Positions 1 through 64,000 of a stretch of DNA of 64,000 bases are shown piece after piece. The notes beneath the pieces were generated by a model. It was not told the DNA's origin. It searched no databases and saw only the letters and a program-made list of their open reading frames with translations. Made by a program: the position numbers and the translations under genes. Source of the stretch: Thermodesulfobacteriota bacterium (GTDB lineage Bacteria > Desulfobacterota > Desulfarculia > JACQYL01); NCBI GenBank assembly GCA_963675595.2, contig CAXXLZ010000003.1:32001-96000 (forward strand). The letters are read 5' to 3'. Positions within the stretch are counted from its first letter, which is position 1, and the number at the start of each line of letters is the position of its first letter.

Positions 1-563
1 GGAAAAGTCCATAGCGATGAAATTAATAAAGTAGGGCTAATTTCTCAGGAGCCGATCCTGTCTAAGGGGAGGCTCGTAGTGGGGACTCTTCCGTGTTTCC
101 AGTTGCTTTCAGGCGTTCCGTTCGATTATCCACAACAACTCACCCCATTTCCATGTTAGAGCGTCCAACCTCCGAGCTGTGTCGGGCTGAGTGTGACACA
201 GCGCGTAAAATGATTGTCCACCCGCTTGCTTTTTGTCGGTTCAGGGATGGCGGTTCTCATCCACCTGGAAATGCCGCGCCTCAAGGGCTTCAGAATCTTT
301 TCGGCGGATCGACCGGGCTTGTCGTGCGGGAAAACAGTATGAGGTTCAATTCTTACTCATAAGAAGAAGGGGTGTTCCGCGGCCGAAATTCATTGTCGGA
401 GAGGGGGGATTTCACCGGTTTGTGCACGGGTTTCGGATCGGTCGTCGGTGCCGAATACAATGGACGGCGGTTTTCGCCATGAAGCCGGATGAAGGCGGCG
501 GCCGCATGACTTGTTAACATGGTATTCGGGCGTCTTGGAAGTCGCACCGAAGGGAGGACGTGA

Positions 564-2180
564 ATGGAGTCGGAAAGAATATTGGTGGAACAGGAGAGCG
601 AGGGGGTACTCAGGCGGGATATCGACTGGAAAGGGGCGTTCTTCGTCGCAATCGGTGTTCCGGCGCTCGTCCTATTTTCCATGGGGGGAATCTCCGCCAC
701 CGTGGGGGCTCCGGCCTGGCTGGTCTGGACGATCTCCGTGACCTTTGGGTTTATTCAGGCGTTCACTTACGCTGAAATCGCCGGCTTGTTCCCGAATAAG
801 TCGGGCGGAGCCTCGGTCTACGGGGCCACCGCCTGGATTCGATACAGCAAATTCACGGCGCCCATTTCCTTGTGGTGCAACTGGCTCGCATGGACTCCGG
901 TTCTGGCCATCGGCGCGGGCCTGGGGGCCGGATATCTATTGTCCATCTTTTTTGCTCCCGACGCGGCCATCAACACCTGGCAGATCACTCTGATCCCTCT
1001 GGACTTCTTGAAAGACGGCCTTTCCATACGGATCAACGCTACATTCATAATTGGAGCGGTGATTCTGCTCGTCGTGTTCAGCGCTCAACATCGAGGGATC
1101 CTCCGGACCGCCAAGATTCAGATCGTGCTGGCCATCGGGGCTCTCCTGCCTCTTCTGATCGTGAGCATTGTTCCCATGATCACCGGAGATGTGGTTCTGG
1201 CCAACTTCAGCCCTTTCACCCCGCTGAAACTGGACGCGGTCGGAAACGTGATTACCGGAGCCTGGGACCGGGAGGGGTGGACCCTCTTCCTGGGCGGCTT
1301 GTTCATTGCCGCTTGGTCCGCCTATGCCTTTGAAACGGCCATCTGTTACACCAGCGAATTCCGAGATCCCGGAACCGATACACCCAAAGCCATCATCTAT
1401 TCGGGCATTTTGAACATCGCCGTCTACATCATTGTTCCCGTTGCGTTTCAGGGCGTGTTGGGAACCCAGGGCATGCTCGAACCCGGAATCGGCGATGGGT
1501 CCGGAGTGGGTAAGGCCCTCGCCGGAATGGTCGGAGGCGGCGTTGTGGTACGAAACATCTTCATTGTGCTGCTGATTTTCACTCTGCTTCTGGCGGTAAT
1601 GACCTCCATGGCGGGTTCGTCCCGCACCCTCTACCAGGGTGGGGTGGACGGCTGGCTGCCCAAATATTTGGCGCATGTGAACAGACACGGCGCCCCCACC
1701 AACGGCATGTGGACGGATTTGACCTTCAACCTGATCCTGCTGCTCATGTCGGACTACCTTTTCGTGCTGGCGGTTTCCAACTGCAATTACTTGATCTTCA
1801 ATTTCCTCAACCTGAATGCCGGGTGGATTCACAGGAAGGACAATCCGGACGTGGTGCGGCCGTGGCGAGCGCCCACCTGGCTCCTCAGCGCCGGAGTGAT
1901 GCTCTCCATGGTCAACGCCTTCCTGCTGGGCGCGGGAGCCAATGTCTGGGGCAAAGGGACTTTGTTGGCCGGTTTCGTGTCCGCCGCCGCGGTGATCCCG
2001 GTGTTTATCTTCCGGCACTACGTGAAAGACAAAGGGAAGTTCCCGGATCATATGTGGATGGACCTTATTCCCGAGGGGAAAAAGGAGCTGGGTCCCACCA
2101 GAGCCGGTGCTTTGCCCTATATCACGCTACTGCTGGGATTCTGTTTCATGTTGGCGGGATATCTGATTTTCTGGACTTGA
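564..2180 (+). CDS. APC-family amino acid/amine permease
   Basis: 538-aa ORF with about 12 hydrophobic segments; AEIAGLFPNKSGG and WSAYAFETA motifs; GGAGG RBS upstream. Confidence 0.9.
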   Translation: MESERILVEQESEGVLRRDIDWKGAFFVAIGVPALVLFSMGGISATVGAPAWLVWTISVTFGFIQAFTYAEIAGLFPNKSGGASVYGATAWIRYSKFTAPISLWCNWLAWTPVLAIGAGLGAGYLLSIFFAPDAAINTWQITLIPLDFLKDGLSIRINATFIIGAVILLVVFSAQHRGILRTAKIQIVLAIGALLPLLIVSIVPMITGDVVLANFSPFTPLKLDAVGNVITGAWDREGWTLFLGGLFIAAWSAYAFETAICYTSEFRDPGTDTPKAIIYSGILNIAVYIIVPVAFQGVLGTQGMLEPGIGDGSGVGKALAGMVGGGVVVRNIFIVLLIFTLLLAVMTSMAGSSRTLYQGGVDGWLPKYLAHVNRHGAPTNGMWTDLTFNLILLLMSDYLFVLAVSNCNYLIFNFLNLNAGWIHRKDNPDVVRPWRAPTWLLSAGVMLSMVNAFLLGAGANVWGKGTLLAGFVSAAAVIPVFIFRHYVKDKGKFPDHMWMDLIPEGKKELGPTRAGALPYITLLLGFCFMLAGYLIFWT

Positions 2181-2346
2181 GAAGACTCTTCGTCCCCGGA
2201 TTGGAATCGTGGATAAAGACGATTTCTTCCGGGACGAAACCCGGATGCTTGGAGTGGAGGTATCCCGGTTGGGGAACAGGCCCGGGACGAATCCGCGCCT
2301 TGATGAACGAGGCCCGGATTCAGGCTTCCTGCGAAAGGAGATGGTA

Positions 2347-2766
2347 ATGAGCAAGATTCTTTGTGCAACTGATTCTACAGAGGCGTCGCGCAAGGCGGAG
2401 GAGGTGGCCGCTCGTCTGGCGAAAGCCTTGGAAGCCGAGCTTTGGTATGTGTATGTAAGTCCTGTGGAGCCGGAGCAAATCGGAGGCCCTTTCGACATGA
2501 CGGTTCTCGAGGAGGTGCAGGCGCGGGAACACCAGGTCTTGCGTCATGCCGAAGACCTGACTCGAAGAGATGGGACGGCATCCCAATTCGTTCTGGTCAG
2601 AAGCCACAAAGTGGTCTCAGCCATTGTTCAGGTTGCGGAGGAACACGGGGCCGATTTCATCGTAGTGGGTTCCACGGGGCGCAGCGGAATTCCCAAGTTC
2701 GTGGTAGGATCCACGGCTTCAGGTGTTCTGCACAAAGCTCATTGCACCGTGATCGTGGCTCGCTGA
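2347..2766 (+). CDS. Universal stress protein (UspA family)
   Basis: KILCATDST N-terminus; IVVGSTGRSG...VGSTA ATP-binding motif; AAAGGAG RBS before ATG 2347. Confidence 0.9.
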   Translation: MSKILCATDSTEASRKAEEVAARLAKALEAELWYVYVSPVEPEQIGGPFDMTVLEEVQAREHQVLRHAEDLTRRDGTASQFVLVRSHKVVSAIVQVAEEHGADFIVVGSTGRSGIPKFVVGSTASGVLHKAHCTVIVAR

Positions 2767-2806
2767 TTGAACGGCGACGGGTTTCGGAGGACGCTCGGAA
2801 TTGAAG

Positions 2807-2835
2807 GCCGTTGGAGCCTTAAAGGCTCCAACGGC
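2807..2835. terminator. Perfect hairpin between convergent usp and opine dehydrogenase genes (possible bidirectional terminator)
   Basis: GCCGTTGGAGCCTT-A-AAGGCTCCAACGGC inverted repeat. Confidence 0.55.
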
Positions 2836-2909
2836 ATGGGAATATTCGGAGATTGCCGAGAGGTCCCGCATGAAGCGCGCAACGGGAGGACGGCAATGAG
2901 AGGTAGTGC

Positions 2910-4016
2910 TTAGTCTTTCCAGAACTCCGGACCGTCGTTCACGAAGTCCAGCATGTCCTCGGGTGTCATTCCTTCCAGTCCCAATTTGTCCAGAGTTCTT
3001 CCTTCCGTCCAGAAATCGTGCTTCAGCGCCGAGCAAGCCAGGTTCACAATGGATCTGGTCATGGGGGTTTCCACGCCGACCTCAAGGCCTAATGCGCAAA
3101 GAGGCACCAGGCTGTTGGGCACTTCGTCCAGCACGTGGTGATAGCCCAAGACGTGTTTGGGTGCGGAAAACCCTATGTAGTAGGGGTTGTTCTGCAGGAC
3201 ATGGAAAAGGCTGTCTCCTTCAACGTCATAGCATTCCTTATACCAGGCCAGGATATCGTAAACGGGTACGCCCAGAGCTTGGGCTATGTCGCTCTTCTCC
3301 GCGTCGATCTTTGCCATGACGTTGTCGCAAACGAACTGGGTGATGATGTCGCGGTAATACCTGAGGTCTTCCCCCTTGGCCGCGCGCTCGATGAGTCCGG
3401 AGTTGAGCAGCATGGGAGCGGGATGCACCACCGCGCCGGTATTGTTGATGCTGGTTTCCAGCACATTAACGGCGGAAGCGTATTCCGGATAGATCTCGTT
3501 CATGATTTCGAGCAAACGGGCGTTCCTCGAAGCCGGCAACGCCGCCGCACGCACCCGGTTCTTGACCTTCATGATTTCCACGTGGGCCGGACCTCTGGAC
3601 TCGGTGGCATATAGGAAAGTCTGGCATTCGCCCAGGAGGATATTCTTCTTCAATTGATATCGACGGAAGGTTTGGTAGACCTCGAGAGCTCCACCCGTTC
3701 TCGCGGGGGAGAGAAGGAGGGTCTGACCCTCTTCCAAGCATCCCGTAAGGAGGGAGGCGATGTTCTTGTGGGCCAGTGCGGGAAGAATGACCATAACGAG
3801 GTCTACGCCCTGCACGGCTTCGTCCACGCTGCCGGTGATCAGGTTCAGCTTGGCGAATCCCTCGACATCACCTTCCAGCTTGATGCCTCCGGCGCTTATA
3901 ACCGGGTCGAGTTCCCTTTTATAGAAACTGAACAAGTTGACTTGGTGGCCTTTCAGGCTGATGTGACCGGCGGTGGCCAGTCCGCCGTGGCCTGCTCCGA
4001 GAACCGCTACTTTCAT
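2910..4016 (-). CDS. NAD/NADP octopine/nopaline (opine) dehydrogenase family protein
   Basis: VAVLGAGHGG Rossmann motif; NTGAVVHP and DEVPNSLVP motifs typical of the family. Confidence 0.85.
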   Translation of the reverse strand: MKVAVLGAGHGGLATAGHISLKGHQVNLFSFYKRELDPVISAGGIKLEGDVEGFAKLNLITGSVDEAVQGVDLVMVILPALAHKNIASLLTGCLEEGQTLLLSPARTGGALEVYQTFRRYQLKKNILLGECQTFLYATESRGPAHVEIMKVKNRVRAAALPASRNARLLEIMNEIYPEYASAVNVLETSINNTGAVVHPAPMLLNSGLIERAAKGEDLRYYRDIITQFVCDNVMAKIDAEKSDIAQALGVPVYDILAWYKECYDVEGDSLFHVLQNNPYYIGFSAPKHVLGYHHVLDEVPNSLVPLCALGLEVGVETPMTRSIVNLACSALKHDFWTEGRTLDKLGLEGMTPEDMLDFVNDGPEFWKD

Positions 4017-4345
4017 TTAGGTAACCTCCAAAGAATGTTTCAATTGGGATGTCATACGGATTGATCCGGGGCCTTTCCCGTCGTGGAGTCCGAGAAGACG
4101 TACCTTCGGGCGTCGAGAGCGACCTCTCTGTGTCGAGTTGGAATCAAGCCGGAGTGCAAAGGCTGAGGGCCCTTGAAAAGGCGGTGGCGCGGATAAAGCG
4201 GCACCGAGATTTCCGTGGTTGGTTGTGGGGGTCGGCGGAGTTTCCGACCGACGGGTTGTGGTGAAAAGCGGGACACGTCGGGGGTACCGTAAAGTCGGGC
4301 GGAGCGTCGTACGAGGCTCCGCCCGGTGAGACACGTTGCTTCTTA

Positions 4346-4472
4346 TCAGACTCTCAAAAAACGCGAATCTCGGCGTTGTATTTCATCCCTCGTGACTGCG
4401 CCGTAGCAGCATGTACGGGCTCATTGCTCGGGACTTGCGCGCCTTGCATATCATCGTTCTTCACCAGTTTGC
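4346..4472 (+). repeat. Dispersed intergenic repeat family A, copy 1
   Basis: Core AACGCGAATCTCGGCGTTGTATTTCATCCCTCGTGACTGCG shared with copies at ~11.84, 27.8 and 36.7 kb. Confidence 0.7.
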
Positions 4473-4596
4473 AATCATCCGGCGTTTTCAAAAATCCGAC
4501 AAGCGTCGGTGTCGCCGGTTCAGTCGTCGCGGAGTTGGTTGCCGGTTCCGATGATTCGGTACCGATGACCGACCGAAAAGGGCACGGTCAACAGGG

Positions 4597-6219
4597 TTAT
4601 TCTTTGGCAATGGTCACGGGTACGGTATTCAAATCCGCGGAAAGGCCTTCCTTATCGTAAACGCGTACACGAAGAAGACTCAGTCCGGGATTGAGGCCGC
4701 TCGTATCCTTCAGGGTAAAGGCGAAGCCTGAAACAATGCATTTGGGATACTGGTAATAGTCGGAGCCTTGAGCGGTGCAAACGTCGGGGCGGAGGAGACC
4801 CAAAGAATCGGTCGCTTCGGCCTCGGCGTCGTATTCGGTCAAAGTACCGAGCAGTTGGGCATCAAGATAGAATTCAATCTTTTCGACGCTTCCCCTCTTT
4901 TCGGGATCGAAACGATCGGCTACGGTCCATCCGAGCACCTGGAGAGGGTCACGGCCGATGACCACGACTTGGTTAGTCGCCGGAAGCTCGACGCGGCCGA
5001 TGGGGGCCTGCACTTCTCTCACATGAACGGTACGGGTGCCCAACACGGTGGAGCGCCCTTCGGAATCCTCGGCAACGGCCTTAAATACGTTATCGCCCAG
5101 CTCGAGATCGTCGCTGGAATAGGGGAAGGCCCATCCACCGTCTTCGCAGTTCGGATAGCAGATGGCCGCGCAGAGATCGGGACGTTTGGGTGCGTTTTCC
5201 AAATCGGCGTGTGCCACGGGGTCGCCGTTCAGATGGATGGTAACGTTTTCCAACGTGTCGGCGGCGAAAGACCAGCCGGTCATGACGAAATCCCGTTCCT
5301 TACTGATCTCCTGACCATTCACCGGGAGATCGATGAGGCCGAAGGGAGCGACCGGCGAGCATGGGGGACAGTCCACCTGGACCTGCAAACCGTTTCCTTC
5401 CTGCACAAGAGGATCGGGGCCGGCATAAAGGTCCGTCTCGTTGCCCAGGTTGTCCACGGCAACGGCGCGTATACGGCGTTGCGAGGCAAGGCATTCACTG
5501 GAGTAATTGACGTTCATGGTCCATCCGGAGGACTCACACACCGGATTGATATAACCCGCGTAGGAATTGCACACATCGGGGCGTGATCCACCCAAGTCCG
5601 CATCACCGATGTAGGCGTCGTCCATGAACAGCATCAGCTTTTCCAGACCGAGACCGGCCAGAGCCCAGCCATTGGTGGGACAGTCGCGACCGCAAAGGAC
5701 TCGATAGGGCCCCTCAATGTTACCGAAGGGACGGGGGATGAGGAAGTTGACGGAGCCGATGACGTTGTTTCGCCCGGCATCGTCGAAGGCCTTCACTTCC
5801 AAAAGATGCCAACCCATGTTGAAACCGGATACGTCCAAGAGGATTTCCCATCCCACGTTGTCTTCGGTTCCCGGGGTTCCGTCCGGAGGGGGACACTCGC
5901 CGCGGCAGTTCGGATAGTTGGAGCGGCAAAACGTGGTGCACACATCGTTCCGCTCAACCGTAAGCGTGACCCCCTCACAACATTTGGGCGTCTCAATCCC
6001 ATCGATGAAGAAGCGGACGCGATTCATGCACACGGTGGAAAGGGCCCAACCCGACACTCGAAAATCTTGGGGATTTACAGCGACGTATCCTTCGGGCGGC
6101 CATTCGACCGTTCCAAAGGGCTCGGTGGTTCCCGGATTCACACAGTTGGCGAAACTTGATGGGACGCCGATCAAAAGAACCAGTACGGCGACGGCAACCA
6201 CCCCAGTCAGTCTTCTCAT
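4597..6219 (-). CDS. Secreted Cys-rich protein with four Ig-like PFG/GWA/RPDVC repeats (paralog 1)
   Basis: Signal peptide MRRLTGVVAVAVLVLLIGVPSSFA; AGGAGG RBS; four repeats of ~110-135 aa. Confidence 0.85.
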   Translation of the reverse strand: MRRLTGVVAVAVLVLLIGVPSSFANCVNPGTTEPFGTVEWPPEGYVAVNPQDFRVSGWALSTVCMNRVRFFIDGIETPKCCEGVTLTVERNDVCTTFCRSNYPNCRGECPPPDGTPGTEDNVGWEILLDVSGFNMGWHLLEVKAFDDAGRNNVIGSVNFLIPRPFGNIEGPYRVLCGRDCPTNGWALAGLGLEKLMLFMDDAYIGDADLGGSRPDVCNSYAGYINPVCESSGWTMNVNYSSECLASQRRIRAVAVDNLGNETDLYAGPDPLVQEGNGLQVQVDCPPCSPVAPFGLIDLPVNGQEISKERDFVMTGWSFAADTLENVTIHLNGDPVAHADLENAPKRPDLCAAICYPNCEDGGWAFPYSSDDLELGDNVFKAVAEDSEGRSTVLGTRTVHVREVQAPIGRVELPATNQVVVIGRDPLQVLGWTVADRFDPEKRGSVEKIEFYLDAQLLGTLTEYDAEAEATDSLGLLRPDVCTAQGSDYYQYPKCIVSGFAFTLKDTSGLNPGLSLLRVRVYDKEGLSADLNTVPVTIAKE

Positions 6220-6349
6220 AAAGCCCTCCTTCAATTTGTCGGCGCCTGCATCCGTGCGGACCGGCGTTCCCGTCATCAGCGGCTTGGAAGCCGTACGCTG
6301 CGGAATTCCATGTTGCTGTTCACGATCCCTGTGCGCCTGCATGCCGCGG

Positions 6350-7963
6350 TTAGGGCTGGTATACCAGGGAAAGATCGATGACGCCGATATCGTTGGCCCA
6401 GCCGTCGCTGTCGTAGGCTCGCACCCTCAGGACCGTGGGACCGGGATCCAATCCGGCGGTGCTCTCCAGGGTGAAGTTGAATCCGGACACGTAACATTTG
6501 GGGTACTGATACGGATCGTTCTTGTCCGCGGCGCAAACGTCGGGTCGAGGGACGCCGAGGCTGTTCGTCCAGAGAATGTCGGGATTGTTGCTGTTAAGCT
6601 CCCCGACTTTGGTGTTGTCGAGGTAGAATTCGATCTTGGCCACACTTTGGTTTTTCTCGGCATCAAAGCGATCGGCCAGGACCCACCCTGAGACATGCAG
6701 CTGGTCCTTGCCGATGACCAGGGCTTGACCGGAGGGAGGATATTCCGCGAAGCCCTTGGGCTTGATGATGTTCCTTACATGGATGGTCCTGGTGTCGATG
6801 ACGGTGGTCTGGGCGTTGACGTCCATGGCCACGGCGCGGATGTTGTGAGTTCCCAGGGTCATGTCTCTGGCCGGGAGCGCAAAGGACCATCCGCTTTCGT
6901 CGCAATTGGGATAGCAAATAGCGTTGCATACGTCGGGGCGGTCGGTTCTCATGTTCTGAGCGTATCCCATGAAAACGTCGTCCACGTACACGGCGATCTT
7001 GTCGATGAGGCAGTCCGAGAGGGCCCACCCACTCAGGTTGTAGTCTCGACACCGGCAAATTTCCTGGCCGGTGACGGGAACGTCTATTTTCCCGAAAGGC
7101 GGGACCGGATCACAGGTGCAATCCACCTGAATGAGGAAGCCGTTTCCTTCGGGATCGTTGGTATCGAAAGAGGCGGGAAGGGAGGTCTGATGACCCAGGG
7201 TATCCACGGCAACGGCTCGTATCTGTCGGATGGTGTCCGCGCATTCGCTGGGGAAGTGGATGGGAATGCTCCAACCGGAGTTTTCACACGTGGGATTTAC
7301 ATAGCCTGTGTAGGAGGCGCAGACGTCGGGTCTGGATATTCCGAGGTTCGCATCCCCGATATAGGTGTCGTTCATGTACACCATGATGCGTTGGATACCG
7401 AGGCCCGCCATGGCCCAGCCGCTGATCTCGCAGGTTTCCCCGCAGCGGGCTCTGAAAGGGGCTTCGATGGCCCCGAAAGGCCTGGGAATGAGGATATTGG
7501 AGGTGGCCACGGTGGCCGATCGACCTTCCGTATCCACGGCCGCGGCGATGAGCGGGTACCAGCCGGCAGGCAGACCGCCCAGGTCCAGAACGGTGCTCCA
7601 TCCCACCACGTCGCCGGCGGATTCTCCGCCGCCGCATTGCTCCAAGCAGTCGGGATAGTTATCGGCGCAGAAATAGGTGCACACGTCGGTTCGTGTCTGA
7701 TCGGGGAACACCTGGGCAAGCAGATGTTCCGCGTCGACCTGGATCAAATAGAGACCCACGACGTCGATGCAGGCCGTGGAAAGCGCCCAACCCATCACCG
7801 GAACTTCGGCGGGGTTCACGGCAACGTACCCGTCCAGAGGCGTGTCCAGATAACCGAAAGGCTGATCGGAAGGTCCGTCAACGCACTCGTTCGCATGCAC
7901 GGAAAAACCTGCCGCGAAGATCAACATCGCGGCGAAACAAATGGATGCGGCGAATTTCCTCAT
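6350..7963 (-). CDS. Secreted Cys-rich four-repeat Ig-like protein (paralog 2)
   Basis: Signal peptide ending SVHA; collinear similarity to paralogs 1 and 3. Confidence 0.85.
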   Translation of the reverse strand: MRKFAASICFAAMLIFAAGFSVHANECVDGPSDQPFGYLDTPLDGYVAVNPAEVPVMGWALSTACIDVVGLYLIQVDAEHLLAQVFPDQTRTDVCTYFCADNYPDCLEQCGGGESAGDVVGWSTVLDLGGLPAGWYPLIAAAVDTEGRSATVATSNILIPRPFGAIEAPFRARCGETCEISGWAMAGLGIQRIMVYMNDTYIGDANLGISRPDVCASYTGYVNPTCENSGWSIPIHFPSECADTIRQIRAVAVDTLGHQTSLPASFDTNDPEGNGFLIQVDCTCDPVPPFGKIDVPVTGQEICRCRDYNLSGWALSDCLIDKIAVYVDDVFMGYAQNMRTDRPDVCNAICYPNCDESGWSFALPARDMTLGTHNIRAVAMDVNAQTTVIDTRTIHVRNIIKPKGFAEYPPSGQALVIGKDQLHVSGWVLADRFDAEKNQSVAKIEFYLDNTKVGELNSNNPDILWTNSLGVPRPDVCAADKNDPYQYPKCYVSGFNFTLESTAGLDPGPTVLRVRAYDSDGWANDIGVIDLSLVYQP

Positions 7964-8190
7964 ATGCTGTTCCTCCCGGCTTGCAGGCTACTCGGCGGCG
8001 AAAATCGTAGGTGTTGGTTGCGTCGGGTCAAACCCGAACGAGCGTGTCCGGCGATTCCCATGAACGAATTGAAGGCACCGGCTTCTTGGGCGGCATTCAA
8101 GGAGTGACTTCCTTCCTCATGTTGTGAAAGCGAGCGTTGTGGAAAGAGCGGGAAGGGCGGCGGGCGGCGGCCGCTCTTCCCGAGGGCGCA

Positions 8191-9582
8191 TCAGCGCTCG
8201 AAAACCAAACGGAAACCGATCTGATCAGACTTGTAGGGCAGAGCACTCTTGTCCCGGTTGGCACAGCGAATGCTCTTGGGACCATCTGCCCAGCTTCCGC
8301 CTCTGACAACCTTGGAGAGGCCCGTGGACGGACCCGTGGGATCGGTCACCGAGGCGGCGGTGTAGTCCCCATACCAGTCTTCGCACCACTCGGCCACGTT
8401 GCCGTGCATATCGTGGAGGCGAAAATCGTTGGCCGCTTTGGTCGCCACCGGATGCGTGGCGGAGGCGGAGTTGGCGCAGTACCAGCCCCTGGGATCGATA
8501 AAGGGGTCGTACCCGCAGGAATAGGGATCAACGATGAACGAGGTTCCGTGGTCGTGAATGGGATAGAAACCCACGCCCAACTGACCCACACTGCCGGCGC
8601 GGGCCGCATATTCCCACTCGGCTTCCGTAGGAAGGCGATAGAAACCCTGACCGCTTGCGTTCAGCTTTTCGATGAACTTGAGAACGTCAAAGAAGTCCAC
8701 CTGTTCCACGGGGCAATTGTCGCCGCAGGTGTTGAACGCGGATGGATTGGTGCCCATCACCTGTTTCCATAGTCCCTGGGTGACTTCGGTGATCTGCATG
8801 AAGAAGCCTTTGGAGATGGTGACCTCGTGCTGAATCTCCCCATCGTCGCGGCCCGGTTCTCCGTAGGGAAAATCGGGGAGTTCCGCGGGGCTTCCCATGT
8901 CGAAGGTGCCTTCGGGGATGTAGACGAAGCGTATGCCGAAGGCGTCCGTATGATAAACGGGAGTCTGGTTCGTGAGCGCGTAGGTGTCGATTCCCTGCGT
9001 GCCGGTCAGGATCGCATCGGCGGATCCGCCGTCCTCGTCAAAAGTGATGGACAGGCTGATCTGCTTGCCGAAAAGTTCGTCCGCGCTGAATTCTTCGGAC
9101 GCTGAAGAATCAACGAACACGTAGAACGTGTTGCCGTCGGGGCTCACGATGACCAGTGCGGAACCGTCGGAGTAGGTTTGGACGAAGAAGTTGTTGCTCA
9201 GGTCCGAAGGTTTCCAGATACCCGAAATGGGGTCCGTGGCGGTAAGTACCTTGGACAGAGCGTACTGTTGAGTGGAATTCCCCAAGGTCAAAACGGCGAG
9301 GGCGGTGCCGTCCGGGTCGAAGCTCATGGAAAGGGCGGCGGCTCGACCGTAATACTCGGAAGCGGAAATGCCGTCGGCCATGTTCCCGTCCACGAAAACG
9401 TAGTAGTTTTCACCGTCCGGTGTGGTGACGACCAGCGCGGAGCCGTCGGAGCAGGCCTGCACGTAGAAGCTCACGCCGCCGTCGTGGGGCTTCCACACGC
9501 CGGTTTGACCGGCGGTTGCAGCAAGTGCGGAAAGGAACACCAAGTTTACGCACAGGAAGATCATCAAAGCCCTTTTCTTCAT
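8191..9582 (-). CDS. Secreted FGE-sulfatase (SUMF1/CLec-fold) domain protein with N-terminal duplicated ~90-aa repeat
   Basis: F.MGSP, RLPTEAEWEYAARAG, DMHGNVAEW, RGGSW and GFRLV motifs; signal peptide. Confidence 0.88.
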   Translation of the reverse strand: MKKRALMIFLCVNLVFLSALAATAGQTGVWKPHDGGVSFYVQACSDGSALVVTTPDGENYYVFVDGNMADGISASEYYGRAAALSMSFDPDGTALAVLTLGNSTQQYALSKVLTATDPISGIWKPSDLSNNFFVQTYSDGSALVIVSPDGNTFYVFVDSSASEEFSADELFGKQISLSITFDEDGGSADAILTGTQGIDTYALTNQTPVYHTDAFGIRFVYIPEGTFDMGSPAELPDFPYGEPGRDDGEIQHEVTISKGFFMQITEVTQGLWKQVMGTNPSAFNTCGDNCPVEQVDFFDVLKFIEKLNASGQGFYRLPTEAEWEYAARAGSVGQLGVGFYPIHDHGTSFIVDPYSCGYDPFIDPRGWYCANSASATHPVATKAANDFRLHDMHGNVAEWCEDWYGDYTAASVTDPTGPSTGLSKVVRGGSWADGPKSIRCANRDKSALPYKSDQIGFRLVFER

Positions 9583-9771
9583 TGCCGCCTCCTTCGCCGT
9601 TTCAGTGCGTTAATCTTCCGGGTGACGCCGGGATGATCCCGCGCCCGCGCTCCGGTGTTCAAAGTCCGGCCGGCCTCGACGACACCGAAAACGCATGAGA
9701 ATGCCGATTTGTGGGAATTAACCCATCTGTTGGGCGAAGGACGAAACGCGCACCGTCGCCCGCCGTGGAAT

Positions 9772-11436
9772 CTAGTTTTGATGGTCCGTCAAGACCAGGC
9801 GAATCGATCCGATGTCGTTACTCAATCCCTTGTTATCGTACACCCGGACCCGAAGGGTGGTGGCTCCCGGCTTGAGATCGGACGTGTCCGCCAACCGGAA
9901 GTTGAACCCCGACGTCCAGCACTTGGGGTACTGGTAGGAATCGCAACCCGGAGCGGCGCATACGTCCGCTCTCGCTATGCCCAAGCTGTTGGTGGTGTCG
10001 TTGGAATTGTAGGAGTTGAGCGTCCCGATCTTCAGTGTATCGAGATAGAATTCGATCTTGGCCACGCTGGGCCGTACCGTCTTGGCGACTTCCGGATCAT
10101 ATGGATCGTCGGGATTCAGGGGGTCCCCGTCGAACCGATCCGCCAAAGCCCATCCGGAAACCTCCAACGCGTCCCTTCCGAGGACGACGATCTGGTCGGC
10201 GGGCGGGTATTCCACGACGCCTTTGGGCAACTGCACATTGCGAACGGTGAGGGCCTTGGAAGCGAGGACCGTGGTCTGGCCGTTGGTGTCCATGGCCACA
10301 TATTGGACGTCATGAGTGCCCAAGGTGATGTCGTCGCTTCGGTAAATCTTCTCCCAGGCGGCGTCTGCGCAGTCGGGGTAACAGATGATGTCGCAGATGT
10401 CCTCGCGGTGCATCCGAAGCCCGTCCACAAAGGAGAAGAACACTCCGTCAAGATAGATTCCCACGTTGTCCACGGTGCAGTCGGAGAGCGCCCAACCGGA
10501 AGTGGAGAAGTATCGGGCCTTGCTGATCACCTGGCCGGTCAATGGAACGTCCGCACTCCCAAAGGGCGGGAAGGGGTCGCAGGTGCAGTCCACCCTCACG
10601 GTGAGGCCGTTCCCCACGGGGTGCATGGTGTCGTGAGTCGCGGGCAACGGTGTTTCATTGCCCAGTTTGTCCACCGCGACGGCGTAAATCTTGTTGGCCG
10701 GAGCCACGCAATCCGAGGACACATGCATGTCGAAGGTCCAACCGGAGTACTGGCACAGCGGGTCCACAAAGCCGCCGTAGATGCCGCACAGGTCGGGACG
10801 TGATTGACTCAGACGGGCGTCGCCCAGGTAATCGTCGTTGAAGTAGATTTTGACTTTTTCCAGTCCGAGCCCCGCGAGAGACCATCCTCTGATCTGGCAG
10901 TCCTCGCCGCAACGGATGCGATGAGGGGCGTCGATGGCGCCGAAAGGCCTGGGAACCAGGAATCGGATGGTGCCGATGACATTGGAGCGGCCCGAGTCGT
11001 CGTAAGCGACCGCTTTCAAGGTGTGCCACCCGATGTTGAAGCCGGTGACGTCGATGACCGTTTTCCAGCCCGTGATGTCCGAAATCCCTTTCGGTGAACT
11101 CACCGGGCATTCACCGCGGCAATCGGGATAATTCTCTCTGCAGAAGTACGTGCAAACGTCGTAGCGTGGTTCGGTGAGAAAGATGTCACCCGTGCAGTCG
11201 GCCAGATCGATGTCGTCCACGAACAGCTTGATGCGGTTAATACAAATCGACGACAATGCCCAGCCCGAAACGAGAACGTCTTTGGGGTTGATGGCGACAT
11301 AACCGTCCACCGGGGATTCCATAACGCCGAAGGGCTCGGTCCCTCCTTCATTGACACAGTTGCCGGCCATGGAAGCAGGTATAGTCATCACAGCGGATAG
11401 CAACATAACGACTACCACCCCAAAAACTCTTTTCAT
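9772..11436 (-). CDS. Secreted Cys-rich four-repeat Ig-like protein (paralog 3)
   Basis: Start MKRVFGVVVVMLL with AAGGAGG RBS; same repeat architecture as paralogs 1 and 2. Confidence 0.85.
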   Translation of the reverse strand: MKRVFGVVVVMLLSAVMTIPASMAGNCVNEGGTEPFGVMESPVDGYVAINPKDVLVSGWALSSICINRIKLFVDDIDLADCTGDIFLTEPRYDVCTYFCRENYPDCRGECPVSSPKGISDITGWKTVIDVTGFNIGWHTLKAVAYDDSGRSNVIGTIRFLVPRPFGAIDAPHRIRCGEDCQIRGWSLAGLGLEKVKIYFNDDYLGDARLSQSRPDLCGIYGGFVDPLCQYSGWTFDMHVSSDCVAPANKIYAVAVDKLGNETPLPATHDTMHPVGNGLTVRVDCTCDPFPPFGSADVPLTGQVISKARYFSTSGWALSDCTVDNVGIYLDGVFFSFVDGLRMHREDICDIICYPDCADAAWEKIYRSDDITLGTHDVQYVAMDTNGQTTVLASKALTVRNVQLPKGVVEYPPADQIVVLGRDALEVSGWALADRFDGDPLNPDDPYDPEVAKTVRPSVAKIEFYLDTLKIGTLNSYNSNDTTNSLGIARADVCAAPGCDSYQYPKCWTSGFNFRLADTSDLKPGATTLRVRVYDNKGLSNDIGSIRLVLTDHQN

Positions 11437-11627
11437 TATCATCCTCCTTGTGCGCGGCGACTCTATGGTATCAAACGACCCTACGGCATTACGCGGGTTC
11501 TCGGGCATGACAATCGGGTTCCCTTGGGAAAAAATTCCATTTATTCCAGGTCCGCGTCGGAAGGTCCGAAACCGGAAACTTCCTCTCCCGACGTCAAGAT
11601 CAAGGGCGAACCTCCGCTAAGGGCGCT

Positions 11628-11657
11628 AAAATAATATGATTACGACGTATGTGTCAA
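11628..11657 (-). promoter_or_regulatory. Putative sigma70 promoter for the Cys-rich protein cluster
   Basis: TTGACA followed by an AT-rich TATTAT/TATTTT -10-like element; spacing is non-ideal. Confidence 0.35.
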
Positions 11658-11840
11658 TCCAAATTCCGCTTTCTTCCTATGGTTTCGATCGTTGAAACAA
11701 AGCCTTCAATCTTTTCGGCGAATGTGTGAAGTTTCCCCGCGGTCCACGCCCGAACCGGCGCTTCGACGATTCCTCGGGATCGTTTCGGATTCCACGAGGG
11801 CTTGAACAACCTTTCGACTCATGTCATTTCTGTCGAATAT

Positions 11841-11951
11841 CTGAAAACGCGATTTGCGGCGTTGCGTTTCCTCCCTCGTCCATGCGATGCAATGCGTATC
11901 GCCCACTTCATGGCAATCGGGAGCGCTGAATGTCGCCCTGCTTCACGGGCC
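11841..11951 (+). repeat. Dispersed repeat family A, copy 2 (degenerate)
   Basis: AAAACGCGATTTGCGGCGTTGCGTTTCCTCCCTCGTC core. Confidence 0.6.
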
Positions 11952-12001
11952 TTCTATGGTGAGTTTTTTCGGCTATCTATCTCTATCGGCGGTTTTGTCC
12001 A

Positions 12002-12859
12002 ATGGTTGATACCCTTTGCCATCCGGGAGACGATAAGACGTGCTTCCGGTGCTGTCCCCCGATTCGGGTTCCGGACTATGATCACCTCGACCATCGGAGC
12101 TTCATTTCAAGGGAACTTCGCGAAAACACGCAGGAATTTCATCTTAAGGGACCGCGTTTCAAACCGATACGGGGGTTCACCTGCTGGGCGTTGGGATACC
12201 TGGACCCGAAGCGTCGTAAAATCGGCTGTCTGCTTCATCCCTTTCTGAACGGAGGAGAAGACCTGCGTCATCTCATCGATTACGGAGAGAAATGCCGAAT
12301 CGCCACCTGCCGGGAAGCAAAAGTCTTCGTTCAATTGTCCCCGGAGCATCGGACCTTCTACTATTCTTTGTGCCGAGGAATGGATTCCTTCCAGTACTCG
12401 AGTCCCAAGGCGAATCCCCTGTTCACCCTGCTGCAATGGGGCTCGCCGCTGCTTGGGGAGATCGCGGACCTCGAGGGGCACGCCTCCCAAGCGCACGCCG
12501 TGCTCCATCGCTATCCCTTTCTACGGATTTCAGGACCCACAGGCAGGCGATATCTCGCCGAACGGAGGGCTGCGGATTCGGGAGCGGCGGCTTTGCGCGG
12601 AGAGGACTTCTCGCGACGACTCGAAGCCTTCACGGCATGGGCCGCCGCACGGATTTCGTTTCCAAGCGAGGTATCCAGTGAAGCTTCGCATACGCATCGG
12701 CTTGGAATCGACCGTGCTTTCGCCGACTTCCTGCGGCTGGAATGCGGTCTGAAAAGATTGGATTTGGACACGGCTGTGGAGCTCAAAGACCGGGTGGACG
12801 AACAGATCGATTTCTTTTTCTCCCGGAACGGTCGTGGAGCAGGGGAGTCGGACTCGTGA
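12002..12859 (+). CDS. Hypothetical protein with Cys-rich N-terminus (possible metal/Fe-S binding)
   Basis: 285-aa ORF; C-x7-CxxCC, CWALG, GCLLHP and CxxxxC motifs; stop overlaps next GTG. Confidence 0.7.
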   Translation: MVDTLCHPGDDKTCFRCCPPIRVPDYDHLDHRSFISRELRENTQEFHLKGPRFKPIRGFTCWALGYLDPKRRKIGCLLHPFLNGGEDLRHLIDYGEKCRIATCREAKVFVQLSPEHRTFYYSLCRGMDSFQYSSPKANPLFTLLQWGSPLLGEIADLEGHASQAHAVLHRYPFLRISGPTGRRYLAERRAADSGAAALRGEDFSRRLEAFTAWAAARISFPSEVSSEASHTHRLGIDRAFADFLRLECGLKRLDLDTAVELKDRVDEQIDFFFSRNGRGAGESDS

Positions 12860-13725
12860 TCCTTTCCCTTCATCCCATCATTGAAGCCGACCGAAACGTG
12901 ATCATTGCGGGGCGGAACCCCAGAAGACAGGAAATCGGTTGGATGCGGAACGCGCGGGCGATTATCCTGCCTCAGGGAGTCACCGAAAAAGTCTATCGTA
13001 TCGCCGCGCAATCCTGCGCCCACGTGTTTCCCGATTACGAAGCCCGATTCCGATACCCCGGAAAAGTCGGTTTTGCTCGGCTCTGCGGGGAAAAAGGATT
13101 GCCGCATCCAAGAACACGGGTGTTTTCCAACGTCGACGAGGCAAGGAAGATCGACGCCCAGCGTAGGTTCCCCCTGGTCATGAAAAGTGATTCGGGCGGG
13201 GAAGGGCATGGGGTCTATCCGGTTCGGAACAGCGAAGAACTGAAACGGGCTCTCCGGGAACTGGAACTCATGGAGCGGGGAGGCTGGACCGGCCTGGTGG
13301 AACAGGAATTCATCGAGAGCGGCGGTCGCGACCTGCGGGTCGTAGTGATGGGAAACCAGACTTTCGCCTACTGGCGGAAAGCGGCCGACTCCGATGATTT
13401 CAAACATCATTTAGGGAGCGGCGGGATCCTCGATTTGGAGAGCGATCCGGAACTGAGGCGAAAAGGCATCGCACTCGTGGAACGCGCCTGTGCATTAACC
13501 GGAATCAACCTGGCGGGTTTCGATGTTCTTTTTCGGAACGGGAACGAAGAACCGCTGCTGCTCGAGGTCAATTACTTCTTCGGCAGGAGAGGACTCGGGG
13601 GCTCGGAATCTTTCTATAACCTTCTCAGGAAGGCGGTGGACCAATGGGTCGCCGGGCTCTTCAGGGCTTCCGCCGAAGGGACGCCGGAAGCGCGAGGAGG
13701 GATCGAGCAAGGAGAAAGCCGATGA
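12856..13725 (+). CDS. RimK-like ATP-grasp protein
   Basis: FPLVMK..GGEGHGV, QEFI...GRDLRVVV, AGFD and LEVN motifs. Confidence 0.85.
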   Translation: MILSLHPIIEADRNVIIAGRNPRRQEIGWMRNARAIILPQGVTEKVYRIAAQSCAHVFPDYEARFRYPGKVGFARLCGEKGLPHPRTRVFSNVDEARKIDAQRRFPLVMKSDSGGEGHGVYPVRNSEELKRALRELELMERGGWTGLVEQEFIESGGRDLRVVVMGNQTFAYWRKAADSDDFKHHLGSGGILDLESDPELRRKGIALVERACALTGINLAGFDVLFRNGNEEPLLLEVNYFFGRRGLGGSESFYNLLRKAVDQWVAGLFRASAEGTPEARGGIEQGESR

Positions 13726-14204
13726 AAATCGGAGTGATATCAGACACGCATCTCAGGAAGTCCGACGCCGGACTGAAGAAACTCATGGACACCCTGTTTT
13801 CGGACGCGGAGCTGATTCTTCATGCCGGAGACATCGTGGAACCGGAAGTGCTCGAAACTTTTTCGGGCAAGGAGTTGGTCGCGGTGCACGGCAACATGGA
13901 TATCGCGGAGATCAAGAAGGGCCTTCCGGACAAGCGACTGCTGACCGTGGGACGATTCAAGATCGGACTGACCCATGGATGGGGGGCTCCCATGGGCATC
14001 GAAAAGAAGGTCCGGAGCGTCTTCGACGACGTGGACGCCATTGTGTTCGGCCATACCCACAAACCCTGCAACCGGATCATCGACGGCGTGCTGTTCTTCA
14101 ATCCCGGCGCCTACAGCGGGGGCATGTTCAGGGGCGGCGCCGGCAGCGTGGGCGTGTTGACCGTGGAGGATTCCATCACGGGCGAGCATTTTCGCGTGAG
14201 TTGA
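13722..14204 (+). CDS. YfcE/MJ0936-family metallophosphoesterase
   Basis: SDTH, HAGD, GNMD, GHTH and NPG motifs; ATGA overlap with upstream gene. Confidence 0.92.
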   Translation: MKIGVISDTHLRKSDAGLKKLMDTLFSDAELILHAGDIVEPEVLETFSGKELVAVHGNMDIAEIKKGLPDKRLLTVGRFKIGLTHGWGAPMGIEKKVRSVFDDVDAIVFGHTHKPCNRIIDGVLFFNPGAYSGGMFRGGAGSVGVLTVEDSITGEHFRVS

Positions 14205-14244
14205 CCGCGACAAACGCGGTACGCGCTTTTCTTCCGGGGCTCCG

Positions 14245-14625
14245 TCAGGGCACACGAGCCGCCTGAAGCGCGTTTTCCACCGCCTGCATAATGGCTCGGG
14301 AGCTTCCCGTGGCCCCGCTCACCGCGTCCACTCGAGTGGATTGGGACGCCACGATCCGTTCGCGAATCGCGGGGTCCGCCGCGCCGCCCAGCATGTGCCT
14401 GTGGCGAAGCAGCTCGATGCGAGTGATCCTCCCTTCCTCCAGGACCACCTCCACCGCCGCGGACACGGGTCCCACCTGAGATTCTCCTTGATACACACCG
14501 TCCCTCAGATGTGCCGGGTTCAGAGGACCCAGGTTCGGCTCGGGCCGAGATGCGGCGCAACCCAGAACCCCGCAGAAGGCCACTAGAATCATCCACTGGT
14601 TCAGACGGTTCATTCGACGAATCAT
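14245..14625 (-). CDS. FMN-binding domain lipoprotein
   Basis: Lipobox VLGC; DGVYQGES and VDAVSGAT flavinylation motif. Confidence 0.85.
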   Translation of the reverse strand: MIRRMNRLNQWMILVAFCGVLGCAASRPEPNLGPLNPAHLRDGVYQGESQVGPVSAAVEVVLEEGRITRIELLRHRHMLGGAADPAIRERIVASQSTRVDAVSGATGSSRAIMQAVENALQAARVP

Positions 14626-14701
14626 GGTCGGGCACCTCTCATGTGATCGAGGATGCAAAACGGACGCGTTTCAAGATTCGAGAGCATCGGAAACCGATGG
14701 G

Positions 14702-14869
14702 TCATTTTCGTTTTCGGGTGTATTCCAGTCCGTAGGCCATGGCCAGGAGAAGACAGCCCAGCACGATCACCGGGGTCCAGGTCTGGGTTCCGAAAAAGAA
14801 CCTGAGCATCAGGTAGCTGAACAGGAAACTCAGTGCGGCTCGGAGGACCAGTTTGACGGGCGAATCCAT
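14702..14869 (-). CDS. Small two-helix membrane protein
   Basis: 55 aa, two hydrophobic helices, basic C-terminal tail; downstream of ruvB. Confidence 0.6.
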   Translation of the reverse strand: MDSPVKLVLRAALSFLFSYLMLRFFFGTQTWTPVIVLGCLLLAMAYGLEYTRKRK

Positions 14870-15048
14870 GGAACGGTTTTCCTTTCGGTCTGTATGGGCG
14901 GCCGCGATGGGGCGGCGTGATTCACTGGAACAAAGTGGATGGACGGGACGTCCGGTTTGTTTGCTCCGCTTTGCAATGGACGGCGGGCGCCTTTTCACGC
15001 ACGCCGATTCCGGGGGCCGTGCGGGGCTTGACGGCCGATGCCTCGCGG

Positions 15049-16071
15049 CTACAACGGTTCTTTGCGGTTCGCTCGGTGCATCCGGAAGCCCAGATGCTCG
15101 AAGGCCCGGCGGGTAGCCACGCGTCCTCTGGGAGTGCGCTTCAGAAAGCCGATCTGAATCAGAAAAGGTTCGTACACGTCCTCGATGGTATCCTTTTCCT
15201 CCCCGATGGCCGCGGCCATGGTGTCGATTCCGAGAGGCCCCCCGTCGAATTTTTCGATGATGGTCAAAAGGACCCTACGGTCCATTTTGTCCAGGCCCAG
15301 GTGGTCCACTTCCAGCATTCGAAGGGCTTCATCCGCCACGGTGCGCGTGATGACGCCGTCGGCCCGGACCTGGGCGTAATCGCGAACTCTCCGGAGCAAG
15401 CGGTTGGCCACCCTCGGCGTGCCGCGACTGCGCATTGCGATTTCCCGCGCTCCGTCGGGTTCCACCGGCACTCCTAGAATCCGGGCCGCTCGTGTGACGA
15501 TTCGTTCCAGCTCTCCCGCGGCGTAGAACTCCAGGTGGAGAACCATGCCGAAACGATCGCGCAGCGGCGGAGTGAGCAGGCCGGCGCGGGTCGTGGCTCC
15601 CACCAGAGTGAAGGGCGGCAGGTCCAGCTTGATGGATCGGGCGCCGGGGCCTTGACCGATCATGATGTCGAGTTGGAAGTCCTCCATGGCCGGGTAGAGG
15701 ATTTCTTCGATCACTCGGGACAACCGGTGGATTTCATCGATGAAGAGAACGTCTCTGGGTTCGAGGTTGGTGAGGATGGCCGCGAGGTCGCCGGCGCGCT
15801 CCAGCACCGGTCCGCTGGTGGCCCGGATGTTGACGTTCAATTCCTTGGAGATCACTTGGGCCAGGGTGGTCTTCCCGAGTCCCGGGTGTCCGTGAAACAA
15901 GACGTGATCCAAAGCCTCGGCCCGTTGCAGGGCGGCTCGGATACAGATGCCGAGATTCTCCTTGAGGTCTTCCTGGCCCACGTATTCGGCGAGGGAAGTC
16001 GGCCGCAGTCCCGCTTCAACCCGCTCTTCTTCCGGTTCGGGCAATGGGTCGAGAATCCCTCGTTCGGGCAT
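15049..16071 (-). CDS. ruvB: Holliday junction branch migration helicase RuvB
   Basis: LRP...[28 protein letters not shown] and SRGTPR motifs. Confidence 0.98.
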
Positions 16072-16082
16072 GGATGAATCCC

Positions 16083-16682
16083 TCATCGGTCAAGGAAACG
16101 CAGAGTCCGGCGCAGGAGTTCTTCCACCTTCGCGCCGTCTCCCAGTTCATCGGCCGTTCGTCGGACTTCGGCTTCCACCAGGTTCCGTTTGTATCCCAGG
16201 TTCTCCAACGCCTGCAGGGCGTCTTCCACCAGACCGGAAGAAGCGGGCGCCGCAGGTCCGGCCGAAGCGCGCGCCGGGGTCTTGCGCATGCGTTCGGAAA
16301 GCTCCACCACGATTCGCTCGGCCGTTTTCTTTCCCACGCCGGGAATGGCCTTCAGGCGCGAGACATTGGCGTCACGGATCGCCGCGTGCAATTCTTCTTC
16401 CGGAATCCTCGACAGCACGTTCATGGCCAGTTTACAGCCGATGCCGCTTACCCCGATCAGGTGCAGAAAGAGTTCCTTTTCGAGCGGGGACGAGAACCCG
16501 TACAGGTGGATGGCGTCGTCGCGCAAGTGCGTATAGGTATTCAGAAACACTTCGACATTGACGTCGGGCAATCCGGCCAAAGTCTGTAGGGACACCCACA
16601 CCCGGTACCCCACCCCTTGGACGTTGATAATGACGTGATCCGGAGCTTTGAGGGCGAGAATTCCCTGGAGGGAGGCGATCAT
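16083..16682 (-). CDS. ruvA: Holliday junction branch migration protein RuvA
   Basis: [30 protein letters not shown] and ALENLGY motifs. Confidence 0.97.
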
Positions 16683-17182
16683 GGTCTCCAACCCACGAGA
16701 CGTCCCCCCGACGGAGGAGCCGCATTCAGCAAGTGGCAGATCCCCACGGCGATGGCGTCCGCCGCGTCCTTGGATCGGCGGGCATGATTTCCCAACAAGG
16801 TGGCCACCATGAGTTGCACCTGTTCTTTGGTAGCCTGACCATAACCAACGACGGATTTTTTGATTTCCAGGGGGCTGTATTCAAAAACGGGCAAATCCGC
16901 GACCGCAGCCGAAAGAAGGACCACCCCGCGTGTTTGCCCAAGTTTCAAAGCGCTCTGAGGGTTTCGAGCGAAAAACACGGTTTCCACCGCGACCTGATCC
17001 GGCTGAGTCTCTTGAATGGTTTGGTTCAAGCGGTTGAAGATTTCCTTGAGCCTCAGACTCATACTCAGGCCGGCCCGCTGTCGGATGGTGCCGTCGGCCA
17101 CCAGGCGCAGGCGTTGGCCCACCTGGTCCACCACTCCGAAGCCGGTGGCCTGAGAACCGGGGTCTACGCCCAAAACCCTCAT
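16679..17182 (-). CDS. ruvC: Crossover junction endodeoxyribonuclease RuvC
   Basis: LGVDPG, VGYGQATKEQVQ and DAADAIA motifs. Confidence 0.97.
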   Translation of the reverse strand: MRVLGVDPGSQATGFGVVDQVGQRLRLVADGTIRQRAGLSMSLRLKEIFNRLNQTIQETQPDQVAVETVFFARNPQSALKLGQTRGVVLLSAAVADLPVFEYSPLEIKKSVVGYGQATKEQVQLMVATLLGNHARRSKDAADAIAVGICHLLNAAPPSGGRLVGWRP

Positions 17183-17929
17183 TCAGTCCATTGACTCCAT
17201 AATTTCGTCCGAAATGTCGAAGTTGGCATATACGTTCTGAACGTCGTCGCAGTCTTCCAGCACGTCCATGAGTTTCAGCATCTTCACCGCGTCGTCCCGG
17301 TCCAACGAGATCGTGTTCTGGGGAATCATGGAGATTTCCGCCGCGTCGACTTCCACGTCGGCTTCTTCCAACGCTTGCTTGACGGATTCCATATCCTCCA
17401 TGGCGGTGATCACTTCGAATTCCGTCCCGTCTTCTCTAACGTCCTCCGCACCGGCCTCAAGGGCGATTTCCATCAGCGCGTCCTCGGAAATCTTGTCTCC
17501 GGCCACGGAGATGAGCCCTTTCCGGTCGAACATCCAGGCCACGGACCCGGCTTCACCCAGGCTGCGGCCGTATTTGCTGAACAGGTGCCTGACTTCGGCC
17601 ACCGTGCGATTGCGGTTGTCGGTAAGGCTTTCCACCAGGATGGCGACCCCGGCCGGGCCGTAGCCTTCCAGGATGACGTCCTCGTAGGTCGTTCCTTCGA
17701 GTTCCCCGGTACCCTTCTTGATGCCCCGATCGATGTTGTCTTTGGGCATGTTCGCGGCCTTGGCCGCGGCCACGGCCTGTCGAAGACGGGGATTGGCTTC
17801 GATGTCGCCGCCGCCCAGCCTCGCGGCAACGGTGATTTCCTTGATCAATTTGGTGAAAATCTTACCGCGTTTGGCGTCCGCCGCACCCTTTTTGTGCTTG
17901 ATCGTGCTCCACTTTGAATGACCCGACAT
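17183..17929 (-). CDS. yebC: YebC/PmpR-family protein
   Basis: [15 protein letters not shown]-terminus; EGYGP and DDVQNVYAN motifs. Confidence 0.97.
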
Positions 17930-17941
17930 TTCGATCTCTCC

Positions 17942-18550
17942 TCATCCGGATAGTCTATCGATTCCAACCACAAACGTTTCCCTGCTCTGCTTTCTGGAGG
18001 AGGGAGGTTTATAGACTCGGGTCAGGCCGAAAGCGGTTCTTACTTCTTTCAAAAACAATTCGAATTCTCCGCTCTGGAATATCTTGCAGAAAAACTTGCC
18101 CCCGGGTTTGAGCAACTCCATGGCCGTGTCCAGCGCGCACTTGGCCAGATTGTACGAACGCACCCCGTCCACGAACCGATCGCCCATGGTATCGGGAGCC
18201 ATGTCGCTCATGACGACGTCGAAACCGGGACATGCGGAACGGATCGTGTCCAGGCTCAAGGAGAACACATCGCCCTCGATGAAGAAAAGACCGCTCGGGA
18301 TGCGTTCGGGCCGGTTCCTGTCCACTCCGACGAGTCGTCCCTTCCGGCCGATGCGTTGCGAGGCATACTGCGACCAGGATCCGGGATTACATCCCAAGTC
18401 CAGCACCGCATCACCTGATCGGAACAGTCCGTACTTCTCGTCGGCGCTTTGCAGTTTGAATACCGAACGCGCCGCATATCCGGCTTTTCCGGCTTGCCTG
18501 GAGTAATATTCTTTGGGGCCTCTTTCCACCATAATATACGACTTTTCCAT
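17942..18550 (-). CDS. rlmE: 23S rRNA Um2552 methyltransferase RlmE (start may be ATG at 18532)
   Basis: RSVFKL, LDLGCNPGSW, SDMAP and KP.SSR.QSRE motifs. Confidence 0.93.
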   Translation of the reverse strand: MEKSYIMVERGPKEYYSRQAGKAGYAARSVFKLQSADEKYGLFRSGDAVLDLGCNPGSWSQYASQRIGRKGRLVGVDRNRPERIPSGLFFIEGDVFSLSLDTIRSACPGFDVVMSDMAPDTMGDRFVDGVRSYNLAKCALDTAMELLKPGGKFFCKIFQSGEFELFLKEVRTAFGLTRVYKPPSSRKQSRETFVVGIDRLSG

Positions 18551-18864
18551 TATAACGGCGGTAAGGAAAAGTCAATTCAAAGGGGGCAGGGTTCCCGCGC
18601 GGGGACCTCCCATGTTCCAAGGTGCGCCCGCTCGTACACCCACCGTACGCATTCACGGGGGAAACTCGTCTATTGTAGGGGCAGGCCACAGTGCCTGCCC
18701 AAAAGACGGCCGAAGGCCCACCTTTTCCCCTGTATCCTCCCGTGCCGACGGTCCCCCGTTGACACCGTGAACGCGCACCATCCTCCTGCTCGTACACTCT
18801 CCTTGACAAACGGCCGGCCTACTCGGAAGATAAGCAAAACACCTCTGCAACGCGAGCAACGACT

Positions 18865-20025
18865 TTGTATCGAACCGCTCTGCCTTTTACCGACAGGTAC
18901 CTCCGGTTTGACTACGGTCCCTCCCATCCCTTCAAAGTGTCCCGGCTCACCCCGGTGCACCGCTTGATGGAGGCCTACGGGCTGCTGTCGCTCGAGGGAT
19001 GCCTGTACCCCGAAGTTCACCAAGCGACGCCGGAAGAGCTGATGCTCTTTCACGACGCCGATTACGTGCGACTGATCGAAGCGGCCGGACGGGGCGAGAA
19101 AATGCCGGAACTGCGCGCCCATGGGATCGGGGCGGGGGACAATCCCGTCTTTCCGGGACTGTACGAGTGGGTGAGACTCACTACGGGCGCCACGATTCTC
19201 TGCGCGAACCTGCTTCTCGAAGAACGTTGCCGCATCGCGTTCAATGTGGCCGGCGGATTCCATCACGCGTTTCGAAGCGAAGCGTCGGGATTCTGCTACG
19301 TGAACGACGTGGCGGTGGGCATTCTGCTGCTTCGGCAACGCGGGCTTCGGGTGATGTACGTGGACGTGGACGCGCATCACGCCGACGGGGTTCAGTCGGC
19401 TTTTTACCGTGATCCGGAAGTGCTCACGGTGTGCGTTCATCAGGACGGCGCGACCCTGTTCCCGGGGACGGGGGCGTTGTCGGAAATGGGCGAGGGCGAT
19501 GGGTACGGTTTTTCGGTCAACGTGCCTTTGATGCCCCACACGGACGATGCCGCGTATACGGGGGCGTTCCGGAACCTGGTGCCTCCGCTGGCCGACCTGT
19601 ACCGTCCCGACGTGCTGGTGAGCCAGCTCGGGGTGGATACGTTTCGTACGGACGACCTGGCGGCCCTGGACCTGACCACCAACGGGTTCTGCGAGGTGAT
19701 CGCCGTGCTCAAGTCTTTGGACAAACCCTGGCTCGCCCTGGGAGGCGGAGGCTACCGCACTTCCAACGTGGCCCGGGCGTGGACCCTGGCTTGGGCCATG
19801 ATGAACGACGTGGAATTGCCCGACGAGATTCCCGAGGCGGTGCTTCCGCTCCTGGAATCCGACGGGGAGTTCCCGCGCCTGCTGAGAGACGCGCCCTTCA
19901 AAGGAGAGAGCCGGGCGCACGAAGAAGCGCGCGCCCACGCGGAGGAGACCGTGGAAACCATTCGGCGGGTGCTGTTTCCGGTCATTGCCGCCAAGCCTCG
20001 CCCGCGAACTTCCCAAACCGGGTGA
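18865..20025 (+). CDS. acuC: Histone-deacetylase family protein (AcuC-like)
   Basis: HPF, GGFHHA, GFCYVND, DVDAHHADG, FPGTG and GGGGY motifs; TTG start. Confidence 0.88.
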   Translation: MYRTALPFTDRYLRFDYGPSHPFKVSRLTPVHRLMEAYGLLSLEGCLYPEVHQATPEELMLFHDADYVRLIEAAGRGEKMPELRAHGIGAGDNPVFPGLYEWVRLTTGATILCANLLLEERCRIAFNVAGGFHHAFRSEASGFCYVNDVAVGILLLRQRGLRVMYVDVDAHHADGVQSAFYRDPEVLTVCVHQDGATLFPGTGALSEMGEGDGYGFSVNVPLMPHTDDAAYTGAFRNLVPPLADLYRPDVLVSQLGVDTFRTDDLAALDLTTNGFCEVIAVLKSLDKPWLALGGGGYRTSNVARAWTLAWAMMNDVELPDEIPEAVLPLLESDGEFPRLLRDAPFKGESRAHEEARAHAEETVETIRRVLFPVIAAKPRPRTSQTG

Positions 20026-20077
20026 GTCGCCCGGATTTCCCTGAACCCCCCTATTTGATTGCATATTGGAAAGGCAC

Positions 20078-20833
20078 ATGGAACCCTACAAAGAACGATT
20101 CGCCCAAATCCTGGCCGAAAGCGGCGCTCTGTTTTTCGACCAGGGGCTGGTGCTCAAAGACGGACGCCCGTCGCCCTATTTCGTGAACATGGGGCGGTTC
20201 CGCACGGGACGCCTGGCCTCGGAACTGGGGACCTTTTTCGCCGCCAGACTCCTGGACACCGACGTGGCGGACCGGATGGACGTGATTCTTGGCCCCTCCT
20301 ACAAGGGCAGCGCCATCGCCGTGGCCATGGCCTCGGCCCTGTGGACCCGACACGGGCGGGACGTGCTGTACGAATACGACCGGAAGGAGGCCAAGACCCA
20401 CGGAGAGGCCTCGACCTCCAAAAGCGTGTTCGTCAACGGATGCCTGACGGAAGACCGGAACATCGTGATTGTGGACGACGTGGCCACGTCCATGGCCACC
20501 AAGGTGGACCTGGTCCAAAAGGTGAAGGAAGAAGGGGATCGCAACGGCGTCACCCTGAATCTCCTGGCGGTGCTCATCGGCGTGAACCGGGAACAGACCA
20601 CGGCCGTGCGGGATGCCGACGGCAACCTGATCTTGGGCGCCAAAGGCGTGGACGCCATTGCGGACTTCATGGCCAAAACGGGCATTCCGGTGCACAGCGT
20701 GTGCGGCATCCGGGAAGTGGTGGACCATCTTTTTACCGAAGGGATTCCCGTACTGGTCGGGGGGACACGACGGCCCTTGGAACCGAAGGAAAAAGACGAA
20801 TTCGACGAATATATCTGTGTTTACGGCTCATAA
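20078..20833 (+). CDS. pyrE: Orotate phosphoribosyltransferase-like protein
   Basis: LKDGRPSPYFVN, GPSYKG, RKEAKTHGE and VIVDDV PRPP-binding motifs. Confidence 0.8.
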   Translation: MEPYKERFAQILAESGALFFDQGLVLKDGRPSPYFVNMGRFRTGRLASELGTFFAARLLDTDVADRMDVILGPSYKGSAIAVAMASALWTRHGRDVLYEYDRKEAKTHGEASTSKSVFVNGCLTEDRNIVIVDDVATSMATKVDLVQKVKEEGDRNGVTLNLLAVLIGVNREQTTAVRDADGNLILGAKGVDAIADFMAKTGIPVHSVCGIREVVDHLFTEGIPVLVGGTRRPLEPKEKDEFDEYICVYGS

Positions 20834-20851
20834 TCCTTCGTCACGGATTAT

Positions 20852-21036
20852 CAGGGCAAACCTTTTGAAAAAGGTTTTCCCTGACCCTTTCCAAAACTTC
20901 TCAAGTGGGTTGCTCGCTTGCGCTTCGCAACCGGGGTGGGTATGACTCACCCAGCCTCTCCGCCGAAGGCGGTGAGGCCCGCTTAAGAGGTTTTGAGGGG
21001 GGCTACGGGGGGAACTTTTTCAAAAGTTCCCCCCGT
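20852..21036 (+). repeat. Multi-hairpin palindromic (REP/BIME-like) repeat family B, copy 1
   Basis: Hairpins CAGGGCAAACCTTTT/AAAAGGTTTTCCCTG, CCGCCGAAGGCGG and GGGGGGAACTTTT/AAAAGTTCCCCCC. Confidence 0.8.
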
Positions 21037-21100
21037 AAGGACCCAAAATTACTCCTATGAAGTTTTTTCATTCATTTTGTTCTTAAATCGTGAGATCGAC

Positions 21101-21721
21101 ATGGCTTTGCTTTCAGGAACGTTTTCTTTTTCCTCCTACCTGGTAAAAGGGGAGGAACCCGCGTCCTTTCGGGACTTCATCGACGAGCGGATGCGTCGCT
21201 TCGCCTTCCAGGAAATTTCCCTCGACACCGAGGAAAAGGCCGTGGGATGGGTTTCTCTGGACAATCTGTTGGATACGGAATTTGCCAACGCCAACTACTC
21301 CTTCGGCGATTACCTGGCCTTTTCCATGCGCATGGACCGCAAGTCCGTTCCCGCGGCTCTGTTGAAACGGCACGTGCTCGAGGCCGAAGCCGACGCACGC
21401 AATCGATCCGGGCGCAAGTTCCTGAGCAAACAGGAGCGCACGGAGATCAAGGATCGAACGAAAATCTCGCTCCTGTCCCGAGCGTTGCCCGTGCCCACGC
21501 TGTTCGACGTGGCCTGGTGCGTGTCCGAGGCGTGGGTCCTCTTCGGTTCCCTGTCGCCCAAGCCCAGGGAGGAGTTCGAAAAGCTGTTCAAAAGGTCCTT
21601 TGATTTCGACCTGGTGCCGTTGCTGCCCTGGGCGCCCAAACAGGTGCCGGACGAACTGCGCAACGCATTCATCGCCGCGTTTCCGGAAGTGTTGGCCGGC
21701 GCCGGGTCGGCGGAAAGCTGA
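21101..21721 (+). CDS. RdgC-like recombination-associated protein, N-terminal-part gene
   Basis: MALLSGTFSFSSY, FAF, GW and SMRMDRKSVPAALLK features resemble deltaproteobacterial RdgC. Confidence 0.75.
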   Translation: MALLSGTFSFSSYLVKGEEPASFRDFIDERMRRFAFQEISLDTEEKAVGWVSLDNLLDTEFANANYSFGDYLAFSMRMDRKSVPAALLKRHVLEAEADARNRSGRKFLSKQERTEIKDRTKISLLSRALPVPTLFDVAWCVSEAWVLFGSLSPKPREEFEKLFKRSFDFDLVPLLPWAPKQVPDELRNAFIAAFPEVLAGAGSAES

Positions 21722-21780
21722 GGGATATGATTGGAGGATCGCCGGGGGGGAACTTTTGAAAAAGTTCCCCCCCGTGCCCC

Positions 21781-23165
21781 CATAAGCGCTAACTTAAGCA
21801 TTGTTTGCTATGCTTCTTTCCGTCTGAGGAATCAGCCGCTGAAGTGCTCGTTTCCTTGGCGGTTCTCGCAAATAAAAAGATATGTTATCCCAGCCGGCAA
21901 TGCATTCGGCCAAGCCGAGTTTAGGGTTCACGGCTTGTTTCAGCAGGTGTAACATAAACATGGTCTCTCTCCAGAAGCATCGATTTCTACGGTGGTTCTT
22001 TTTGGAGTGGGTATCCCCAGGGAAAAAAAGATTCGCCTGCGGCGATCATGGCCTCCACTAAGAAAGCCACCAGTAGTTTCCCATGGATCCAGGCCTTGGC
22101 TCCTTCGATGTCGGTCTTTCTAAGATGGCCTAAACCGAGAATGGACTTTAGACGCTTGAAAGCGAGTTCAATTTGCCATCGACCTCGGTACATCTCGAGG
22201 ACCTGAGAGGGCGAGATTTCACGGCCCAATGTTGTGAAAACAAATATGTAGGCCGCCGCTTCGAGGGTGTCCGGAGTAACTTGGCGACCTTTTTTCCTCG
22301 CCTCTTTTTCTATCGCTTTACGAGCTTTTTCAGTGGCGTCTTTGCTCTTCTTGATGGCACAGATTCTACCTGCAACCAAGCGTTGTTCAAATGGAACGAA
22401 TGCATCCCAGTCGCCAAGCTTATTTACACGTAACGTCCTTAGATGAGGGAGTAATTGGAATCGTTCCCCTTGCTTGTCCACCATGGCGACACGGTGTTTC
22501 ATTCGAACCAGGACGTCGCCGCCGTTGTCTATGACATGGTGAATTCCTCTTGGTGTGCAATAGGCTCTATCCGCTACAAGAAGTTCACCGCCATGGACTT
22601 TGAAATTGGTGAAGGATTCTCCGATCTTGGGGTCTGTTACATAGACTTCGTCGCAGCGCAGCGAAGGCAATTGTATGGAATAATGGACCCTCCAAGTCGT
22701 TCCGGTACTTCCAGGTTCTTGAATGGTGGAGGCATCGATCAACCTGATGCGTGAATTCTCTCCAAAAACAACGGCGGGCAGCTTTCGAAACCATTTCTCC
22801 ATGACCCCTAAGGCCATCCACCGAAACCACTCTCCGCATTTATTCAGTCGTTTTAGGAGAGCTACGTCGGAAATCGACGTAATGTTGCCGAACCTGGCTT
22901 TGGCCGCCGTCAGCCGAAGTGAGCAACCTTCCGCCAGATGGATCAGAAGCGTTCGCAACAGACCTTCGGCGTCCACGAACTTACGGTATCTGACAACGGC
23001 ACCAAGTTCCCTTGCTTTGGATTGCCAGCCATCGGGAAGAAAACCCTGGAGAACTTCCCAGTCTTCCATTTCCTCGGAAAAAACGAGACGCTCCATTGCC
23101 ACCTCCTTTGGCGGCAACGGTACCATAAACCTCACCAAAACAAAAGGCTTAAGTTAGCGCTTATG
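21781..23165 (-). mobile_element. IS4-family insertion sequence, 1385 bp
   Basis: Perfect 19-bp TIRs CATAAGCGCTAACTTAAGC (21781-21799 and 23147-23165); 11-bp target duplication CCCCGTGCCCC (21770-21780 and 23166-23176). Confidence 0.95.
21987..23096 (-). CDS. IS4-family DDE transposase
   Basis: IDAS, ADRAY and YRGRWQIELAFKRLK (YREK) motifs; AAGGAGG RBS. Confidence 0.95.
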   Translation of the reverse strand: MERLVFSEEMEDWEVLQGFLPDGWQSKARELGAVVRYRKFVDAEGLLRTLLIHLAEGCSLRLTAAKARFGNITSISDVALLKRLNKCGEWFRWMALGVMEKWFRKLPAVVFGENSRIRLIDASTIQEPGSTGTTWRVHYSIQLPSLRCDEVYVTDPKIGESFTNFKVHGGELLVADRAYCTPRGIHHVIDNGGDVLVRMKHRVAMVDKQGERFQLLPHLRTLRVNKLGDWDAFVPFEQRLVAGRICAIKKSKDATEKARKAIEKEARKKGRQVTPDTLEAAAYIFVFTTLGREISPSQVLEMYRGRWQIELAFKRLKSILGLGHLRKTDIEGAKAWIHGKLLVAFLVEAMIAAGESFFPWGYPLQKEPP

Positions 23166-23318
23166 CCCCGTGCCCCCCCTCAAAACGCTTTAGGCAGGCC
23201 TCACCGCCTCCGGCGGAGAGGCTTCGTTCAAAAAGTTTTAGAAGGGTTTCGGGGAAACCTTTTTCAAAAGGTTTCCCCGCCTTTCCCTTCAATCTCGATG
23301 TAGCCGAAGAGGAAGACC

Positions 23319-23825
23319 ATGGGAGAAGCGGATCGATTGGGCCGGGAGTTTTTGACCTGGCTGTGGCGGGTGAGCGAGGAACGCGGCGGGAGCGTGTTCG
23401 TACCGGAATCCGGGGACGTGAGCATTGTGTTTCAGAAGCGCGTGATCCTGGAATCCGGAGAAGGCGACTACACGGAAACGGTGTCCTGTCAGGGGTTTCA
23501 CGCCACGTTGGAAGAGGGCAAGGCGGCCCTTAGGCAGGGGAAGAAGGTGCGGGAAGCCCGGATTCTCATGGGGCTGGGCGACCACGAGTGGGAATTCACC
23601 TTCAAGGCGGATCAGTTTCAGTTCCAGTCCGTGAGACCGCCCAAGACCTTCGGCCGGTCCGAAGACGAAGACGACCTGGAAGGGCGGGTGCTGGAACGCA
23701 TCAGCCTCATGGAGGAACCCAAAAAAGTCATGGAACGCCTGTTTACGGAATTCCTGCGCCGACGCCTGGACCCCGCCTGGATCAGCGAGGAAATACCGAA
23801 ATTGGAGCGGTGGGCGAGTTCGTGA
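23319..23825 (+). CDS. RdgC-associated partner protein (C-terminal-part-like gene)
   Basis: LGREFLTWLW and E...AL..GKKV motifs of the gene normally adjacent to deltaproteobacterial rdgC. Confidence 0.7.
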   Translation: MGEADRLGREFLTWLWRVSEERGGSVFVPESGDVSIVFQKRVILESGEGDYTETVSCQGFHATLEEGKAALRQGKKVREARILMGLGDHEWEFTFKADQFQFQSVRPPKTFGRSEDEDDLEGRVLERISLMEEPKKVMERLFTEFLRRRLDPAWISEEIPKLERWASS

Positions 23826-24113
23826 GTCGACTTTCGGGAGGCGTGGGTCCGGGAGGAACAGAGTCTGTCCGAGGCTTGGGATGTGTGGTCATTGGAAGCA
23901 GGTGTAGACGACACCTTGGAATCGCAGATGCGGGAACTCGACAGAGCGATTAGAGGGTTTGGAACGACAAGTGCCCAAACCCGGCATCAGGGCAAGGGAG
24001 CTGGAAGGGTGAGGCATGAGAGAATCGAAACTTGGATTGTAACGCCGAGTGTTGTCGGCTGCTATAAGCGGAACGCCATGTGATGATGCTCCAAGATATT
24101 TTGATATCTGTCC

Positions 24114-24731
24114 TTATGCTGCCCAAGGTTCAATCGCCACGAGTTGTCTCCTCACGAAATCGTATTCGTAGTGAAGCCTCGGATTCTTTTCAGCATTTTT
24201 CTGTGACAGAGAGCTCGGATTGTATTCAAAGTCGACCTTGAATTGCAGCTTGCATGGCACATTGTTGTTGTGGCCGATTTGGTTGATTTTCGGAATATCT
24301 ATTTTTTCACGTTCTAATAGGTCGGTTATCAAGAAATGGCCATCGAAGGCATGCAGCGGCGCAAGCTGCTTGATGGTCTCACCCGAATAGAACGGATAAG
24401 GTGGACGTACCTCAGAATCATTTAAGAATGGAGTTATCCTGACACGTGAATCAATTGACATTCTTGAGTGGTTGGTTAATCTTACTCTGATATCATATGG
24501 GGTATCCATCAGGTTATACAGCAGACATGATGCGCTCGGAGTTACCATATCTCTTGCTATCAAGTATGTATAATAAGTATACAATATTAATGTGCATAAA
24601 GTAGCCACGAGTGCAATATCTGCAATCTTTGGCAGCCATAGGGTTCCAAACCAAGCATCGCTTATCGAGGAAGCAATAGTAATTACCAACAATAAACCTG
24701 AGAATCCGAAAATCCATTTGTGATGTCTCAC
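24114..24731 (-). CDS. Hypothetical protein with two N-terminal TM helices (AT-rich, probably acquired)
   Basis: 205-aa ORF in a visibly AT-richer segment; hydrophobic N-terminus, YTYYTY motif. Confidence 0.6.
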   Translation of the reverse strand: MRHHKWIFGFSGLLLVITIASSISDAWFGTLWLPKIADIALVATLCTLILYTYYTYLIARDMVTPSASCLLYNLMDTPYDIRVRLTNHSRMSIDSRVRITPFLNDSEVRPPYPFYSGETIKQLAPLHAFDGHFLITDLLEREKIDIPKINQIGHNNNVPCKLQFKVDFEYNPSSLSQKNAEKNPRLHYEYDFVRRQLVAIEPWAA

Positions 24732-24807
24732 CGTGAAGTCCCTATTAAGAAGCGAAATTTATCCGAACCATAGAGGCGCTTTGCTACTATCGGTTCTTTA
24801 CTCTGTC

Positions 24808-26304
24808 TTACTTTGTCAGGAATTCGTGCGGCTGGATAGTGCTTTCATCCTTGAAAGCAGATTCGAATTGCTCCCGTGAGAGCCATACCTCTCTCAGATT
24901 TGTCCGGACGAGGAGGGCTCCTCTGAGATTAGCGCCTGACAAATCGGCCTCTCTAAGTGAGGCTCCGCTGAGTGAGGCTCCCCTCATATCTGCCCCTCCC
25001 AAATATGCCTTCTCCAAATGAGCCTCACTCAGATTGGCCCCAGCTAGAACAGCTCCTGCAAGATAAGTCTTTTCCAGATGGGCTTCACTCAGATTCGCCT
25101 TCCTTAGATCTGCACTACTTAGATAGGCGCCCCAAAGATCGGCAGCGAACAGTCTGGTCTCATCCAGCTTGGCACCCCACAGATCGGCTGAACGTAAATC
25201 AGCCCCATCCATATCAGCCCTCGTCAGCTTGGCTTTCCTAAGGTCGGCCGCACATAAGCGGGCCCCCCTTAATTTGCTCTCCCACAGGTCGGCACCGCAT
25301 AGGTCGACACCACTTAGATCGGCTTTCGTCAGATCGGCTTTCGTCAGATCGGCTCTCGATAGAATAGCTCTTCTAAGATCACACCCGGACATATCCATAC
25401 CACCCAAATTTGGAGGTTCTCCGTCATGCCCGAATAGACGCAGATATGCCAAAGCAGCTCCGCTCACATCGATGCTTAAGTCTTCTCCCTCGCCGTACTT
25501 TTTTTTCCGCCTGGCGATGACGGTCATGGCCGCCTGGACATCCGTGTCCAGCTTCGCTACGAAGCCTTCTTCGGAGGGCCCTTCGGCCGTGTGATGAGCT
25601 TCTGCTTGCTTCTCAAGACGAGTCCGATGGGGCTTCTCTCTGGGGGCCAGCTCTGTGTCGCAGGAGGGTCTTTTCCTGTTGGCGCTCTCTCGGACAAAGG
25701 CGGAAAGCACTTCCATGACTGTCCAATAGTCCTTGTCCGAGTCCCTGGAAATGCGCTCCAGGGCATAAATGCCTCCAAGTCGTACCTGCATTTTGTCGCT
25801 TCCGAGTTGATCCACGGCGGATTTGAAGCGATCAGTGATTTGGCCTTCCTGCTCGGTCACGAGTTGGTTATAACCGATGAAGAGGGTGATGAGAATAAAA
25901 CCACCGCCCAATATCTTGGCCCAGGTATCCCGAATGTCATTCCGCAGACGTGCAGCGGGTTCGGGATCGAGGCCCATTCGGCTGACTGCCAAGTGCGGGT
26001 ATAGGCAAAGGAACAGAATGGCGGCCACCAACACCGATATGGCCTTGGAAATGATGTCCAATTCAAAGATTGTCGCTATCATTTGGTGCAGCATGGATGA
26101 ACACCAACTATCCACTTCAAGTCGGCTATCCCAAGCGATGAGGCCCGCCGTAGCCGTCACCAGGAACAAATGGTAAGTGAGAAGAGGCCGTTCCCTCATC
26201 CGAGCCCACACCCCCGCTTTCCTGGCTGGCGCTGACCCCAGTTCGTTGGTCTGATTTCCTGCGGGGTCCGTTTCGTTCTCTTTTGGTTTGGTGTCCCGAC
26301 ACAT
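24808..26304 (-). CDS. Membrane-anchored pentapeptide-repeat protein
   Basis: TM segments; QITDRF..AVDQLG...RLGGIYALERI domain; long run of A(D/N)Lxx repeats. Confidence 0.9.
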   Translation of the reverse strand: MCRDTKPKENETDPAGNQTNELGSAPARKAGVWARMRERPLLTYHLFLVTATAGLIAWDSRLEVDSWCSSMLHQMIATIFELDIISKAISVLVAAILFLCLYPHLAVSRMGLDPEPAARLRNDIRDTWAKILGGGFILITLFIGYNQLVTEQEGQITDRFKSAVDQLGSDKMQVRLGGIYALERISRDSDKDYWTVMEVLSAFVRESANRKRPSCDTELAPREKPHRTRLEKQAEAHHTAEGPSEEGFVAKLDTDVQAAMTVIARRKKKYGEGEDLSIDVSGAALAYLRLFGHDGEPPNLGGMDMSGCDLRRAILSRADLTKADLTKADLSGVDLCGADLWESKLRGARLCAADLRKAKLTRADMDGADLRSADLWGAKLDETRLFAADLWGAYLSSADLRKANLSEAHLEKTYLAGAVLAGANLSEAHLEKAYLGGADMRGASLSGASLREADLSGANLRGALLVRTNLREVWLSREQFESAFKDESTIQPHEFLTK

Positions 26305-26337
26305 TTCGGTCTCCTCGGGCTGGATTCCGGAACGTTA

Positions 26338-27420
26338 TTAGGGTGGGGGTTCCACCGTATTCCCGGGTTCGAGGAATTCCTCGGGAAGGATAGTGTGTTC
26401 GTCCGTGATAGCGGATTCGTATTGTCTGCGGGTCAACTTGGCCCCTGTTAGATCGGAGGACCTAAGATCAGCCTCGGTAAGATCGGCCCATCTCAGATCG
26501 GACTCTTTGAGATCGGCTCCAATCAGCCTAGCCCTTCGTAGATCGGCCCTAATGAGCGTGGCGTTCCTGAAATGGCCCCTCATCAACTCGGCCCAATTTA
26601 GATCTGCTCCACTAAGCGTGGCCCCGGACATATCTGCTCCGACCAGGATGGCCTCTCTAAGATCGGCCCCAGTCAAGCATGCTTTCCTAAGATCGCTGCC
26701 GGACAGGTCTACTCCCCGCAAATTAGAAACTCTTTGATCGAAGTCGTCTAGACGAACGTGCGGCAGAGCTGTACTTCTCAGGTCGAGGGGCAGGTCTTCT
26801 CCACTCCCGTATTTCAGTCTTCTTCTGGCAATGACCGTCAAGGCTGCCTGAATGTCCGCACGCACGGCCGGGATGGGTGCTTCGTCCGGAGGGATCAGGG
26901 GCTCGTTTTCGGCGTGTCCGGGTTCTTCCGCCTCCTCTCGTTTGGCGTTCTCCCGAACAAAGGCCGAAAGCACTTCCATGACGGTCCAATAGTCTTTCTC
27001 CGAGTCCTTAGAGATGCGCTCCAGGGCATAGATGCCGCCCAGCCTGATTTCCATTTTCGGGCTGCCGAGCTGATCGATGGCTCGGGTGAACCGATCGGTA
27101 ATTTGGCCTTCCTGCTCAGTCTTGAGCCGATGATAGCCGATAAACAGGGTGATGAGAATGAAAGCCCCGCCGAAAACCTGGGCCCAGGTGGCCCGCGTTT
27201 CATTTTCGAGTTTGATCGCCTCGCCTTCGTAGAGATGGAGTTCGGCAATTCGTGAAGGGGGAAAAATAAATATATAATAGACGGCGAATCCGGTGACGGT
27301 AAGTACCAGCACGATGCCCAGAGGTTTCTTTAGACGAGACCACGCCTTCCTTACAGTCCGGCTCACCCGTTGGCTGCCGGACCACAGGCTGCGCTTTGCC
27401 TTTTCCAAGAACGCCTTCAT
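26338..27420 (-). CDS. Membrane-anchored pentapeptide-repeat protein (tandem paralog)
   Basis: Same EQEGQITDRF...DYWTVMEVLSAFVRE domain and a shorter ADLxx array; start uncertain. Confidence 0.88.
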   Translation of the reverse strand: MKAFLEKAKRSLWSGSQRVSRTVRKAWSRLKKPLGIVLVLTVTGFAVYYIFIFPPSRIAELHLYEGEAIKLENETRATWAQVFGGAFILITLFIGYHRLKTEQEGQITDRFTRAIDQLGSPKMEIRLGGIYALERISKDSEKDYWTVMEVLSAFVRENAKREEAEEPGHAENEPLIPPDEAPIPAVRADIQAALTVIARRRLKYGSGEDLPLDLRSTALPHVRLDDFDQRVSNLRGVDLSGSDLRKACLTGADLREAILVGADMSGATLSGADLNWAELMRGHFRNATLIRADLRRARLIGADLKESDLRWADLTEADLRSSDLTGAKLTRRQYESAITDEHTILPEEFLEPGNTVEPPP

Positions 27421-27645
27421 GGTTTCCGCTCCCCAATGTTTCACCCACCCCACGCACAGCCCGCCCTTGGCGAAAACGGTATTGGACGAATCCGGCGATG
27501 TCAAGAAGGAATATCCATTCTCGCCCATGGCGGGGCATGGTCACTAGAATACCTACAAACAAGAAGGTCTTGGGGCGCGTATCGGATAGGATATCTGATT
27601 TCTGCAAAAAAGCGGAGGCAGTCTGCCGGCAGGCCCGCCCGGGGA

Positions 27646-27725
27646 GCCGCTCCGCCGAAGGCGGTGCGGCCACACCATCAAAATTTGCGGGGGGTCCGGG
27701 GGGCGCTTTTTAAAGCGCCCCCCGG
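27646..27725 (+). repeat. Repeat family B, partial divergent copy 3
   Basis: GCCGCTCCGCCGAAGGCGGTGCGGC hairpin followed by CCGGGGGGCGCTTT/AAAGCGCCCCCCGG hairpin. Confidence 0.65.
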
Positions 27726-27799
27726 TGTCTTCTGAATTGGCTTTATGCGGCGCAAAAAACCGAAGACCGGCGGGAGGCCGGCCTTCGGCTGGTGTGTTC

Positions 27800-27876
27800 C
27801 TTGGATTACAGAGCACGTCGCAGTGACGAGGGATGAAGCGCAACGCAGCAGATCGCGTTTTGCATCAACCTGTCAG
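27800..27876 (-). repeat. Dispersed repeat family A, copy 3
   Basis: Reverse strand reads AAAACGCGATCTGCTGCGTTGCGCTTCATCCCTCGTCACTGCG. Confidence 0.7.
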
Positions 27877-30413
27877 AAGCCTTCGCGTTTCTCCTTCCCG
27901 GCGGCCAGAGGAATGTCCAGGGCCTGGGAGGTGGCGATGGTGATGCTGCGCATGTCCTCGGGTTCGAGGTTGTGCACGAAGGTCTTGCCCGTGCAGCGGG
28001 CGATGATGGCCGTTTCCTGGGCCGTGCCTTTGATCCAATGCTCTACGGCGCGTGCGCGGTCTTCGCGGCTGGTATCGCCGGTGAACTTCATGGAGCCGTC
28101 GGCGATCATGCCGCCCATGGCGATGGCCATGGCCACGGAGAAGATGCCTGCGTTGCAGTTGATGGCCAGGGCCTTGGCCACGTCCGTGCCGGACCGCAAT
28201 CCGCCGAAATAGAGCAGGGCGATTTCTTCTTCCATGTTCATGCGTCGGAGGATGCGGATGGCGTCGCGCATGACCGTGAGGTCCGGGGCGCCCTTGAGTT
28301 CGGGCCAGGCCGTTTCGATGCCCGAGGTGCCGTCCAGGAGCAGGAAGTCGAACTTGTGATCCAGGGCGTAGGGAATGGCCTGCTCGAGGGCGGGAGCGGC
28401 CACGCTCAGGCCCAGGAGTTGATTTTCTTTGGCGCGCTTGAGTTCGACCTTCTTGAAGTCTTTACCCAGCACGTAGACCAGTCCGTCGGCGTCGGGGTCC
28501 GGGGTTTGCCGGTCCGGGGTGAGCAACTGGAGCCACATGGGTTTGTCGCCGTCGGGTCCCGCCTGGGGCAGGGGCTTGAATCCCACGTAGGCGGAACCGC
28601 TGTTCACCAGTCCTGCGGCCAGAGCCTGTTTGAGCTCGTCCGCGGCATCGTCGAACCCGGTGAACAGATAGGGCTGTTTCAGCTCGAGCTTGCCGGCGAG
28701 GACCGTGCGGGTGGAGCAGGCTTCCCGGTAGGGGTCGATGACCAGCCGGGTGAGGGCGGCGGACAGGAACACCACGTCGTCCAGGTGGGCCGGGCGGGTT
28801 TCCGGGAACGGGTTCTTTCTGGGTTTCAGTCGTTCGAGGGTGACCTGGCGGAGGATTTGGGCGTCGCCGGGTTCGGTGCGGGCCATGATGTGGATATGTT
28901 CCCGCGTGCGCCTCGAATAATCCGAATGGCCGGTTTCCGCGTCGCAGCGCAGGCATCGGAGAGCCTGTCGTTTAGCGGTATCCGCGTCGTAGGCCGTTTC
29001 GCACTCGGTCATGGCCGAGGGATCGCTTCCCACGCCCAGGAAAGGCTGTTCCTCTCTCGGGAGTTTTTCCCAGGCCGGGTCCTGAGCCAACGGGATTCTG
29101 CGGGTGCGGAAGGGGATGCTGTAGGGCAGGGGATTTTCCCTGCCTTCGAGAAAGGCGTGCACGTAGTAGGCCGCCCGGTGTCCTTGTCCCATGGCGGTCA
29201 CGATGGCGGAGGGACCGGAGGACGCGTCGCCGGCGGCGAACACCTTGGGATCGGAGGTGATCATGGTTTCCGCATCGGTGCGGACCAGGCCGCGCTGAAG
29301 CAGGCCGGTATTTTCCAGTTCCTCGTTTTGCGCCATCTGGCCGATGGCCAACAGCACGGCGTCCGCCTTGACGGTTTGGGTCTGTGACGGATCATACGTG
29401 GGGTTGAACCGGCCGTCGTAGTCGAAGACCGACTGACAGCGCATGAGCTCAACGCCCGTTACCTTGCCGTTTTCGCTGAGAATTTGCTTGACGCCCCAAG
29501 AGGGTACGATTTGGATGCCTTCTTTTTCGGCTTCTTCGATCTCGTGCTTCCACGCGGGCATTTCTTCCCGGGCTTCCAGGCAGTAGAGCTCGACCTTTTG
29601 CGCTCCGGCGCGGAGGGCGGTGCGGGCCATATCCATGGCCACGTTGCCGCCGCCGATGACCGCTGCGGTGCCGCTCAAGCCCACCTTGGCTCCGCCGCTC
29701 ATGTCCATGAGGAAGTCCAGTCCGTACAGTCCGGCCGGTTTTTCGGCTTCACCGGGCACGCCCAGGCGACGGTCGGTCCAGAGTCCGATGGAAAGCACCA
29801 CGGCGTCGTGGCGCTTTTTGAGTTCTTCCAGGGTGATGTCTTTGCCCAGTTTCCGGTTCAGATGGACCTTGATGCCCGGGCAGTGCGTCAGCAGGCGATC
29901 GAGGTCGTCCTGAATGGTGCTCTCGGGCAGACGGAAGCGGGGAATGACCCGCATCATGCCGCCGAGGCTCTCGCGGGCTTCATACACGTGGACTTCGTAG
30001 CCTTCGTGAGCGAGATCGTGAGCGGCCGTGAGACCCGCGGGACCGCCGCCGACGATGCCCACGGTCTTGGACTGGGTTACGCCGACTTCGGGAAAGCGGT
30101 AGTCATGGCCCAGTTGGTCCATGATGAAGCGCTTCAGGTTGCGGATGGTCACCGGGGCGTCGCTCTCGCCGCGCCGACATTGGGTTTCGCAGGGTTTGGC
30201 GCACACCCGTCCGCACACGGAGCTGAAAGGGTTGGTGGCGGTAATGACTTCGAGGGCTTCCTCGTACTTTCCTTCCCAGATCAAGCCGATGTAGGACGGG
30301 GCGTCGGTGCCCACCGGGCAGGCCTTCTGACAGGGAGCGGGAATCCACTGAATGTCCGGGTATTCATCGTAAAGCTTCACCGGGTCTAAGGCCGGAATTC
30401 TTGCATTTGCCAT
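27873..30413 (-). CDS. GltD-like Fe-S/FAD NAD(P)H oxidoreductase fused to a degenerate glutamate-synthase FMN-barrel domain
   Basis: PCQKACP, CGRVCAKPCETQC, GGGPAG, GGGNVAMD, FAAGD and RCLRC motifs; C-terminal GGLRSGTDVAKALA and HNLEPED. Confidence 0.85.
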   Translation of the reverse strand: MANARIPALDPVKLYDEYPDIQWIPAPCQKACPVGTDAPSYIGLIWEGKYEEALEVITATNPFSSVCGRVCAKPCETQCRRGESDAPVTIRNLKRFIMDQLGHDYRFPEVGVTQSKTVGIVGGGPAGLTAAHDLAHEGYEVHVYEARESLGGMMRVIPRFRLPESTIQDDLDRLLTHCPGIKVHLNRKLGKDITLEELKKRHDAVVLSIGLWTDRRLGVPGEAEKPAGLYGLDFLMDMSGGAKVGLSGTAAVIGGGNVAMDMARTALRAGAQKVELYCLEAREEMPAWKHEIEEAEKEGIQIVPSWGVKQILSENGKVTGVELMRCQSVFDYDGRFNPTYDPSQTQTVKADAVLLAIGQMAQNEELENTGLLQRGLVRTDAETMITSDPKVFAAGDASSGPSAIVTAMGQGHRAAYYVHAFLEGRENPLPYSIPFRTRRIPLAQDPAWEKLPREEQPFLGVGSDPSAMTECETAYDADTAKRQALRCLRCDAETGHSDYSRRTREHIHIMARTEPGDAQILRQVTLERLKPRKNPFPETRPAHLDDVVFLSAALTRLVIDPYREACSTRTVLAGKLELKQPYLFTGFDDAADELKQALAAGLVNSGSAYVGFKPLPQAGPDGDKPMWLQLLTPDRQTPDPDADGLVYVLGKDFKKVELKRAKENQLLGLSVAAPALEQAIPYALDHKFDFLLLDGTSGIETAWPELKGAPDLTVMRDAIRILRRMNMEEEIALLYFGGLRSGTDVAKALAINCNAGIFSVAMAIAMGGMIADGSMKFTGDTSREDRARAVEHWIKGTAQETAIIARCTGKTFVHNLEPEDMRSITIATSQALDIPLAAGKEKREGF

Positions 30414-30427
30414 GGTATTCAAGCTCC

Positions 30428-32386
30428 TTAGTGTGTGCTCGTGGGACCGAATTGTTCACGATACTCGGGCGCGTAGGGCAGCCGGGTCATGGCGGCGGCT
30501 TCTGGCGTGAGGGCCACCATGTCTTTCCGGGAGAGCTGCCTGATGTCTTCATATCCCAACGCGTGAACGATGGCCGCGATCTGCCAACGGATGGCTTCCA
30601 GATAGCGGTGCACCATCAGGGCACGGCGTTCGATCTCGAAGCGCTCCACGTGATCCTTGTCCTGGGTCGCGGCTCCGATGAAGCATCTGCCCACGCTGCA
30701 CTGCATACAGGTGATGCAGCCGGCCGCGATGAGGGTCGAGGTGCCCAGGCCCACGGCGGCGGCGCCCAGAGCCACGGCTTTGGCGGTGTCCACGCCGTCT
30801 TTGACTCCTCCCATGAGCACGACGGGGAGTTGACCTTTGGCGTCGATTTCCTCCAGTCCGTCCAGGGCTTCCTGGATGGCCGCGAGGGTGGGGATCCCCA
30901 CGTATTCGAGTACTTCGTTACCGGCCGCTCCCGTACCGCCCTGCAATCCGTCCAGCTCGATGAAGTCCAGGCCGTCCTTGAGGGCGATCTTGATGTCGTC
31001 GCGAATGCGTCCCGCGCCCAGCTTGATGCTGATGGGAACACGCCAGCCCACGGCTTCACGGAATTCCTGCACCTTCATGATGAGGTCGTCTCCACCCAGA
31101 ATATCGGGATGGCGCGACGGAGACCGGAGGTCCATGTACGCGGGAATGCCGCGAATGGCCGCGATTTCTTCGGTGAGCTTTTCCGCCATGAGCTGTCCGC
31201 CGAGGCCGGGTTTAGCTCCCTGGGAAATGTAGATTTCCAGTCCGTCGGAGCGCTTCATGTCGTGGACGTTCCAGCCGAGACGTCCGGGGAGGCATTGAGC
31301 GATGAGCTGTCTGGCCTCGGCGCGTTCGGCGGAGAGCATGCCGCCCTCACCGGAGTTTTCGGAGATGCCCGAAAGACGGGAGGCGATGCCCAGGGCCGTT
31401 TTCATCTGGCCGCTCAGGGCTCCGAAACTCATGGGGGCGATCATGACGGGCATGCTCAGGTCCAGAGCCTTGCCGCCGTGCTTGTCGCCGATGAAGGTGC
31501 GGAGATTCACTTTGGACACCACGTCCGGGTCGCTGCCGATCTTGGACAGGTCCGCTTTGAAGGCGACGTCCGGGAAGTGGGGTATATGGCGGGCGGCGCC
31601 GTAGCCGCGGATGCGATAGCGTCCGATGATGGACTTGACGCGGATGTCTTCCTGAACCTTGGGGTTCCAGTAATCCTCGGCGCCGCCGGAAAAACTGTAA
31701 AAAGGCATGTTGCGGATGCGGGGTTCCGGATTGGCGTATCGGAGGAGCTTGCCCGCGCAGACGATTTTCTTGAATTTGCCGCCTTTGTAAGGGATGTCGA
31801 ACCGGTCCAGGAACTCCATGACGCTGTCCTGGTCGCGGGATTCGATGTCCACAAGCTGGGCGTCGTTGCCGAGGGACTGGACATTGCCCCCCACGTAGAT
31901 TTCGCCGCCCATCATGTCTTCGCCGACTTTTTCTCCGGAGTTTCCCACGATGATGAGGCGGCCGCCGTACATCATGTAGCCGGCCATGAAGTTGGAGTTC
32001 CCCGCGCAACAGAGGGTCCCCTTTTTCATCACCTGCCCGGCGCGGGAACCGATGTTTCCGCGAACCACGATGTCGCCGCCGCGAAGTCCCTCACCGGCGA
32101 TGGCTCCGGCGTTTCCGCCGACCACGATGGTTCCCTGAAACATGTTGTCGCCCACGCCCCAACTGACGTTCTTCTCCACTTCGACGCAGGGTCCGTCGGT
32201 GAGGCCGCCGCAATAGTAGCCCGCGGAACCGCGAATCTTGACTTTGATGGGGTTGATGAGACCCACACCGATATAGTGTCGGGCGTCCGGGTTCACGACT
32301 TCCACATTGTGGTGAGTGGACCCGTAGCCGCGAATCAATTCATTGGCCTTACGCACGGTCATGGTCGATAGGTCGATGCTTACCAT
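30428..32386 (-). CDS. Fused GXGXG (GlxC/MgsB-like) and FMN-binding glutamate synthase domain (GlxD/MgsC-like) protein
   Basis: N-terminal GXGXG beta-helix; MSFGALS, SGEGG, QGAKPGLGG and CITCMQCSVGRC motifs. Confidence 0.88.
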   Translation of the reverse strand: MVSIDLSTMTVRKANELIRGYGSTHHNVEVVNPDARHYIGVGLINPIKVKIRGSAGYYCGGLTDGPCVEVEKNVSWGVGDNMFQGTIVVGGNAGAIAGEGLRGGDIVVRGNIGSRAGQVMKKGTLCCAGNSNFMAGYMMYGGRLIIVGNSGEKVGEDMMGGEIYVGGNVQSLGNDAQLVDIESRDQDSVMEFLDRFDIPYKGGKFKKIVCAGKLLRYANPEPRIRNMPFYSFSGGAEDYWNPKVQEDIRVKSIIGRYRIRGYGAARHIPHFPDVAFKADLSKIGSDPDVVSKVNLRTFIGDKHGGKALDLSMPVMIAPMSFGALSGQMKTALGIASRLSGISENSGEGGMLSAERAEARQLIAQCLPGRLGWNVHDMKRSDGLEIYISQGAKPGLGGQLMAEKLTEEIAAIRGIPAYMDLRSPSRHPDILGGDDLIMKVQEFREAVGWRVPISIKLGAGRIRDDIKIALKDGLDFIELDGLQGGTGAAGNEVLEYVGIPTLAAIQEALDGLEEIDAKGQLPVVLMGGVKDGVDTAKAVALGAAAVGLGTSTLIAAGCITCMQCSVGRCFIGAATQDKDHVERFEIERRALMVHRYLEAIRWQIAAIVHALGYEDIRQLSRKDMVALTPEAAAMTRLPYAPEYREQFGPTSTH

Positions 32387-32454
32387 TGGATGTTCGTCCC
32401 TTCCTTAAGAGCTGCCGTAGAGCCCTGGTTGCGGGTGAAAAATGGATCGAAGAG

Positions 32455-33375
32455 TTAATTTCCCCGGGTCCACAGTCCGTAAGTCAGGGGGGGCGGCTCG
32501 GTGGTGTCGAGAGCTTTGCCCGGGAACAGGCGGTTGATCCCCACTTCCTCGGAAGAAACGGCGATCAGATCGTCGGTTTCGTACAACACCATGGGCTTGG
32601 CCGCGAGTTTGTCCTTCGCGTATCCAATGGAGTCGCGGGTGGCCACCAGGTAGGAAAACGTGCCGTCCAATTCTTCCAGCGAGGTCTTGAGGACCTCTTC
32701 CAGCGTGGCCCCCTGTTTCATCTGGTAGGCCAGATACACGGCGATGAGCTCCGTGTCGTTTTCCGTCATGAATTCCATGCCCTTGCGCTCCAGGCGTCTT
32801 CTCATGATCCAGTAGTTGGTCAACTGTCCGTTGTGCACCGTGGAGACGTCGGCGAATCCCGTGGCCCAGAAGGGGTGGGACGTATTGGGATGAACGCCGG
32901 ATTCGGTGGCGAGGCGAATGTGGGAAAGTCCGTGGTCGCCGTCGAACGCTCCGATTCCATACCTGGCGGAAACCTGATGCGGGAGTCCCACGTCCTTGAT
33001 GATGTCGATGTTGGAACCCACGGACACGATTTGCGCCACACGCCCCAGGTTGTAGGAAAACTGCTGAACGTCGCCGGAGTATTTGAGGCGAACGGCGAAG
33101 GTGAGACCCATGATCTCTTCCTTCATGATTTCCGCGCCCTGGTCGGCGAGGGCCTGCTTGATCCGGGCGACGTCCTGATGCTCGGCGTCGTCGGCATCGA
33201 TGAAGAAACGCATCTTCAGTTCGCCCGGTTTCGGCTCGTCGTAAAGGGCCCATCCCGCCGAATCGGGTCCCCGATGCACCGTGGCGTTGAGCATTTCGGT
33301 GAGCGCCTGGCCCGTGGTCATGCCGAGGTTGGGACGTTTGTCGTGCTTAAACAGCAATCCTGCGATAGCGCACAT
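32455..33375 (-). CDS. Class II glutamine amidotransferase domain protein (GlxB/MgsA-like)
   Basis: MCAIAG N-terminal nucleophile Cys; HRGPDSAG, HIRLATES, HPF, HNGQLTN and NDTE motifs. Confidence 0.9.
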   Translation of the reverse strand: MCAIAGLLFKHDKRPNLGMTTGQALTEMLNATVHRGPDSAGWALYDEPKPGELKMRFFIDADDAEHQDVARIKQALADQGAEIMKEEIMGLTFAVRLKYSGDVQQFSYNLGRVAQIVSVGSNIDIIKDVGLPHQVSARYGIGAFDGDHGLSHIRLATESGVHPNTSHPFWATGFADVSTVHNGQLTNYWIMRRRLERKGMEFMTENDTELIAVYLAYQMKQGATLEEVLKTSLEELDGTFSYLVATRDSIGYAKDKLAAKPMVLYETDDLIAVSSEEVGINRLFPGKALDTTEPPPLTYGLWTRGN

Positions 33376-33502
33376 GAATACCTCCTCAAATGTATCTTGC
33401 TTTGCGCAAACGTTTGCTCACCACGGGGTGGAATCCGGGAACAATAAGGTGGGTGGTTCAGGGCCTCCCTTGGTGAATCGCAATGGGCTAAACAACCCAC
33501 GT

Positions 33503-33531
33503 ACTGTACCCAAAGCCCGATTTCGTGTCAA
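33503..33531 (-). promoter_or_regulatory. Putative sigma70 promoter of the glx/mgs-like operon
   Basis: TTGACA-N17-TACAGT on the minus strand. Confidence 0.6.
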
Positions 33532-33549
33532 GAACACAGGTCAAGAATT

Positions 33550-33564
33550 TTTCCTGTGGTGAAA
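33550..33564. promoter_or_regulatory. Putative operator 1 (TTTCCTGTGGTGAAA)
   Basis: 14/15 identical to 34509-34523; both lie ~19 bp upstream of a TTGAC -35 box. Confidence 0.55.
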
Positions 33565-33660
33565 ATCGAGTTCCGTCCAGGCGAGCGGCCGGGCTGGTGA
33601 AAGGGTTTCGCCGGACAACCCGCCGCTCAATGGTCGGCTTTGGGGAAACGTCCGGCGACG

Positions 33661-34281
33661 TCAGGATTCTTCCGGGAATCGGGGATATACAATCATCGCG
33701 AGGAACTTGATCGGCAGCTTGACCAGTTCTTCCGGTCCGTGAGGCACATCGGCGTCAAAGAAAAGAGAATCACCCGGCGACAGATTGTAGGTTTTGTTCC
33801 CATGTCTGTAAAGCACCACTCCCTCCAGGACATAGGTGAACTCCATGCCGGTATGCTGAAAAATGGGGAAAACTTCCGAGCTCTCCGTAAGGGTGACCAG
33901 GTAGGGCTCGATGGCTATGCTCTTTCCCACGCTGTGACCCAAGAGCTGATAAAGATGTCCGGCACGGCTGCCTCGTCGTTCGATGGCCAGTCCTTCTCCG
34001 GCCTTGACGTAACTTGCGTCTCTTTCTTCCTCGTATTTTCGGAAGAAGGCGGTGACCGGGATATGGAGGGCCGTGGACAGCGCCTGCAAGGTGGCCAGGG
34101 AAGGGGAGGCGATGCCGTTTTCAATTTTTGACAACATGCCCGTGGAGAGTCCCGCGAGCTTGGCCAATTCGGCTACGGTCAGATCGATGCGTTTTCTAAA
34201 GGCGCGTACTTCGTGCCCGATGGCGACTTCCAATTTATTGCTCCGCGCAGCGGGTTCCCCTTGGGGGTTCCTTTGTTCCAT
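33661..34281 (-). CDS. XRE-family HTH-cupin transcriptional regulator
   Basis: HTH LTVAELAKLAGLSTGMLSKIENG..SPSLATL; cupin PGDSLFFDADVPHGP. Confidence 0.93.
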   Translation of the reverse strand: MEQRNPQGEPAARSNKLEVAIGHEVRAFRKRIDLTVAELAKLAGLSTGMLSKIENGIASPSLATLQALSTALHIPVTAFFRKYEEERDASYVKAGEGLAIERRGSRAGHLYQLLGHSVGKSIAIEPYLVTLTESSEVFPIFQHTGMEFTYVLEGVVLYRHGNKTYNLSPGDSLFFDADVPHGPEELVKLPIKFLAMIVYPRFPEES

Positions 34282-34459
34282 AGACTGTGCTCGTCGATGA
34301 GGATTAACGTGTTTTTTCCGGCATACGTCTCGGATGAGAATCGAAGTTCAACCGACGGAGGGGATGATGCCGAAACCCGGTCTCCTCGGCATGATCGGCG
34401 TGCACACGGCCTGGAACGCAGGGCCGCATAATTGCCGAGTCTCGCCGGATCAATTCGAC

Positions 34460-34489
34460 AATATAACAGGCCGTGATCGGGGGAGTCAA
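34460..34489 (-). promoter_or_regulatory. Putative sigma70 promoter of the regulator
   Basis: TTGACT-N18-TATATT with extended -10 TG. Confidence 0.5.
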
Positions 34490-34508
34490 TGAATTAAAGG
34501 AAACGAAG

Positions 34509-34523
34509 TTTCCTGTGATGAAA
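34509..34523. promoter_or_regulatory. Putative operator 2 (TTTCCTGTGATGAAA)
   Basis: Near-identical to 33550-33564 at an equivalent promoter position. Confidence 0.55.
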
Positions 34524-34628
34524 GAAGAGGGGATGGAGCAGGCTTGGTGATGTTTCATGGCCCACATGAGGCGCACGGTTCTCCGCGCCCCTCATGTGGG
34601 TGAGTTTCCAAGGCGACGCTTCCGTGCA

Positions 34629-35894
34629 TCAAGGGCCGGGCCGAAAGGAATCCGGTGGAAATTGCAGGGTGGCGAAATAATCCTGGACGGTTTCTTCTCT
34701 GCGAATCAGTTCCACCACGCCGTCCGTTCGAAGGAGGAGTTCTTTGGGCCTTAATCGGCCGTTGTAGTTGAAACCCATGGCGTGCCCGTGGGCGCCGGTA
34801 TCGTGGATCAGAAGCAGGTCTCCTTCCGCGAGGGGAGGCAGAGGTCGTTGAACGGCGAACTTGTCGTTGTTTTCGCAAAGGGAACCCACCACGTCGGCGG
34901 TCAGGCTCAAAGGTGAGTCATCCTTCCCGTGCACGGTAATGTGGTGGTAGGCTCCGTAGATCCCGGGTCTCATCAGGGAAGACATGCAGGCGTCCACGCC
35001 CACGTATTCCCTGTAAATGTGTTTCCGGTTGATGACGCGCGAAACCAGTGCGCCGTGGGGACCCGTCATGTATCTGCCGCTTTCCATGAACAGGCTCGGC
35101 ACGCCGCCGTGTCGGTCTTCGAAGGCGCGGCACAGGTCCAGGGTTTCCTTGCCGAGGGCGGCCACGTTCAGGGGCCCGTCCTCCGGCCGGTAGGGAATGC
35201 CCAACCCGCCCCCGATGTTGATAAAATCAAAAGTGATGCCCAGTTCGCCCGAAAGGCGTTCCACCTGCTCCAACAGCATCTTCACCGTAGCAACCATGTA
35301 GGTGTGGTCGAGTTCGTTGGAACAGAGCATGGTATGCAACCCGAATCGCGTCGCCCCACGATTCATGGCCTGTCTGTAGGCTTCCGGGAGCTGGTCGTGG
35401 CTCACGCCGTACTTGGCTTCTTCAGGGTTGCCGATGATGGCGTTTCCGGTTCTGCGAGGACCGGGATTGTAGCGGAAGCAGATGGTTTCCGGCATGACCG
35501 GGACTTTGGGGACCAGCGTCAGGTCGTCTAGATTCAGGAGGCAACCGCCGTCCTCCGCCGACACGCGGAGCTCCTCCAACGTGGTGTTGTTGGAGGTGAA
35601 CATGATCTCATGGCCTCGGGCGCCCGCCTCCCGGCTCAGGATCAACTCGGGAATGGAACTGCAGTCGAACCCGAACCCCATTCCGCGCATAATGGATAGG
35701 ATGGCCGGGTTGGGCAGGGCCTTCACGGCGAAGTATTCCCGAAAGCCCCGGATACCGGCAAACGAGCTTTTCAGGTATTCGGCCGTTTCGCGGATGCCCT
35801 GTTCGTCGTAGATATGAAAAGGCGTGCCGAAGTGTTCGGCGGTCTCTTCGAGTATGGGTGCAAGTCGGTTCCGGAAGCCCTCTGACATGGGCAT
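34629..35894 (-). CDS. lysA: Diaminopimelate decarboxylase
   Basis: FGTPFHIYDE, YFAVKA (PLP Lys), NIGGG, ESGR, CENND and GAHG motifs. Confidence 0.88.
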   Translation of the reverse strand: MPMSEGFRNRLAPILEETAEHFGTPFHIYDEQGIRETAEYLKSSFAGIRGFREYFAVKALPNPAILSIMRGMGFGFDCSSIPELILSREAGARGHEIMFTSNNTTLEELRVSAEDGGCLLNLDDLTLVPKVPVMPETICFRYNPGPRRTGNAIIGNPEEAKYGVSHDQLPEAYRQAMNRGATRFGLHTMLCSNELDHTYMVATVKMLLEQVERLSGELGITFDFINIGGGLGIPYRPEDGPLNVAALGKETLDLCRAFEDRHGGVPSLFMESGRYMTGPHGALVSRVINRKHIYREYVGVDACMSSLMRPGIYGAYHHITVHGKDDSPLSLTADVVGSLCENNDKFAVQRPLPPLAEGDLLLIHDTGAHGHAMGFNYNGRLRPKELLLRTDGVVELIRREETVQDYFATLQFPPDSFRPGP

Positions 35895-36128
35895 GGCGCA
35901 TTCCTCCCTTTCGTTGGCGCGGGGCCGGCTTGGAAAAACGAGTGCCTTCGACGTGCGACGCGCGGCGTTCGGGAGCCCCGGGTTCTCGTTTCCGAAAAAA
36001 ACGAAAAACTCTATCTAACAGGTTTTTCCCGAGTTGAAAAGAACGCAAACGGAAAGCACTTCACCGACGCGGCTCGTTGGGGTATGAGCCCGCGCCGGGA
36101 AGCGCGGAGATTGAACCCGTCGGTTATT

Positions 36129-36698
36129 TCAGGAAGGGTGTCGAGGGCCGTGGTTCTCTCCGAACACGTCCGCCGTGAAGACGTACAGTTCCACTCCCCG
36201 TTTCCAGTCGCCGGGGGCGAGGCCCGCTTTGATACAGGTGTGGTCCAGGAATTCCGAACGATCCCAACCCTGCTCCACGGCAACCTGGGGCAGAAGGACG
36301 CCTCGGTTGAATCCTTTAATAATATAGATACCGTGGGTGCCCACTTGGATCTCGTTGGGATCCTCCACCCGCCTGAGGGGAGAGAGCACGGAAATCTCAA
36401 TGTCGATCTCGTCCAGTTCCTTTTCCCGAAGAGGGGGGAAACGAGGGTCGTCGAAAGCGGAGCAGAGGGCCATTTCCCGGACGGTGAGGTACAGGGGCTT
36501 TTCTCCCTCGAAGAGCCCGATGCAGCCCCTGAGTCCGTTCTTGGTGTGGAGCGAAACGAAGACTCCTCGCCGTAGATGGAGTTCCTCATTATCGGGAGGA
36601 GGCGACGAGGGGTTTTTATTGTACAATCTGCACTCGATCGCTTCTCTGGCGAGTTCCAGAAGGGCCCTGTGTGACGAATCGCTGAGTTGTTCCCCCAC
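36129..36698 (-). CDS. AmmeMemoRadiSam system protein A (AMMECR1 domain)
   Basis: GVFVSL...LRGCIG, DPRF, EISVLS and LLPQVA motifs; GTG start with AAGGAGG RBS. Confidence 0.92.
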   Translation of the reverse strand: MGEQLSDSSHRALLELAREAIECRLYNKNPSSPPPDNEELHLRRGVFVSLHTKNGLRGCIGLFEGEKPLYLTVREMALCSAFDDPRFPPLREKELDEIDIEISVLSPLRRVEDPNEIQVGTHGIYIIKGFNRGVLLPQVAVEQGWDRSEFLDHTCIKAGLAPGDWKRGVELYVFTADVFGENHGPRHPS

Positions 36699-36713
36699 GT
36701 TGGAAGCCTCCTT

Positions 36714-36837
36714 GACAGATCGACGGCAGGCGCGATCTGCGGTGTCGGACTTCATTCCTCGTGACTGCGGCATACTTCGCGCCCCATTCCTTGGAATTTG
36801 CCCGCCTTGTATCTCGTTGTCGTTCACCGGCCCGTCA
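36714..36837 (+). repeat. Dispersed repeat family A, copy 4
   Basis: CGCGATCTGCGGTGTCGGACTTCATTCCTCGTGACTGCGGC...GCCTTGTATCTC, collinear with copy 1. Confidence 0.7.
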
Positions 36838-37010
36838 CAGCCGGACTTTTCCAGTGGCTGCCGAAATCTCCGGGAAATGTTGCGTTGAGTTTAAGGCAGT
36901 ATAGATGGGATTCTCATAGCTGTCAAAATCCGGACGACACGGCGGTTGCGCCCGGAATCGAGATCCGCCGCCGAACCACCGAACAGCAGCCGTTGATGCA
37001 TGCTTTCATA

Positions 37011-37039
37011 TTGACAATCAAGGGGCGGGGTGATACAAG
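37011..37039 (+). promoter_or_regulatory. Putative sigma70 promoter of the polyamine operon
   Basis: TTGACA-N17-TACAAG with extended TG. Confidence 0.5.
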
Positions 37040-37167
37040 GTCTGCTTTTACATCTGCCGGGGCAAAGCGGTACAGCTCATCCTGCGAACAACGCGCGGGA
37101 ACCCTTCTCGATGAGTCCACCCGAAAGGTCCGCCGGCCGAATTATCCTCGGGAAGGAGGTACACGGG

Positions 37168-37545
37168 TTGAAGGCACTTGGAAGACACCTGATTCTCGAG
37201 TTTTACGGCTGTACACCGGAAGCGCTCGACCATAAAGAAAAGATCGAAGAAATTCTGGTGAGTGCTGCTGAAAACGCCGGTGCACATGTGATTCACCCCT
37301 TCTTTCACAAGTTTTCGCCTCAGGGAGTCAGTGGGATGGTCATTATCGCCGAATCCCACCTTTCGATACATACTTGGCCGGAATACGGATATGCGGCGGT
37401 GGACGTATTCGTATGCGGTGATTACGTAGATTGCGATCTAGCTTACGAAACGATTCGTTCCGCTTTAGAGGCCAAGAGCAGCCAAATTATGGAGTTCAAA
37501 CGAGGCGCCTTGGATATCCCTCGTGAGGAACTCAGGCACAAGTGA
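37168..37545 (+). CDS. speD: S-adenosylmethionine decarboxylase proenzyme (class 1B, SpeD/SpeH)
   Basis: LGRHL, FSPQGVSG, AE-SHLSIHTWPE pyruvoyl site and DVFVCG; TTG start after AAGGAGGT. Confidence 0.92.
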   Translation: MKALGRHLILEFYGCTPEALDHKEKIEEILVSAAENAGAHVIHPFFHKFSPQGVSGMVIIAESHLSIHTWPEYGYAAVDVFVCGDYVDCDLAYETIRSALEAKSSQIMEFKRGALDIPREELRHK

Positions 37546-37609
37546 CACCAAAGGCCCGGACCGGCCGGATACTGCGGTCGGCACGATCACCACGTAAGTC
37601 GCCTTGCAT

Positions 37610-38002
37610 ATGGAGGAGCGGCAATTGGAATTGCGTGAACGATACACGAATGAAGAGGCCTGGGGTATCCTCTCGAGCATTGACATCCGGGGTTGCAGCG
37701 CGGAACGAATCACGGACAAGGATACGGTTCGAGACTTCGCTCAGGCCCTTTGCAAAGTTATAGACATGCGTCCCTATGGAGAGCCGGTGGTGGTTCATTT
37801 CGGCAGCGGCGAAGTGGAAGGATTTTCTTTGGTCCAGTTGATCGAGACTTCTCTGATCAGCGGGCATTTCGCCAACGAATCCAATAGGGCGTTCATCGAT
37901 ATTTTCAGCTGCAAGTATTATGAGCCCGAAGTAGCGGCGAACTTCTGTCTAGAATATTTCAAGGGGACCGAATACACCATCAACGTTCAACTGAGAAAAT
38001 AG
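37610..38002 (+). CDS. Second, divergent pyruvoyl-dependent SpeD-family decarboxylase
   Basis: IDMRPYGEP..VHFG, QLIET-SLISGHF and DIFSCK motifs. Confidence 0.8.
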   Translation: MEERQLELRERYTNEEAWGILSSIDIRGCSAERITDKDTVRDFAQALCKVIDMRPYGEPVVVHFGSGEVEGFSLVQLIETSLISGHFANESNRAFIDIFSCKYYEPEVAANFCLEYFKGTEYTINVQLRK

Positions 38003-38012
38003 GATTCCGGGG

Positions 38013-38921
38013 ATGGGCGATTCGGAAATCCTCCTGAAGCCCTTGCAGCCGGACTTGAACCTCTGGTTTGAAGAGCGGCTGGAGATCGGCTTTGGGAGCG
38101 TGCTGCGGGTCCTGGTCAAGGAAACGCTGTTGCTGAAGAAATCGCCCTTCCAGCAGATTGCCGTGTTGGACACCGCCAAGTTCGGCCGGATGTTGGTGCT
38201 GGACGGAATCATCAATGTTACCGAGTTCGACGAATTCGCGTACCATGAGATGATCGTGCACGTGCCGATGATCTGCCATCCCTGTCCCCGAAAGGTGCTG
38301 GTGATCGGGGGAGGAGACGGGGGCGCGGTTCGGGAGGCGCTCAAGCATCCGGAGGTCCGCGAAGTCCATCTTTGCGAGATCGATCGGGAAGTGGTGGAGG
38401 TGTCCAAGGAATATCTGCCCGAGATCAGCGCAGGACTGGACGACCACAGGGTCACGGTGCACTATGCCGACGGAGCTGAGTTCGTTAAACGGCATCCCGG
38501 ATATTTCGACGTGATCCTGGTGGACTCGACGGATCCGGTGGGCCCCGGAGCGGTCTTGTTCCGAGAAGAGTTCTTCCGGAACCTGCACGCGGCGCTGAGC
38601 GACGAGGGAATCGTTACCACTCAGTGTGAATCGTTTTTCTTTCATCGAGAGGTCATCGGGACGGTACTTGCCTCATTCGGAAAAGTTTTCCCGGTGACCG
38701 AGTATTATTACTGCATGGTACCCACGTATCCGAGCGGCGTCATCGGGTTCGCTTTCGGCTGTAAGTCGTCTTCCGGCGGAAAAGGACCGGCGGACAAGAG
38801 TCGGGTGGCCGCCCTGGGGCCGCTGAAATACTATAGCTCGGGTATCCATGAAGCGGCGTTCGTTTTGCCCCGCTTTGCCGAAGCGTTCCGGACGCCTGAG
38901 TCCGATGAACCTCGTAGTTGA
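38013..38921 (+). CDS. speE: Polyamine aminopropyltransferase (spermidine synthase)
   Basis: [29 protein letters not shown] and PTYPSG motifs. Confidence 0.93.
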
Positions 38922-38934
38922 CCGAGATAGGCCT

Positions 38935-39612
38935 ATGCACCTCATCGCACCCTCCATTTTATCCGCGGATTTCGCCCACTTGGGCGCCGAGGTTTCCGCG
39001 GTGGAGAAGGGCGGTGCGGACTGGATCCACGTGGATGTGATGGACGGTCATTTCGTCCCCAACATCACCATCGGTCCGCTGGTGGTCCGCGCCGTGCAGC
39101 GGGTCACCGCTCTTCCTCTCGACGTGCACCTCATGATTGAGAACGCGGACGACTTCATTCCCGACTTCGCCAAGTCCGGTGCTCATATCATCACCGTGCA
39201 TTCGGAGGCCTGCACGCACCTCAACCGGACTCTCCAATTGATTCGGAGTCTGGGCGTCCGGCCCGCGGTGTCGCTCAATCCCGCCACTCCCCTGTCCCAT
39301 CTGGATTACGTCCTGGAATACGTGGACATGGTCCTGATCATGAGCGTCAATCCGGGATTCGGAGGGCAGAGTTTCATCCCCAACTCCCTGAAGAAAATCG
39401 AAACCCTGAAGAATCTCATCATCCAACGGGGTCTTGACGTGCTCATTCAGGTGGACGGCGGGGTGAATGCGGATACCATCGGGGGAATTGCGGAAGCGGG
39501 CGCCGACGTATTCGTCGCGGGTTCGGCGATCTTCGGTAGTGAGAACTACGCGGAAACGATTTCCCGGATGAAAGAAATCCTTCGGGATACGAATACGGAT
39601 TCGTCGACCTAA
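38935..39612 (+). CDS. rpe: Ribulose-phosphate 3-epimerase
   Basis: [32 protein letters not shown] and VDGG motifs. Confidence 0.97.
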
Positions 39613-39652
39613 ACACGGATCCTCCAAACTCCACGGTGAGCAAACCTCTTCC

Positions 39653-40501
39653 ATGCCTGGAGGCCTTTTTTTCAATAGATTTTTATGGGGCCTGATTCTT
39701 GTCATGGCCCTTTCCTTTTGTTCTGAGCTTCATTCCGCTCCGGAAAATCCTCCCCTGCGTCATGCCCGACCGATGGTGGAAAACAGCGTGGGAATGACCT
39801 TCGCTTTCATCCCCCGCGGTGAGTTCATGATGGGAAGCCCGTCAACGGAGCGCGGACGGGACGAGGACGAAACCCCTCATCCGGTCGTTCTTTCGGCCGG
39901 ATTCTACCTGCAGACCACCGAAGTCACACAGAGTCAATGGCTGGCCGTGATGGGTTCCAATCCTTCGTTCATGAAGGGGGCCGAGCTTCCCGTCCATCAA
40001 GTCTCATGGTTCGATGCGCGTCGGTTCATAGAACGGCTGAACCGACTGGAGAACACGGACCGTTATCGTCTTCCGCGGGAAGCGGAATGGGAGTACGCCT
40101 GCCGAGGGGGAAGCGGAGAGGCGTTTCCCACGGGTTCGAGCCTGGATGCCTCGTCGGGCAATTTCGACGGCAATCATGCGTATGACCAACGTTCCACAGG
40201 GATTTTCAGGCGAAAACTTCTGCCGGTCGGCGAATTCGAATCCAACGGTTTCGGTCTGTTTGACATGTCCGGCAATGTCTGGGAATGGTGTGAAGACGGA
40301 TACGGCCCTTTTCCCACGGAACCGGCCATCGACCCTCAAGGAGCCCGAGAGGCCGACTATCGGGTTATTCGGGGAGGGAGCTGGTATTATGACGTGGAAG
40401 CATGTCGCTGCGCTTCACGCCACAGGGCGAAGCCCGAAAAGCGAAGCTATCTGATCGGGTTCCGCGTGCTCATGACGGATACGGAGGATCGTTCTCAATG
40501 A
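39653..40501 (+). CDS. FGE-sulfatase (SUMF1/CLec-fold) domain protein, probably exported
   Basis: FMMGSP, RLPREAEWEYACRGG, DMSGNVWEW, RGGSW and GFRV motifs; hydrophobic N-terminus. Confidence 0.88.
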   Translation: MPGGLFFNRFLWGLILVMALSFCSELHSAPENPPLRHARPMVENSVGMTFAFIPRGEFMMGSPSTERGRDEDETPHPVVLSAGFYLQTTEVTQSQWLAVMGSNPSFMKGAELPVHQVSWFDARRFIERLNRLENTDRYRLPREAEWEYACRGGSGEAFPTGSSLDASSGNFDGNHAYDQRSTGIFRRKLLPVGEFESNGFGLFDMSGNVWEWCEDGYGPFPTEPAIDPQGAREADYRVIRGGSWYYDVEACRCASRHRAKPEKRSYLIGFRVLMTDTEDRSQ

Positions 40502-40608
40502 AGCGGGCGGCGGCCTCTTTGCCGACCCGATGACTCCCGGTGCGGATTTTGCCCGAGTCGTTCGCTTTGTCGATGAATTCATGCTCAACGAGAGCCTGGG
40601 AGACGACC

Positions 40609-41532
40609 GTGATTGAATCCGAAGAAAAGAACTGGTTCCGAGACTGGTTGACCGATGATGCGGTGATATCGCATCGCGTGAAGCACGAAGCGGCGGATTG
40701 CAGGACCCGCTTTCAACGGGTGAGGATTCTGGATACGCGTGATCTCGGGCGGATCCTGGTCCTGGACAACAAGATACAGTCCGCCGAGTTGGACGAGTAC
40801 ATTTATCATGAAGCCTTGGTGCATCCGGCCATGCTCTCTCATCCCCATCCCGGGAAAGTCCTGCTCCTCGGCGGTGGAGAAGGGGCCACGCTTCGGGAGA
40901 TTCTCCGGCATGAAACCGTGGAGCAGGTGACCATGGTGGACATCGACGGAGAACTGGTGGATATCTGCCGGGAACACCTTCCCCAGTGGAGCCGAGGCGC
41001 CTTTGACGATCCCAGAACCCGCCTGCATATCATGGATGCCGTGGAGTTCGTGAACACCACCTCGGATCGGTACGACGTGGTGATCTGTGATCTGAGTGAT
41101 CCCGTGGAGAGCGGGCCCGCTTCAGCCTTGTACGCCCGTGAGTTTTACCAAGAGATTCGGAACGTGATGACCGAAGGAGGGGTTTTCGCCACACAGGCGT
41201 TGGAGGTCTTCTATCATTATCTCAGATTGCACGCGGTGATCCACTCCACGGTCGAGGCCGTATTCAAGACGTGCCGCTCCTATTGCGAGTACGTGCACAG
41301 CTTTGGAGCCATGTGGGGGTTTGTCTTAGGCTTCTCGGAGCCTGCGTCGAAACTTCCGGACGCCGACCGTGTGGATCGGCTGCTCCAAGAGCGTGGGGTA
41401 ACCGGCCTGGAATATCTCGACGGCGAAGCCTTTGTGCGGCTGTTTTCCCTGCCCAAGATGGTGGCTCAAGCCGTCGGGGAAAACACCGATATCTCGACCC
41501 GCGATCATCTCATTCACGTGTTCGCGGGCTGA
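40609..41532 (+). CDS. Second aminopropyltransferase (GGGEG type)
   Basis: LDNKIQSAELDEYIYHEALVHP, GGGEGATLRE and DLSDP motifs. Confidence 0.9.
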   Translation: MIESEEKNWFRDWLTDDAVISHRVKHEAADCRTRFQRVRILDTRDLGRILVLDNKIQSAELDEYIYHEALVHPAMLSHPHPGKVLLLGGGEGATLREILRHETVEQVTMVDIDGELVDICREHLPQWSRGAFDDPRTRLHIMDAVEFVNTTSDRYDVVICDLSDPVESGPASALYAREFYQEIRNVMTEGGVFATQALEVFYHYLRLHAVIHSTVEAVFKTCRSYCEYVHSFGAMWGFVLGFSEPASKLPDADRVDRLLQERGVTGLEYLDGEAFVRLFSLPKMVAQAVGENTDISTRDHLIHVFAG

Positions 41533-41921
41533 AATTTCACCTCCCGATCTTCTCCACGCGGCTTGCGCACGTGTTCCGAAATAAGCCGCGCTTCCACACC
41601 CTACACCCATCCCCTGCATTACCGTTCGGTCATTTAGGATGCATTTTCGTCCGTTATGGTGACCTGAACCGAACCATCATCCTCGTAGTACATAAATAGA
41701 CCTGAAAATATCCGATTTGAATTCGCCGTGAGCAGATCGAGTCGGTTCCTCGGAAACGTAACCGTCAGTTCACCGATTCGCTACAAACCTCCACTAAATT
41801 CACGCCCGTATTGAATGGACAATGCCTTGACCGGGCCGTGGAAAATGCTCTCCGGAAAGGCAAGCGTTGTACTCCGGCCTTTTCGGCCAAGAACAATGTC
41901 TTAGAGTGGAGGAAGGTATTT

Positions 41922-43433
41922 ATGAAAGTAAGAAAGAGTTATGTCACGTTTGCCGTCGCCGCCGTCTTGACGGTCGCCCTCATGGGCTTCGGCGTTTCCG
42001 CGGCTTCCGCCGCGCAACCCAAATACGTCTTCTTTTTCCTGGGAGACGGAATGGCGTCGGTGCAGTCCAACGTCGTGGAAGTCTACCTGGGATCCCTGAA
42101 CGACACCACGGAGACCCAATCCCGGAAGTTGTCCTTCTCCTCGTTTCCCTATGAAGGGCTTTGCACCACCTACGAGCAGTTTTCCTACATCACGGACTCC
42201 GCCTCCGCCGGCACTGCGTTCGCTTGCGGTCAGAAGACCAAAAGCGGCGTGATCTGTATGGACGCCACGGGAACGACCCCTTACACGAGCGTGGCCAAGA
42301 TCGCCAAGCAGAACGGTATGAAGGTCGGCATCGTGAGCAGCGTGTCCATCGACCACGCCACTCCCGCGGTCTACTACGCGAATCAGGCGTCCCGTAACGA
42401 TTACTACGACATCAGCGTGCAGCTGGCGACCAGCGACTTCGACTACTTCGGCGGCGGCGGACCCCGCTATCCCGATGGAAAGGCCGGCGACCAGGCGAAT
42501 ATTTTCGAGATGGCGGAGAGCAACGGTTTTCACGTGGTGGACACCAAAAGTGAATTCGATTCCCTCACGGCCGGTCAGTATGACAAGGTCTGGGCTTATG
42601 AAGAAAAACTCGCCGGGTCTTCGGCTCTGTACTACGAACTGGATCGCACCGCGGACATGCTGTCTCTGGCGGATTTCACCCGCAAGGGCATCGAACTGCT
42701 CAATAATTCCAACGGCTTCTTCATGATGGTGGAAGGCGGCAAGATCGACTGGGCCTGCCACGCCAACGATGCCAGGGCCACCATCGACGACACCCTGGCT
42801 TTCGACGACGCGGTGGAGGCGGCCATTGAGTTCTATAACGAACATCCCACGGAAACCTTGATCGTAGTCACGGGCGACCACGAAACCGGCGGTATGACCA
42901 TCGGCTTCGCGGGCACCAAGTACACGACTTCCTTTCAGATTCTGGCTCGACAGACCATGTCCTATGAAGAGTTCGACAAGGTCATCGATAGTTACGCGGA
43001 CGGCGGGTCGGTGGACGGTCTCATCAGCGCCATTTCCCAGGCCTACGGCCTCGTCTTCCTTACCGAATCCGAGAAGGCCTCTCTCGAAACCGCTTGCGAC
43101 GGCGGCGATCAGGAATCCTGCACGACCCTCAAGCTGGCCTTGGAGGATTGGGAAGTCAAGGCCCTGGTGGACGCCTACTGGATGAGCATGACGCCATCGA
43201 GCGACCGGCCGAGCGACACGCAGACCTACCTGCTGTACGGTGGGTACGAGCCGCTGAGCATGGCCATTTCCCACATCCTCAACAACAAGGCGGGCATCGC
43301 CTGGACGACCTACTCCCACACCGGCGTGCCCGTGCCCGTGTACGCCCAGGGCGCCTGCGCCGATACCTTCGGCGGCTTCTACGACAATACGGACATCTAC
43401 GGCAAGCTGCTCAGCTGCATGGGAATGATGTAA
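41922..43433 (+). CDS. Secreted alkaline phosphatase (PhoA family)
   Basis: Signal peptide; GDGM, TDSASAGTA, HATPA, VEGGKIDWACHAND, GDHETGG and HTG motifs. Confidence 0.93.
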   Translation: MKVRKSYVTFAVAAVLTVALMGFGVSAASAAQPKYVFFFLGDGMASVQSNVVEVYLGSLNDTTETQSRKLSFSSFPYEGLCTTYEQFSYITDSASAGTAFACGQKTKSGVICMDATGTTPYTSVAKIAKQNGMKVGIVSSVSIDHATPAVYYANQASRNDYYDISVQLATSDFDYFGGGGPRYPDGKAGDQANIFEMAESNGFHVVDTKSEFDSLTAGQYDKVWAYEEKLAGSSALYYELDRTADMLSLADFTRKGIELLNNSNGFFMMVEGGKIDWACHANDARATIDDTLAFDDAVEAAIEFYNEHPTETLIVVTGDHETGGMTIGFAGTKYTTSFQILARQTMSYEEFDKVIDSYADGGSVDGLISAISQAYGLVFLTESEKASLETACDGGDQESCTTLKLALEDWEVKALVDAYWMSMTPSSDRPSDTQTYLLYGGYEPLSMAISHILNNKAGIAWTTYSHTGVPVPVYAQGACADTFGGFYDNTDIYGKLLSCMGMM

Positions 43434-43456
43434 TCGTATCGAGACCACCGGTAGAA

Positions 43457-43495
43457 CGGGGCAAGCCCTTGCATGGGGCTTGCCCCGGCTTTTTT
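43457..43495 (+). terminator. Rho-independent terminator after the alkaline phosphatase gene
   Basis: CGGGGCAAGCCC...GGGCTTGCCCCG stem followed by a T run. Confidence 0.75.
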
Positions 43496-43515
43496 CCAAT
43501 GGAGAAACCAAAGAT

Positions 43516-44685
43516 ATGCCCGAATCGAGGCTTCTGTTAAAGACGCGGCATTACCGTCATGCCGACGCGGTGCTTGTGATTTTTCTGCTCGCGGTTTGCG
43601 CGGGACTGTGGTTTGCACCCTCCGGCTTTGAAGAACGACTCCCCCGTGGGATCTACCTTGCCCGTGGAAGAATTCTTTCCGTGGACAACTCCGCCGTCCA
43701 GCGGGCGGCGCTGATCAAATACGGACATCAGACCCTGCAAGTGGAGCTGTTGGGAGGAAACGAAAAGGGGCTAACGGCCAATGCGTACAATCAGTTGACG
43801 GGAAAGCTTGAAATAGACCAGTTCTACGTGAAGGGGGACACCATCCTGGTGGAATATTCGCTCAAGGACGGCAAGGTGTGGTCCGCCGTGGCCCGGGGGC
43901 ATTATCGCCTCGGAGTCGAGACGTTGCTGCTGGTGCTGTTCGCCCTTCTGGTCATCGGGTTCGGCGGATGGACCGGACTGAAGGCCTTGGTCTCTTTCCT
44001 GTTTTCCGCGCTGATGATCTGGAAGGTGATGGTCCCGTGCTTTCTGAAGGGCTACGATCCAATCTATATCGGACTGGGGGTGGTGTTGGCCCTGACCGGG
44101 GCCATCTGTTTCCTGGTAGGGGGAATCAACCGCAAAGGCGCGGCAACCTTCCTCGGGTCGGCCATGGGACTGGGTATGACCTGCATCCTGGCCGGCGTAT
44201 TCATAGACCTCTTCCGCATCCATGGGGCCGTGCGTCCCTTCGCCGAACTTCTGCTCTATTCCGGTTTTCCTCATCTGGACCTTACCAAGATATTCCTGGC
44301 GGCCATATTTACCGCTTGTTCGGGGGCCGTCATGGATCTATCCATGGACATTTCGGCGGCCATGCATGAGGTCATCCTAAGCAAGCCCGGGATCTCCTTG
44401 AGGGCGCATATCGCGTCGGGCATGTCCGTGGGGCGAGCGGTCATCGGGACCATGACCACCACTTTGCTCCTCGCCTATTCCGGGAGTTACATAACCATGC
44501 TGATGGTGTTCATGGGACGCGGCGTTCCCATGGGAAACATGTTCAACCTGAACGTGGTCTCTGCGGAGGTGTTGAACACCGTGGTGGGGAGTTTCGGATT
44601 GGTCACCGTAGCGCCGTTTACCGCGTTGGTCGCGGGTTTGCTGTATCGAGGATACAAACCGGAAGGCCCTGCAACCGCCGAGTGA
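43516..44685 (+). CDS. YibE/F-family membrane protein
   Basis: GAVMDLSMDI and GTMTTTLLLAYSG motifs; multiple TM helices. Confidence 0.88.
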   Translation: MPESRLLLKTRHYRHADAVLVIFLLAVCAGLWFAPSGFEERLPRGIYLARGRILSVDNSAVQRAALIKYGHQTLQVELLGGNEKGLTANAYNQLTGKLEIDQFYVKGDTILVEYSLKDGKVWSAVARGHYRLGVETLLLVLFALLVIGFGGWTGLKALVSFLFSALMIWKVMVPCFLKGYDPIYIGLGVVLALTGAICFLVGGINRKGAATFLGSAMGLGMTCILAGVFIDLFRIHGAVRPFAELLLYSGFPHLDLTKIFLAAIFTACSGAVMDLSMDISAAMHEVILSKPGISLRAHIASGMSVGRAVIGTMTTTLLLAYSGSYITMLMVFMGRGVPMGNMFNLNVVSAEVLNTVVGSFGLVTVAPFTALVAGLLYRGYKPEGPATAE

Positions 44686-44822
44686 GTCGACTTCAGGACC
44701 GAGGCGCGCGCATTGACATTCGTGTCAGGCCTTGAACATAATGGCACGCGGACCCCGGAGGATGGTGTCGGGTCCGCCTCGAAGGTCCGGACAAACCACT
44801 TCTATACAAGCCGGAGGTCCCC

Positions 44823-45323
44823 ATGCGGGTGGCGATTATGTCCGACAGCCACGATCATATCTGGAACCTGAGACAAGCCCTTTGCCTCGCGGCGCGAGAC
44901 GGCGCTCAAGCCGTGGTACATTGCGGAGATCTGGTGGCGCCGTTCATGTTGAAGGAACTCGGGCTTTTCCAGGGAGAAGTCCACTTGGTTTTCGGCAACA
45001 ATGACGGCGACCGTTTCATGTTGGCGAAGACTGCCATGACTCAACTGTCCAATGTGACCATTCACGGAGAGATGGGCAGGGTGAGCCTGGAAGACGCGAG
45101 GATCTGTTTTGCTCATGAGAGGGAGCGCGTTTGGGGAATGCTCGAGGAGGAACCCTGGGATCTGGCCTGCTTCGGACACACCCATGAGGAATTCCTGAAA
45201 CGGAGCGGGTCCACCAGGATTCTCAACCCCGGGGAAGTCATGGGGAAGGGTGGTGACGCGACCTTCTATCTATATAACACCCTGAGCCGGGAACTGGAGC
45301 GCGTGCCGATCGTCTCCCCGTAG
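44823..45323 (+). CDS. YfcE-family metallophosphoesterase
   Basis: SDSHD, HCGD, GNNDGD, GHTH and NPGE motifs. Confidence 0.9.
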   Translation: MRVAIMSDSHDHIWNLRQALCLAARDGAQAVVHCGDLVAPFMLKELGLFQGEVHLVFGNNDGDRFMLAKTAMTQLSNVTIHGEMGRVSLEDARICFAHERERVWGMLEEEPWDLACFGHTHEEFLKRSGSTRILNPGEVMGKGGDATFYLYNTLSRELERVPIVSP

Positions 45324-45379
45324 GCATGCCGGTGCCCCGGCGTTCTTCCATGGAGAAGAGCCTCGGCGAGGAGAAGGGA

Positions 45380-47422
45380 TCAACCCACGGCGCGTTGCTT
45401 GTTCTTCAGGTAGTCCACGATCACCATTTGCGCCAGGTCTTCGGATGCGGCGAACAATGCCTTTCCTTTGTTCTCTTTACCCAAAGCGGACACGAATTGT
45501 TGCATCCCTTCGTCTTCGGAGAGCATAAACGTGGTGATGCGAATTCCTTCTTTGGTGCAGCGAGCCGCTTCCTTCAAGGTCTCCGAGAGGATCATGGGGG
45601 TGGCTTCGGATTCCAGGAATACGGTGCCGTCCATCTCGCACGCCGTGGGCTCGGCGTCCGTGATCAGGAAGATTCGTTTTTCCAGATGCGGCTGTCGACT
45701 CAGTATCCGACGGCAAAGCCGCAATCCTTCCTGGAGGTTGGTGAAGTCGCTCAGGAAATCCGGTCCTCCCTCGCGTTCCTGGGTTCGCAGGGCTTCCATG
45801 GAGATCGTTTTGGGAAAAGGAAGCGGGTTGTAAGGCATGGTTCGGGCGGTGAGCAACTCTTCCGGTTTGAGGATGCGGGCCAGGGAGTAGAATCCCACAA
45901 TGTGGAGGCGATCGCCTCGGAACTTCCTTCGGAGGAGTTCCTGAAGGTTCATGGCCACATTTTTGGCTTGAGGCAGGCGCTCATCCATGGAGCTGCTCAA
46001 GTCGATCAGGAGCACGGAGGCGGTCAAAGAATCGTATTCCGGTTCATAAACGCGGAAATCTTCCGTGCCGATCCTTACGGATCGACCCTTTCCATTTTTC
46101 CGACCGAGGGCGGACAGAATGGTGGCGGATGGGTCGAGATTCCAGGGATCGCCGTATGCATACTTTTTCGAGCTTCCGGAAAGGCTGTGCAGGGCGCGTG
46201 ACCTGTGCCGTGTTTTTTGCATCCCTCGGGGCAGGTTCATGCCGCATATCAGGTCCAGGAAACTCAACTCCCGAATTCTCCGTACGGCCTTGCCCGTGAG
46301 ATTCATGCGCTCCTGCTCGACCTGCAGGTAGCCCGCCTGAACCAGTACGTCCACGAGCCGCTGAAGGTTGTCCAGAGAAGCTTCGGCCAGTTCTCCCAGC
46401 AGCTCGCCCACCAAGTCTCGATTGACCTGATCGAGATCACCCAGGATATGGGCGCGTGTAAGGGAGTCTTCGAGCATCTCCAGTTTCCTCAATTTGAGCG
46501 CAACCTGAAAAGCGGCGTCAAGGGTGAGCGGTTGAGAGCCCGTGAATTCATAGGCTTTTACATGGGTCAAAGGGCTGATCCGGTCGAATCTCTCGAAGAG
46601 GCGTCGGAGGGATTGTCGGAGGGCTTCCGAGGATTCCGGGGGCTCCACCGATTCCAACGCCAGCCGTACTTGGAAGGGGAGGCTCGCCATGAGCGTCTTC
46701 ACTGCGGCCCGCTCCATTTGAACCGTATGGACGAAGGGGATGACCCCTTTGTCTATGGCAAGAACGCCCGGGAACTCGGCCAGGAAGGCCAAGAGGGCTT
46801 CAGTGCGGGCGTCTCCCCGAAGGTCCAGAACCTCGGCGAAGGAGTCGAGCGCAGGTATCGGGACCGGATCATGGTCGATATTGCTCTCGTGGAGAAGGAA
46901 TCGGATGCCTGAAAGTTTGCGCCACACCTCCTTTCCCCAGCGGAGGAGCGCGGCGCGGGCCTCGTTGTCGTCGTCCACGGCGGCGATCCGTCGCAGCTCG
47001 GACCCCGGATCATCGGGAAACCCGCTGAGAATTCCGTTCTTCATGGGGGGCTTTGCGCCATCGCCGTGTTCTTGAGAACCGGAGGGATTGTCGCCGCCCG
47101 AGTCCGTTGTCGGCCCGGAACTCGGATTTTGCGATGCATAGAAGAGTTCAAATCGCCTGCGGACCTGGTCGAGTACCCTGTCTATGCGATATGTGGCCAG
47201 CAAACCCTCGCGGAACCGACGGACCTGCTCGAGCATGCGGGAGAGACCGTCCACCCGTTGCTCCTCGTCGAGAAAACCATCCCACTTGATCTTCTCGAAG
47301 GCGGTTTCCAGCTTGTAGTTCTCCGTCAGCTTCCGTGAGAGCGCTTTAAGCAGACTGTCCGTGTCCGGCCCTGCCTTGTTCTTCTTGCCGTCTTCTGCTC
47401 GAAAGTAACGATAAACGGGCAT
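45380..47422 (-). CDS. VWA domain-containing protein
   Basis: MIDAS DLSSSM, TNLQEGL and ITDAEPT; YAYGDPWNLD motif; start MPVYRY. Confidence 0.82.
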   Translation of the reverse strand: MPVYRYFRAEDGKKNKAGPDTDSLLKALSRKLTENYKLETAFEKIKWDGFLDEEQRVDGLSRMLEQVRRFREGLLATYRIDRVLDQVRRRFELFYASQNPSSGPTTDSGGDNPSGSQEHGDGAKPPMKNGILSGFPDDPGSELRRIAAVDDDNEARAALLRWGKEVWRKLSGIRFLLHESNIDHDPVPIPALDSFAEVLDLRGDARTEALLAFLAEFPGVLAIDKGVIPFVHTVQMERAAVKTLMASLPFQVRLALESVEPPESSEALRQSLRRLFERFDRISPLTHVKAYEFTGSQPLTLDAAFQVALKLRKLEMLEDSLTRAHILGDLDQVNRDLVGELLGELAEASLDNLQRLVDVLVQAGYLQVEQERMNLTGKAVRRIRELSFLDLICGMNLPRGMQKTRHRSRALHSLSGSSKKYAYGDPWNLDPSATILSALGRKNGKGRSVRIGTEDFRVYEPEYDSLTASVLLIDLSSSMDERLPQAKNVAMNLQELLRRKFRGDRLHIVGFYSLARILKPEELLTARTMPYNPLPFPKTISMEALRTQEREGGPDFLSDFTNLQEGLRLCRRILSRQPHLEKRIFLITDAEPTACEMDGTVFLESEATPMILSETLKEAARCTKEGIRITTFMLSEDEGMQQFVSALGKENKGKALFAASEDLAQMVIVDYLKNKQRAVG

Positions 47423-47520
47423 GGTTTCGTACTCTGATTGGTCAATGTTGAGGGTGATTTTTCCCGGTGACCGAACACCGCCGGAGGGGCTTTTACCCGA
47501 TTCTCCGGCGTGGCACAGGG

Positions 47521-47868
47521 TCAAGGCACGGAAACCGTGATGGAGGCTACGGCGACCATCACGTGATCTCTGGTTCCGTTTCTTCTCAGGCTGCCCTCTT
47601 CCAGAAGGCCCCCCTGGACAACCTGAATCTCCTTTGAACCGAACGGGATGGTTTTGAGCACCTCTTCCTGATTCACCTCTTCCGGAAGCGGGATCCCGAT
47701 CTTCACTTTCACTTTCATGTCGGCAATATCCTGAAGAAGGCCGCATTCGAAAAGACCCAGCATGGAACAGCGCTGAATCGCGTCCTTCACGGCGCGAATC
47801 GCGCATCTTGTAGCTTCCGGTTTGTGCAGGTCGGTGCCCATGCCCAATTCGATCAGGTAATTACGCAT
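47521..47868 (-). CDS. Lin0512-family protein
   Basis: IELGMGTDLH....T.CA.RAVKDAI, PFG and GGL motifs. Confidence 0.85.
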   Translation of the reverse strand: MRNYLIELGMGTDLHKPEATRCAIRAVKDAIQRCSMLGLFECGLLQDIADMKVKVKIGIPLPEEVNQEEVLKTIPFGSKEIQVVQGGLLEEGSLRRNGTRDHVMVAVASITVSVP

Positions 47869-47956
47869 CGAAAATCTCCTTTGGAGGCGTTACATGAGTC
47901 TTGAGGTTCGGAGGCAAGGCGGGCCTGCGCGCCTCGCCTCCCGTTGATGATCAGGA

Positions 47957-48856
47957 CTATAGGTGTTTCAGGAACCAGTCTCGTTGGGCCGGGCTCGAAA
48001 TCTCAAAGGCGCGCCCGACGTAGGCTTCGAAATGGCCCCCGGGAAGCAGGAGAATCTTTTTGGGTTCGAGTGCCTGTTCGAACGCCTCGCAGGTAATCTC
48101 CGCGGGGACGAGCGTGTCGCCCAAAGCCACCACCAGCATGAAAGGCGTGGGACAGATGTTTCGAATGTACCAGCCGGGTTCGTATTCCGCAAAGAGCTCC
48201 ACGGACTGCAGAGTGATCGAGTTGCGCCAGGAGGGCGCGAGAGTCTTGCAGGTTTCCAGAAAGAACTGCCTGGAATCGTCCGTGGGCAAGGCACAGGGGT
48301 CCCCCGGCTGTTCTCCGACCACGGGAATCATGGCCGGAGGATTTCCCGCGTATCGGGAGGCTCGATCCGCATCGAAGCCTGCTCGAACTGCGGGAAACAA
48401 ATCGGAGCGAATCAGTCTTTTGGCGTTCCTGAGTCCGCTGACCAAAGGCACCTGGGAAACCACGCACTTAACCCGCCGGTCGATGGCTCCGACCACGATC
48501 ACGTGGCCGCCGCTGTAACTGGAACCCCAAATGCCGATTCGATTTTCGTCGACTTCGTCCATGGAGGATGCAAAGGTAATCGCATCTCTGTAGTCGGAAA
48601 TCTGCTTCCATGGATCGATGTGACCTCTGGGCTCACCGTCGCTTTCTCCGAGATTCCGGTTGTCATAAACCAGTGCGTTCAGGCCCGCCTTGGCAAATAC
48701 CTCCGCAAACTTGTCCAGATACATTTCTTTAGTGGCGGAGAATCCGTGGGCCATGACAACGGTCGGTGCCGCGCCCGTCGCTCCTTCGCCTGGATAAAAC
48801 CAACCCCTTAACGTCACGCCGTCCTCGGTTTTAAAGTTGATGTCCCTTCGCATCAT
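47957..48856 (-). CDS. Alpha/beta-fold hydrolase
   Basis: VMAHGF, GESDGEPR, WGSSYSGG nucleophile elbow and GGHF motifs. Confidence 0.9.
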   Translation of the reverse strand: MMRRDINFKTEDGVTLRGWFYPGEGATGAAPTVVMAHGFSATKEMYLDKFAEVFAKAGLNALVYDNRNLGESDGEPRGHIDPWKQISDYRDAITFASSMDEVDENRIGIWGSSYSGGHVIVVGAIDRRVKCVVSQVPLVSGLRNAKRLIRSDLFPAVRAGFDADRASRYAGNPPAMIPVVGEQPGDPCALPTDDSRQFFLETCKTLAPSWRNSITLQSVELFAEYEPGWYIRNICPTPFMLVVALGDTLVPAEITCEAFEQALEPKKILLLPGGHFEAYVGRAFEISSPAQRDWFLKHL

Positions 48857-49109
48857 CCCGGCTCCTTATGATGAAGAGTTGATGCCGCATTCCCCGTATG
48901 GCGATTTCCATCGGGGAATGTCACGCTTTGGGATCGATAGACCCATGAACCGTACAGGGTCGGGCCGGATAGATGAAGCCTTTGACGGTCGGCGGGGGTT
49001 TGAAACACTGCATCAGGTTCACGGACGTACCACGGATTCTGTCCATCGAGGACCGGCTCTCAACGATGGAGCCCGTGGTTTCGATGTGCCGTTCCGGCGT
49101 TGCCGGCTT

Positions 49110-50318
49110 CTACGCGATCACGTCTTCTTCCGCCAAAGAGTTCAGCTCGACGTCGGACATTCCCAGAACGAGCCGGAGGATTTCCGCGGTACTTTCACCC
49201 AGGAGAGGAGAACATGCGACCGGAGGAGCCGCGTTGTCCACTCGGATGGGAGAGCCCAAAACGGTCAGGCGTCCCCAGTCCGGATGGTCGATTTCCTGGA
49301 GAAATCCTCCGGCGCGTACGTGTTCGTTTCGAGCGATTTCCGTCGAATCCAAAACGGCTCCGCAGGGGATATTCTCAGCCGCGAGGGTTTCCATAACCTC
49401 GAACTTGTCCCGGGCGGCGACCCAGGCTCCGATCTTGCGGTCGATTTCCTCGCGGTGGTCAATGCGTTCTTCAATGGAAGGGATTTTTCGGCCCTCGTCG
49501 TTGGAGTCGGCTTCGATGATTTCCATCAATCTGCTGAAGGCGTGGTTGGAAATGGCGCAGATGGCGACATAGCCGTTTCGAGCTTGGTACAAATCCCAGG
49601 GAGTGACGTCCCGGAGTTGGTTACCCAGGCGCGGAGCCGGGCTCCCGTAGGCAATATGGGTTCCCAACAGAGATCGTCCCAGGTTGATGGCGGCTTCTTG
49701 AAGGGTGACCTCTACTTTTCCTCCTCGACCCGTGCAGGTGCGCCGATAGAGGGCCGCCGCTATGCCCAGTGCCAGGTAAGCGCCGCCGGAGGCATCCGCT
49801 ACGGTAGCCCCACAGCGGAGAGGCAACCCGCCTTCTTCTCCCGTAAGGCTCATGATGCCTCCCATGGCCTGGGCGGTCATGTCCAGGGACGGAAAGTGCG
49901 CATACGGACCTGTGGTCCCGTATCCGCTGACGGAGGCCAAGATCAATTTCGGGTACTTCTCCAAGAGAGACGGATCGTCCAGGGACAATTGCGAGCGCCT
50001 CCGGGAACCCACATTCTCGACCAGCACATCCGTTTGATCCAGCAAACGATGAAAGACCGCCCGGCCTCGCTCGCCGTCCAGATCGAGAGCCACGCTCTTC
50101 TTGTTCAAGTTCATCAAAACGAAATAGAGATCTTCCTTATTGCCCTTGTTGTGGAAGAGTCGCCGTCTCGCTCCGCCGTGCTTGGGACTCTCCACTTTGA
50201 TCACCTCCGCTCCGAGCAAAGCCAGAAGCAGGGTGCAGGTGGGTCCCGCCTCATACTGCGATAGGTCGAGAATGCGAACTCCCGAGAGGAGACTCTGTTG
50301 GGGAATGGTTTGGGACAA
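49110..50318 (-). CDS. Family III CoA-transferase (CaiB/BaiF; formyl-CoA transferase-like)
   Basis: GVRILDLSQYEAGP, LGAEVIKVE, NLNKKSV, catalytic Asp in TVAD and PLLGE motifs. Confidence 0.92.
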   Translation of the reverse strand: MSQTIPQQSLLSGVRILDLSQYEAGPTCTLLLALLGAEVIKVESPKHGGARRRLFHNKGNKEDLYFVLMNLNKKSVALDLDGERGRAVFHRLLDQTDVLVENVGSRRRSQLSLDDPSLLEKYPKLILASVSGYGTTGPYAHFPSLDMTAQAMGGIMSLTGEEGGLPLRCGATVADASGGAYLALGIAAALYRRTCTGRGGKVEVTLQEAAINLGRSLLGTHIAYGSPAPRLGNQLRDVTPWDLYQARNGYVAICAISNHAFSRLMEIIEADSNDEGRKIPSIEERIDHREEIDRKIGAWVAARDKFEVMETLAAENIPCGAVLDSTEIARNEHVRAGGFLQEIDHPDWGRLTVLGSPIRVDNAAPPVACSPLLGESTAEILRLVLGMSDVELNSLAEEDVIA

Positions 50319-50346
50319 GAGCCGCTCCTTTCAAGGGACGAGCATA

Positions 50347-51195
50347 TCACGTCATCACGAGGCCGCCTGAGACACTGATGGTCTGCCCGGTGATGTAAGC
50401 CCCCAAGTCGGAGGCCAGGTAGGCGATCATAAGGGCCAGTTCTTCGGGCTCGCTGTAACGACGCAACGGAACCAATTTCAGAGTCTTATCGAGCTTGGTG
50501 ATGGCGTCCTTGCTGGAGCTTTTTAGGTCATCGATTTCCTGGACTCCGATGGAAACACAATTGCAGGTGATTTTGTATCGAGCCAATTCTTGGGCCAAGG
50601 AACGGGTGAACGAACTCACCGCGGCTTTGAGCGCTCCATACAGGGACATTCTGGGAACCCCGATCCGAGCGGTGTCGGATACCATGTGGATGATCCGACC
50701 GAATTCTCGTTCCTTCATGAAAGGAATCACCGACTGGGACCAGATCAACACGCTTTCGAGTACGTTTCGGTATTGAGCCTCCCATTCGGAACGTTCTTGC
50801 TCTTCGAAGGGCTTGAGATGATACATGAATTCGAGCAAGCCAAGGTCCGTGGCCAGGGCGTCGATTCGGCCCTCCCGTTCCATGACCCCCTGAAGAAAAT
50901 TCCGTATGGACGTGGCGTCCGAGTAATCTAGTACTTGCGTGTGGAGCCGGGGACCGAATAGTTCCTCACATTCCCTCGAGACGATATCGATCACCTTGGG
51001 GTTGGTATCCACTGCATAAACCACGGCCTCCTCGGCCATCAATATCTGGCAAAGCTCACTGGGGATGCATTTGCCGGACTTGTGGGATACAACCACCACC
51101 ACTCGGTCTTTGAGACCGTTGTTTCTCAGCGTCAGGAATTGTTCCTCGGCCTGTCGTCTGCTTTGCGGGGTGTCCAGGTTGCAACGAGATGTCAT
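50347..51195 (-). CDS. Atypical short-chain dehydrogenase/reductase (degenerate cofactor motif)
   Basis: YGALK, LAQEL and YITGQTISVSGG present; TGxxxGxG and NNAG absent. Confidence 0.8.
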   Translation of the reverse strand: MTSRCNLDTPQSRRQAEEQFLTLRNNGLKDRVVVVVSHKSGKCIPSELCQILMAEEAVVYAVDTNPKVIDIVSRECEELFGPRLHTQVLDYSDATSIRNFLQGVMEREGRIDALATDLGLLEFMYHLKPFEEQERSEWEAQYRNVLESVLIWSQSVIPFMKEREFGRIIHMVSDTARIGVPRMSLYGALKAAVSSFTRSLAQELARYKITCNCVSIGVQEIDDLKSSSKDAITKLDKTLKLVPLRRYSEPEELALMIAYLASDLGAYITGQTISVSGGLVMT

Positions 51196-51415
51196 TTTTC
51201 CTCCCTAGGGACCGCGTAGAACATGATTTTGTAAATCCACCCGAATCCATAGGGTACGTGATTTTTGATGCAGGATCGAGTCATCGGTTTCTTACTCCGG
51301 TTCGGCGGTTTCATTCGGGTCACCGCCGGGTGAAACGAATGGTGAAATGTTCGGATATTCTGAACGAACCGTTCAAGTGGAACGTGGCGGTGTCACAAAC
51401 CATCCCCGTAGACAA

Positions 51416-51431
51416 AGCAACATCCATGCCA
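51416..51431 (-). promoter_or_regulatory. sigma54 -24/-12 promoter for the SDR/CoA-transferase arm
   Basis: TGGCATGGATGTTGCT (GG-N10-GC). Confidence 0.75.
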
Positions 51432-51513
51432 CCTGCCGGTAGGATGTGACGCGTCTCGTCCTATAGTAACCGGGTCCCGTTTCTTTCGTTGGAGTTCGGC
51501 TATTCCTTGAAAC

Positions 51514-51529
51514 TGGTATGCTTCTTGAA
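51514..51529 (+). promoter_or_regulatory. Possible degenerate sigma54 promoter for the two-component genes
   Basis: TGGTATGCTTCTTGAA (-12 GC changed to GA). Confidence 0.35.
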
Positions 51530-51618
51530 CTACCATTCCGACAGGTTTCCTATGAGCCGAGAATGTGGCAAGGGTGATTCAGGCAGGTCCGCTTAGACGG
51601 GGCGCGAGGAGAGAGGAC

Positions 51619-53886
51619 ATGTATATCATCGATTTTAATCCCTTCCAGTATGAGGGGCTGTCTCAGACGGACGAGGGCGACGCCCCCGTTTCGGACGGAT
51701 TCGCGTTTCCCTACGGGCGATCGAACGGCGCGAGAAAAGCCTCGGATCCTGTGGAAACCATGAACAATGAGCTTCTTTCCGAGCTTGTAGAGAGAACGAA
51801 ACTCATTGCCAGCCTGAACAATATCAGTCCCCTTCCGTTGGAAGGAATGACGCTGGACAAGGTGCTCAGCACCATTTTGAACAATATGCTTCACTGTTTC
51901 GGCTACTACCGGGGCATCGTTTATCTTTGGGACAAGAAGAAGGAAAACCTCGCATGCCATGCCACAGCGGGCATGAGCCCGGACAGCGAACGTATTGTAC
52001 GTTCGAGGCCTCTAAGCGCCCGCAGACATGACTGCATTGAAATTCGCGCCGCCCGGACCTCCACGTATACGTTCACAGAGGACCCGACCAACGGCACGGA
52101 ACTGACCGACGTGGACCGAAAGATTTCGGAGCAGCACGGCGGCCGGGGCTCGGTCCTTTACGTTCCCTTGCGCTCCAAAGGCGAAACGTTCGGTATCATG
52201 GGCGTCGAACGGTTTCCGACGCCGAACAGGGAGTGCCCCGAACAGTTCCAGATTACGGAAAAAGATATCAAGTCCCTGATGCTGTTCACCAACCATGCCA
52301 GCATAGCTATCGAGAATGCCAGGCTTCACGAACAGAACCAAAGGAAGATCGACTACTTGTACAAATTGCAGTCGGTGTATCAAGAACTGAACACTCTTAT
52401 GGACCTCCGGCGACTCACTGAACGGGTTCTGGAGGGGGGACTGTGCATCAGCGGTGCTGAAACAGGGATTTTTTGGGACGTGCATGAAGACGGGTGTGAA
52501 GTGCTGGTGGATGCGGCTTGTGGCTACCCGCAATGGGTGAGGAGAGGCATGGGCGTCTCCTGCAAGAATGATGATTTTCAGTACATAATCCGGCAGAAGG
52601 AAGCCGTGGCCTTTCGGCAACCCGCCCCGTTCCTCAGAGAAATTCCGTGCCTTCGGCCCGGCGCAACCTCGATCCTGTTGCCCATCGAGTTCGATGACAG
52701 GGTTGCGGCCATTCTGCAGTTGGACCTTCCGGACGGTAGCGGGATGGACGACACCGCTACGGAGGTCTTGAAGATCTACTCTTCTCAGGCCGGTAAGCTC
52801 CTCGAAAACGTGAAGCTATACAATCAGTTGCTTGTGGAGAAACGTTTTACGGACAACGTCAGGAACAGTCTGGGGATTGGGCTTCTTATCACGGACAAAT
52901 ATGGTAATATTCGCTCTATTAATCCAAAAACACGCGATGTTTTTAATATTAACGGGGCTGATCTCGTCAGAAAGAATATGGTTTCCGTATTCAAGGGAAA
53001 ACGACGTTTCGTATCCGACATCGTCCAAGACGTCATGTCCACTAAAACGGACATGGAGCGAGAGGTGGTCTACGAGACCGGTGTGGGAACCCTGATCCTG
53101 AAACTTTCCGCGTTTGTCGTGCACGATGAAGCGCGAAGTTTGGTCGGTGTGACGACTTTTATCCAGGATATTACCGAAAAGAAGAAACTGGCGGATTCGC
53201 TGAACCGGATGGAGAAGATGGCCGCCATGGGAACGATGGCCGCGGGGGTGGCTCATGAACTCAGGAATCCTCTCAGCGGTATTTATGCGGCGGTGCAGAC
53301 GCTTTCGAAGGAACTGATACTGACCGACGATCAACGTGAAGAAATCAACGACGTCCTGTCCGAAGTGGACCGGATGGAGATACTGATTCGCGAAATACTC
53401 CAAATATCAAGACCGGTTAACCTGAGGATATCACGAACGGATATCAACGGCCTGCTGCGTAGTTCAATCGTGGGGCTCCGAGAGAGCTTCCAGGAGAAGA
53501 AGATCAAAGTGGTGGAGCATCTGGATCCCCTCTTGCCTTTGGTCCAAGCCGACGGCGATTTGTTGAGGCACGTCTTCCAGAATCTCCTTCTGAACGCGGT
53601 CGACGCCGATCCGGAAGAAGGCGTGGTCGAAGTCGATACGCGATGTGTTTCTTCCTATATTCATACCGGAGAGAGACTCGTGGAAATCCAGATCTCGGAT
53701 AACGGTTCCGGCGTGGCTGAGGAAAACCTCTCAAAGATCTTCGATCCGTTCTTTACCACGAAAAATCACGGCACCGGCCTGGGATTGACCATATGTCAAA
53801 AGATCATCCAGGAACACGATGGTGAGATCTATGTGACACAACTCCCGGGACAGGGCAGCAGTTTTACGGTACGTCTGAAATTATGA
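51619..53886 (+). CDS. Cytoplasmic GAF-GAF-PAS sensor histidine kinase
   Basis: AHELRNPL H-box; NLLLNA, DNGSG, FDPFFTTK and GTGLGL; GAF signatures AIENARLHE and LLENVKLY; no TM helix. Confidence 0.93.
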   Translation: MYIIDFNPFQYEGLSQTDEGDAPVSDGFAFPYGRSNGARKASDPVETMNNELLSELVERTKLIASLNNISPLPLEGMTLDKVLSTILNNMLHCFGYYRGIVYLWDKKKENLACHATAGMSPDSERIVRSRPLSARRHDCIEIRAARTSTYTFTEDPTNGTELTDVDRKISEQHGGRGSVLYVPLRSKGETFGIMGVERFPTPNRECPEQFQITEKDIKSLMLFTNHASIAIENARLHEQNQRKIDYLYKLQSVYQELNTLMDLRRLTERVLEGGLCISGAETGIFWDVHEDGCEVLVDAACGYPQWVRRGMGVSCKNDDFQYIIRQKEAVAFRQPAPFLREIPCLRPGATSILLPIEFDDRVAAILQLDLPDGSGMDDTATEVLKIYSSQAGKLLENVKLYNQLLVEKRFTDNVRNSLGIGLLITDKYGNIRSINPKTRDVFNINGADLVRKNMVSVFKGKRRFVSDIVQDVMSTKTDMEREVVYETGVGTLILKLSAFVVHDEARSLVGVTTFIQDITEKKKLADSLNRMEKMAAMGTMAAGVAHELRNPLSGIYAAVQTLSKELILTDDQREEINDVLSEVDRMEILIREILQISRPVNLRISRTDINGLLRSSIVGLRESFQEKKIKVVEHLDPLLPLVQADGDLLRHVFQNLLLNAVDADPEEGVVEVDTRCVSSYIHTGERLVEIQISDNGSGVAEENLSKIFDPFFTTKNHGTGLGLTICQKIIQEHDGEIYVTQLPGQGSSFTVRLKL

Positions 53887-55247
53887 GATTACTGATCGTC
53901 GACGATGAAAAGCTGATTCGCAACTCCCTGAAACGGCACTTTCAGAGTGAGGGTTATCAGGTTTTCCTCGCGGAAAACGCACAAAGAGCCCTTGCCTCCT
54001 ACCGGGAATACAGTCCCGAGATGGTGCTTCTGGACATACGTCTTCCCGATGGAAACGGACTCGATGTTCTTCGACAGATTCGGGATATCAACCCTGAAGC
54101 GGCCGTGATTCTCATTACTGCCTATGGTGGTATCAAGTCGGCCGTGGAAGCCATCAAGGAAGGGGCTCAGGACTACATTACCAAACCTTTCGACGTTGAA
54201 GAGCTTTCGTTTACCGTCCGAAAAAGCAGTGAACTTCTCCGCTTGAGAGAAGAGCTGAAGGTCATCAAGGAGAGTAGGGCGGAAAAATACGCTTTCGGGA
54301 AGATCGTTGCGCGATGCGCCAATATGCAGAAAGTTTTCGGGGAAGCTCGGAAAGTGGCCATGACGGACAACGCCACCGTTATTGTGCGGGGAGAGAGCGG
54401 CACGGGCAAAGAGTTGCTTACAAGGGCCATTCATTACAACAGCCCTCGAAAAGACCTGCCTTTCGTTGTGGTCAACTGTGCTTCCCTGCCTGAAAACCTG
54501 CTCGAGAGCGAACTCTTCGGCTATGAGAAAGGAGCCTTCACCGGAGCGGTCAAACGAAAGATCGGACTTCTCGAGACGGCGGACAAGGGCACCATATTTC
54601 TGGATGAGATCGGAGACATCAGTCCGAGCACGCAGGTTAAGCTGCTCAGGTTCCTTCAGGAACAGGAATTTCACCGTCTCGGAGGTCTTCGTGCGGAAAA
54701 GGTCAACGTTCGTGTGGTGGCGGCGACCAATCGGAATTTAGAAAGTGATATCGAAAAGGGATTTTTTCGGGAGGACCTTTACTATCGATTGCACGTCTTT
54801 CCTATTTTTATTCCGCCTCTCCGTGAACGCAGAGAGGATATCCCTCTGCTCGCCAAGCATTTTCTCGGCAACTTCAATCGAGAATTCGGCAAAGCGGTGG
54901 TGGGGTTCGCCTCCGAGGCCATGGCGGCGCTCGAGAGTTACCAATGGAAGGGAAATGTTCGAGAACTGAAGAACGTGATTGAGCGATCCGTGATATTGGC
55001 CGAGGGTCGCTGGATTCTCGCTTCTCTCCTTCCCACTGAGGTGCGGGGCAACACTTCGCCGGTGGCGGAGCCGGACTTCCTGTCCGGCCCGGTTTCGGAA
55101 GGGACGATACTGCCTCTGGAGGAGCTGGAACTCCGCTATGTGAAAAAGGTGCTTGAATTCACGGGTGGAAATAAGAGCCAAGCCTGCAATTATTTGGGGA
55201 TCACCCGGAAACGCCTCCGACGAAAATTGGCTAAGGAGGGCCTGTAA
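53883..55247 (+). CDS. sigma54-dependent response regulator (NtrC/AtoC family)
   Basis: Receiver domain; GESGTGKE, GAFTGA, FLDEIG, WKGNVREL and a Fis-type HTH. Confidence 0.96.
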   Translation: MRLLIVDDEKLIRNSLKRHFQSEGYQVFLAENAQRALASYREYSPEMVLLDIRLPDGNGLDVLRQIRDINPEAAVILITAYGGIKSAVEAIKEGAQDYITKPFDVEELSFTVRKSSELLRLREELKVIKESRAEKYAFGKIVARCANMQKVFGEARKVAMTDNATVIVRGESGTGKELLTRAIHYNSPRKDLPFVVVNCASLPENLLESELFGYEKGAFTGAVKRKIGLLETADKGTIFLDEIGDISPSTQVKLLRFLQEQEFHRLGGLRAEKVNVRVVAATNRNLESDIEKGFFREDLYYRLHVFPIFIPPLRERREDIPLLAKHFLGNFNREFGKAVVGFASEAMAALESYQWKGNVRELKNVIERSVILAEGRWILASLLPTEVRGNTSPVAEPDFLSGPVSEGTILPLEELELRYVKKVLEFTGGNKSQACNYLGITRKRLRRKLAKEGL

Positions 55248-55284
55248 TCGGACCGTTGGGAATTTGCGCAAGTGTTTTCACAAT

Positions 55285-55403
55285 TGGGTCATTTCGAACC
55301 AAAGCACTGGGTCGAATCGACCCAGCTAGGCTGATGACCGAGGCACCGTTGATCCGGCCGATTTTCACCTTCGGTCTTTTACGGGATGGACCGTTTTGAC
55401 CCA
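55285..55403. promoter_or_regulatory. Three palindromic upstream activator sites, consensus TGGGTC-N5-GACCCA
   Basis: 55285-55301 TGGGTCatttcGAACCA; 55308-55324 TGGGTCgaatcGACCCA; 55387-55403 TGGACCgttttGACCCA. Confidence 0.7.
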
Positions 55404-55467
55404 CCACACATGGCAGGGATTCACCTTGCCGCCGTCTTCCCGCCTTTAGGTTTCTATTTCTCTAAAA

Positions 55468-55480
55468 AATCAATAGGTTA
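55468..55480 (+). promoter_or_regulatory. IHF binding site
   Basis: AATCAATAGGTTA matches WATCAANNNNTTR, with an upstream A/T tract. Confidence 0.65.
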
Positions 55481-55486
55481 ACTTCC

Positions 55487-55502
55487 TGGTACGGTTCTTG
55501 TT
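55487..55502 (+). promoter_or_regulatory. sigma54 promoter (variant -12) for the reductase/dehydratase operon
   Basis: TGGTACGGTTCTTGTT immediately downstream of the IHF site. Confidence 0.55.
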
Positions 55503-55629
55503 TGCAGAGTTTGGTCACGGAGCTTTCGTCCCGAGGCCGTGAGTGAGTGGTTATGAGCAGGCCACGAATCGTTCGGCGAATCCGGAAAAGGCTCGCGTTC
55601 CAACGATATTCTCCCCGAGGAGTGAAATC

Positions 55630-57006
55630 ATGGCAGAGCAGACGGCGAAAACCGCACCGAGCAAGAAATCCTTGCAGACGGCGAGAGAAGTCTGGCCCTA
55701 CGTGAAGGAAGAATACGCCGCCGCGCATCGGGCCAAGGCGGAAGGCAAACCCATAGTCTGGTCTTGTGCCGTCTTGCCCAAAGAACTGTATTGGGCCATG
55801 GACGTGCATCCGGTATTCCCGGAGCACTATGCGGTCATCACGGGGATGATGCGTCGAGGCGGGAGCAAGGACGAGAACGTCGAGAAGGAAGCCGTGCGGT
55901 TTGCACGTGTGGCGGAGTCGGCCGGATTTTCCAGCTATCTTTGCGGATACGCCCGATCAAGCATCGGCTATACAATGTTGGGAGATTTCGAGGACGCTCC
56001 GCTGGGCGGCCTGCCCAAGCCGGACATGATCATTTCCACCAGTTTTGTTTGTGACCTCCGGGGAAAGTGGCTCCGGTACTTGGCTCAAAAACTGGACGTT
56101 CCGTTCTACGTTCTGGATGTGCCGGAGCGTGGGTGCGATATGGCGTTGATTCAGCCGGGTCTCCGCTCTGCGCTTCTGCCCTTTTACAACAAGATACGGC
56201 GTGGTGAAAGGGATCTGTTTGTTTCGCCCGTGGCGGATCACGAGCTTGATTACACGGAAACTCAGTGGCGCGAGCTGATCCGCTTTATCGAAGAGGTCAC
56301 CGGTCACAAGTACGACCAGGACAGGTTCAACGAGGTCATGGAGACCTCCTACAGGACCAACGAAATCCGACTGGAAATTCTGGAGCTGAGGAAGGCGCGT
56401 CCGGCGCCCATGGGTGTGGCCGACGGTCTTTCCACCATGTATCCGGGCCTTTACACGACCGGCACCCAAAAAGCCTACGACTTCTATGTCCGTCTGCGGG
56501 ATGAATTGAAAGCTCGCGTGGCCAAAAACGAGGGCATCATTCCCAACGAGCGGTTCCGGCTTCTGTGGATGGGACTAGCTCCCTGGTTCAACATGTCGTT
56601 ATTCAACTACTTTGAGAAGTACGGCGGTGTGTTCGTATTCGAGCCCATCTATAATATGGTGCCTTTTCCTCCACGGACACCGGAGAATCCCATTCGAGAG
56701 CTGACCATCCGGACCATGCAACAGGCCGGTGGCATCATCGCTCCCAACATGGTGGGACAGGCCGTTTCCACCATGGTCAACGCGGCTCACGAATATCAAT
56801 GTGCGGGCGCGGTGCTCTTCTATCTCATAACTTGTCGACCCGTCGTCTATCCCACCACGGAGATCGCCCGGGTCCTGCAGGAGGACTTCGGCATACCTTC
56901 CGTACCTCTTGAATGCGACCTCATCGACGAGCGGACCTATTCCGAAGCACAGACCTTCGCCCGGTTCGACGCTTTTGCTGAACAGCTCCTCAAGGCGGCC
57001 GCCTGA
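55630..57006 (+). CDS. 2-hydroxyacyl-CoA dehydratase / benzoyl-CoA reductase-family subunit (HgdA/BcrB/BzdO-like)
   Basis: GKPIVW, FPEHY, LCGY, PKPD....SFVCD, TCRP and ECD..D.R motifs. Confidence 0.88.
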   Translation: MAEQTAKTAPSKKSLQTAREVWPYVKEEYAAAHRAKAEGKPIVWSCAVLPKELYWAMDVHPVFPEHYAVITGMMRRGGSKDENVEKEAVRFARVAESAGFSSYLCGYARSSIGYTMLGDFEDAPLGGLPKPDMIISTSFVCDLRGKWLRYLAQKLDVPFYVLDVPERGCDMALIQPGLRSALLPFYNKIRRGERDLFVSPVADHELDYTETQWRELIRFIEEVTGHKYDQDRFNEVMETSYRTNEIRLEILELRKARPAPMGVADGLSTMYPGLYTTGTQKAYDFYVRLRDELKARVAKNEGIIPNERFRLLWMGLAPWFNMSLFNYFEKYGGVFVFEPIYNMVPFPPRTPENPIRELTIRTMQQAGGIIAPNMVGQAVSTMVNAAHEYQCAGAVLFYLITCRPVVYPTTEIARVLQEDFGIPSVPLECDLIDERTYSEAQTFARFDAFAEQLLKAAA

Positions 57007-57029
57007 TCTTGCGGCAAGGAGAATGACAC

Positions 57030-58196
57030 ATGGCGAGTTTTTTCCAGGAGTGGGTGGAGTATCGACACGAAAAAGTCAGGCAATGGAAAGAGGACACGGG
57101 CGGGAAGGCTTACGGATACCTGTGTTGCATGACGCCCGAGGAAATCTTGTATGCGGCCGGCGTTCTGCCCGCGAAGGTGATGGGAGCGGGTGAGGCGCCC
57201 CAGGAGATCGTCGACAAGCATCTTGTGCGTTACGCATGTCCCTATGTGAGAAGCATGCTCGACGCGGCGGGACGTGGGGAATATTCGTACCTGGATTCCG
57301 TGGTGGTCTGTAACAGCTGCGACATCATGTCTCGAGTCGAGTACTACTGGCGGACCATGAAACCGCATCCCAAATCCACCATATTGGGGGTGGAGCTGTC
57401 GCCGTACGTTTTGTACATCAAGAGTCCCGAAAAGATCTCCGGACCCGGCGTCCACGAATATCTTCGTTCCGAGTTCCGTATTTTCAAGCAACATTTGGAG
57501 AGGGACACCAAACAGGTAATCACGGACGATATGCTCGAATCGGCAATCTCGGTCTACAACGAGCATTACGACCTGATGAGAAAGCTTCACGACTTGAGGA
57601 AAGAGGAACCCCTCAAGGTGTCGGGCAGCGAGGCTTTCGTGATCGAGCTTTCGTCTCTGTTGATGCGTAAAGACCTTCATAACCAAAAGCTGGCCGCCCA
57701 CTTGAAGAACATCGAGACTCGGGAGCCTCTTTCGGGAAACCCCGTCCGGCTGTTTCTTTCGGGTGGAGGTGTGGACCACTTTACCGGACAAATTTACACG
57801 GTCATCGAGGAGGCGGGCGGACAGGTGGTGGCTGAAGACATCGGTGTGGGATCGAGCTGGTTCGGCCACGGGATCGACACCGACAAGCCTCCCATGGATG
57901 CCATCGTGGCTCACCGACTCGATGTTCATTGTCCCCACACCATGACTTCCGAACGTCACCCCAGGGAACGGTTCGAATACGTGAAATCCAAGATTAAGGA
58001 CGCGAATGTCAAAGGGGCGGTGTTCTTCGTCCCCATGTACTGCGAATGCCGGAATCTGGAGTACCCGTTTATCAAAGAAGGCCTCCGGGACGAGTTGGGG
58101 ATTCCCACGCTCTATCTGGACAGCGACTACAGTCAGGGATCGCTGGACGAAGCCGTTTCGAAGATCGAGGCCTTCATCGAGATGCTTGAGGAATAA
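57030..58196 (+). CDS. Benzoyl-CoA reductase / dehydratase-family subunit (BzdN/BcrC/HgdB-like)
   Basis: RHE..RQWK.TGG, PEEILYAAG, CPY, NSCD, YCEC and KIEAFIEML motifs. Confidence 0.88.
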   Translation: MASFFQEWVEYRHEKVRQWKEDTGGKAYGYLCCMTPEEILYAAGVLPAKVMGAGEAPQEIVDKHLVRYACPYVRSMLDAAGRGEYSYLDSVVVCNSCDIMSRVEYYWRTMKPHPKSTILGVELSPYVLYIKSPEKISGPGVHEYLRSEFRIFKQHLERDTKQVITDDMLESAISVYNEHYDLMRKLHDLRKEEPLKVSGSEAFVIELSSLLMRKDLHNQKLAAHLKNIETREPLSGNPVRLFLSGGGVDHFTGQIYTVIEEAGGQVVAEDIGVGSSWFGHGIDTDKPPMDAIVAHRLDVHCPHTMTSERHPRERFEYVKSKIKDANVKGAVFFVPMYCECRNLEYPFIKEGLRDELGIPTLYLDSDYSQGSLDEAVSKIEAFIEMLEE

Positions 58197-58201
58197 CCGG
58201 A

Positions 58202-58963
58202 ATGCTCATTGTTGGAATCGACGTGGGCCAACACGGCATCAAAGCCGTGGGAGTGAAGGATTCGGCGATTGCCTCTCAAGAAGTTCTCCAGTCGGGGAGT
58301 GAAGCGAACGTGGGCGCGGGGGAGATTCTCGAGAGGATACTGGCGCAGTCCCCACATTCCGACAACGAGGCGGTAAAGGTTGTCGCCACCGGTCTCGGTC
58401 GCAAAGAAGTATCCTTCGCCGACCTGCGCCGAACACAGGAACATTGTGTGGCCAAGGGAGCTCATTTCCTTATGGGCGGGGCCTGCACGATCCTGGACGC
58501 GGGAGCCGGCGGGTGCAGGGCGGTGCGCATCGGCCCAACGGGCAAAGTACTTGAATTTTCAGGCAACAGCAAATGCGCCTGCGGCACCGGCTCCTTCTTC
58601 ACCACGGCTTGCGAAGTCCTGCAGATCGGCATGGACAGGCTGGATGAATTGGCCTTGCAGGCCGAAGGACTTGCCGGCGTCAGCACCACCTGTGCCGTGT
58701 TCGCGGAATCGGCCATCATCTCCAATGTTCATCGAGGATTCGGCTTAGGAGATATCTGTGCGGGAATCTGCGACTCCGTGACCACGCGACTCACGGACGT
58801 CGTTCATCGAGTCGGCGTTGAAGAGGAACTGTTCTTCTGCGGCGGCGTGGCTCTCATGCGAACGGTTGGGAAGATGCTGGAGGCGCAACTCGGAGTCAAG
58901 GTGCACGTGCCCGAGGCGCCTCTACTGGTCGCCGCGCTGGGGGCGGCACTATCCCTCGCCTAA
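58202..58963 (+). CDS. ASKHA-type ATP-dependent activase subunit (BzdP/BcrD-like)
   Basis: GIDVG, KCACGTG, CAVFAES, CGGVA and ALGAAL motifs. Confidence 0.88.
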   Translation: MLIVGIDVGQHGIKAVGVKDSAIASQEVLQSGSEANVGAGEILERILAQSPHSDNEAVKVVATGLGRKEVSFADLRRTQEHCVAKGAHFLMGGACTILDAGAGGCRAVRIGPTGKVLEFSGNSKCACGTGSFFTTACEVLQIGMDRLDELALQAEGLAGVSTTCAVFAESAIISNVHRGFGLGDICAGICDSVTTRLTDVVHRVGVEEELFFCGGVALMRTVGKMLEAQLGVKVHVPEAPLLVAALGAALSLA

Positions 58964-58988
58964 TTGAAGCCTGGAGAAACAACGGACC

Positions 58989-59789
58989 ATGTTCTACGCG
59001 GGCGTTGATGTCGGGTCTCGCACGGCCAAGGCGATCATTCTGCATGACGGCCGGCAAATGGGTTCTCACTTGATTTCCACTGGGGCGGACAGCGCGGAGA
59101 CCTCCAAGACCGTCCTCGAAGGGGCACTGCGCGATGCCGGGCTGGAAATGGGACTGCTGAAGGGCATCGTCACCACCGGGTACGGCCGCTACATCGCGCC
59201 TTTCCCCCATGAGAGCATCACGGAAATCGCCTGCCACACCAGAGGGGTGCATCAGGTATTCCCTTCCGCCCGAACGATTTTGGATATGGGTGGGCAGGAC
59301 TGCAAGGCAATTCGGTTGAACGAGTCGGGGGATCATATCAATTTTGTGATGAACGACAAATGTGCCGCGGGAACAGGCAGGTTTCTTGAAGTCCTGGCGC
59401 GAAGTCTGGATGTGCGTCTGGAGGAAATGACGACCCTCGCCTTGGGAGCGGATAACCCCATTCGCATCAGCTCGGTCTGCGCGGTGTTTGCCAAGGAGGA
59501 AGCGCTCTCCCATCGGCGAAGAGGAGTTCCTCTCAATGCGATCCTTGCCGGAGTCCTGGATTCCGTCGCCGAACGCGTGTTCAAACTGATCAACGTCGTT
59601 GGGCTGGAGGAGGATTTTGTGATTACCGGAGGAATCGCCTTGAATGCCGGAGTGGTCCGGCGAATTGAGCAACGAGCCAAGATGCGGGCGCTCATTCCTC
59701 CGGAACCCCAATTGACCGGCGCCATGGGGGCGGCTTGGCTGGCGAAGCATTTGGACGAATCGAAACTAGGAAAGGGTGGGTATGCCTGA
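58989..59789 (+). CDS. ASKHA-type ATP-dependent activase subunit (BzdQ/BcrA/HgdC-like)
   Basis: GVDVGS, TGYGR, EIACH, DMGGQDCK, NDKCAAGTGRF and CAVFAK motifs. Confidence 0.92.
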   Translation: MFYAGVDVGSRTAKAIILHDGRQMGSHLISTGADSAETSKTVLEGALRDAGLEMGLLKGIVTTGYGRYIAPFPHESITEIACHTRGVHQVFPSARTILDMGGQDCKAIRLNESGDHINFVMNDKCAAGTGRFLEVLARSLDVRLEEMTTLALGADNPIRISSVCAVFAKEEALSHRRRGVPLNAILAGVLDSVAERVFKLINVVGLEEDFVITGGIALNAGVVRRIEQRAKMRALIPPEPQLTGAMGAAWLAKHLDESKLGKGGYA

Positions 59790-60564
59790 TTTTGTTACAT
59801 GGGAAATGGAGAATGCCGTAGCTCAAGTAGTGCTGAACAGTCCTCCCGCCAACGCCATGAGTGCCGGGCTTCTGCAGGAGCTCGACGGCGTCGTAAAGGA
59901 GTTGAAGACCGACTCCCGGGTGCGGGCGGTGGTTTTCAGGAGCGCCGTTCCGAAAATCTTCATGGCCGGCGCGGACTTGAAAGCCTTGACGGATATGGAT
60001 GGAACACGCTTCCGTGAGTATATCCGCTATGCCCAGGAAGTGTTCAGCGGGATCGAAAGACTGGGTATGCCGACCATCGGGGTGCTGAGCGGGCATGCCT
60101 TGGGCGGAGGGTGTGAATTTTCCCTCTGCTTCGATTTCCGTTTCATGGCGGAGGAGAAGGCGAGAATCGGCCTTCCCGAAGTCACGTTGGGGCTTATTCC
60201 GGGGGCGGGGGGCACTCAGCGTCTTCCTCGCCTCATCGGCCTGGCCAAGGCAAGGGAGTTTCTGATCCGGGGAAATGCCGTCGATGGAGCCGAAGCGCTG
60301 TCCATCGGCTTGGTGGATCGTGTTTTTCCCGCAAGCAGTCTTCTGGACGAGGCCCTGCAGTTCGCCCAAGCCATGGCCGTGGGAGCGACCAAGGCCATGG
60401 CGGAAATCAAACGTTGTCTGGCGGTTCCGACCGAAGAAGCCCTGTGGACCGGGCTGAACCAGGAACTTGACGGCATCGTACGCTTGTTCACTGAAACCGA
60501 GGACACAAAGGAAGGGATTCGGGCGTTCAACGAGAAACGTTCACCGGTGTTTCACGGGAAATAG
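59782..60564 (+). CDS. Enoyl-CoA hydratase/isomerase (crotonase family)
   Basis: AGADL, GHALGGGCE and GLPEVTLGLIPGAGGTQRL (both catalytic Glu present). Confidence 0.93.
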   Translation: MPDFVTWEMENAVAQVVLNSPPANAMSAGLLQELDGVVKELKTDSRVRAVVFRSAVPKIFMAGADLKALTDMDGTRFREYIRYAQEVFSGIERLGMPTIGVLSGHALGGGCEFSLCFDFRFMAEEKARIGLPEVTLGLIPGAGGTQRLPRLIGLAKAREFLIRGNAVDGAEALSIGLVDRVFPASSLLDEALQFAQAMAVGATKAMAEIKRCLAVPTEEALWTGLNQELDGIVRLFTETEDTKEGIRAFNEKRSPVFHGK

Positions 60565-60581
60565 CTTTAGGAGAGAAAGCC

Positions 60582-61346
60582 ATGGAAATTCGGAATGCTG
60601 TAGCTTTGGTGACCGGGGGAGCATCCGGTCTTGGAGAGAGATGTGCTCGCGATCTCGTTGCTGAAGGAGCTCGTGTGGCGATTCTGGATGTGGGCGAAAG
60701 AGGGGCCGAGGTTGCCGCCGAGCTGGGTGATGCCTGCATTTTCTGCAAGACCGACGTGACGAGCGCCGATTCCGTTAAAGCCGCGGTAGACGAGGCCGTT
60801 GCGAAATTCGGTGCGATTAACATCGCCGTGAACTGCGCCGGCGTGGCCACTGCGGCCAAAGTGATCGGCAAAACGGGTCCCATTGATCTGGCGGGATTCG
60901 AAAAGGTGATCAGCATCAACCTGACGGGAACCTTGAACGTTCTGCGTCTGGCCGTGGAACAGATGCTGAAGAACGCCCCCAACGAGGAAGGGGAGCAGGG
61001 TGTGGTGATCAATACGTCTTCTTGTGCGGCTTTTGAAGGTCAGATCGGCCAAGCGGCCTACAGCGCATCCAAGGCCGGCGTGGCCGGTATGACGTTGCCC
61101 ATTGCTCGGGAACTAGCTCGTTACGGAATCCGTAATGTGACCATCGCCCCCGGCCTGTTTGAAACCCCCATGCTCGCGGGGATGCCGGATAAGGTTCGCC
61201 AGTCCCTCATCGCCACGTGCCTTTTTCCAAAGAGACTTGGAAAACCCAGTGAATTCTCCCTGCTGGTGAAGCAGATCATTCAGAATCCAATGTTGAACGG
61301 CGCCACCATCCGATTGGACGGTGCGCTGCGTATGGCTCCCCAGTGA
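60582..61346 (+). CDS. SDR-type 3-hydroxyacyl-CoA dehydrogenase (HSD17B10/FadB2x-like)
   Basis: TGGASGLG, NCAG, GQIGQAAYSASK and IRLDGALRM motifs. Confidence 0.92.
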   Translation: MEIRNAVALVTGGASGLGERCARDLVAEGARVAILDVGERGAEVAAELGDACIFCKTDVTSADSVKAAVDEAVAKFGAINIAVNCAGVATAAKVIGKTGPIDLAGFEKVISINLTGTLNVLRLAVEQMLKNAPNEEGEQGVVINTSSCAAFEGQIGQAAYSASKAGVAGMTLPIARELARYGIRNVTIAPGLFETPMLAGMPDKVRQSLIATCLFPKRLGKPSEFSLLVKQIIQNPMLNGATIRLDGALRMAPQ

Positions 61347-61441
61347 GTGTAGGAGGATAGGGCCTCCGCCCATAAGGAGAGGCTCAACCTCAGTGCGATT
61401 TCCGTAATCCAACCACAAGCAAGCAAAAGAGGAGGAGCACA

Positions 61442-63424
61442 ATGGAGCCGGTTAAACCTTCAGGTCCCGAGCACGATTGCATGATCGTCGACCAGCTCAA
61501 ACCAGGAGCCGAATTCACGTGCGAGGAACTACCGGAGGAGTATCTCCAACAGGTGCACGTCATTTCGCTCATGGCGGAAATGGCGAAGCAGGAGGGAACG
61601 GAATACATTTTCGGAATCACTGCCGGAGCCGAATTCCCCATGGAAGGCCTCTTTATGAAGGCCGGTATCAAGCGGGTCCATGTTCGCCACGAGCAGAGCG
61701 CGACCTTCGCCGCGGATGCCATGGGGCGCTTGACGAGAAGGACTGCGCCGACGGTGATCGGGCCTTCCACGGGTCTGACCAACTGTACGTCCGGTCTGGC
61801 TCAGGCCATGGCCTCCCAGTCTCCCGTCCTCGTCATCGGCGGTGAACACCCGGCTTGGACGGACAATGTCTATTTCGCACAGGGTTTGGTTCAGTGCGAA
61901 AAGGTGTTTCAGGGAATCACCAAGAAAACCACGCGATGCACCAGCCCAAGGAACATCCTGGCCGAGTTCAAACGACTGTATCGCCTTGCCATGACTCCGC
62001 CCATGGGCCCCACGGCGATGGCCATTCCCTGGGACACGAGCTATGAGTACAGCCGCATACCTCTGATCGAGGCGCATTACCTGTACGGTCCCGGAAACCT
62101 CCCCAAGACCGAACCCAAGATGACCCGCGAAGATCCGAAGCTCATCGAGGAAGCGGTGAAATGGCTCCTCGAAGGAGACAAGCCGGGCATCATCGCCGGT
62201 GAGGGTGTTTGGTACGACGACGCACAGGAAGAGCTGCGCGAGTTGACCAAACTCACGGGAATTCCCTGCCACTCCCGACGTATGGCCCGTGGCGCCATCG
62301 ACGAGTACGATCCGTTGAACTGCGGTGGTCGAGCTCGCGGCCGCTTCCTGCGTGGATGTGACCGAGCCATGGTCTTGGGTTTGCGCATAGGTTACCTCGA
62401 AATGCACGGTTATCCGCCCTTCTGGGGAGAGGAAACCAGATACATCCAGGCCCAGACCTGCCGTGACAACGTCGACCTGATGCTGGCCACCGATTTCGAA
62501 CTCATCGGTAACATCAAAGCATTGCTCCAGCAGATGATCGAATGCATCAAGTCCATGGGGATCAACAAGCCCATCGAGCGATTGGACGAATGGCGGAAGT
62601 ATATCGTCGACAGCAAGGAATACTACGAAAAGAAGGTCGCGGAACGCTTGGTGAAGATGCGCGGCGTGACTCCGGTGCATCCGGACCTCATCGGCCGGCT
62701 CATTTATGAGGTGGTCAACGAGGAATTGAACGACGAGGTCATCTCGATCATCGACGGTTTTACCGCGTCTTCATTCTACACCGATCACAACCGCTGCCGC
62801 ACCGCTGGGCGGGTGCTCGACGCCAGCGACACCATCGGTATCGGACACGGCCCCGGCATGGCTCTGGGCGCCGGTCTCGCCACGAACCGCTCCATCCCGT
62901 TGATCTGCGTCATTGGAGACGGCGGATTGGGCGCCGCCGGAATGGATATCGAAACGTGTTCCCGTTGGGACATTCCGGTGGTCTTCATTCACGAAAACAA
63001 CAACACCATGGTGGCGGGCGGTTGGAAGCTGTTCTGGTCCAAAGCGTGTTCGCCGACGGGCAACGAAATGCTGGATTCCTGGCAAACGCTGCCCAACATC
63101 CGCTACGATAAGATGATGGCGGAATTTGGGCTGCACACCGAGTTCGTGGAAAAAGACGGTGAATTCAAAGCCGCGTTGAAGCGTTCTCTCGACTTTGTAC
63201 GGGATAAATCCAAACCGGCGTTTATCGAGGTTTTCGTCGAAGGCCGGACAATGAACGAAATCTGGGCCACCTTCCTGACCAGTTGTTGCGGTTTCCTGGA
63301 ATGGGAAGACCTGCCGGAAGAAGGGCGTAAAGCGATTCTGGACCTTGGGCTCTGCGATCCCACCTACAGAGCCTTCGCCCCGACCTGGCCCGACGAGGCA
63401 TTCCAGAAGAAGAAGAAAAGATAG
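61442..63424 (+). CDS. Thiamine-diphosphate-dependent enzyme (2-hydroxyacyl-CoA lyase/oxalyl-CoA decarboxylase/ALS superfamily)
   Basis: RHEQSA catalytic Glu; GDGGLG...GMDIET..RW.IP....NNN TPP motif. Confidence 0.88.
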   Translation: MEPVKPSGPEHDCMIVDQLKPGAEFTCEELPEEYLQQVHVISLMAEMAKQEGTEYIFGITAGAEFPMEGLFMKAGIKRVHVRHEQSATFAADAMGRLTRRTAPTVIGPSTGLTNCTSGLAQAMASQSPVLVIGGEHPAWTDNVYFAQGLVQCEKVFQGITKKTTRCTSPRNILAEFKRLYRLAMTPPMGPTAMAIPWDTSYEYSRIPLIEAHYLYGPGNLPKTEPKMTREDPKLIEEAVKWLLEGDKPGIIAGEGVWYDDAQEELRELTKLTGIPCHSRRMARGAIDEYDPLNCGGRARGRFLRGCDRAMVLGLRIGYLEMHGYPPFWGEETRYIQAQTCRDNVDLMLATDFELIGNIKALLQQMIECIKSMGINKPIERLDEWRKYIVDSKEYYEKKVAERLVKMRGVTPVHPDLIGRLIYEVVNEELNDEVISIIDGFTASSFYTDHNRCRTAGRVLDASDTIGIGHGPGMALGAGLATNRSIPLICVIGDGGLGAAGMDIETCSRWDIPVVFIHENNNTMVAGGWKLFWSKACSPTGNEMLDSWQTLPNIRYDKMMAEFGLHTEFVEKDGEFKAALKRSLDFVRDKSKPAFIEVFVEGRTMNEIWATFLTSCCGFLEWEDLPEEGRKAILDLGLCDPTYRAFAPTWPDEAFQKKKKR

Positions 63425-63446
63425 AGTAGATAAGAGCCAAACTCCG

Positions 63447-63471
63447 GGGACCCACAGCTTGTGGGTCCCTT
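63447..63471 (+). terminator. Hairpin after the TPP enzyme gene
   Basis: GGGACCCACA-GCT-TGTGGGTCCC; short T tail. Confidence 0.55.
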
Positions 63472-63593
63472 CCAGACTGCAGACTCCGAGATTCCGGAGA
63501 CGTTCCTCCGGTTCCGGAAACTCTCGGACGCTGAAGGAGGTAGAGCCGAATTCCTTGATATGTCGTTTTCAGGGCAGCGGAATGAACCTTGAG

Positions 63594-63715
63594 CCGGCTG
63601 TTGAAAAACGCGTTTCGTCCTCCGGGGGGCTTGCTCCTTCATAGCGATGTATGGAATGTACGTCTTCTTGGTTGGAGTTTACGGGCGCTGCAAGTCATCG
63701 TTTTTCATCCAGCTG
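63594..63715. repeat. MITE-like element with terminal inverted repeats (possible degenerate family A relative)
   Basis: GCTGTTGAAAAACG ... CGTTTTTCATCCAGC ends about 120 bp apart. Confidence 0.4.
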
Positions 63716-63772
63716 AACCAGCGGGACTGTTTCAACGGATTCCCGGGGAGCTTAGGAACTGAGAGCACGGCC

Positions 63773-64000
63773 TCAGCCGCGCATAAGCCGGACCGAAGTC
63801 CGGATCGGTGAGGAATTGGGGGCCGATTTCCGAGAACATCCTTTTTCAAAGTCGCGTGGACTCGACATAGGAACGGCGGATTCCGTGACCGGTTCAAAGA
63901 TATGCATTCGAATGCTCTGCAGGAAGCCATAGGTTACAGCATCGAGGGCCCTCTCCACAAGGCCGTCGATCTGCTCAGGACCCTGTTGGACTCGGGGAAC
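63773..64000 (-). CDS. Possible 3' end of a gene entering from beyond the window
   Basis: Frame is open from the window edge to a stop at 63773; no recognisable motif. Confidence 0.25.
   Translation of the reverse strand, partial: VPRVQQGPEQIDGLVERALDAVTYGFLQSIRMHIFEPVTESAVPMSSPRDFEKGCSRKSAPNSSPIRTSVRLMRG

Follow-up and report, generated by a model that had tools for sequence, protein, structure and literature searches.

A glutamate synthase-like operon of Glx type with its own NAD(P)H-type reductase and gene neighbourhoods that point to methylated amines

The window analysed here, a stretch of 64,000 nucleotides from a Thermodesulfobacteriota bacterium, contains four minus-strand genes at 27873..34281, and the coordinates of an earlier sequence-only reading of this DNA coincide exactly with their ORF ends. 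They encode a 206-aa PuuR-like regulator combining an XRE-type HTH with a cupin domain (33661-34281; HTH_3 3.6e-13, Cupin_2 2.3e-12), a 306-aa Ntn (class II) amidotransferase subunit of the GlxB/MgsA type (32455-33375; GATase_6 3e-15, GATase_7 6e-15), a 652-aa fusion of a GXGXG beta-helix with an FMN 'synthase' barrel detected with Pfam (30428-32386) and an 849-aa GltD-like flavoprotein (27873-30422; Fer4_20 2e-23, Pyr_redox_2 4.5e-30). This is the gene order that the reading had proposed, and both the ORF ends and the Pfam matches bear it out. Judged by the domain E-values, chance similarity is ruled out for all four proteins. The gaps among the three enzyme genes are 68 and ~5-14 nt. A database protein (P0001) is identical to the GltD-like protein but 846 aa long, and the true start of the latter is therefore probably the ATG at 30413. 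A consensus scan matched a sigma-70-like promoter, TTGACA-17-TACAGT, at 10/12 positions 5' of the amidotransferase gene (33503..33531, minus strand; consensus match only), and a candidate operator, ATTTTCACC-N3-GGAAAAAT, abuts its -35 box (33547..33566, minus strand). About 150 nt 3' of the last gene, a terminator-like scan picked out a GC-rich palindromic hairpin of 13 bp (27696..27725, on neither strand in particular; consensus match only), which likely marks the end of the operon.

Two further genes of the window are loosely associated with the operon. One, 24 kb off, encodes a 538-aa TMAO-permease-type transporter (564..2180, plus strand) that scores 845 bits against the NCBIfam model NF053774, 'trimethylamine N-oxide permease' (cut-off 690); homologues 65-67% identical to it occur in three GlxBCD loci (L086, L088 and L079). 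The other encodes a 368-aa Octopine_DH-family dehydrogenase recognised by Pfam (2910..4016, minus strand), which is 75.5% identical to a gene beside the operon of a sister genus (G011), where the operon is preceded, at a distance of 0.6-5 kb, by a permease, a Usp gene and this Octopine_DH-like gene.

The amidotransferase starts with MCAIAG, placing a Cys directly after Met1, and its R (HIRLATES), N-G (HNGQ) and D (NDTE) motifs align with those of GlxB-type proteins, to which it is 35-43% identical. It gave no BLAST match to the N-terminus of E. coli GltB, and its similarity to the GOGAT amidotransferase of the same genome is 23% over part of the length (E 2e-4). Neither GATase_2 nor Glu_syn_central is listed by Pfam in the three enzyme proteins at E<=0.01, the level at which absence of a family was judged. 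The 652-aa fusion contains a GXGXG domain at residues 34-171 (8e-17) and a Glu_synthase domain at residues 303-612 (1e-84). It retains DGLQGGTGA, GEGG, QGAKPGLGGQL with the Arg after it, and a C-x2-C-x2-C-x4-C motif that has GltB's C-x5-C-x4-C inside. GEGG, QGAKPGLGGQL, the Arg and C-x5-C-x4-C align with E. coli GltB; by transfer from GltS structures, we take these to supply catalytic residues and the ligands of a 3Fe-4S cluster.

For comparison we used 80 loci, 47 of the related type (B/C/D) and 33 of the GlxBCD type, MgsABC-like being a label given to the latter by gene order and GmaS adjacency alone. The C-x2-C-x2-C-x4-C motif is present in 38/38 FMN proteins of type B/C/D, and C-x5-C-x4-C in 0/33 GlxD-type proteins, which speaks for a redox-coupled design. 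GlxD-type proteins share 37-41% identity with the FMN domain of the operon and GOGAT FMN domains 31-33%, and a quick version of the FMN tree places the operon type in a clade of its own (n=17), sister of the GlxD type (n=12) and not inside it, with the branching among these two and GOGAT unsettled. By these comparisons the operon subunits are nearer to GlxBCD/MgsABC, the N-methylglutamate synthase type, than to GOGAT. The kinship had been proposed by the sequence-only reading, together with a fusion of the B and C subunits and an added reductase, and domain order and identities agree with it. The premise of that reading that MgsABC works without an external reductant goes back to older biochemistry. 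One residue argues against an N-methylglutamate synthase: the Gln in QGAKPGxGGQL is kept, as in E. coli GltB, while 31/33 GlxD-type proteins have Met there.

The GltD-like flavoprotein has the reductase domains ascribed to it earlier, but also a second, degenerate TIM barrel that had been missed. Residues 1-~479 (28986..30422, minus strand; Fer4_20, Pyr_redox_2) form a GltD/NfnB-like reductase module that contains sites for Fe-S, FAD and NAD(P)H; its best solved relatives are 9bov_A, 9n5u_A (NfnA), 8oh5_C, 4ylf_B and the GltD chain 2vdc_G, and the GltD chains 2vdc_G and 6s6s_G match the protein with E ~1e-56. Eight cysteines are invariant in 17 sequences, namely C31, C35, C70, C74, C78 and C82 along with C490 and C493, the last two aligning with the RCLEC/RCMSC segments of 9bov_A and 9n5u_A. 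The ~370 extra C-terminal residues (~480-849; 27873..28985, minus strand), with an RCLRCD segment before the barrel, match Glu_synthase weakly (27.9 bits). An AF2 model of residues 480-849 is a TIM barrel (pLDDT 87, pTM 0.81), whose Foldseek matches are FMN TIM barrels such as flavocytochrome b2, IMPDH, glycolate oxidase and GltS (1ofd), with TMq ~0.5. This barrel is without the GEGG and QGAKPG loops and retains FGGxRSGTDxAK and ARCTGKTxVHNLEPED; it is probably a non-catalytic scaffold and may, we presume, replace GltB's central domain. Elsewhere it occurs without the GltD module: L061-L063 have it free-standing, and in L044 and L050 it is part of the synthase, with the GXGXG domain, the FMN barrel and the second barrel in a single protein. 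Another database protein (P0056, 1486 aa) joins both large proteins, and these fusions argue for one complex.

A search by domain architecture and synteny, suggested earlier, showed that the three-gene core recurs across phyla with C1 and methylamine genes as neighbours. It is found in Desulfobacterales, Alpha- and Gammaproteobacteria, Actinomycetota, Latescibacterota and Planctomycetota, and the majority of the 47 related loci come from MAGs of Alpha-/Gammaproteobacteria and Actinomycetota; with such a spread the core is not confined to anaerobes, as the sequence-only reading had supposed. Of the 27 related loci flanked on each side by 3 kb or more, to which the neighbour counts refer, a GmaS-like gene is present in 10, Amt with PII in 6, an MttB-family gene in 5, FolD and Fhs in 2 each and a Tmm-like gene in 1. 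Tmm-like and Tdm-like genes are found in L059/L116. The MttB-family proteins are of the non-pyrrolysine kind and are accompanied by corrinoid proteins and pterin methyltransferases; two loci (L017 and G011) combine the operon with this trio and a GmaS-like gene. These neighbours point to an association of the operon with methylated-amine and C1 genes. However, GmaS is adjacent in 24/27 GlxBCD loci as against 10/27 related loci, and the 17/27 related loci without a GmaS-like gene nearby count against an N-methylglutamate synthase. So does the coexistence of a GlxBCD-type set with the operon type in two genomes (G004 and G007; 10 kb apart in G004), by which the operon is no simple substitute for MgsABC.

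Absence of gmaS and mgd genes from the window had been noted earlier and holds there, but the genome does contain a GmaS-type gene on another contig, unlinked to the operon (C2:360134-361546). It passes TIGR03105 (495.7 bits; cut-off 469.6), and its best solved relative is 9qur_A, a 'glutamate--methylamine ligase', at 387.7 bits versus <=240 for true GS; the NCBIfam name of the family is 'type III glutamate--ammonia ligase'. The ligase is 72-76% identical to the operon-adjacent ligases of L044, L050 and L057. Within the host's own order, 2/5 genomes have both ligase and operon, and the other 3/5 have neither the operon nor a close ligase homologue, the GS-type match in one of them (G009) being only 33% identical. 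A genome-wide look for mgd, which had also been proposed, yielded no SoxD-type marker of the N-methylglutamate dehydrogenase in this 98% complete genome, and the MttB-family/corrinoid/pterin trio of L017 and G011 is absent from it as well; both results weigh against an N-methylglutamate synthase. The genome encodes TAG-containing (pyrrolysine-type) mttB and mtbB and tRNA-Pyl, and no member of the MtmB family was found in it; with these genes and the TMAO permease, but no MtmB, monomethylamine should therefore arise without a known sink. Among six anaerobic carriers checked, TAG-containing mtbB is present in 4/6 and TAG-containing mtmB in 0/6. The passages of PMC8318568 that we drew on do not address the fate of monomethylamine in such Deltaproteobacteria.

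The regulator provides a further connection. It scores 57.9 bits against the PuuR model, below the cut-off of 211. Homologues 58-73% identical to it adjoin 9/47 related loci, and homologues 42-65% identical adjoin 10/33 GlxBCD-type loci; beside most of these 10 GlxBCD+GmaS operons the identity is ~58-65%, far exceeding the 35-40% of the enzymes. The pattern ATTTTCACC-N2/3-GGAnAAAT has two perfect matches in the 6.79-Mb genome, one at the operon and one at C2:359841-359859, upstream of the unlinked GmaS-type gene, with 0 one-mismatch and 11 two-mismatch sites. Because the pattern was defined from those two sites, a promoter element common to operon and ligase gene is only suggested by this.

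By these observations the operon would encode a relative of both glutamate synthase and N-methylglutamate synthase, and its neighbours in related bacteria suggest methylamine use, possibly without oxygen. Taking the observed domain content, conserved motifs, operon conservation, family placement and gene neighbourhoods together, we infer a complex with a substrate, a direction and an electron path, and favour, tentatively, a GOGAT-style enzyme driven by NAD(P)H that would transfer methylamine from gamma-glutamylmethylamide (GMA) to 2-oxoglutarate to give N-methylglutamate; the modules needed to hydrolyse the amide, reduce the imine and supply electrons from NAD(P)H are all there, their motifs intact. 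The three enzyme genes would form one complex of the Glx/Mgs lineage working like a glutamate synthase, under regulation by the XRE-cupin protein. The unlinked GmaS-type ligase would form GMA from methylamine, glutamate and ATP; the Ntn amidotransferase would cleave it, and the methylamine freed would pass to the FMN barrel and condense with 2-oxoglutarate, the imine then being reduced to N-methylglutamate. The GltD-like module would take electrons from NAD(P)H and pass them through its FAD and two [4Fe-4S] clusters to the synthase barrel with its Fe-S cluster and FMN, for a net reaction of GMA + 2-oxoglutarate + NAD(P)H -> N-methylglutamate + glutamate + NAD(P)+.

The main rival, which we consider somewhat unlikely, is a second NAD(P)H glutamate synthase, a glutamine-dependent isozyme on a Glx-type scaffold, assimilating ammonium under particular conditions, for example that released from methylated amines or other nitrogen sources. 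The elements of NADPH-GOGAT are complete (Cys1 amidotransferase, GEGG, Gln-QGAKPGxGGQL, C-x5-C-x4-C, GXGXG and a GltD-like module), and the Fe-S cysteines and the Amt and PII neighbours of 6/27 loci would suit an ammonium-assimilating GOGAT equally, as would the family name of the partner ligase. That ligase nonetheless scores far higher against the solved methylamine ligase than against true GS, the recurring neighbours are C1 and methylamine genes, and the XRE-cupin regulator is as at mgsABC-like operons, not the sigma54 activator of a glnA-linked GOGAT. Moreover, another GOGAT is present in 6/6 carrier genomes examined. In the host it is a split enzyme at C2:2840-2845 kb, linked to glnA and a sigma54 activator, with GDH and GlnA also in the genome; the operon would therefore be unneeded as an assimilatory GOGAT, and we rejected it as the cell's main GOGAT. 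In 5/5 other carrier genomes tested there is a GltB-type match with an open frame of ~1500-1740 aa.

It is distinctly less probable that the same reductive amide transfer serves another amine, so that a gamma-glutamyl amide formed with ethylamine, dimethylamine, a polyamine or the like would be turned into another N-alkylglutamate. The PuuR-like regulator, the PuuD-like class I amidotransferases that follow the ligase in L035, L036 and L043, and the polyamine genes adjoining the operon in the window would fit this, as would the coexistence of several Glx subtypes in one genome and the DAO-family oxidase beside the host ligase gene, which shares 64% identity with its counterpart in a GS-like-GlxBCD locus. 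Yet the polyamine genes lack conservation, with matches to the lysA-like one in 0/80 related loci, while C1/methylamine genes recur and the best solved relative of the partner ligase is a methylamine ligase. The arrangement of a TIM barrel behind a GltD-like module also recalls dihydropyrimidine dehydrogenase (DPD), which is among the sequence matches; the reductase module's closest solved relatives belong to Nfn/Stn-type complexes, and the second barrel retains the FMN-phosphate-type motif FGGxRSGTDxAK. An enzyme that runs oxidatively or is of another redox kind, using NAD(P)+ to oxidise the C-alpha of glutamate or N-methylglutamate or having a truly active second barrel as in DPD, is however very improbable: the barrel lacks the loops that hold the family's catalytic residues, exists in other loci apart from the GltD module, and stands beside an intact amidotransferase that makes sense only in the synthetic direction.

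A wider proposal, which taken whole we regard as unlikely, is that the operon forms the core of an oxygen-independent N-methylglutamate pathway. Monomethylamine left over from pyrrolysine-dependent demethylation of TMA and DMA, MtmB being absent, would be activated by GmaS and fixed onto 2-oxoglutarate by the synthase; in place of the oxygen-linked N-methylglutamate dehydrogenase, the trio of L017 and G011 (non-pyrrolysine MttB-family methyltransferase, corrinoid protein and pterin methyltransferase) would carry the N-methyl group to tetrahydrofolate, and GDH would regenerate 2-oxoglutarate.

In sediments and seawater, much nitrogen and carbon is supplied by methylated amines, and the carriers with mtbB but no TAG-containing mtmB expose a gap in their anaerobic use. 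The oxygen-independent pathway, if true, would be a pyrrolysine-free monomethylamine route in sulfate reducers and other anaerobes and would name the long-missing electron donor of N-methylglutamate synthase. The redox cofactors of that enzyme are stated as unknown in passages of PMC6237917, and a naturally occurring form that brings its own NAD(P)H reductase and has the Fe-S cysteines of GOGAT would offer a testable model of its electron handling. Even a plain second GOGAT would represent an undescribed and widespread GOGAT architecture.

Our literature searches turned up no description of a characterised enzyme with this architecture. Modules of the NfnB/DPD type (9bov_A, 9n5u_A NfnA, 8oh5_C, 4ylf_B, 1gt8) share the shifted RCLxC pair after the flavin domains, but they serve hydrogenase, formate dehydrogenase, Nfn and pyrimidine enzymes, and unlike that of the operon none is joined to a Glu_synthase-type barrel. 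GltB/GltD, as in Azospirillum (2vdc/6s6s) and E. coli gltBD, has the same FMN-site motifs, C-x5-C-x4-C, GXGXG domain and GltD-type module, the last providing sites for Fe-S, FAD and NAD(P)H; the operon differs in its lack of GATase_2 and Glu_syn_central matches, its domain order, the extra Cys of the cluster motif, its divergent FMN domain and its position away from glnA. The split 'archaeal-type' GOGAT, represented by the host copy, also comprises three genes with the reductase fused into one subunit, but these encode GATase, then ferredoxin+FMN, then GXGXG+GltD+Fer4, without a second barrel and beside nadE, glnA and the sigma54 activator, whereas the operon has GXGXG fused to FMN and a GlxB-like GATase. 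The reference MgsABC (= GlxBCD) system, mgsABC-gmaS of the N-methylglutamate pathway in Methylobacterium extorquens DM4 (PMC6237917), consists of three polypeptides, in contrast to the operon with its fused GXGXG and FMN domains and its added GltD-like reductase and second barrel; the operon FMN barrel further departs from the GlxD type in its Fe-S cysteines, its Gln in place of Met and its separate clade, and the host has neither a gmaS adjoining the operon in the window nor an mgd marker in its genome. In common with MgsABC, the operon has a PurF-like Ntn amidotransferase, the order GATase, GXGXG and FMN barrel, recurrent GmaS-type ligase neighbours together with FolD, Fhs and Tmm-like ones, and an XRE-cupin regulator of the same family.

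The minus-strand four-gene operon at 27873-34281 was borne out as first proposed, with each suggested end falling exactly on an ORF end and with Pfam E-values reaching down to 1e-84. Its genes, all on the minus strand, encode an HTH_3+Cupin_2 regulator of 206 aa (33661-34281), a class II amidotransferase of 306 aa with the N-terminus MCAIAG (32455-33375), a GXGXG+Glu_synthase fusion of 652 aa (30428-32386) and, at 27873-30422, a protein of 849 aa that combines Fer4_20 and Pyr_redox_2 domains. The last of these is nearest in NCBIfam to the 'NAD(P)-binding protein' model PRK12771 and to GltD-like models, each below cut-off; the 846-aa length of the identical database entry P0001 suggests that its probable start is the ATG at 30413. 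A candidate sigma-70-like promoter (33531-33503) and a candidate 13-bp hairpin (27696-27725), both of them consensus matches only, flank the three enzyme genes. Directly downstream of the operon are genes for two large pentapeptide-repeat proteins of 498 and 396 aa (24808-27528 and 21987-23138), and a DDE_Tnp_1 transposase gene lies near them. At 34629-41532 is a polyamine group made up of a lysA-like gene, AMMECR1 and two genes each for AdoMet decarboxylase and spermidine synthase; rpe and a gene of the FGE-sulfatase family are interspersed among them. A link of this group to the operon was considered and rejected: the lysA-like decarboxylase, whose 279.5 bits fall slightly short of the lysA cut-off (297.9), matches nothing at the 80 related loci described below, and we therefore treat the adjacency as incidental. 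Elsewhere in the window (51565-58196), two genes resembling the 2-hydroxyacyl-CoA dehydratase D-component (HGD-D) come after those for a histidine kinase with GAF/PAS domains and a sigma54 response regulator, and lead on to enoyl-CoA hydratase, SDR and ThDP-enzyme genes.

The sequence-only reading of the 849-aa protein as a GltD-like flavoprotein holds for its reductase domains; it overlooked an extra C-terminal domain at residues ~480-849. The Pfam match of this region to Glu_synthase is weak (27.9 bits), and beyond residue 544 no sequence relative was detected among solved structures; the domain is strongly conserved across aligned relatives. An AlphaFold model of it (pLDDT 87, pTM 0.81; alignment of 21 sequences) retrieves FMN-type TIM barrels in Foldseek, namely flavocytochrome b2, IMPDH, glycolate oxidase and GltS 1ofd, at a TMq of ~0.5. 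In the alignment, this second barrel lacks the GEGG and QGAKPG loops and retains FGGxRSGTDxAK together with a GlxD-like ARCTGKTxVHNLEPED helix; it is probably a degenerate, non-catalytic paralog of the synthase barrel. The invariant RCLRCD pair ahead of the barrel (C490, C493) aligns with the RCLEC/RCMSC of 9bov_A and 9n5u_A and, with six invariant N-terminal cysteines, brings the count to eight, a number that would suffice for two [4Fe-4S] clusters of the kind found in those two proteins.

The 120 best database matches of the GltD-like protein are 50-100% identical to it and mostly 830-875 aa long; in one of these, P0056, the two large proteins are joined in a single chain of 1486 aa. Scanning species-representative genomes, with gene calls that are our own ORF picks, yielded 80 loci. 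The full core of three enzyme genes, with all five domains and the GltD fusion, is seen in 30 of these, and a partial core interrupted by contig ends in 11. Three more (L044, L050 and probably L057; type C) have GXGXG, FMN and barrel domains in one protein without the GltD module, and three from Planctomycetota and an unclassified bacterium (L061-L063; type D) have a free-standing barrel of 364-391 aa, likewise without the GltD module. The other 33 (L064-L096) have the ordinary three genes for GATase, GXGXG and FMN proteins and are provisionally labeled GlxBCD by their gene order and GmaS adjacency. Hosts belong to Desulfobacterales, Alpha- and Gammaproteobacteria, Gaiellales/Actinomycetota, Latescibacterota, Spirochaetes and Planctomycetota. 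At E<=1e-30 the barrel profile recovered 126 clusters (50% identity) among 1.84 billion representatives, with lengths of ~850, 1031, 1486 and 345-430 aa in addition to numerous fragments. The 584 tblastn-confirmed stretches do not equal the size of the family, because the pattern HNLEPED is also common to GlxD-type genes. The distribution is patchy, a true second barrel being present in only two of 95 genomes of the window's own class; the co-occurrence comparison covered five genomes of its own order, which are few and related.

For the FMN domain, identity is 37-41% with GlxD-type proteins, against 31-33% with both E. coli GltB and the glutamate synthase (GOGAT) of the same genome. The amidotransferase shares 35-43% identity with GlxB-type proteins and shows hardly any similarity to GOGAT amidotransferases. 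A quick tree separated GOGAT, GlxD-type (12) and window-type (17) groups, with their mutual order unsettled, the fusions lacking GltD nested among the Desulfobacterales and the Planctomycetota form basal. All 38 scored window-type FMN proteins carry C-x2-C-x2-C-x4-C, which contains the C-x5-C-x4-C of GltB. The latter pattern occurs in none of 33 GlxD-type proteins, and of the 17 in which the anchor was found, ten are devoid of any Cys in this region. The Gln of QGAKPGxGGQL is present in 37 of 38 window-type proteins, the other being a fragment, and Met occupies this position in 31 of 33 GlxD-type proteins. Together these motifs and identities point to a clade of Glx/Mgs pedigree, yet with a predicted GOGAT-like, electron-accepting synthase site, and this putative site is present even in the variants without the fused reductase. 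There is also a third Glx subtype (L116/L117), in which a GntR regulator, sometimes a DAO gene, and a 490-aa glutamine-synthetase-like (GS-like) gene are followed by GlxBCD. Its GlxB is the type closest to the window amidotransferase (43%), and in a genome with both Glx types (G004) it adjoins a Tdm-like gene (DUF1989+GCV_T), with 10 kb between it and the reductase-fused type.

Gene neighborhoods were compared at 27 window-type and 27 GlxBCD-type loci with flanks of 3 kb or more on either side. A gene for a GmaS-like (gamma-glutamylmethylamide) ligase is found at 10 and 24 of these, respectively, an XRE-cupin regulator at four and nine, FolD at two and four, Fhs at two and three, and a Tmm-like gene at one each; Amt with PII (six of 27) and MttB-family genes (five of 27) occur at window-type loci, with none seen at the 27 GlxBCD loci. 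In the closest relative (L017), the core is accompanied by genes for an MttB-family protein, a corrinoid protein, a pterin-binding methyltransferase, an XRE-cupin regulator, a GS-like ligase and an ABC transporter. The sister genus (G011) has an MttB-family/corrinoid/pterin trio with 77-81% identity to that of L017, and brings it together with GS-like, permease, Usp, Octopine_DH-like and XRE-cupin genes and the operon within ~22 kb. Another neighborhood (L059 with L116) combines Tdm-like, GntR, GS-like-GlxBCD, Amt, FolD, FMO/Tmm-like, XRE-cupin, core, GS-like and Fhs genes. Regulators adjoining GlxBCD+GmaS operons are mostly 58-65% identical to the window regulator (range 42-65%, 10 loci), as against 35-40% for the enzymes, which hints at a common effector.

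The genome itself (6.79 Mb in three contigs, 98% complete), of which the window occupies C3:32001-96000, encodes a GS-like ligase at C2:360134-361546 that passes TIGR03105, has as its best solved relative a protein named glutamate--methylamine ligase, and shares 72-76% identity with the ligases linked to the operon at the three type C loci (L044, L050 and L057). This GmaS-type gene is divergent from a very diverged 404-aa MttB-superfamily ORF and a 446-aa DAO-family oxidase gene (C2:356833-361546; L105:6834-11550). This oxidase shares 64% identity with the one encoded ahead of the GS-like-GlxBCD operon of an alphaproteobacterial MAG (L117), and could be an amine or N-methyl oxidase of the operon's proposed pathway. 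The ligase and operon promoters share a candidate element, ATTTTCACC-N2/3-GGAnAAAT, with the sole perfect sites in the genome, the pattern having been drawn up after seeing both sites, whose spacing differs by 1 nt. A conserved operator in relatives was rejected as too weak: a loose scan (up to three mismatches) gave ~45 matches in 1.38 Mb, of which a few precede the operon (in L039, L045, L052 and L069).

A TMAO-permease equivalog (564-2180; 845 bits against a cut-off of 690) lies with Usp and Octopine_DH-family genes at 564-4016, and the corresponding trio is directly upstream of the operon in G011. The Octopine_DH-like genes, the one pair compared, are 75.5% identical; in the window ~24 kb, including ruvABC and a DDE transposase gene, lie between trio and operon. 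The pyrrolysine locus (C2:116848-125918; L106), with a sigma54 two-component pair upstream of its genes, includes mttB (C2:117612-119009) and mtbB (C2:121787-123166), each with one in-frame TAG and adjoining a corrinoid protein gene, and tRNA-Pyl (CUA; C2:125847-125918). A tRNA-Sec (UCA) is at C1:971408-971505, and selenocysteine and pyrrolysine are probably both decoded in this organism. Neither an MtmB family member nor SoxD, a marker of N-methylglutamate dehydrogenase, was found in this genome, and the MttB-family trio of the L017/G011 type is absent from it, the best match being the pyrrolysine MttB (32-34%). SoxD genes are present in five of five aerobic-type genomes tested, not adjoining the operon and uninformative on N-methylglutamate dehydrogenase; 14 of 14 control genomes gave no match. 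Among five other anaerobic carriers, three have a TAG-containing mtbB and three have MtmB-family matches, none with an in-frame stop. The genome of L017 (G102), a single Desulfobacterales MAG, has eight mtbB copies with one in-frame TAG each, and three MtmB-family matches free of in-frame stops.

The modules fit a GOGAT-style cycle, in which the Cys1 domain would hydrolyze an amide, the freed amine would move to the FMN barrel and form an imine with 2-oxoglutarate, and the imine would be reduced by electrons passing from NAD(P)H through FAD and two [4Fe-4S] clusters to the synthase cluster. Domains, motifs, synteny and kinship are directly observed; natural fusions of their proteins suggest that the three enzyme genes specify one complex, and its substrate, direction and electron path are predictions. 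Judging from its ligase partner, regulator and neighbors, the amide may be gamma-glutamylmethylamide and the product N-methylglutamate, an assignment we make tentatively. A less likely possibility is that the operon is instead a second glutamine-dependent GOGAT, favored by the Gln of the synthase site, the Fe-S features and the Amt/PII neighbors; the regulator and the C1 context speak against this, and such an enzyme would be redundant, since another GOGAT is present in six of six genomes. In this genome a further glutamate-synthase-like cluster, located on contig C2, comprises a 378-aa ORF without a Pfam match at E<=1e-4 (23% identical over part of the window amidotransferase, at a weak E of 2e-4), a 546-aa ferredoxin+FMN protein and a 772-aa GXGXG+GltD+Fer4 protein, with a GAF-sigma54 activator before it and NAD synthase and GlnA after it; GDH is at C2:468 kb. 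A GlxD-type query retrieved, from each of the five other carrier genomes, a GltB-type match whose open frame spans ~1500-1740 aa, and three of the five had no GlxD-type gene besides the window-type one. The operon is probably not the main GOGAT of the cell.

Another gamma-glutamyl amine as the substrate appears unlikely, and oxidative or second-site chemistry highly improbable. Should N-methylglutamate indeed be the product, its corrinoid-dependent demethylation to methyl-THF might constitute an anaerobic N-methylglutamate pathway, a proposal we regard as improbable. A chemical doubt is that the known non-pyrrolysine MttB enzymes use quaternary, not secondary, amines.

We found no publication on a reductase-fused Glx/Mgs enzyme, nor on GmaS in pyrrolysine-type anaerobes, in a search with subscription journals mostly outside its range. 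Pyrrolysine-type TMA and DMA methyltransferases have been described from Deltaproteobacteria in PMC8318568, the accessible portion of which mentions neither mtmB nor glutamate and has gmaS in one reference title only. The Mgs system described in PMC6237917 has mgsABC and gmaS in one operon, with mgdABCD divergent from it.

Follow-up and report, generated by a model that had tools for sequence, protein, structure and literature searches.

A candidate gene cluster for anaerobic ketone breakdown that combines a thiamine-diphosphate enzyme with a benzoyl-CoA-reductase-like iron-sulfur complex

Results

The 64-kb stretch of DNA analysed here (the window) carries a regulated set of approximately 16 genes of an anaerobic bacterium that most likely serves the breakdown of small ketones. 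We tentatively consider it a possible variant of the thiamine-diphosphate (TPP)-dependent clusters with which sulfate reducers are known to degrade ketones. An ATP-driven iron-sulfur enzyme replacing the usual vitamin-B12 enzyme would give fresh access to a step of anaerobic ketone breakdown that is still unsolved. The genes present, the families they belong to, their synteny and the patterns of cofactor ligands were observed directly and are presented first.

All 13 cluster genes in the window are real open reading frames with strong family matches (ORF calls, Pfam, NCBIfam), so that the gene content given in a preliminary description of this DNA was recovered completely, with several corrections. 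The left arm lies on the minus strand and encodes, from the promoter outwards, a short-chain dehydrogenase (SDR), a CoA-transferase, an alpha/beta hydrolase and a VWA-domain protein, the last of which (808 aa; 45380..47806) had not been named before. The centre is formed by a histidine kinase followed by a sigma-54 activator, both on the plus strand. The right arm, also on the plus strand, encodes two HGD-D subunits, two BcrAD/BadFG ATPases, a crotonase, a second SDR and the TPP enzyme. The gene unit continues past the window with a TPR-containing protein of 1032 aa, of which only the start (63902..64000, plus strand) lies inside (ORFs and Pfam on L005), followed by a BchI-like AAA+ ATPase of 465 aa (AAA+ match).

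The TPP enzyme (660 aa; 61442..63424, plus strand) contains the three TPP domains of Pfam and is related to oxalyl-CoA decarboxylase (Oxc) and 2-hydroxyacyl-CoA lyase (HACL). Its best PDB match is 8vzd (1.9e-41), and the top 16 of 56 rows belong to the HACL/HACS/Oxc family, as compared with 9.2e-24 for the best acetolactate synthase (ALS). In the tree it groups with Oxc, and IlvB, IlvI, Gcl and PoxB of E. coli fall outside this group (SH-aLRT 100). It thus does not group with the anabolic ALS enzymes, a placement that the preliminary description had named as one that would refute its reading. Beside Oxc, the enzyme belongs to a 'long TPP' clade of 31 rows (approximately 650-685 aa; SH-aLRT 100), which also contains a mutase-linked paralog from the same genome. 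The HACL/Oxc-like motif noticed earlier, GMDIETCSRWDIP, is present and aligns with GME(V/I)ET..RY.L of HACS and Oxc. The alignment further reveals the cofactor glutamate (E84), the GDG..NN motif and a CoA-binding arginine, R299, which corresponds to the acyl-CoA-binding arginine of HACL/S (residue roles from PMC11271303) and does not vary among all 15 family members; E. coli Oxc also has arginine in this column, whereas none of the 5 ALS, Gcl and PoxB rows does. The ADP-site arginine is replaced by P187, the alignment shows no conservation of the second CoA-binding arginine or the GIP loop of HACL/S, and the C-terminus is 40-60 aa longer. None of the NCBIfam models reached a curated cut-off: the top label was an 'acetolactate synthase' model (223.7 bits), and the scores of TIGR00118 (ALS; 149.6 bits) and of the actinobacterial HACL model (149.7 bits) were practically equal.

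With its pair of HGD-D subunits and two distinct ATPases, the iron-sulfur enzyme reproduces the architecture of benzoyl-CoA reductase. The first HGD-D protein (55543..57006, plus strand; PF06050, 201.3 bits) is a BzdO/HadB-like, catalytic-type subunit of the BCR/HAD iron-sulfur enzyme family, with PDB matches to BzdO (4.6e-29) and HadB (2e-28). In the alignment, its C134, C170 and C431 fall on or beside the BzdO ligands Cys95, Cys128 and Cys380 (ligand list from PMC11971306), and W84 is aligned to BzdO Trp46. The second, a BzdN-like beta subunit with the six-cysteine pattern of the double-cubane type (57030..58196, plus strand; PF06050, 242.6 bits), matches BzdN at 6.1e-49 versus 2.2e-33 for HadC. 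Its C32, C70, C97, C338 and probably C301 occupy five of the six [8Fe-9S] ligand columns of BzdN; C340 takes the place of the sixth ligand, and position 340 covaries with position 272, so that the six-cysteine pattern is retained through a compensatory ligand swap. ATPase type 1 (58202..58963, plus strand; BcrAD_BadFG, 121 bits; TIGR00241, 173.9 bits, above the cut-off of 125.4) and type 2 (58989..59789, plus strand; BcrAD_BadFG, 186.7 bits; TIGR00241, 236 bits) share approximately 31% identity, in agreement with the earlier call of two different activases. The cluster-bridging cysteines C125 and C164 are conserved in both, and type 2 scores 211.8 bits with the BzdQ model, under its cut-off of 380.2.

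Judged by these patterns, the complex resembles a Bzd-type reductase more closely than a dehydratase of the HgdAB/HadBC type: the beta subunit is nearer BzdN than HadC, the two distinct ATPases are conserved as a pair, and the maintenance of six cysteines suggests a two-electron double-cubane cluster, which a redox-neutral dehydratase should not need. HGD-D pairs of this clade sit amid beta-oxidation genes three times in the genome (in the window, at L093/L096 and at L102/L095). The preliminary assignment to the BCR/2-hydroxyacyl-CoA-dehydratase family stands, the HgdAB-type dehydration that it envisaged is weakened, and the dehydratase step considered below is one that we infer.

The remaining right-arm genes fit a beta-oxidation-like sequence of steps. 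The crotonase-family enoyl-CoA hydratase (59776..60564, plus strand; ECH_1, 191.5 bits) scores at most 221.5 bits with the enoyl-CoA hydratase models of NCBIfam, all under their own cut-offs; it is found in L019-L021 and G401 C5 and is missing from the operon at L017, L018 and G402. The SDR of this arm (SDR254; 60582..61346, plus strand), described earlier as a 3-hydroxyacyl-CoA dehydrogenase, is indeed of the type-II, HSD10-like class, its best 16 PDB rows being enzymes of that type or closely related SDRs (8e-83 to 6e-54). Enzymes of this class handle 2-methyl-3-hydroxyacyl-CoA.

The first gene product of the left arm, an SDR (282 aa; 50347..51195, minus strand; adh_short_C2, 133.9 bits), gave only sub-threshold NCBIfam matches and no PDB match at E<=1e-28; orthologs of 70-71% identity occur at L020, L021, G401 and G402. 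The CoA-transferase (49110..50318, minus strand; PF02515, 340.6 bits) had been called Frc-like, which overstates the resemblance. With the Frc models it reaches 290 and 281 bits, under the NCBIfam cut-offs of 442 and 504. PDB matches include Frc (7.9e-54), SUGCT (1.5e-47) and YfdE (1.2e-45), and sequence identity is 31% with E. coli Frc and 30% with YfdE. The catalytic aspartate column is kept, but the Frc insertion and glycine-rich loop are absent, and a bona fide formyl-CoA transferase was rejected in favour of a generic family III enzyme. A 58% ortholog occurs in G402 and none at the orthologous loci L020, L021 and G401 C5. Lacking the Frc features and missing from several loci, the transferase is weak evidence for formyl-CoA. 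The alpha/beta-fold hydrolase (47957..48856, minus strand) matches several alpha/beta-hydrolase Pfam families and is of esterase, lactonase or thioesterase type; the UilS lactonase model gives 131 bits, far under its NCBIfam cut-off of 400, the best PDB matches are 7d78 (2e-40) and GrgF, 6lzh (1.5e-37), and 86% orthologs are present in L020, L021 and G401. The VWA protein, fourth from the promoter, carries PF13519 VWA_2 at residues 598-718 (34.5 bits) and has no NCBIfam match; its nearest Atlas clusters are Rv0959-like VWA proteins (score 0.96). It is likely the partner of the BchI-like ATPase just beyond the window: in L017, L018, L020, L021, G401 and G402, genes for TPR, AAA and VWA proteins come as a trio downstream of the TPP gene, the VWA homologs being 39-43% identical.

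The cluster appears to be under sigma-54 and two-component control, as suggested by the activator gene, one exact promoter site and weaker motifs that recur at orthologous loci. The activator is an NtrC/AtoC-type response regulator (53883..55247, plus strand; Response_reg, Sigma54_activat at 230.5 bits, AAA_lid_14, HTH_8) scoring 480.8 bits with the AtoC model (cut-off 714). The cytoplasmic sensor kinase (51565..53886, plus strand; HisKA and HATPase; AtoS model 294 bits, cut-off 646) had been described as GAF-GAF-PAS; PAS and one GAF are borne out, while the second GAF, at 23.9 bits, falls below the Pfam cut-off of 28.6. A candidate -24/-12 promoter for the left arm, an exact match to TGGCAYGNNNNTTGCW at 51416..51431 (minus strand), is the single exact match to TGGCAYG-N4-TTGCW in the window and lies upstream of the SDR gene, approximately 220 bp from its start codon. 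Weaker motifs with two mismatches each lie just upstream of the kinase gene (51514..51529, plus strand) and 41 bp ahead of the first HGD-D start codon (55487..55502, plus strand). Ten matches with at most two mismatches were observed in the window versus 14.2 expected by chance, so these two sites are not significant by count. The kinase-upstream motif is near-identical at L020 and L021, and L020 has a GGCACG-N4-TTGA motif upstream of its first right-arm gene.

The arrangement recurs, with 86% identity of the TPP enzyme, in 2 of 2 other genomes of the same family and in metagenome contigs, and is thus more than chance. In relatives, the TPP enzyme and the type-II dehydrogenase usually occur together (genes adjoining in 5 of 5 close metagenome loci, G401 C5, G401 C139 and G402 C16; dehydrogenase gene missing from G401 C132), and B12 mutases and the reductase-like module exchange in and out of the loci. 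Of 27 orthologous loci, 7 have an HGD-D pair adjoining the window-type TPP gene; 11 show none of the partner genes, L024 and L032 among these having at least 6.5 kb on both sides. Type 1 ATPase orthologs (58-61%) are found in L017-L019, G402 and G401 C132, always adjoined by type 2 orthologs (68-71%). What is conserved of the cluster is a set of shuffling modules rather than one fixed unit. At L034, L037, G401 C132 and G401 C139, TPP orthologs of the window type are immediate neighbours of acyl-CoA mutases, which implies a 2-hydroxyacyl-CoA-type product.

Discussion

For the substrate, the C1 donor, the direction and each chemical step, dehydratase activity included, we infer the following route, which is conceivable but somewhat doubtful: a carbonyl compound and a C1 unit would yield 2-hydroxyacyl-CoA, enoyl-CoA and 3-oxoacyl-CoA in turn, a sequence suited to higher methyl ketones. 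The long TPP enzyme would join the carbonyl compound to an activated C1-CoA unit (formyl-CoA or an equivalent), giving a tertiary 2-hydroxy-2-methylacyl-CoA if the substrate is a methyl ketone. The four-subunit BCR/HAD-family enzyme (two HGD-D subunits and two ATPases, the latter supplying a low-potential electron) would then eliminate the 2-hydroxyl group by ketyl-radical chemistry. The resulting 2-enoyl-CoA would be hydrated by the crotonase to 3-hydroxyacyl-CoA, oxidized by the type-II dehydrogenase to 3-oxoacyl-CoA and cleaved by a thiolase, the gene for which lies elsewhere in this genome and is adjacent at L017 and L018. Butanone would thereby give acetyl-CoA and propionyl-CoA. The radical module and hydratase would together do the job of the B12 mutase in the acetone route, and would suit ketones larger than acetone, the products of which carry a beta-CH2 group. 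The left arm may plausibly feed the route, with the SDR converting alcohol to ketone, the hydrolase opening esters or lactones and the transferase shuttling CoA.

The cluster had been proposed as an alternative to the TPP/B12-mutase acetone route. The mutase-linked paralog cluster in this genome, the TPP orthologs beside mutases and the HGD/ATPase module found with a TPP gene and two mutases in G401 lend this idea real comparative support; co-induction speaks against it. Published acetone degraders induce both mutase and reductase-like subunits (PMC7888143, PMC8084838), together in all four of those studied (PMC8084838), which argues that the two may not be simple alternatives. G401 C132, too, has both in one operon: an HGD/ATPase module of the window type, its subunits 87% and 77% identical to those of L017, is followed by the TPP gene and two mutases. 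Aryl-CoA dearomatisation with TPP-dependent ring or C-C cleavage, proposed earlier as the other option, has little support.

A second, canonical cluster in the same genome encodes, in this order, the paralog TPP683, a radical-SAM activase-like protein, large and small mutase subunits, MeaB and an SDR, with an OAD-beta gene nearby, and matches the gene sets published for D. cetonica and D. arcticum (PMC7888143, PMC8084838). According to PMC7888143, the related TDP reaction of the acetone type has so far resisted reconstitution, and extracts formed no product from formyl-CoA or oxalyl-CoA. Given that the published degraders co-induce similar reductase-like subunits, the window cluster is best viewed as a new variant of a known system.

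Results

Organization of the gene cluster

Open reading frames together with Pfam and NCBIfam matches delimited 13 well-supported genes, arranged as two divergent arms that flank a two-component system composed of a GAF/PAS histidine kinase (51565-53886) and an NtrC/AtoC-type sigma-54 activator (53883-55247). The right arm, on the plus strand, encodes two BCR/dehydratase-type subunits (HGD-D alpha, 55543-57006; HGD-D beta, 57030-58196), two BcrAD/BadFG ATPases (58202-58963 and 58989-59789), a crotonase (59776-60564), an SDR (SDR254; 60582-61346) and a thiamine-diphosphate (TPP) enzyme of 660 residues (61442-63424); the two HGD-D subunits and the two ATPases are collectively termed the reductase-like module. 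Starting from its promoter, the left arm, on the minus strand, encodes a second SDR (50347-51195), a family III CoA-transferase (49110-50318), an alpha/beta hydrolase whose best solved relatives are 7d78 and GrgF (47957-48856), and finally an Rv0959-like VWA-domain protein of 808 residues (45380-47806). All genes listed in the preliminary description are present; the VWA protein was left undescribed there, and the second of the two GAF domains assigned to the kinase is weakly detectable (23.9 bits). To the right, the cluster continues with a TPR protein of 1032 residues, starting at window position 63902, and, beyond the window, a BchI-like AAA+ ATPase. Genes located left of 45380 were ruled out as cluster members; their products, among them polyamine synthesis enzymes and an alkaline phosphatase, are functionally unrelated. 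Farther left, two adjacent pentapeptide-repeat proteins (498 and 396 residues) are encoded at 24808-27528, where GC content is lower (0.497 at 24001-26000).

A candidate sigma-54 promoter at 51416-51431 on the minus strand matches the consensus exactly and is the sole exact match in the window. Weaker sigma-54-like sites were found at 51514, just before the kinase gene, and at 55487, just before the first HGD-D gene; with up to two mismatches allowed, the window contained 10 such motifs versus 14.2 expected by chance. The motif upstream of the kinase gene is also found in two related loci (L020 and L021).

The TPP enzyme is a relative of 2-hydroxyacyl-CoA lyases and oxalyl-CoA decarboxylases

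Comparison of the TPP enzyme with solved structures returned 56 matches at E≤1e-10, the top 16 of which were 2-hydroxyacyl-CoA lyases/synthases (HACL/S) and oxalyl-CoA decarboxylases (Oxc). The best match was 8vzd (1.9e-41), compared with 9.2e-24 for the best acetolactate synthase and 1e-16 or weaker for anabolic acetolactate synthases. The top NCBIfam model was 'acetolactate synthase' PRK05858 (223.7 bits); two Oxc models scored 154.7 bits (cut-off 739.4) and 163.9 bits (cut-off 557), and an actinobacterial HACL model scored 149.7 bits (cut-off 600), tied with the acetolactate synthase model TIGR00118 at about 150 bits. None of the curated NCBIfam cut-offs was reached.

The phylogenetic position of the enzyme was evaluated in a quick IQ-TREE analysis (LG+G4, SH-aLRT support only, rooted on PoxB) of 48 rows, comprising the window family, paralogs from the source genome G000, metagenome relatives, and Oxc, IlvB, IlvI, Gcl and PoxB of E. 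coli, without HACL, cyclohexanedione hydrolase or Xsc references. The TPP enzyme was placed in a 43-row clade with Oxc (SH-aLRT 100), apart from IlvB, IlvI, Gcl and the acetolactate synthase of G000 itself. Within this Oxc-side clade, a 31-row clade of long TPP enzymes (approximately 650-685 residues, SH-aLRT 100) comprised the window family and TPP683, a mutase-linked paralog in G000. The TPP enzyme thus does not group with anabolic acetolactate synthases, the placement named in the preliminary description as refuting its proposal.

All 15 aligned family members share E84, G492-D493-G494 and N519-N520, and the N, M and C TPP domains of Pfam are all present, although the cofactor glutamate, the GDG..NN motif and the three domains are common to all enzymes of the TPP fold. 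The acyl-CoA-binding arginine pair of ApbHACL/S is formed by R260 and R400 (PMC11271303). The first of these columns is occupied by R299, invariant in the family, and holds Arg in Oxc and not in the five acetolactate synthase, Gcl and PoxB rows; the second aligns, in a poorly aligned stretch, with Y446. The GIP loop of HACL/S is not conserved in this alignment. At the ADP site, the Arg of the SGRPG motif corresponds to P187 (motif TPPMG), and R315 aligns with the second ADP-site Arg. The C-terminus following the NN motif measures 138-164 residues in the TPP family, versus 80-100 in shorter Oxc-side and acetolactate synthase rows and 113-121 in Gcl and PoxB; it is thus 40-60 residues longer and unalignable, and the short covering peptide (R-K-x-Q...W) is not recognizable in it. 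The same deviations, i.e. a missing ADP-site Arg and a longer C-terminal region, have been described for an actinobacterial ketone-specific lyase (PMC11271303). Based on this mixed evidence from residues, tree and scores, the TPP enzyme is related to HACL and Oxc without being a member by any curated criterion: the kinship proposed in the preliminary description is supported by structural matches and phylogeny, while the curated models do not extend it to membership. Judged from its sequence, the enzyme is a HACL/Oxc relative that forms a separate clade.

CoA-transferase and SDR254

The CoA-transferase shares 31% identity with E. coli Frc and 30% with YfdE, its N-terminal half being most Frc-like. 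Frc models scored 281-290 bits (cut-offs 504 and 442), and in an alignment with E. coli Frc both the insertion of approximately 17 residues and the GGGGQ-type loop of Frc were absent. Its identification as Frc was therefore rejected, and the earlier label 'Frc-like' is withdrawn. As the gene is furthermore missing from several orthologous loci, it lends weak support to a metabolism of formyl-CoA. Family III transferases were found beside long TPP genes in five loci (L007, L022, L036, L046 and L050); transferases of this family are partners of clostridial 2-hydroxyacyl-CoA dehydratases.

SDR254 matched solved HSD10-type enzymes with 8e-83 over residues 1-253, and the top 16 rows were all of this type, which identifies it as a predicted type-II (HSD10-like) 3-hydroxyacyl-CoA dehydrogenase. 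Type-II dehydrogenases serve 2-methyl-branched substrates and constitute, together with SCPx-type thiolases, a branched-chain beta-oxidation set.

The iron-sulfur enzyme resembles benzoyl-CoA reductase

HGD-D genes number 16 in G000, forming eight pairs, and activase-type ATPase genes number eight or more; besides the window, C1:1631534-1635574 also holds two HGD-D genes together with two ATPase genes. In a 27-row HGD-D tree the paralogs closest to the window pair were those of L093/L096, another locus of G000 and itself a long-TPP cluster; among the next relatives were pairs beside TPP genes in L006, L007, L030 and L037. Another related pair follows a thiolase and a FadB-type gene.

Among solved structures, the beta subunit matched BzdN with 6.1e-49 versus 2.2e-33 for HadC, while BzdO and HadB tied as the best match of the alpha subunit. 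According to the BzdNO ligand list (PMC11971306), C134, C170 and C431 of alpha correspond to the three cysteines of the catalytic [4Fe-4S] site. W84 aligns with BzdO Trp46, described as packing against the benzoyl ring (PMC11971306), and in weakly aligned segments BzdO Glu65 and His131 are replaced by Met102 and Arg173. The [8Fe-9S] double cubane of BzdN is liganded by Cys36, 73, 100, 263, 293 and 327 (PMC11971306). In the beta subunit, C32, C70, C97 and C338 align exactly with these ligands and C301 probably does, while Gly272 occupies the position of BzdN Cys263. A search for beta homologs at E≤1e-60 gave 32 matches, from which three partial ones were dropped, leaving 29 full-length rows. 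Gly or Ser was found at position 272 in 23 of these, all with Cys at 340, and Cys at 272 in five, all with Gly or Ala at 340; one had neither. The two positions thus covary in the window subunit and homologs P0241-P0271, exactly one of them holding Cys in 28/29 full-length rows, a pattern that looks like a relocated iron-sulfur ligand and a compensatory swap suggesting that six-cysteine coordination is under selection. Such a six-Cys pattern sets BzdN and double-cubane proteins apart from the beta subunits of dehydratases (PMC11971306). Both ATPases retain their two cluster-bridging cysteines, and the two ATPase types also stand side by side in L017, L019, the same-family genome G402 and contig C132 of the same-family genome G401.

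Equivalog scores were far below the cut-offs for Bzd (BzdN 174 versus 453.8 bits, BzdO 117.6 versus 448.6, BzdQ 211.8 versus 380.2) as well as for dehydratases (HadB 145.9 versus 750, HadC 147 versus 700). Architecture and probable cofactors, as read from the sequences, indicate that the iron-sulfur enzyme is BCR-like; its genomic company is aliphatic. The HgdAB-type dehydratase assumed in the preliminary description belongs to the same superfamily, but two distinct ATPases, the extra beta cysteines and the missed HadB and HadC cut-offs argue against the closer assignment.

Distribution and exchange of modules

The best 88 matches listed for the window TPP enzyme were at least 42% identical to it, and all names given by their sources were of MAGs, assigned to Deltaproteobacteria, Desulfobacterales, Zixibacteria and Chloroflexi. 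With a threshold of E≤1e-120, none of 400 further genomes sampled from the phylum contained the gene. Among the relatives, searched at E≤1e-60, both other genomes of the same family (G401 and G402) carried it and none of 38 genomes from other families did. In a set of 27 loci with a window-type TPP gene (L006, L017-L041 and L043), many of which span 2-6 kb only and which include the near-duplicates L017/L018 and L020/L021, neighbouring partners were a crotonase (9 loci), HGD-D (7), a type-II dehydrogenase (5), the trio of TPR, AAA+ and VWA proteins (4, plus TPR alone in L019), an acyl-CoA mutase (2) and a family III CoA-transferase (2; L022 and L036). None of these partners was present in 11 loci, including L024 and L032, which extend at least 6.5 kb on both sides. 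Mutases adjoin window-type TPP orthologs in L034, L037 and contigs C132 and C139 of G401.

Operons of the two same-family genomes differ in the modules that accompany the TPP gene. On G402 C16, kinase and regulator are joined by two HGD-D, two ATPases, type-II dehydrogenase, TPP enzyme, TPR, AAA+ and VWA proteins, with a divergent SDR and CoA-transferase; the crotonase is absent. The operon on G401 C5 consists of kinase, regulator, crotonase, dehydrogenase, TPP enzyme, TPR, AAA+ and VWA proteins, and both the HGD/ATPase module and the CoA-transferase are absent from it. G401 C132 (L111; 60000-79999) starts with TetR, two HGD-D, two ATPases, an MBL-fold protein, the TPP enzyme (49% identical to that of the window) and a 418-residue protein without Pfam match, and continues with two different mutase pairs, an SCPx-type thiolase, DUF35 and MeaB; its HGD-D proteins share 87% and 77% identity with those of L017, and a 177-residue thiolase fragment lies just upstream of their genes. 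On G401 C139, a TPP gene (41% to that of the window) is accompanied by type-II dehydrogenase, mutase and MeaB. TPP enzyme and type-II dehydrogenase thus occur together in most same-family operons (G401 C132 has no such dehydrogenase), while mutase modules and the reductase-like module replace one another or occur jointly. Of the conserved unit expected at the outset, the TPP-dehydrogenase core is mostly kept, whereas the modules around it are exchanged. This exchange provides our strongest evidence that TPP enzyme, dehydrogenase, mutases and reductase-like module act on the same class of intermediates.

The TPR (1032 residues), AAA+ (465 residues) and VWA genes lie 3' of the TPP gene in L017, L018, L020, L021, G401 and G402; in G000 the VWA gene is displaced to the far left of the cluster, unlike the order in relatives. 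The trio is unique in G000 (45380-47806 and 63902-64000 of the window; G000:C3:95902-100391), and its TPR protein has a weak B12-binding-domain match. The VWA protein and the BchI-like ATPase look like a chaperone or cofactor-insertion pair, and the whole trio may be a maturation or chaperone system.

Two further kinds of neighbour were noted. MBL-fold genes adjoin long TPP genes in L019 (3998-4972), L023, L032 (7964-8926), L094 (1619-3321), L096 (10022-10921), L095 (6805-7722), L005 (7305-8453) and L111 (8503-9495), and may encode thioester hydrolases. Long TPP enzymes of approximately 1090 residues are fused in metagenomes to the iron-sulfur-associated DUF362 (P0091, P0093 and P0097); DUF362 genes also adjoin HGD-D pairs in L093 (17485-18807) and L030 (6696-9095), and in L039 (1826-4222), where an HGD pair was not found, one is located upstream of the TPP gene. 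These fusions and neighbours suggest an electron-transfer partner.

Paralogs in G000 and the ketone clusters of sulfate reducers

A search of genome contigs with the TPP alignment returned at least 11 relatives, one of window type among the matches listed. G000 itself has three further long TPP genes, whose products share approximately 30% identity with the window enzyme. Downstream of the gene for TPP683 (683 residues, 27-30% identity; L094, G000:C1:919000-939000), the same strand encodes a radical-SAM activase-like protein, both the large and the small mutase subunit, MeaB and a PRK08217-type SDR; an OAD-beta gene and two MBL-fold genes are found in the surroundings. This gene set matches the acetone-induced proteins reported for D. 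cetonica (PMC7888143), and an activase adjoins the TDP gene of D. arcticum as well (PMC8084838); L094 looks like a canonical sulfate-reducer acetone cluster. The TDP enzyme of D. biacutus has 685 residues (PMC7176365), and relatives of TPP683 (683-688 residues) come from Desulfobacterales and Peptococcaceae. From length, neighbours and taxon range we infer that TPP683 is the equivalent of the D. biacutus enzyme. Mutase and MeaB genes are absent from the window and its flanks, the four mutase genes of G000 being located elsewhere; the TPP-linked mutases passed generic acyl-CoA mutase domain models only.

In all four acetone degraders studied, two reductase-like BCR/2-hydroxyglutaryl-CoA dehydratase subunits were acetone-induced together with the mutase, and the authors suspected a role in activation (PMC8084838). 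These reports present the thiamine-dependent acetone step without in vitro demonstration and the co-induced proteins without an assigned role (PMC7888143, PMC8084838). The pairing of a thiamine enzyme with a reductase-like protein is thus already in print, though unexplained.

A third long-TPP cluster of G000 (L093/L096, G000:C1:1551000-1586000) comprises TetR, a 650-residue TPP enzyme, thiolase, HGD-D pair, DUF362, a second thiolase, acyl-CoA dehydrogenase, an APH-type kinase, ETF beta and alpha, a 56% identical paralog of SDR254, thioesterase, MBL-fold protein and aldehyde:ferredoxin oxidoreductase. The fourth long TPP gene (L092) lies between an acyl-CoA dehydrogenase and an SCPx-type thiolase gene.

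Discussion

We tentatively favour a carbonyl route with C1 elongation, each chemical step of which is predicted. The TPP enzyme would join a carbonyl compound to an activated C1-CoA unit to give a 2-hydroxyacyl-CoA; the reductase-like radical enzyme would remove the 2-hydroxyl group to yield an enoyl-CoA, a dehydration proposed from its genomic context; crotonase would hydrate the enoyl-CoA, the type-II dehydrogenase SDR254 would oxidize the product to the 3-oxoacyl-CoA, and thiolysis would end the route. From butanone, acetyl-CoA and propionyl-CoA would be formed by way of tiglyl-CoA and 2-methylacetoacetyl-CoA. Acetone, taken along the enoyl route, would end up as a primary alcohol, which would explain why a mutase route is also kept in G000.

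In the main rival reading, the reductase-like module would, instead of being a dehydratase, act as ATP-driven low-potential electron donor or co-catalyst in the activation step of the long TPP enzyme, for example by building a ThDP-bound C1-CoA unit from CO2 or CO and CoA, with mutase or hydratase enzymes acting later. This is unlikely, but several observations are in line with it: the BCR-type architecture with a beta subunit whose probable six-Cys, double-cubane-type pattern (PMC11971306) is kept by covariation, the joint induction with the mutase that all four acetone degraders show (PMC8084838), the reported failure of the TDP reaction with every C1 donor tried (PMC7888143), the G401 C132 operon, in which HGD/ATPase genes, TPP gene and two mutases are combined, and the presence of DUF362 in fusion with TPP enzymes and near HGD pairs or TPP genes. 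Such chemistry is without precedent, however, and the BzdO/HadB-like three-Cys site of alpha in a CoA-ester enzyme fold suggests that the module has a CoA-ester substrate of its own. In addition, HGD pairs of this clade occur among beta-oxidation genes without adjacent TPP gene, as in cluster B of D. biacutus (PMC4103992), and the G401 C5 operon has TPP enzyme, SDR and crotonase but no module. A specific version, in which module and long TPP enzyme would convert ketone, CO2 or CO, CoA and two low-potential electrons to 2-hydroxyacyl-CoA with no free formyl-CoA, is a long shot; it would explain at once the failed reconstitution of acetone activation, the constant co-induction of reductase-like subunits with the mutase and the fusions to DUF362.

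It is distinctly unlikely that the cluster works in the opposite direction, degrading 2-hydroxy acids or running an anaerobic alpha-oxidation. The CoA-transferase would then activate a 2-hydroxy acid, or the radical enzyme would hydrate an enoyl-CoA at C2, and the TPP enzyme would act as a lyase releasing formyl-CoA and an aldehyde or ketone one carbon shorter, with crotonase and dehydrogenase serving an interleaved beta-oxidation of branched chains. The dehydrogenase and SCPx-type thiolases fit the branched-chain set, the family III transferases beside long TPP genes fit the partnership known from clostridial dehydratases, and the acyl-CoA dehydrogenase, ETF and aldehyde:ferredoxin oxidoreductase of L093/L096 would suit an aldehyde product. 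HACL and the actinobacterial 2-hydroxyisobutyryl-CoA lyase are, moreover, physiologically lyases (PMC7176365, PMC11271303). By contrast, the acetone clusters, the nearest physiologically studied systems, are reported to run in the synthase direction (PMC7888143); no aldehyde-oxidizing enzyme or acyl-CoA dehydrogenase is encoded in or beside the window cluster, and the CoA-transferase is not conserved in orthologous loci.

Highly improbable is an aryl-CoA or alicyclic pathway, in which the four-subunit enzyme would be an ATP-dependent dearomatizing reductase, crotonase and SDR would process the dienoyl-CoA and the TPP enzyme would cleave a ring or C-C bond: the BzdNOPQ-like gene set, BzdN as best solved match of beta, the double-cubane-type cysteines and W84 at the position of BzdO Trp46 (PMC11971306) are in its favour, but all Bzd and Bcr equivalog cut-offs were missed by far, BzdO Glu65 and His131 are replaced (in a weakly aligned part), Pfam revealed a single crotonase and no ring-opening hydrolase or aryl-CoA ligase, cyclohexane-1,2-dione hydrolase was not named among the 56 PDB matches of the TPP enzyme (E≤1e-10), and in relatives the module accompanies acyl-CoA mutases, thiolases and FadB-type genes.

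In the window cluster and its relatives, a constant core of long TPP enzyme and type-II dehydrogenase is combined with either B12 mutases or a complete BCR-like four-gene module; a loose association from proteomics thereby becomes a genetic one that can be tested, with defined genes to express. If the module is a dehydratase, as in the favoured route, it would be the first to act on tertiary 2-hydroxyacyl-CoAs and would lead without B12 from ketones, or from carbonyl compounds and C1 units, to beta-oxidation intermediates, of relevance to synthetic pathways that assimilate one-carbon units by means of HACL-type enzymes. With a role as reductase or activation partner, double-cubane iron-sulfur chemistry would extend past aromatic ring reduction; reductive C1 addition would, if true, give a heterodimeric double-cubane enzyme its second defined catabolic role and represent a new kind of C-C bond-forming system. 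In the open-access literature searched, we found no description of such a cluster or of a dehydratase for tertiary 2-hydroxyacyl-CoAs, no joint treatment of 2-hydroxyacyl-CoA lyase and 2-hydroxyacyl-CoA dehydratase, unrelated chemistry only for double-cubane proteins with acetone, and nothing after 2021 on the activation step in sulfate reducers.

Comparison with known systems

Ketone clusters that depend on thiamine and are co-induced with reductase-like proteins are already known from sulfate reducers. In Desulfococcus biacutus, Desulfosarcina cetonica, Desulfotomaculum arcticum and D. geothermicum, these acetone clusters consist of TDP enzyme, B12-requiring 2-hydroxyisobutyryl-CoA mutase, MeaB and SDR. 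The window cluster shares with them the long-TPP clade (in which they are placed via TPP683), a PRK08217-type SDR and two co-occurring BCR-like subunits. It differs by lacking mutase and MeaB, by carrying a complete four-gene reductase-like module and a crotonase inside one operon under sigma-54/two-component control, and by the attached TPR, AAA+ and VWA trio. These features are new here, as is the distinct TPP subfamily, so far confined to one bacterial family and uncultured lineages.

With HACL/S, Oxc and the actinobacterial 2-hydroxyisobutyryl-CoA lyase, the TPP enzyme has in common the cofactor Glu, the GDG..NN motif and the first acyl-CoA Arg. Compared with HACL/S and Oxc it is approximately 100 residues longer, and GIP loop and second CoA Arg are unconserved in the alignment; in its missing ADP-site Arg and longer C-terminal region it resembles the actinobacterial ketone-specific lyase. 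The CoA-transferase shares fold and conserved catalytic Asp column with Frc but resembles YfdE at the loop, and a family III CoA-transferase nearby is a trait of clostridial dehydratases as well.

The Bzd-type class I benzoyl-CoA reductase (BzdNOPQ) has, like the window enzyme, two HGD-D subunits, two different ATPases, a three-Cys alpha and a probable six-Cys beta pattern; the window differs in the ligand relocated from 272 to 340, the far-missed equivalog cut-offs, the aliphatic context and the absence of downstream benzoyl-CoA pathway genes. HadBC/HadI and HgdAB/HgdC dehydratases belong to the same superfamily, and the window context would offer both a 2-hydroxyacyl-CoA source and an enoyl-CoA hydratase. 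These dehydratases, however, use one homodimeric activator instead of two distinct ATPases and have lost the extra beta cysteines that the window subunit retains (PMC11971306), and a tertiary alcohol, as expected for the window substrate, would be unprecedented for their family.
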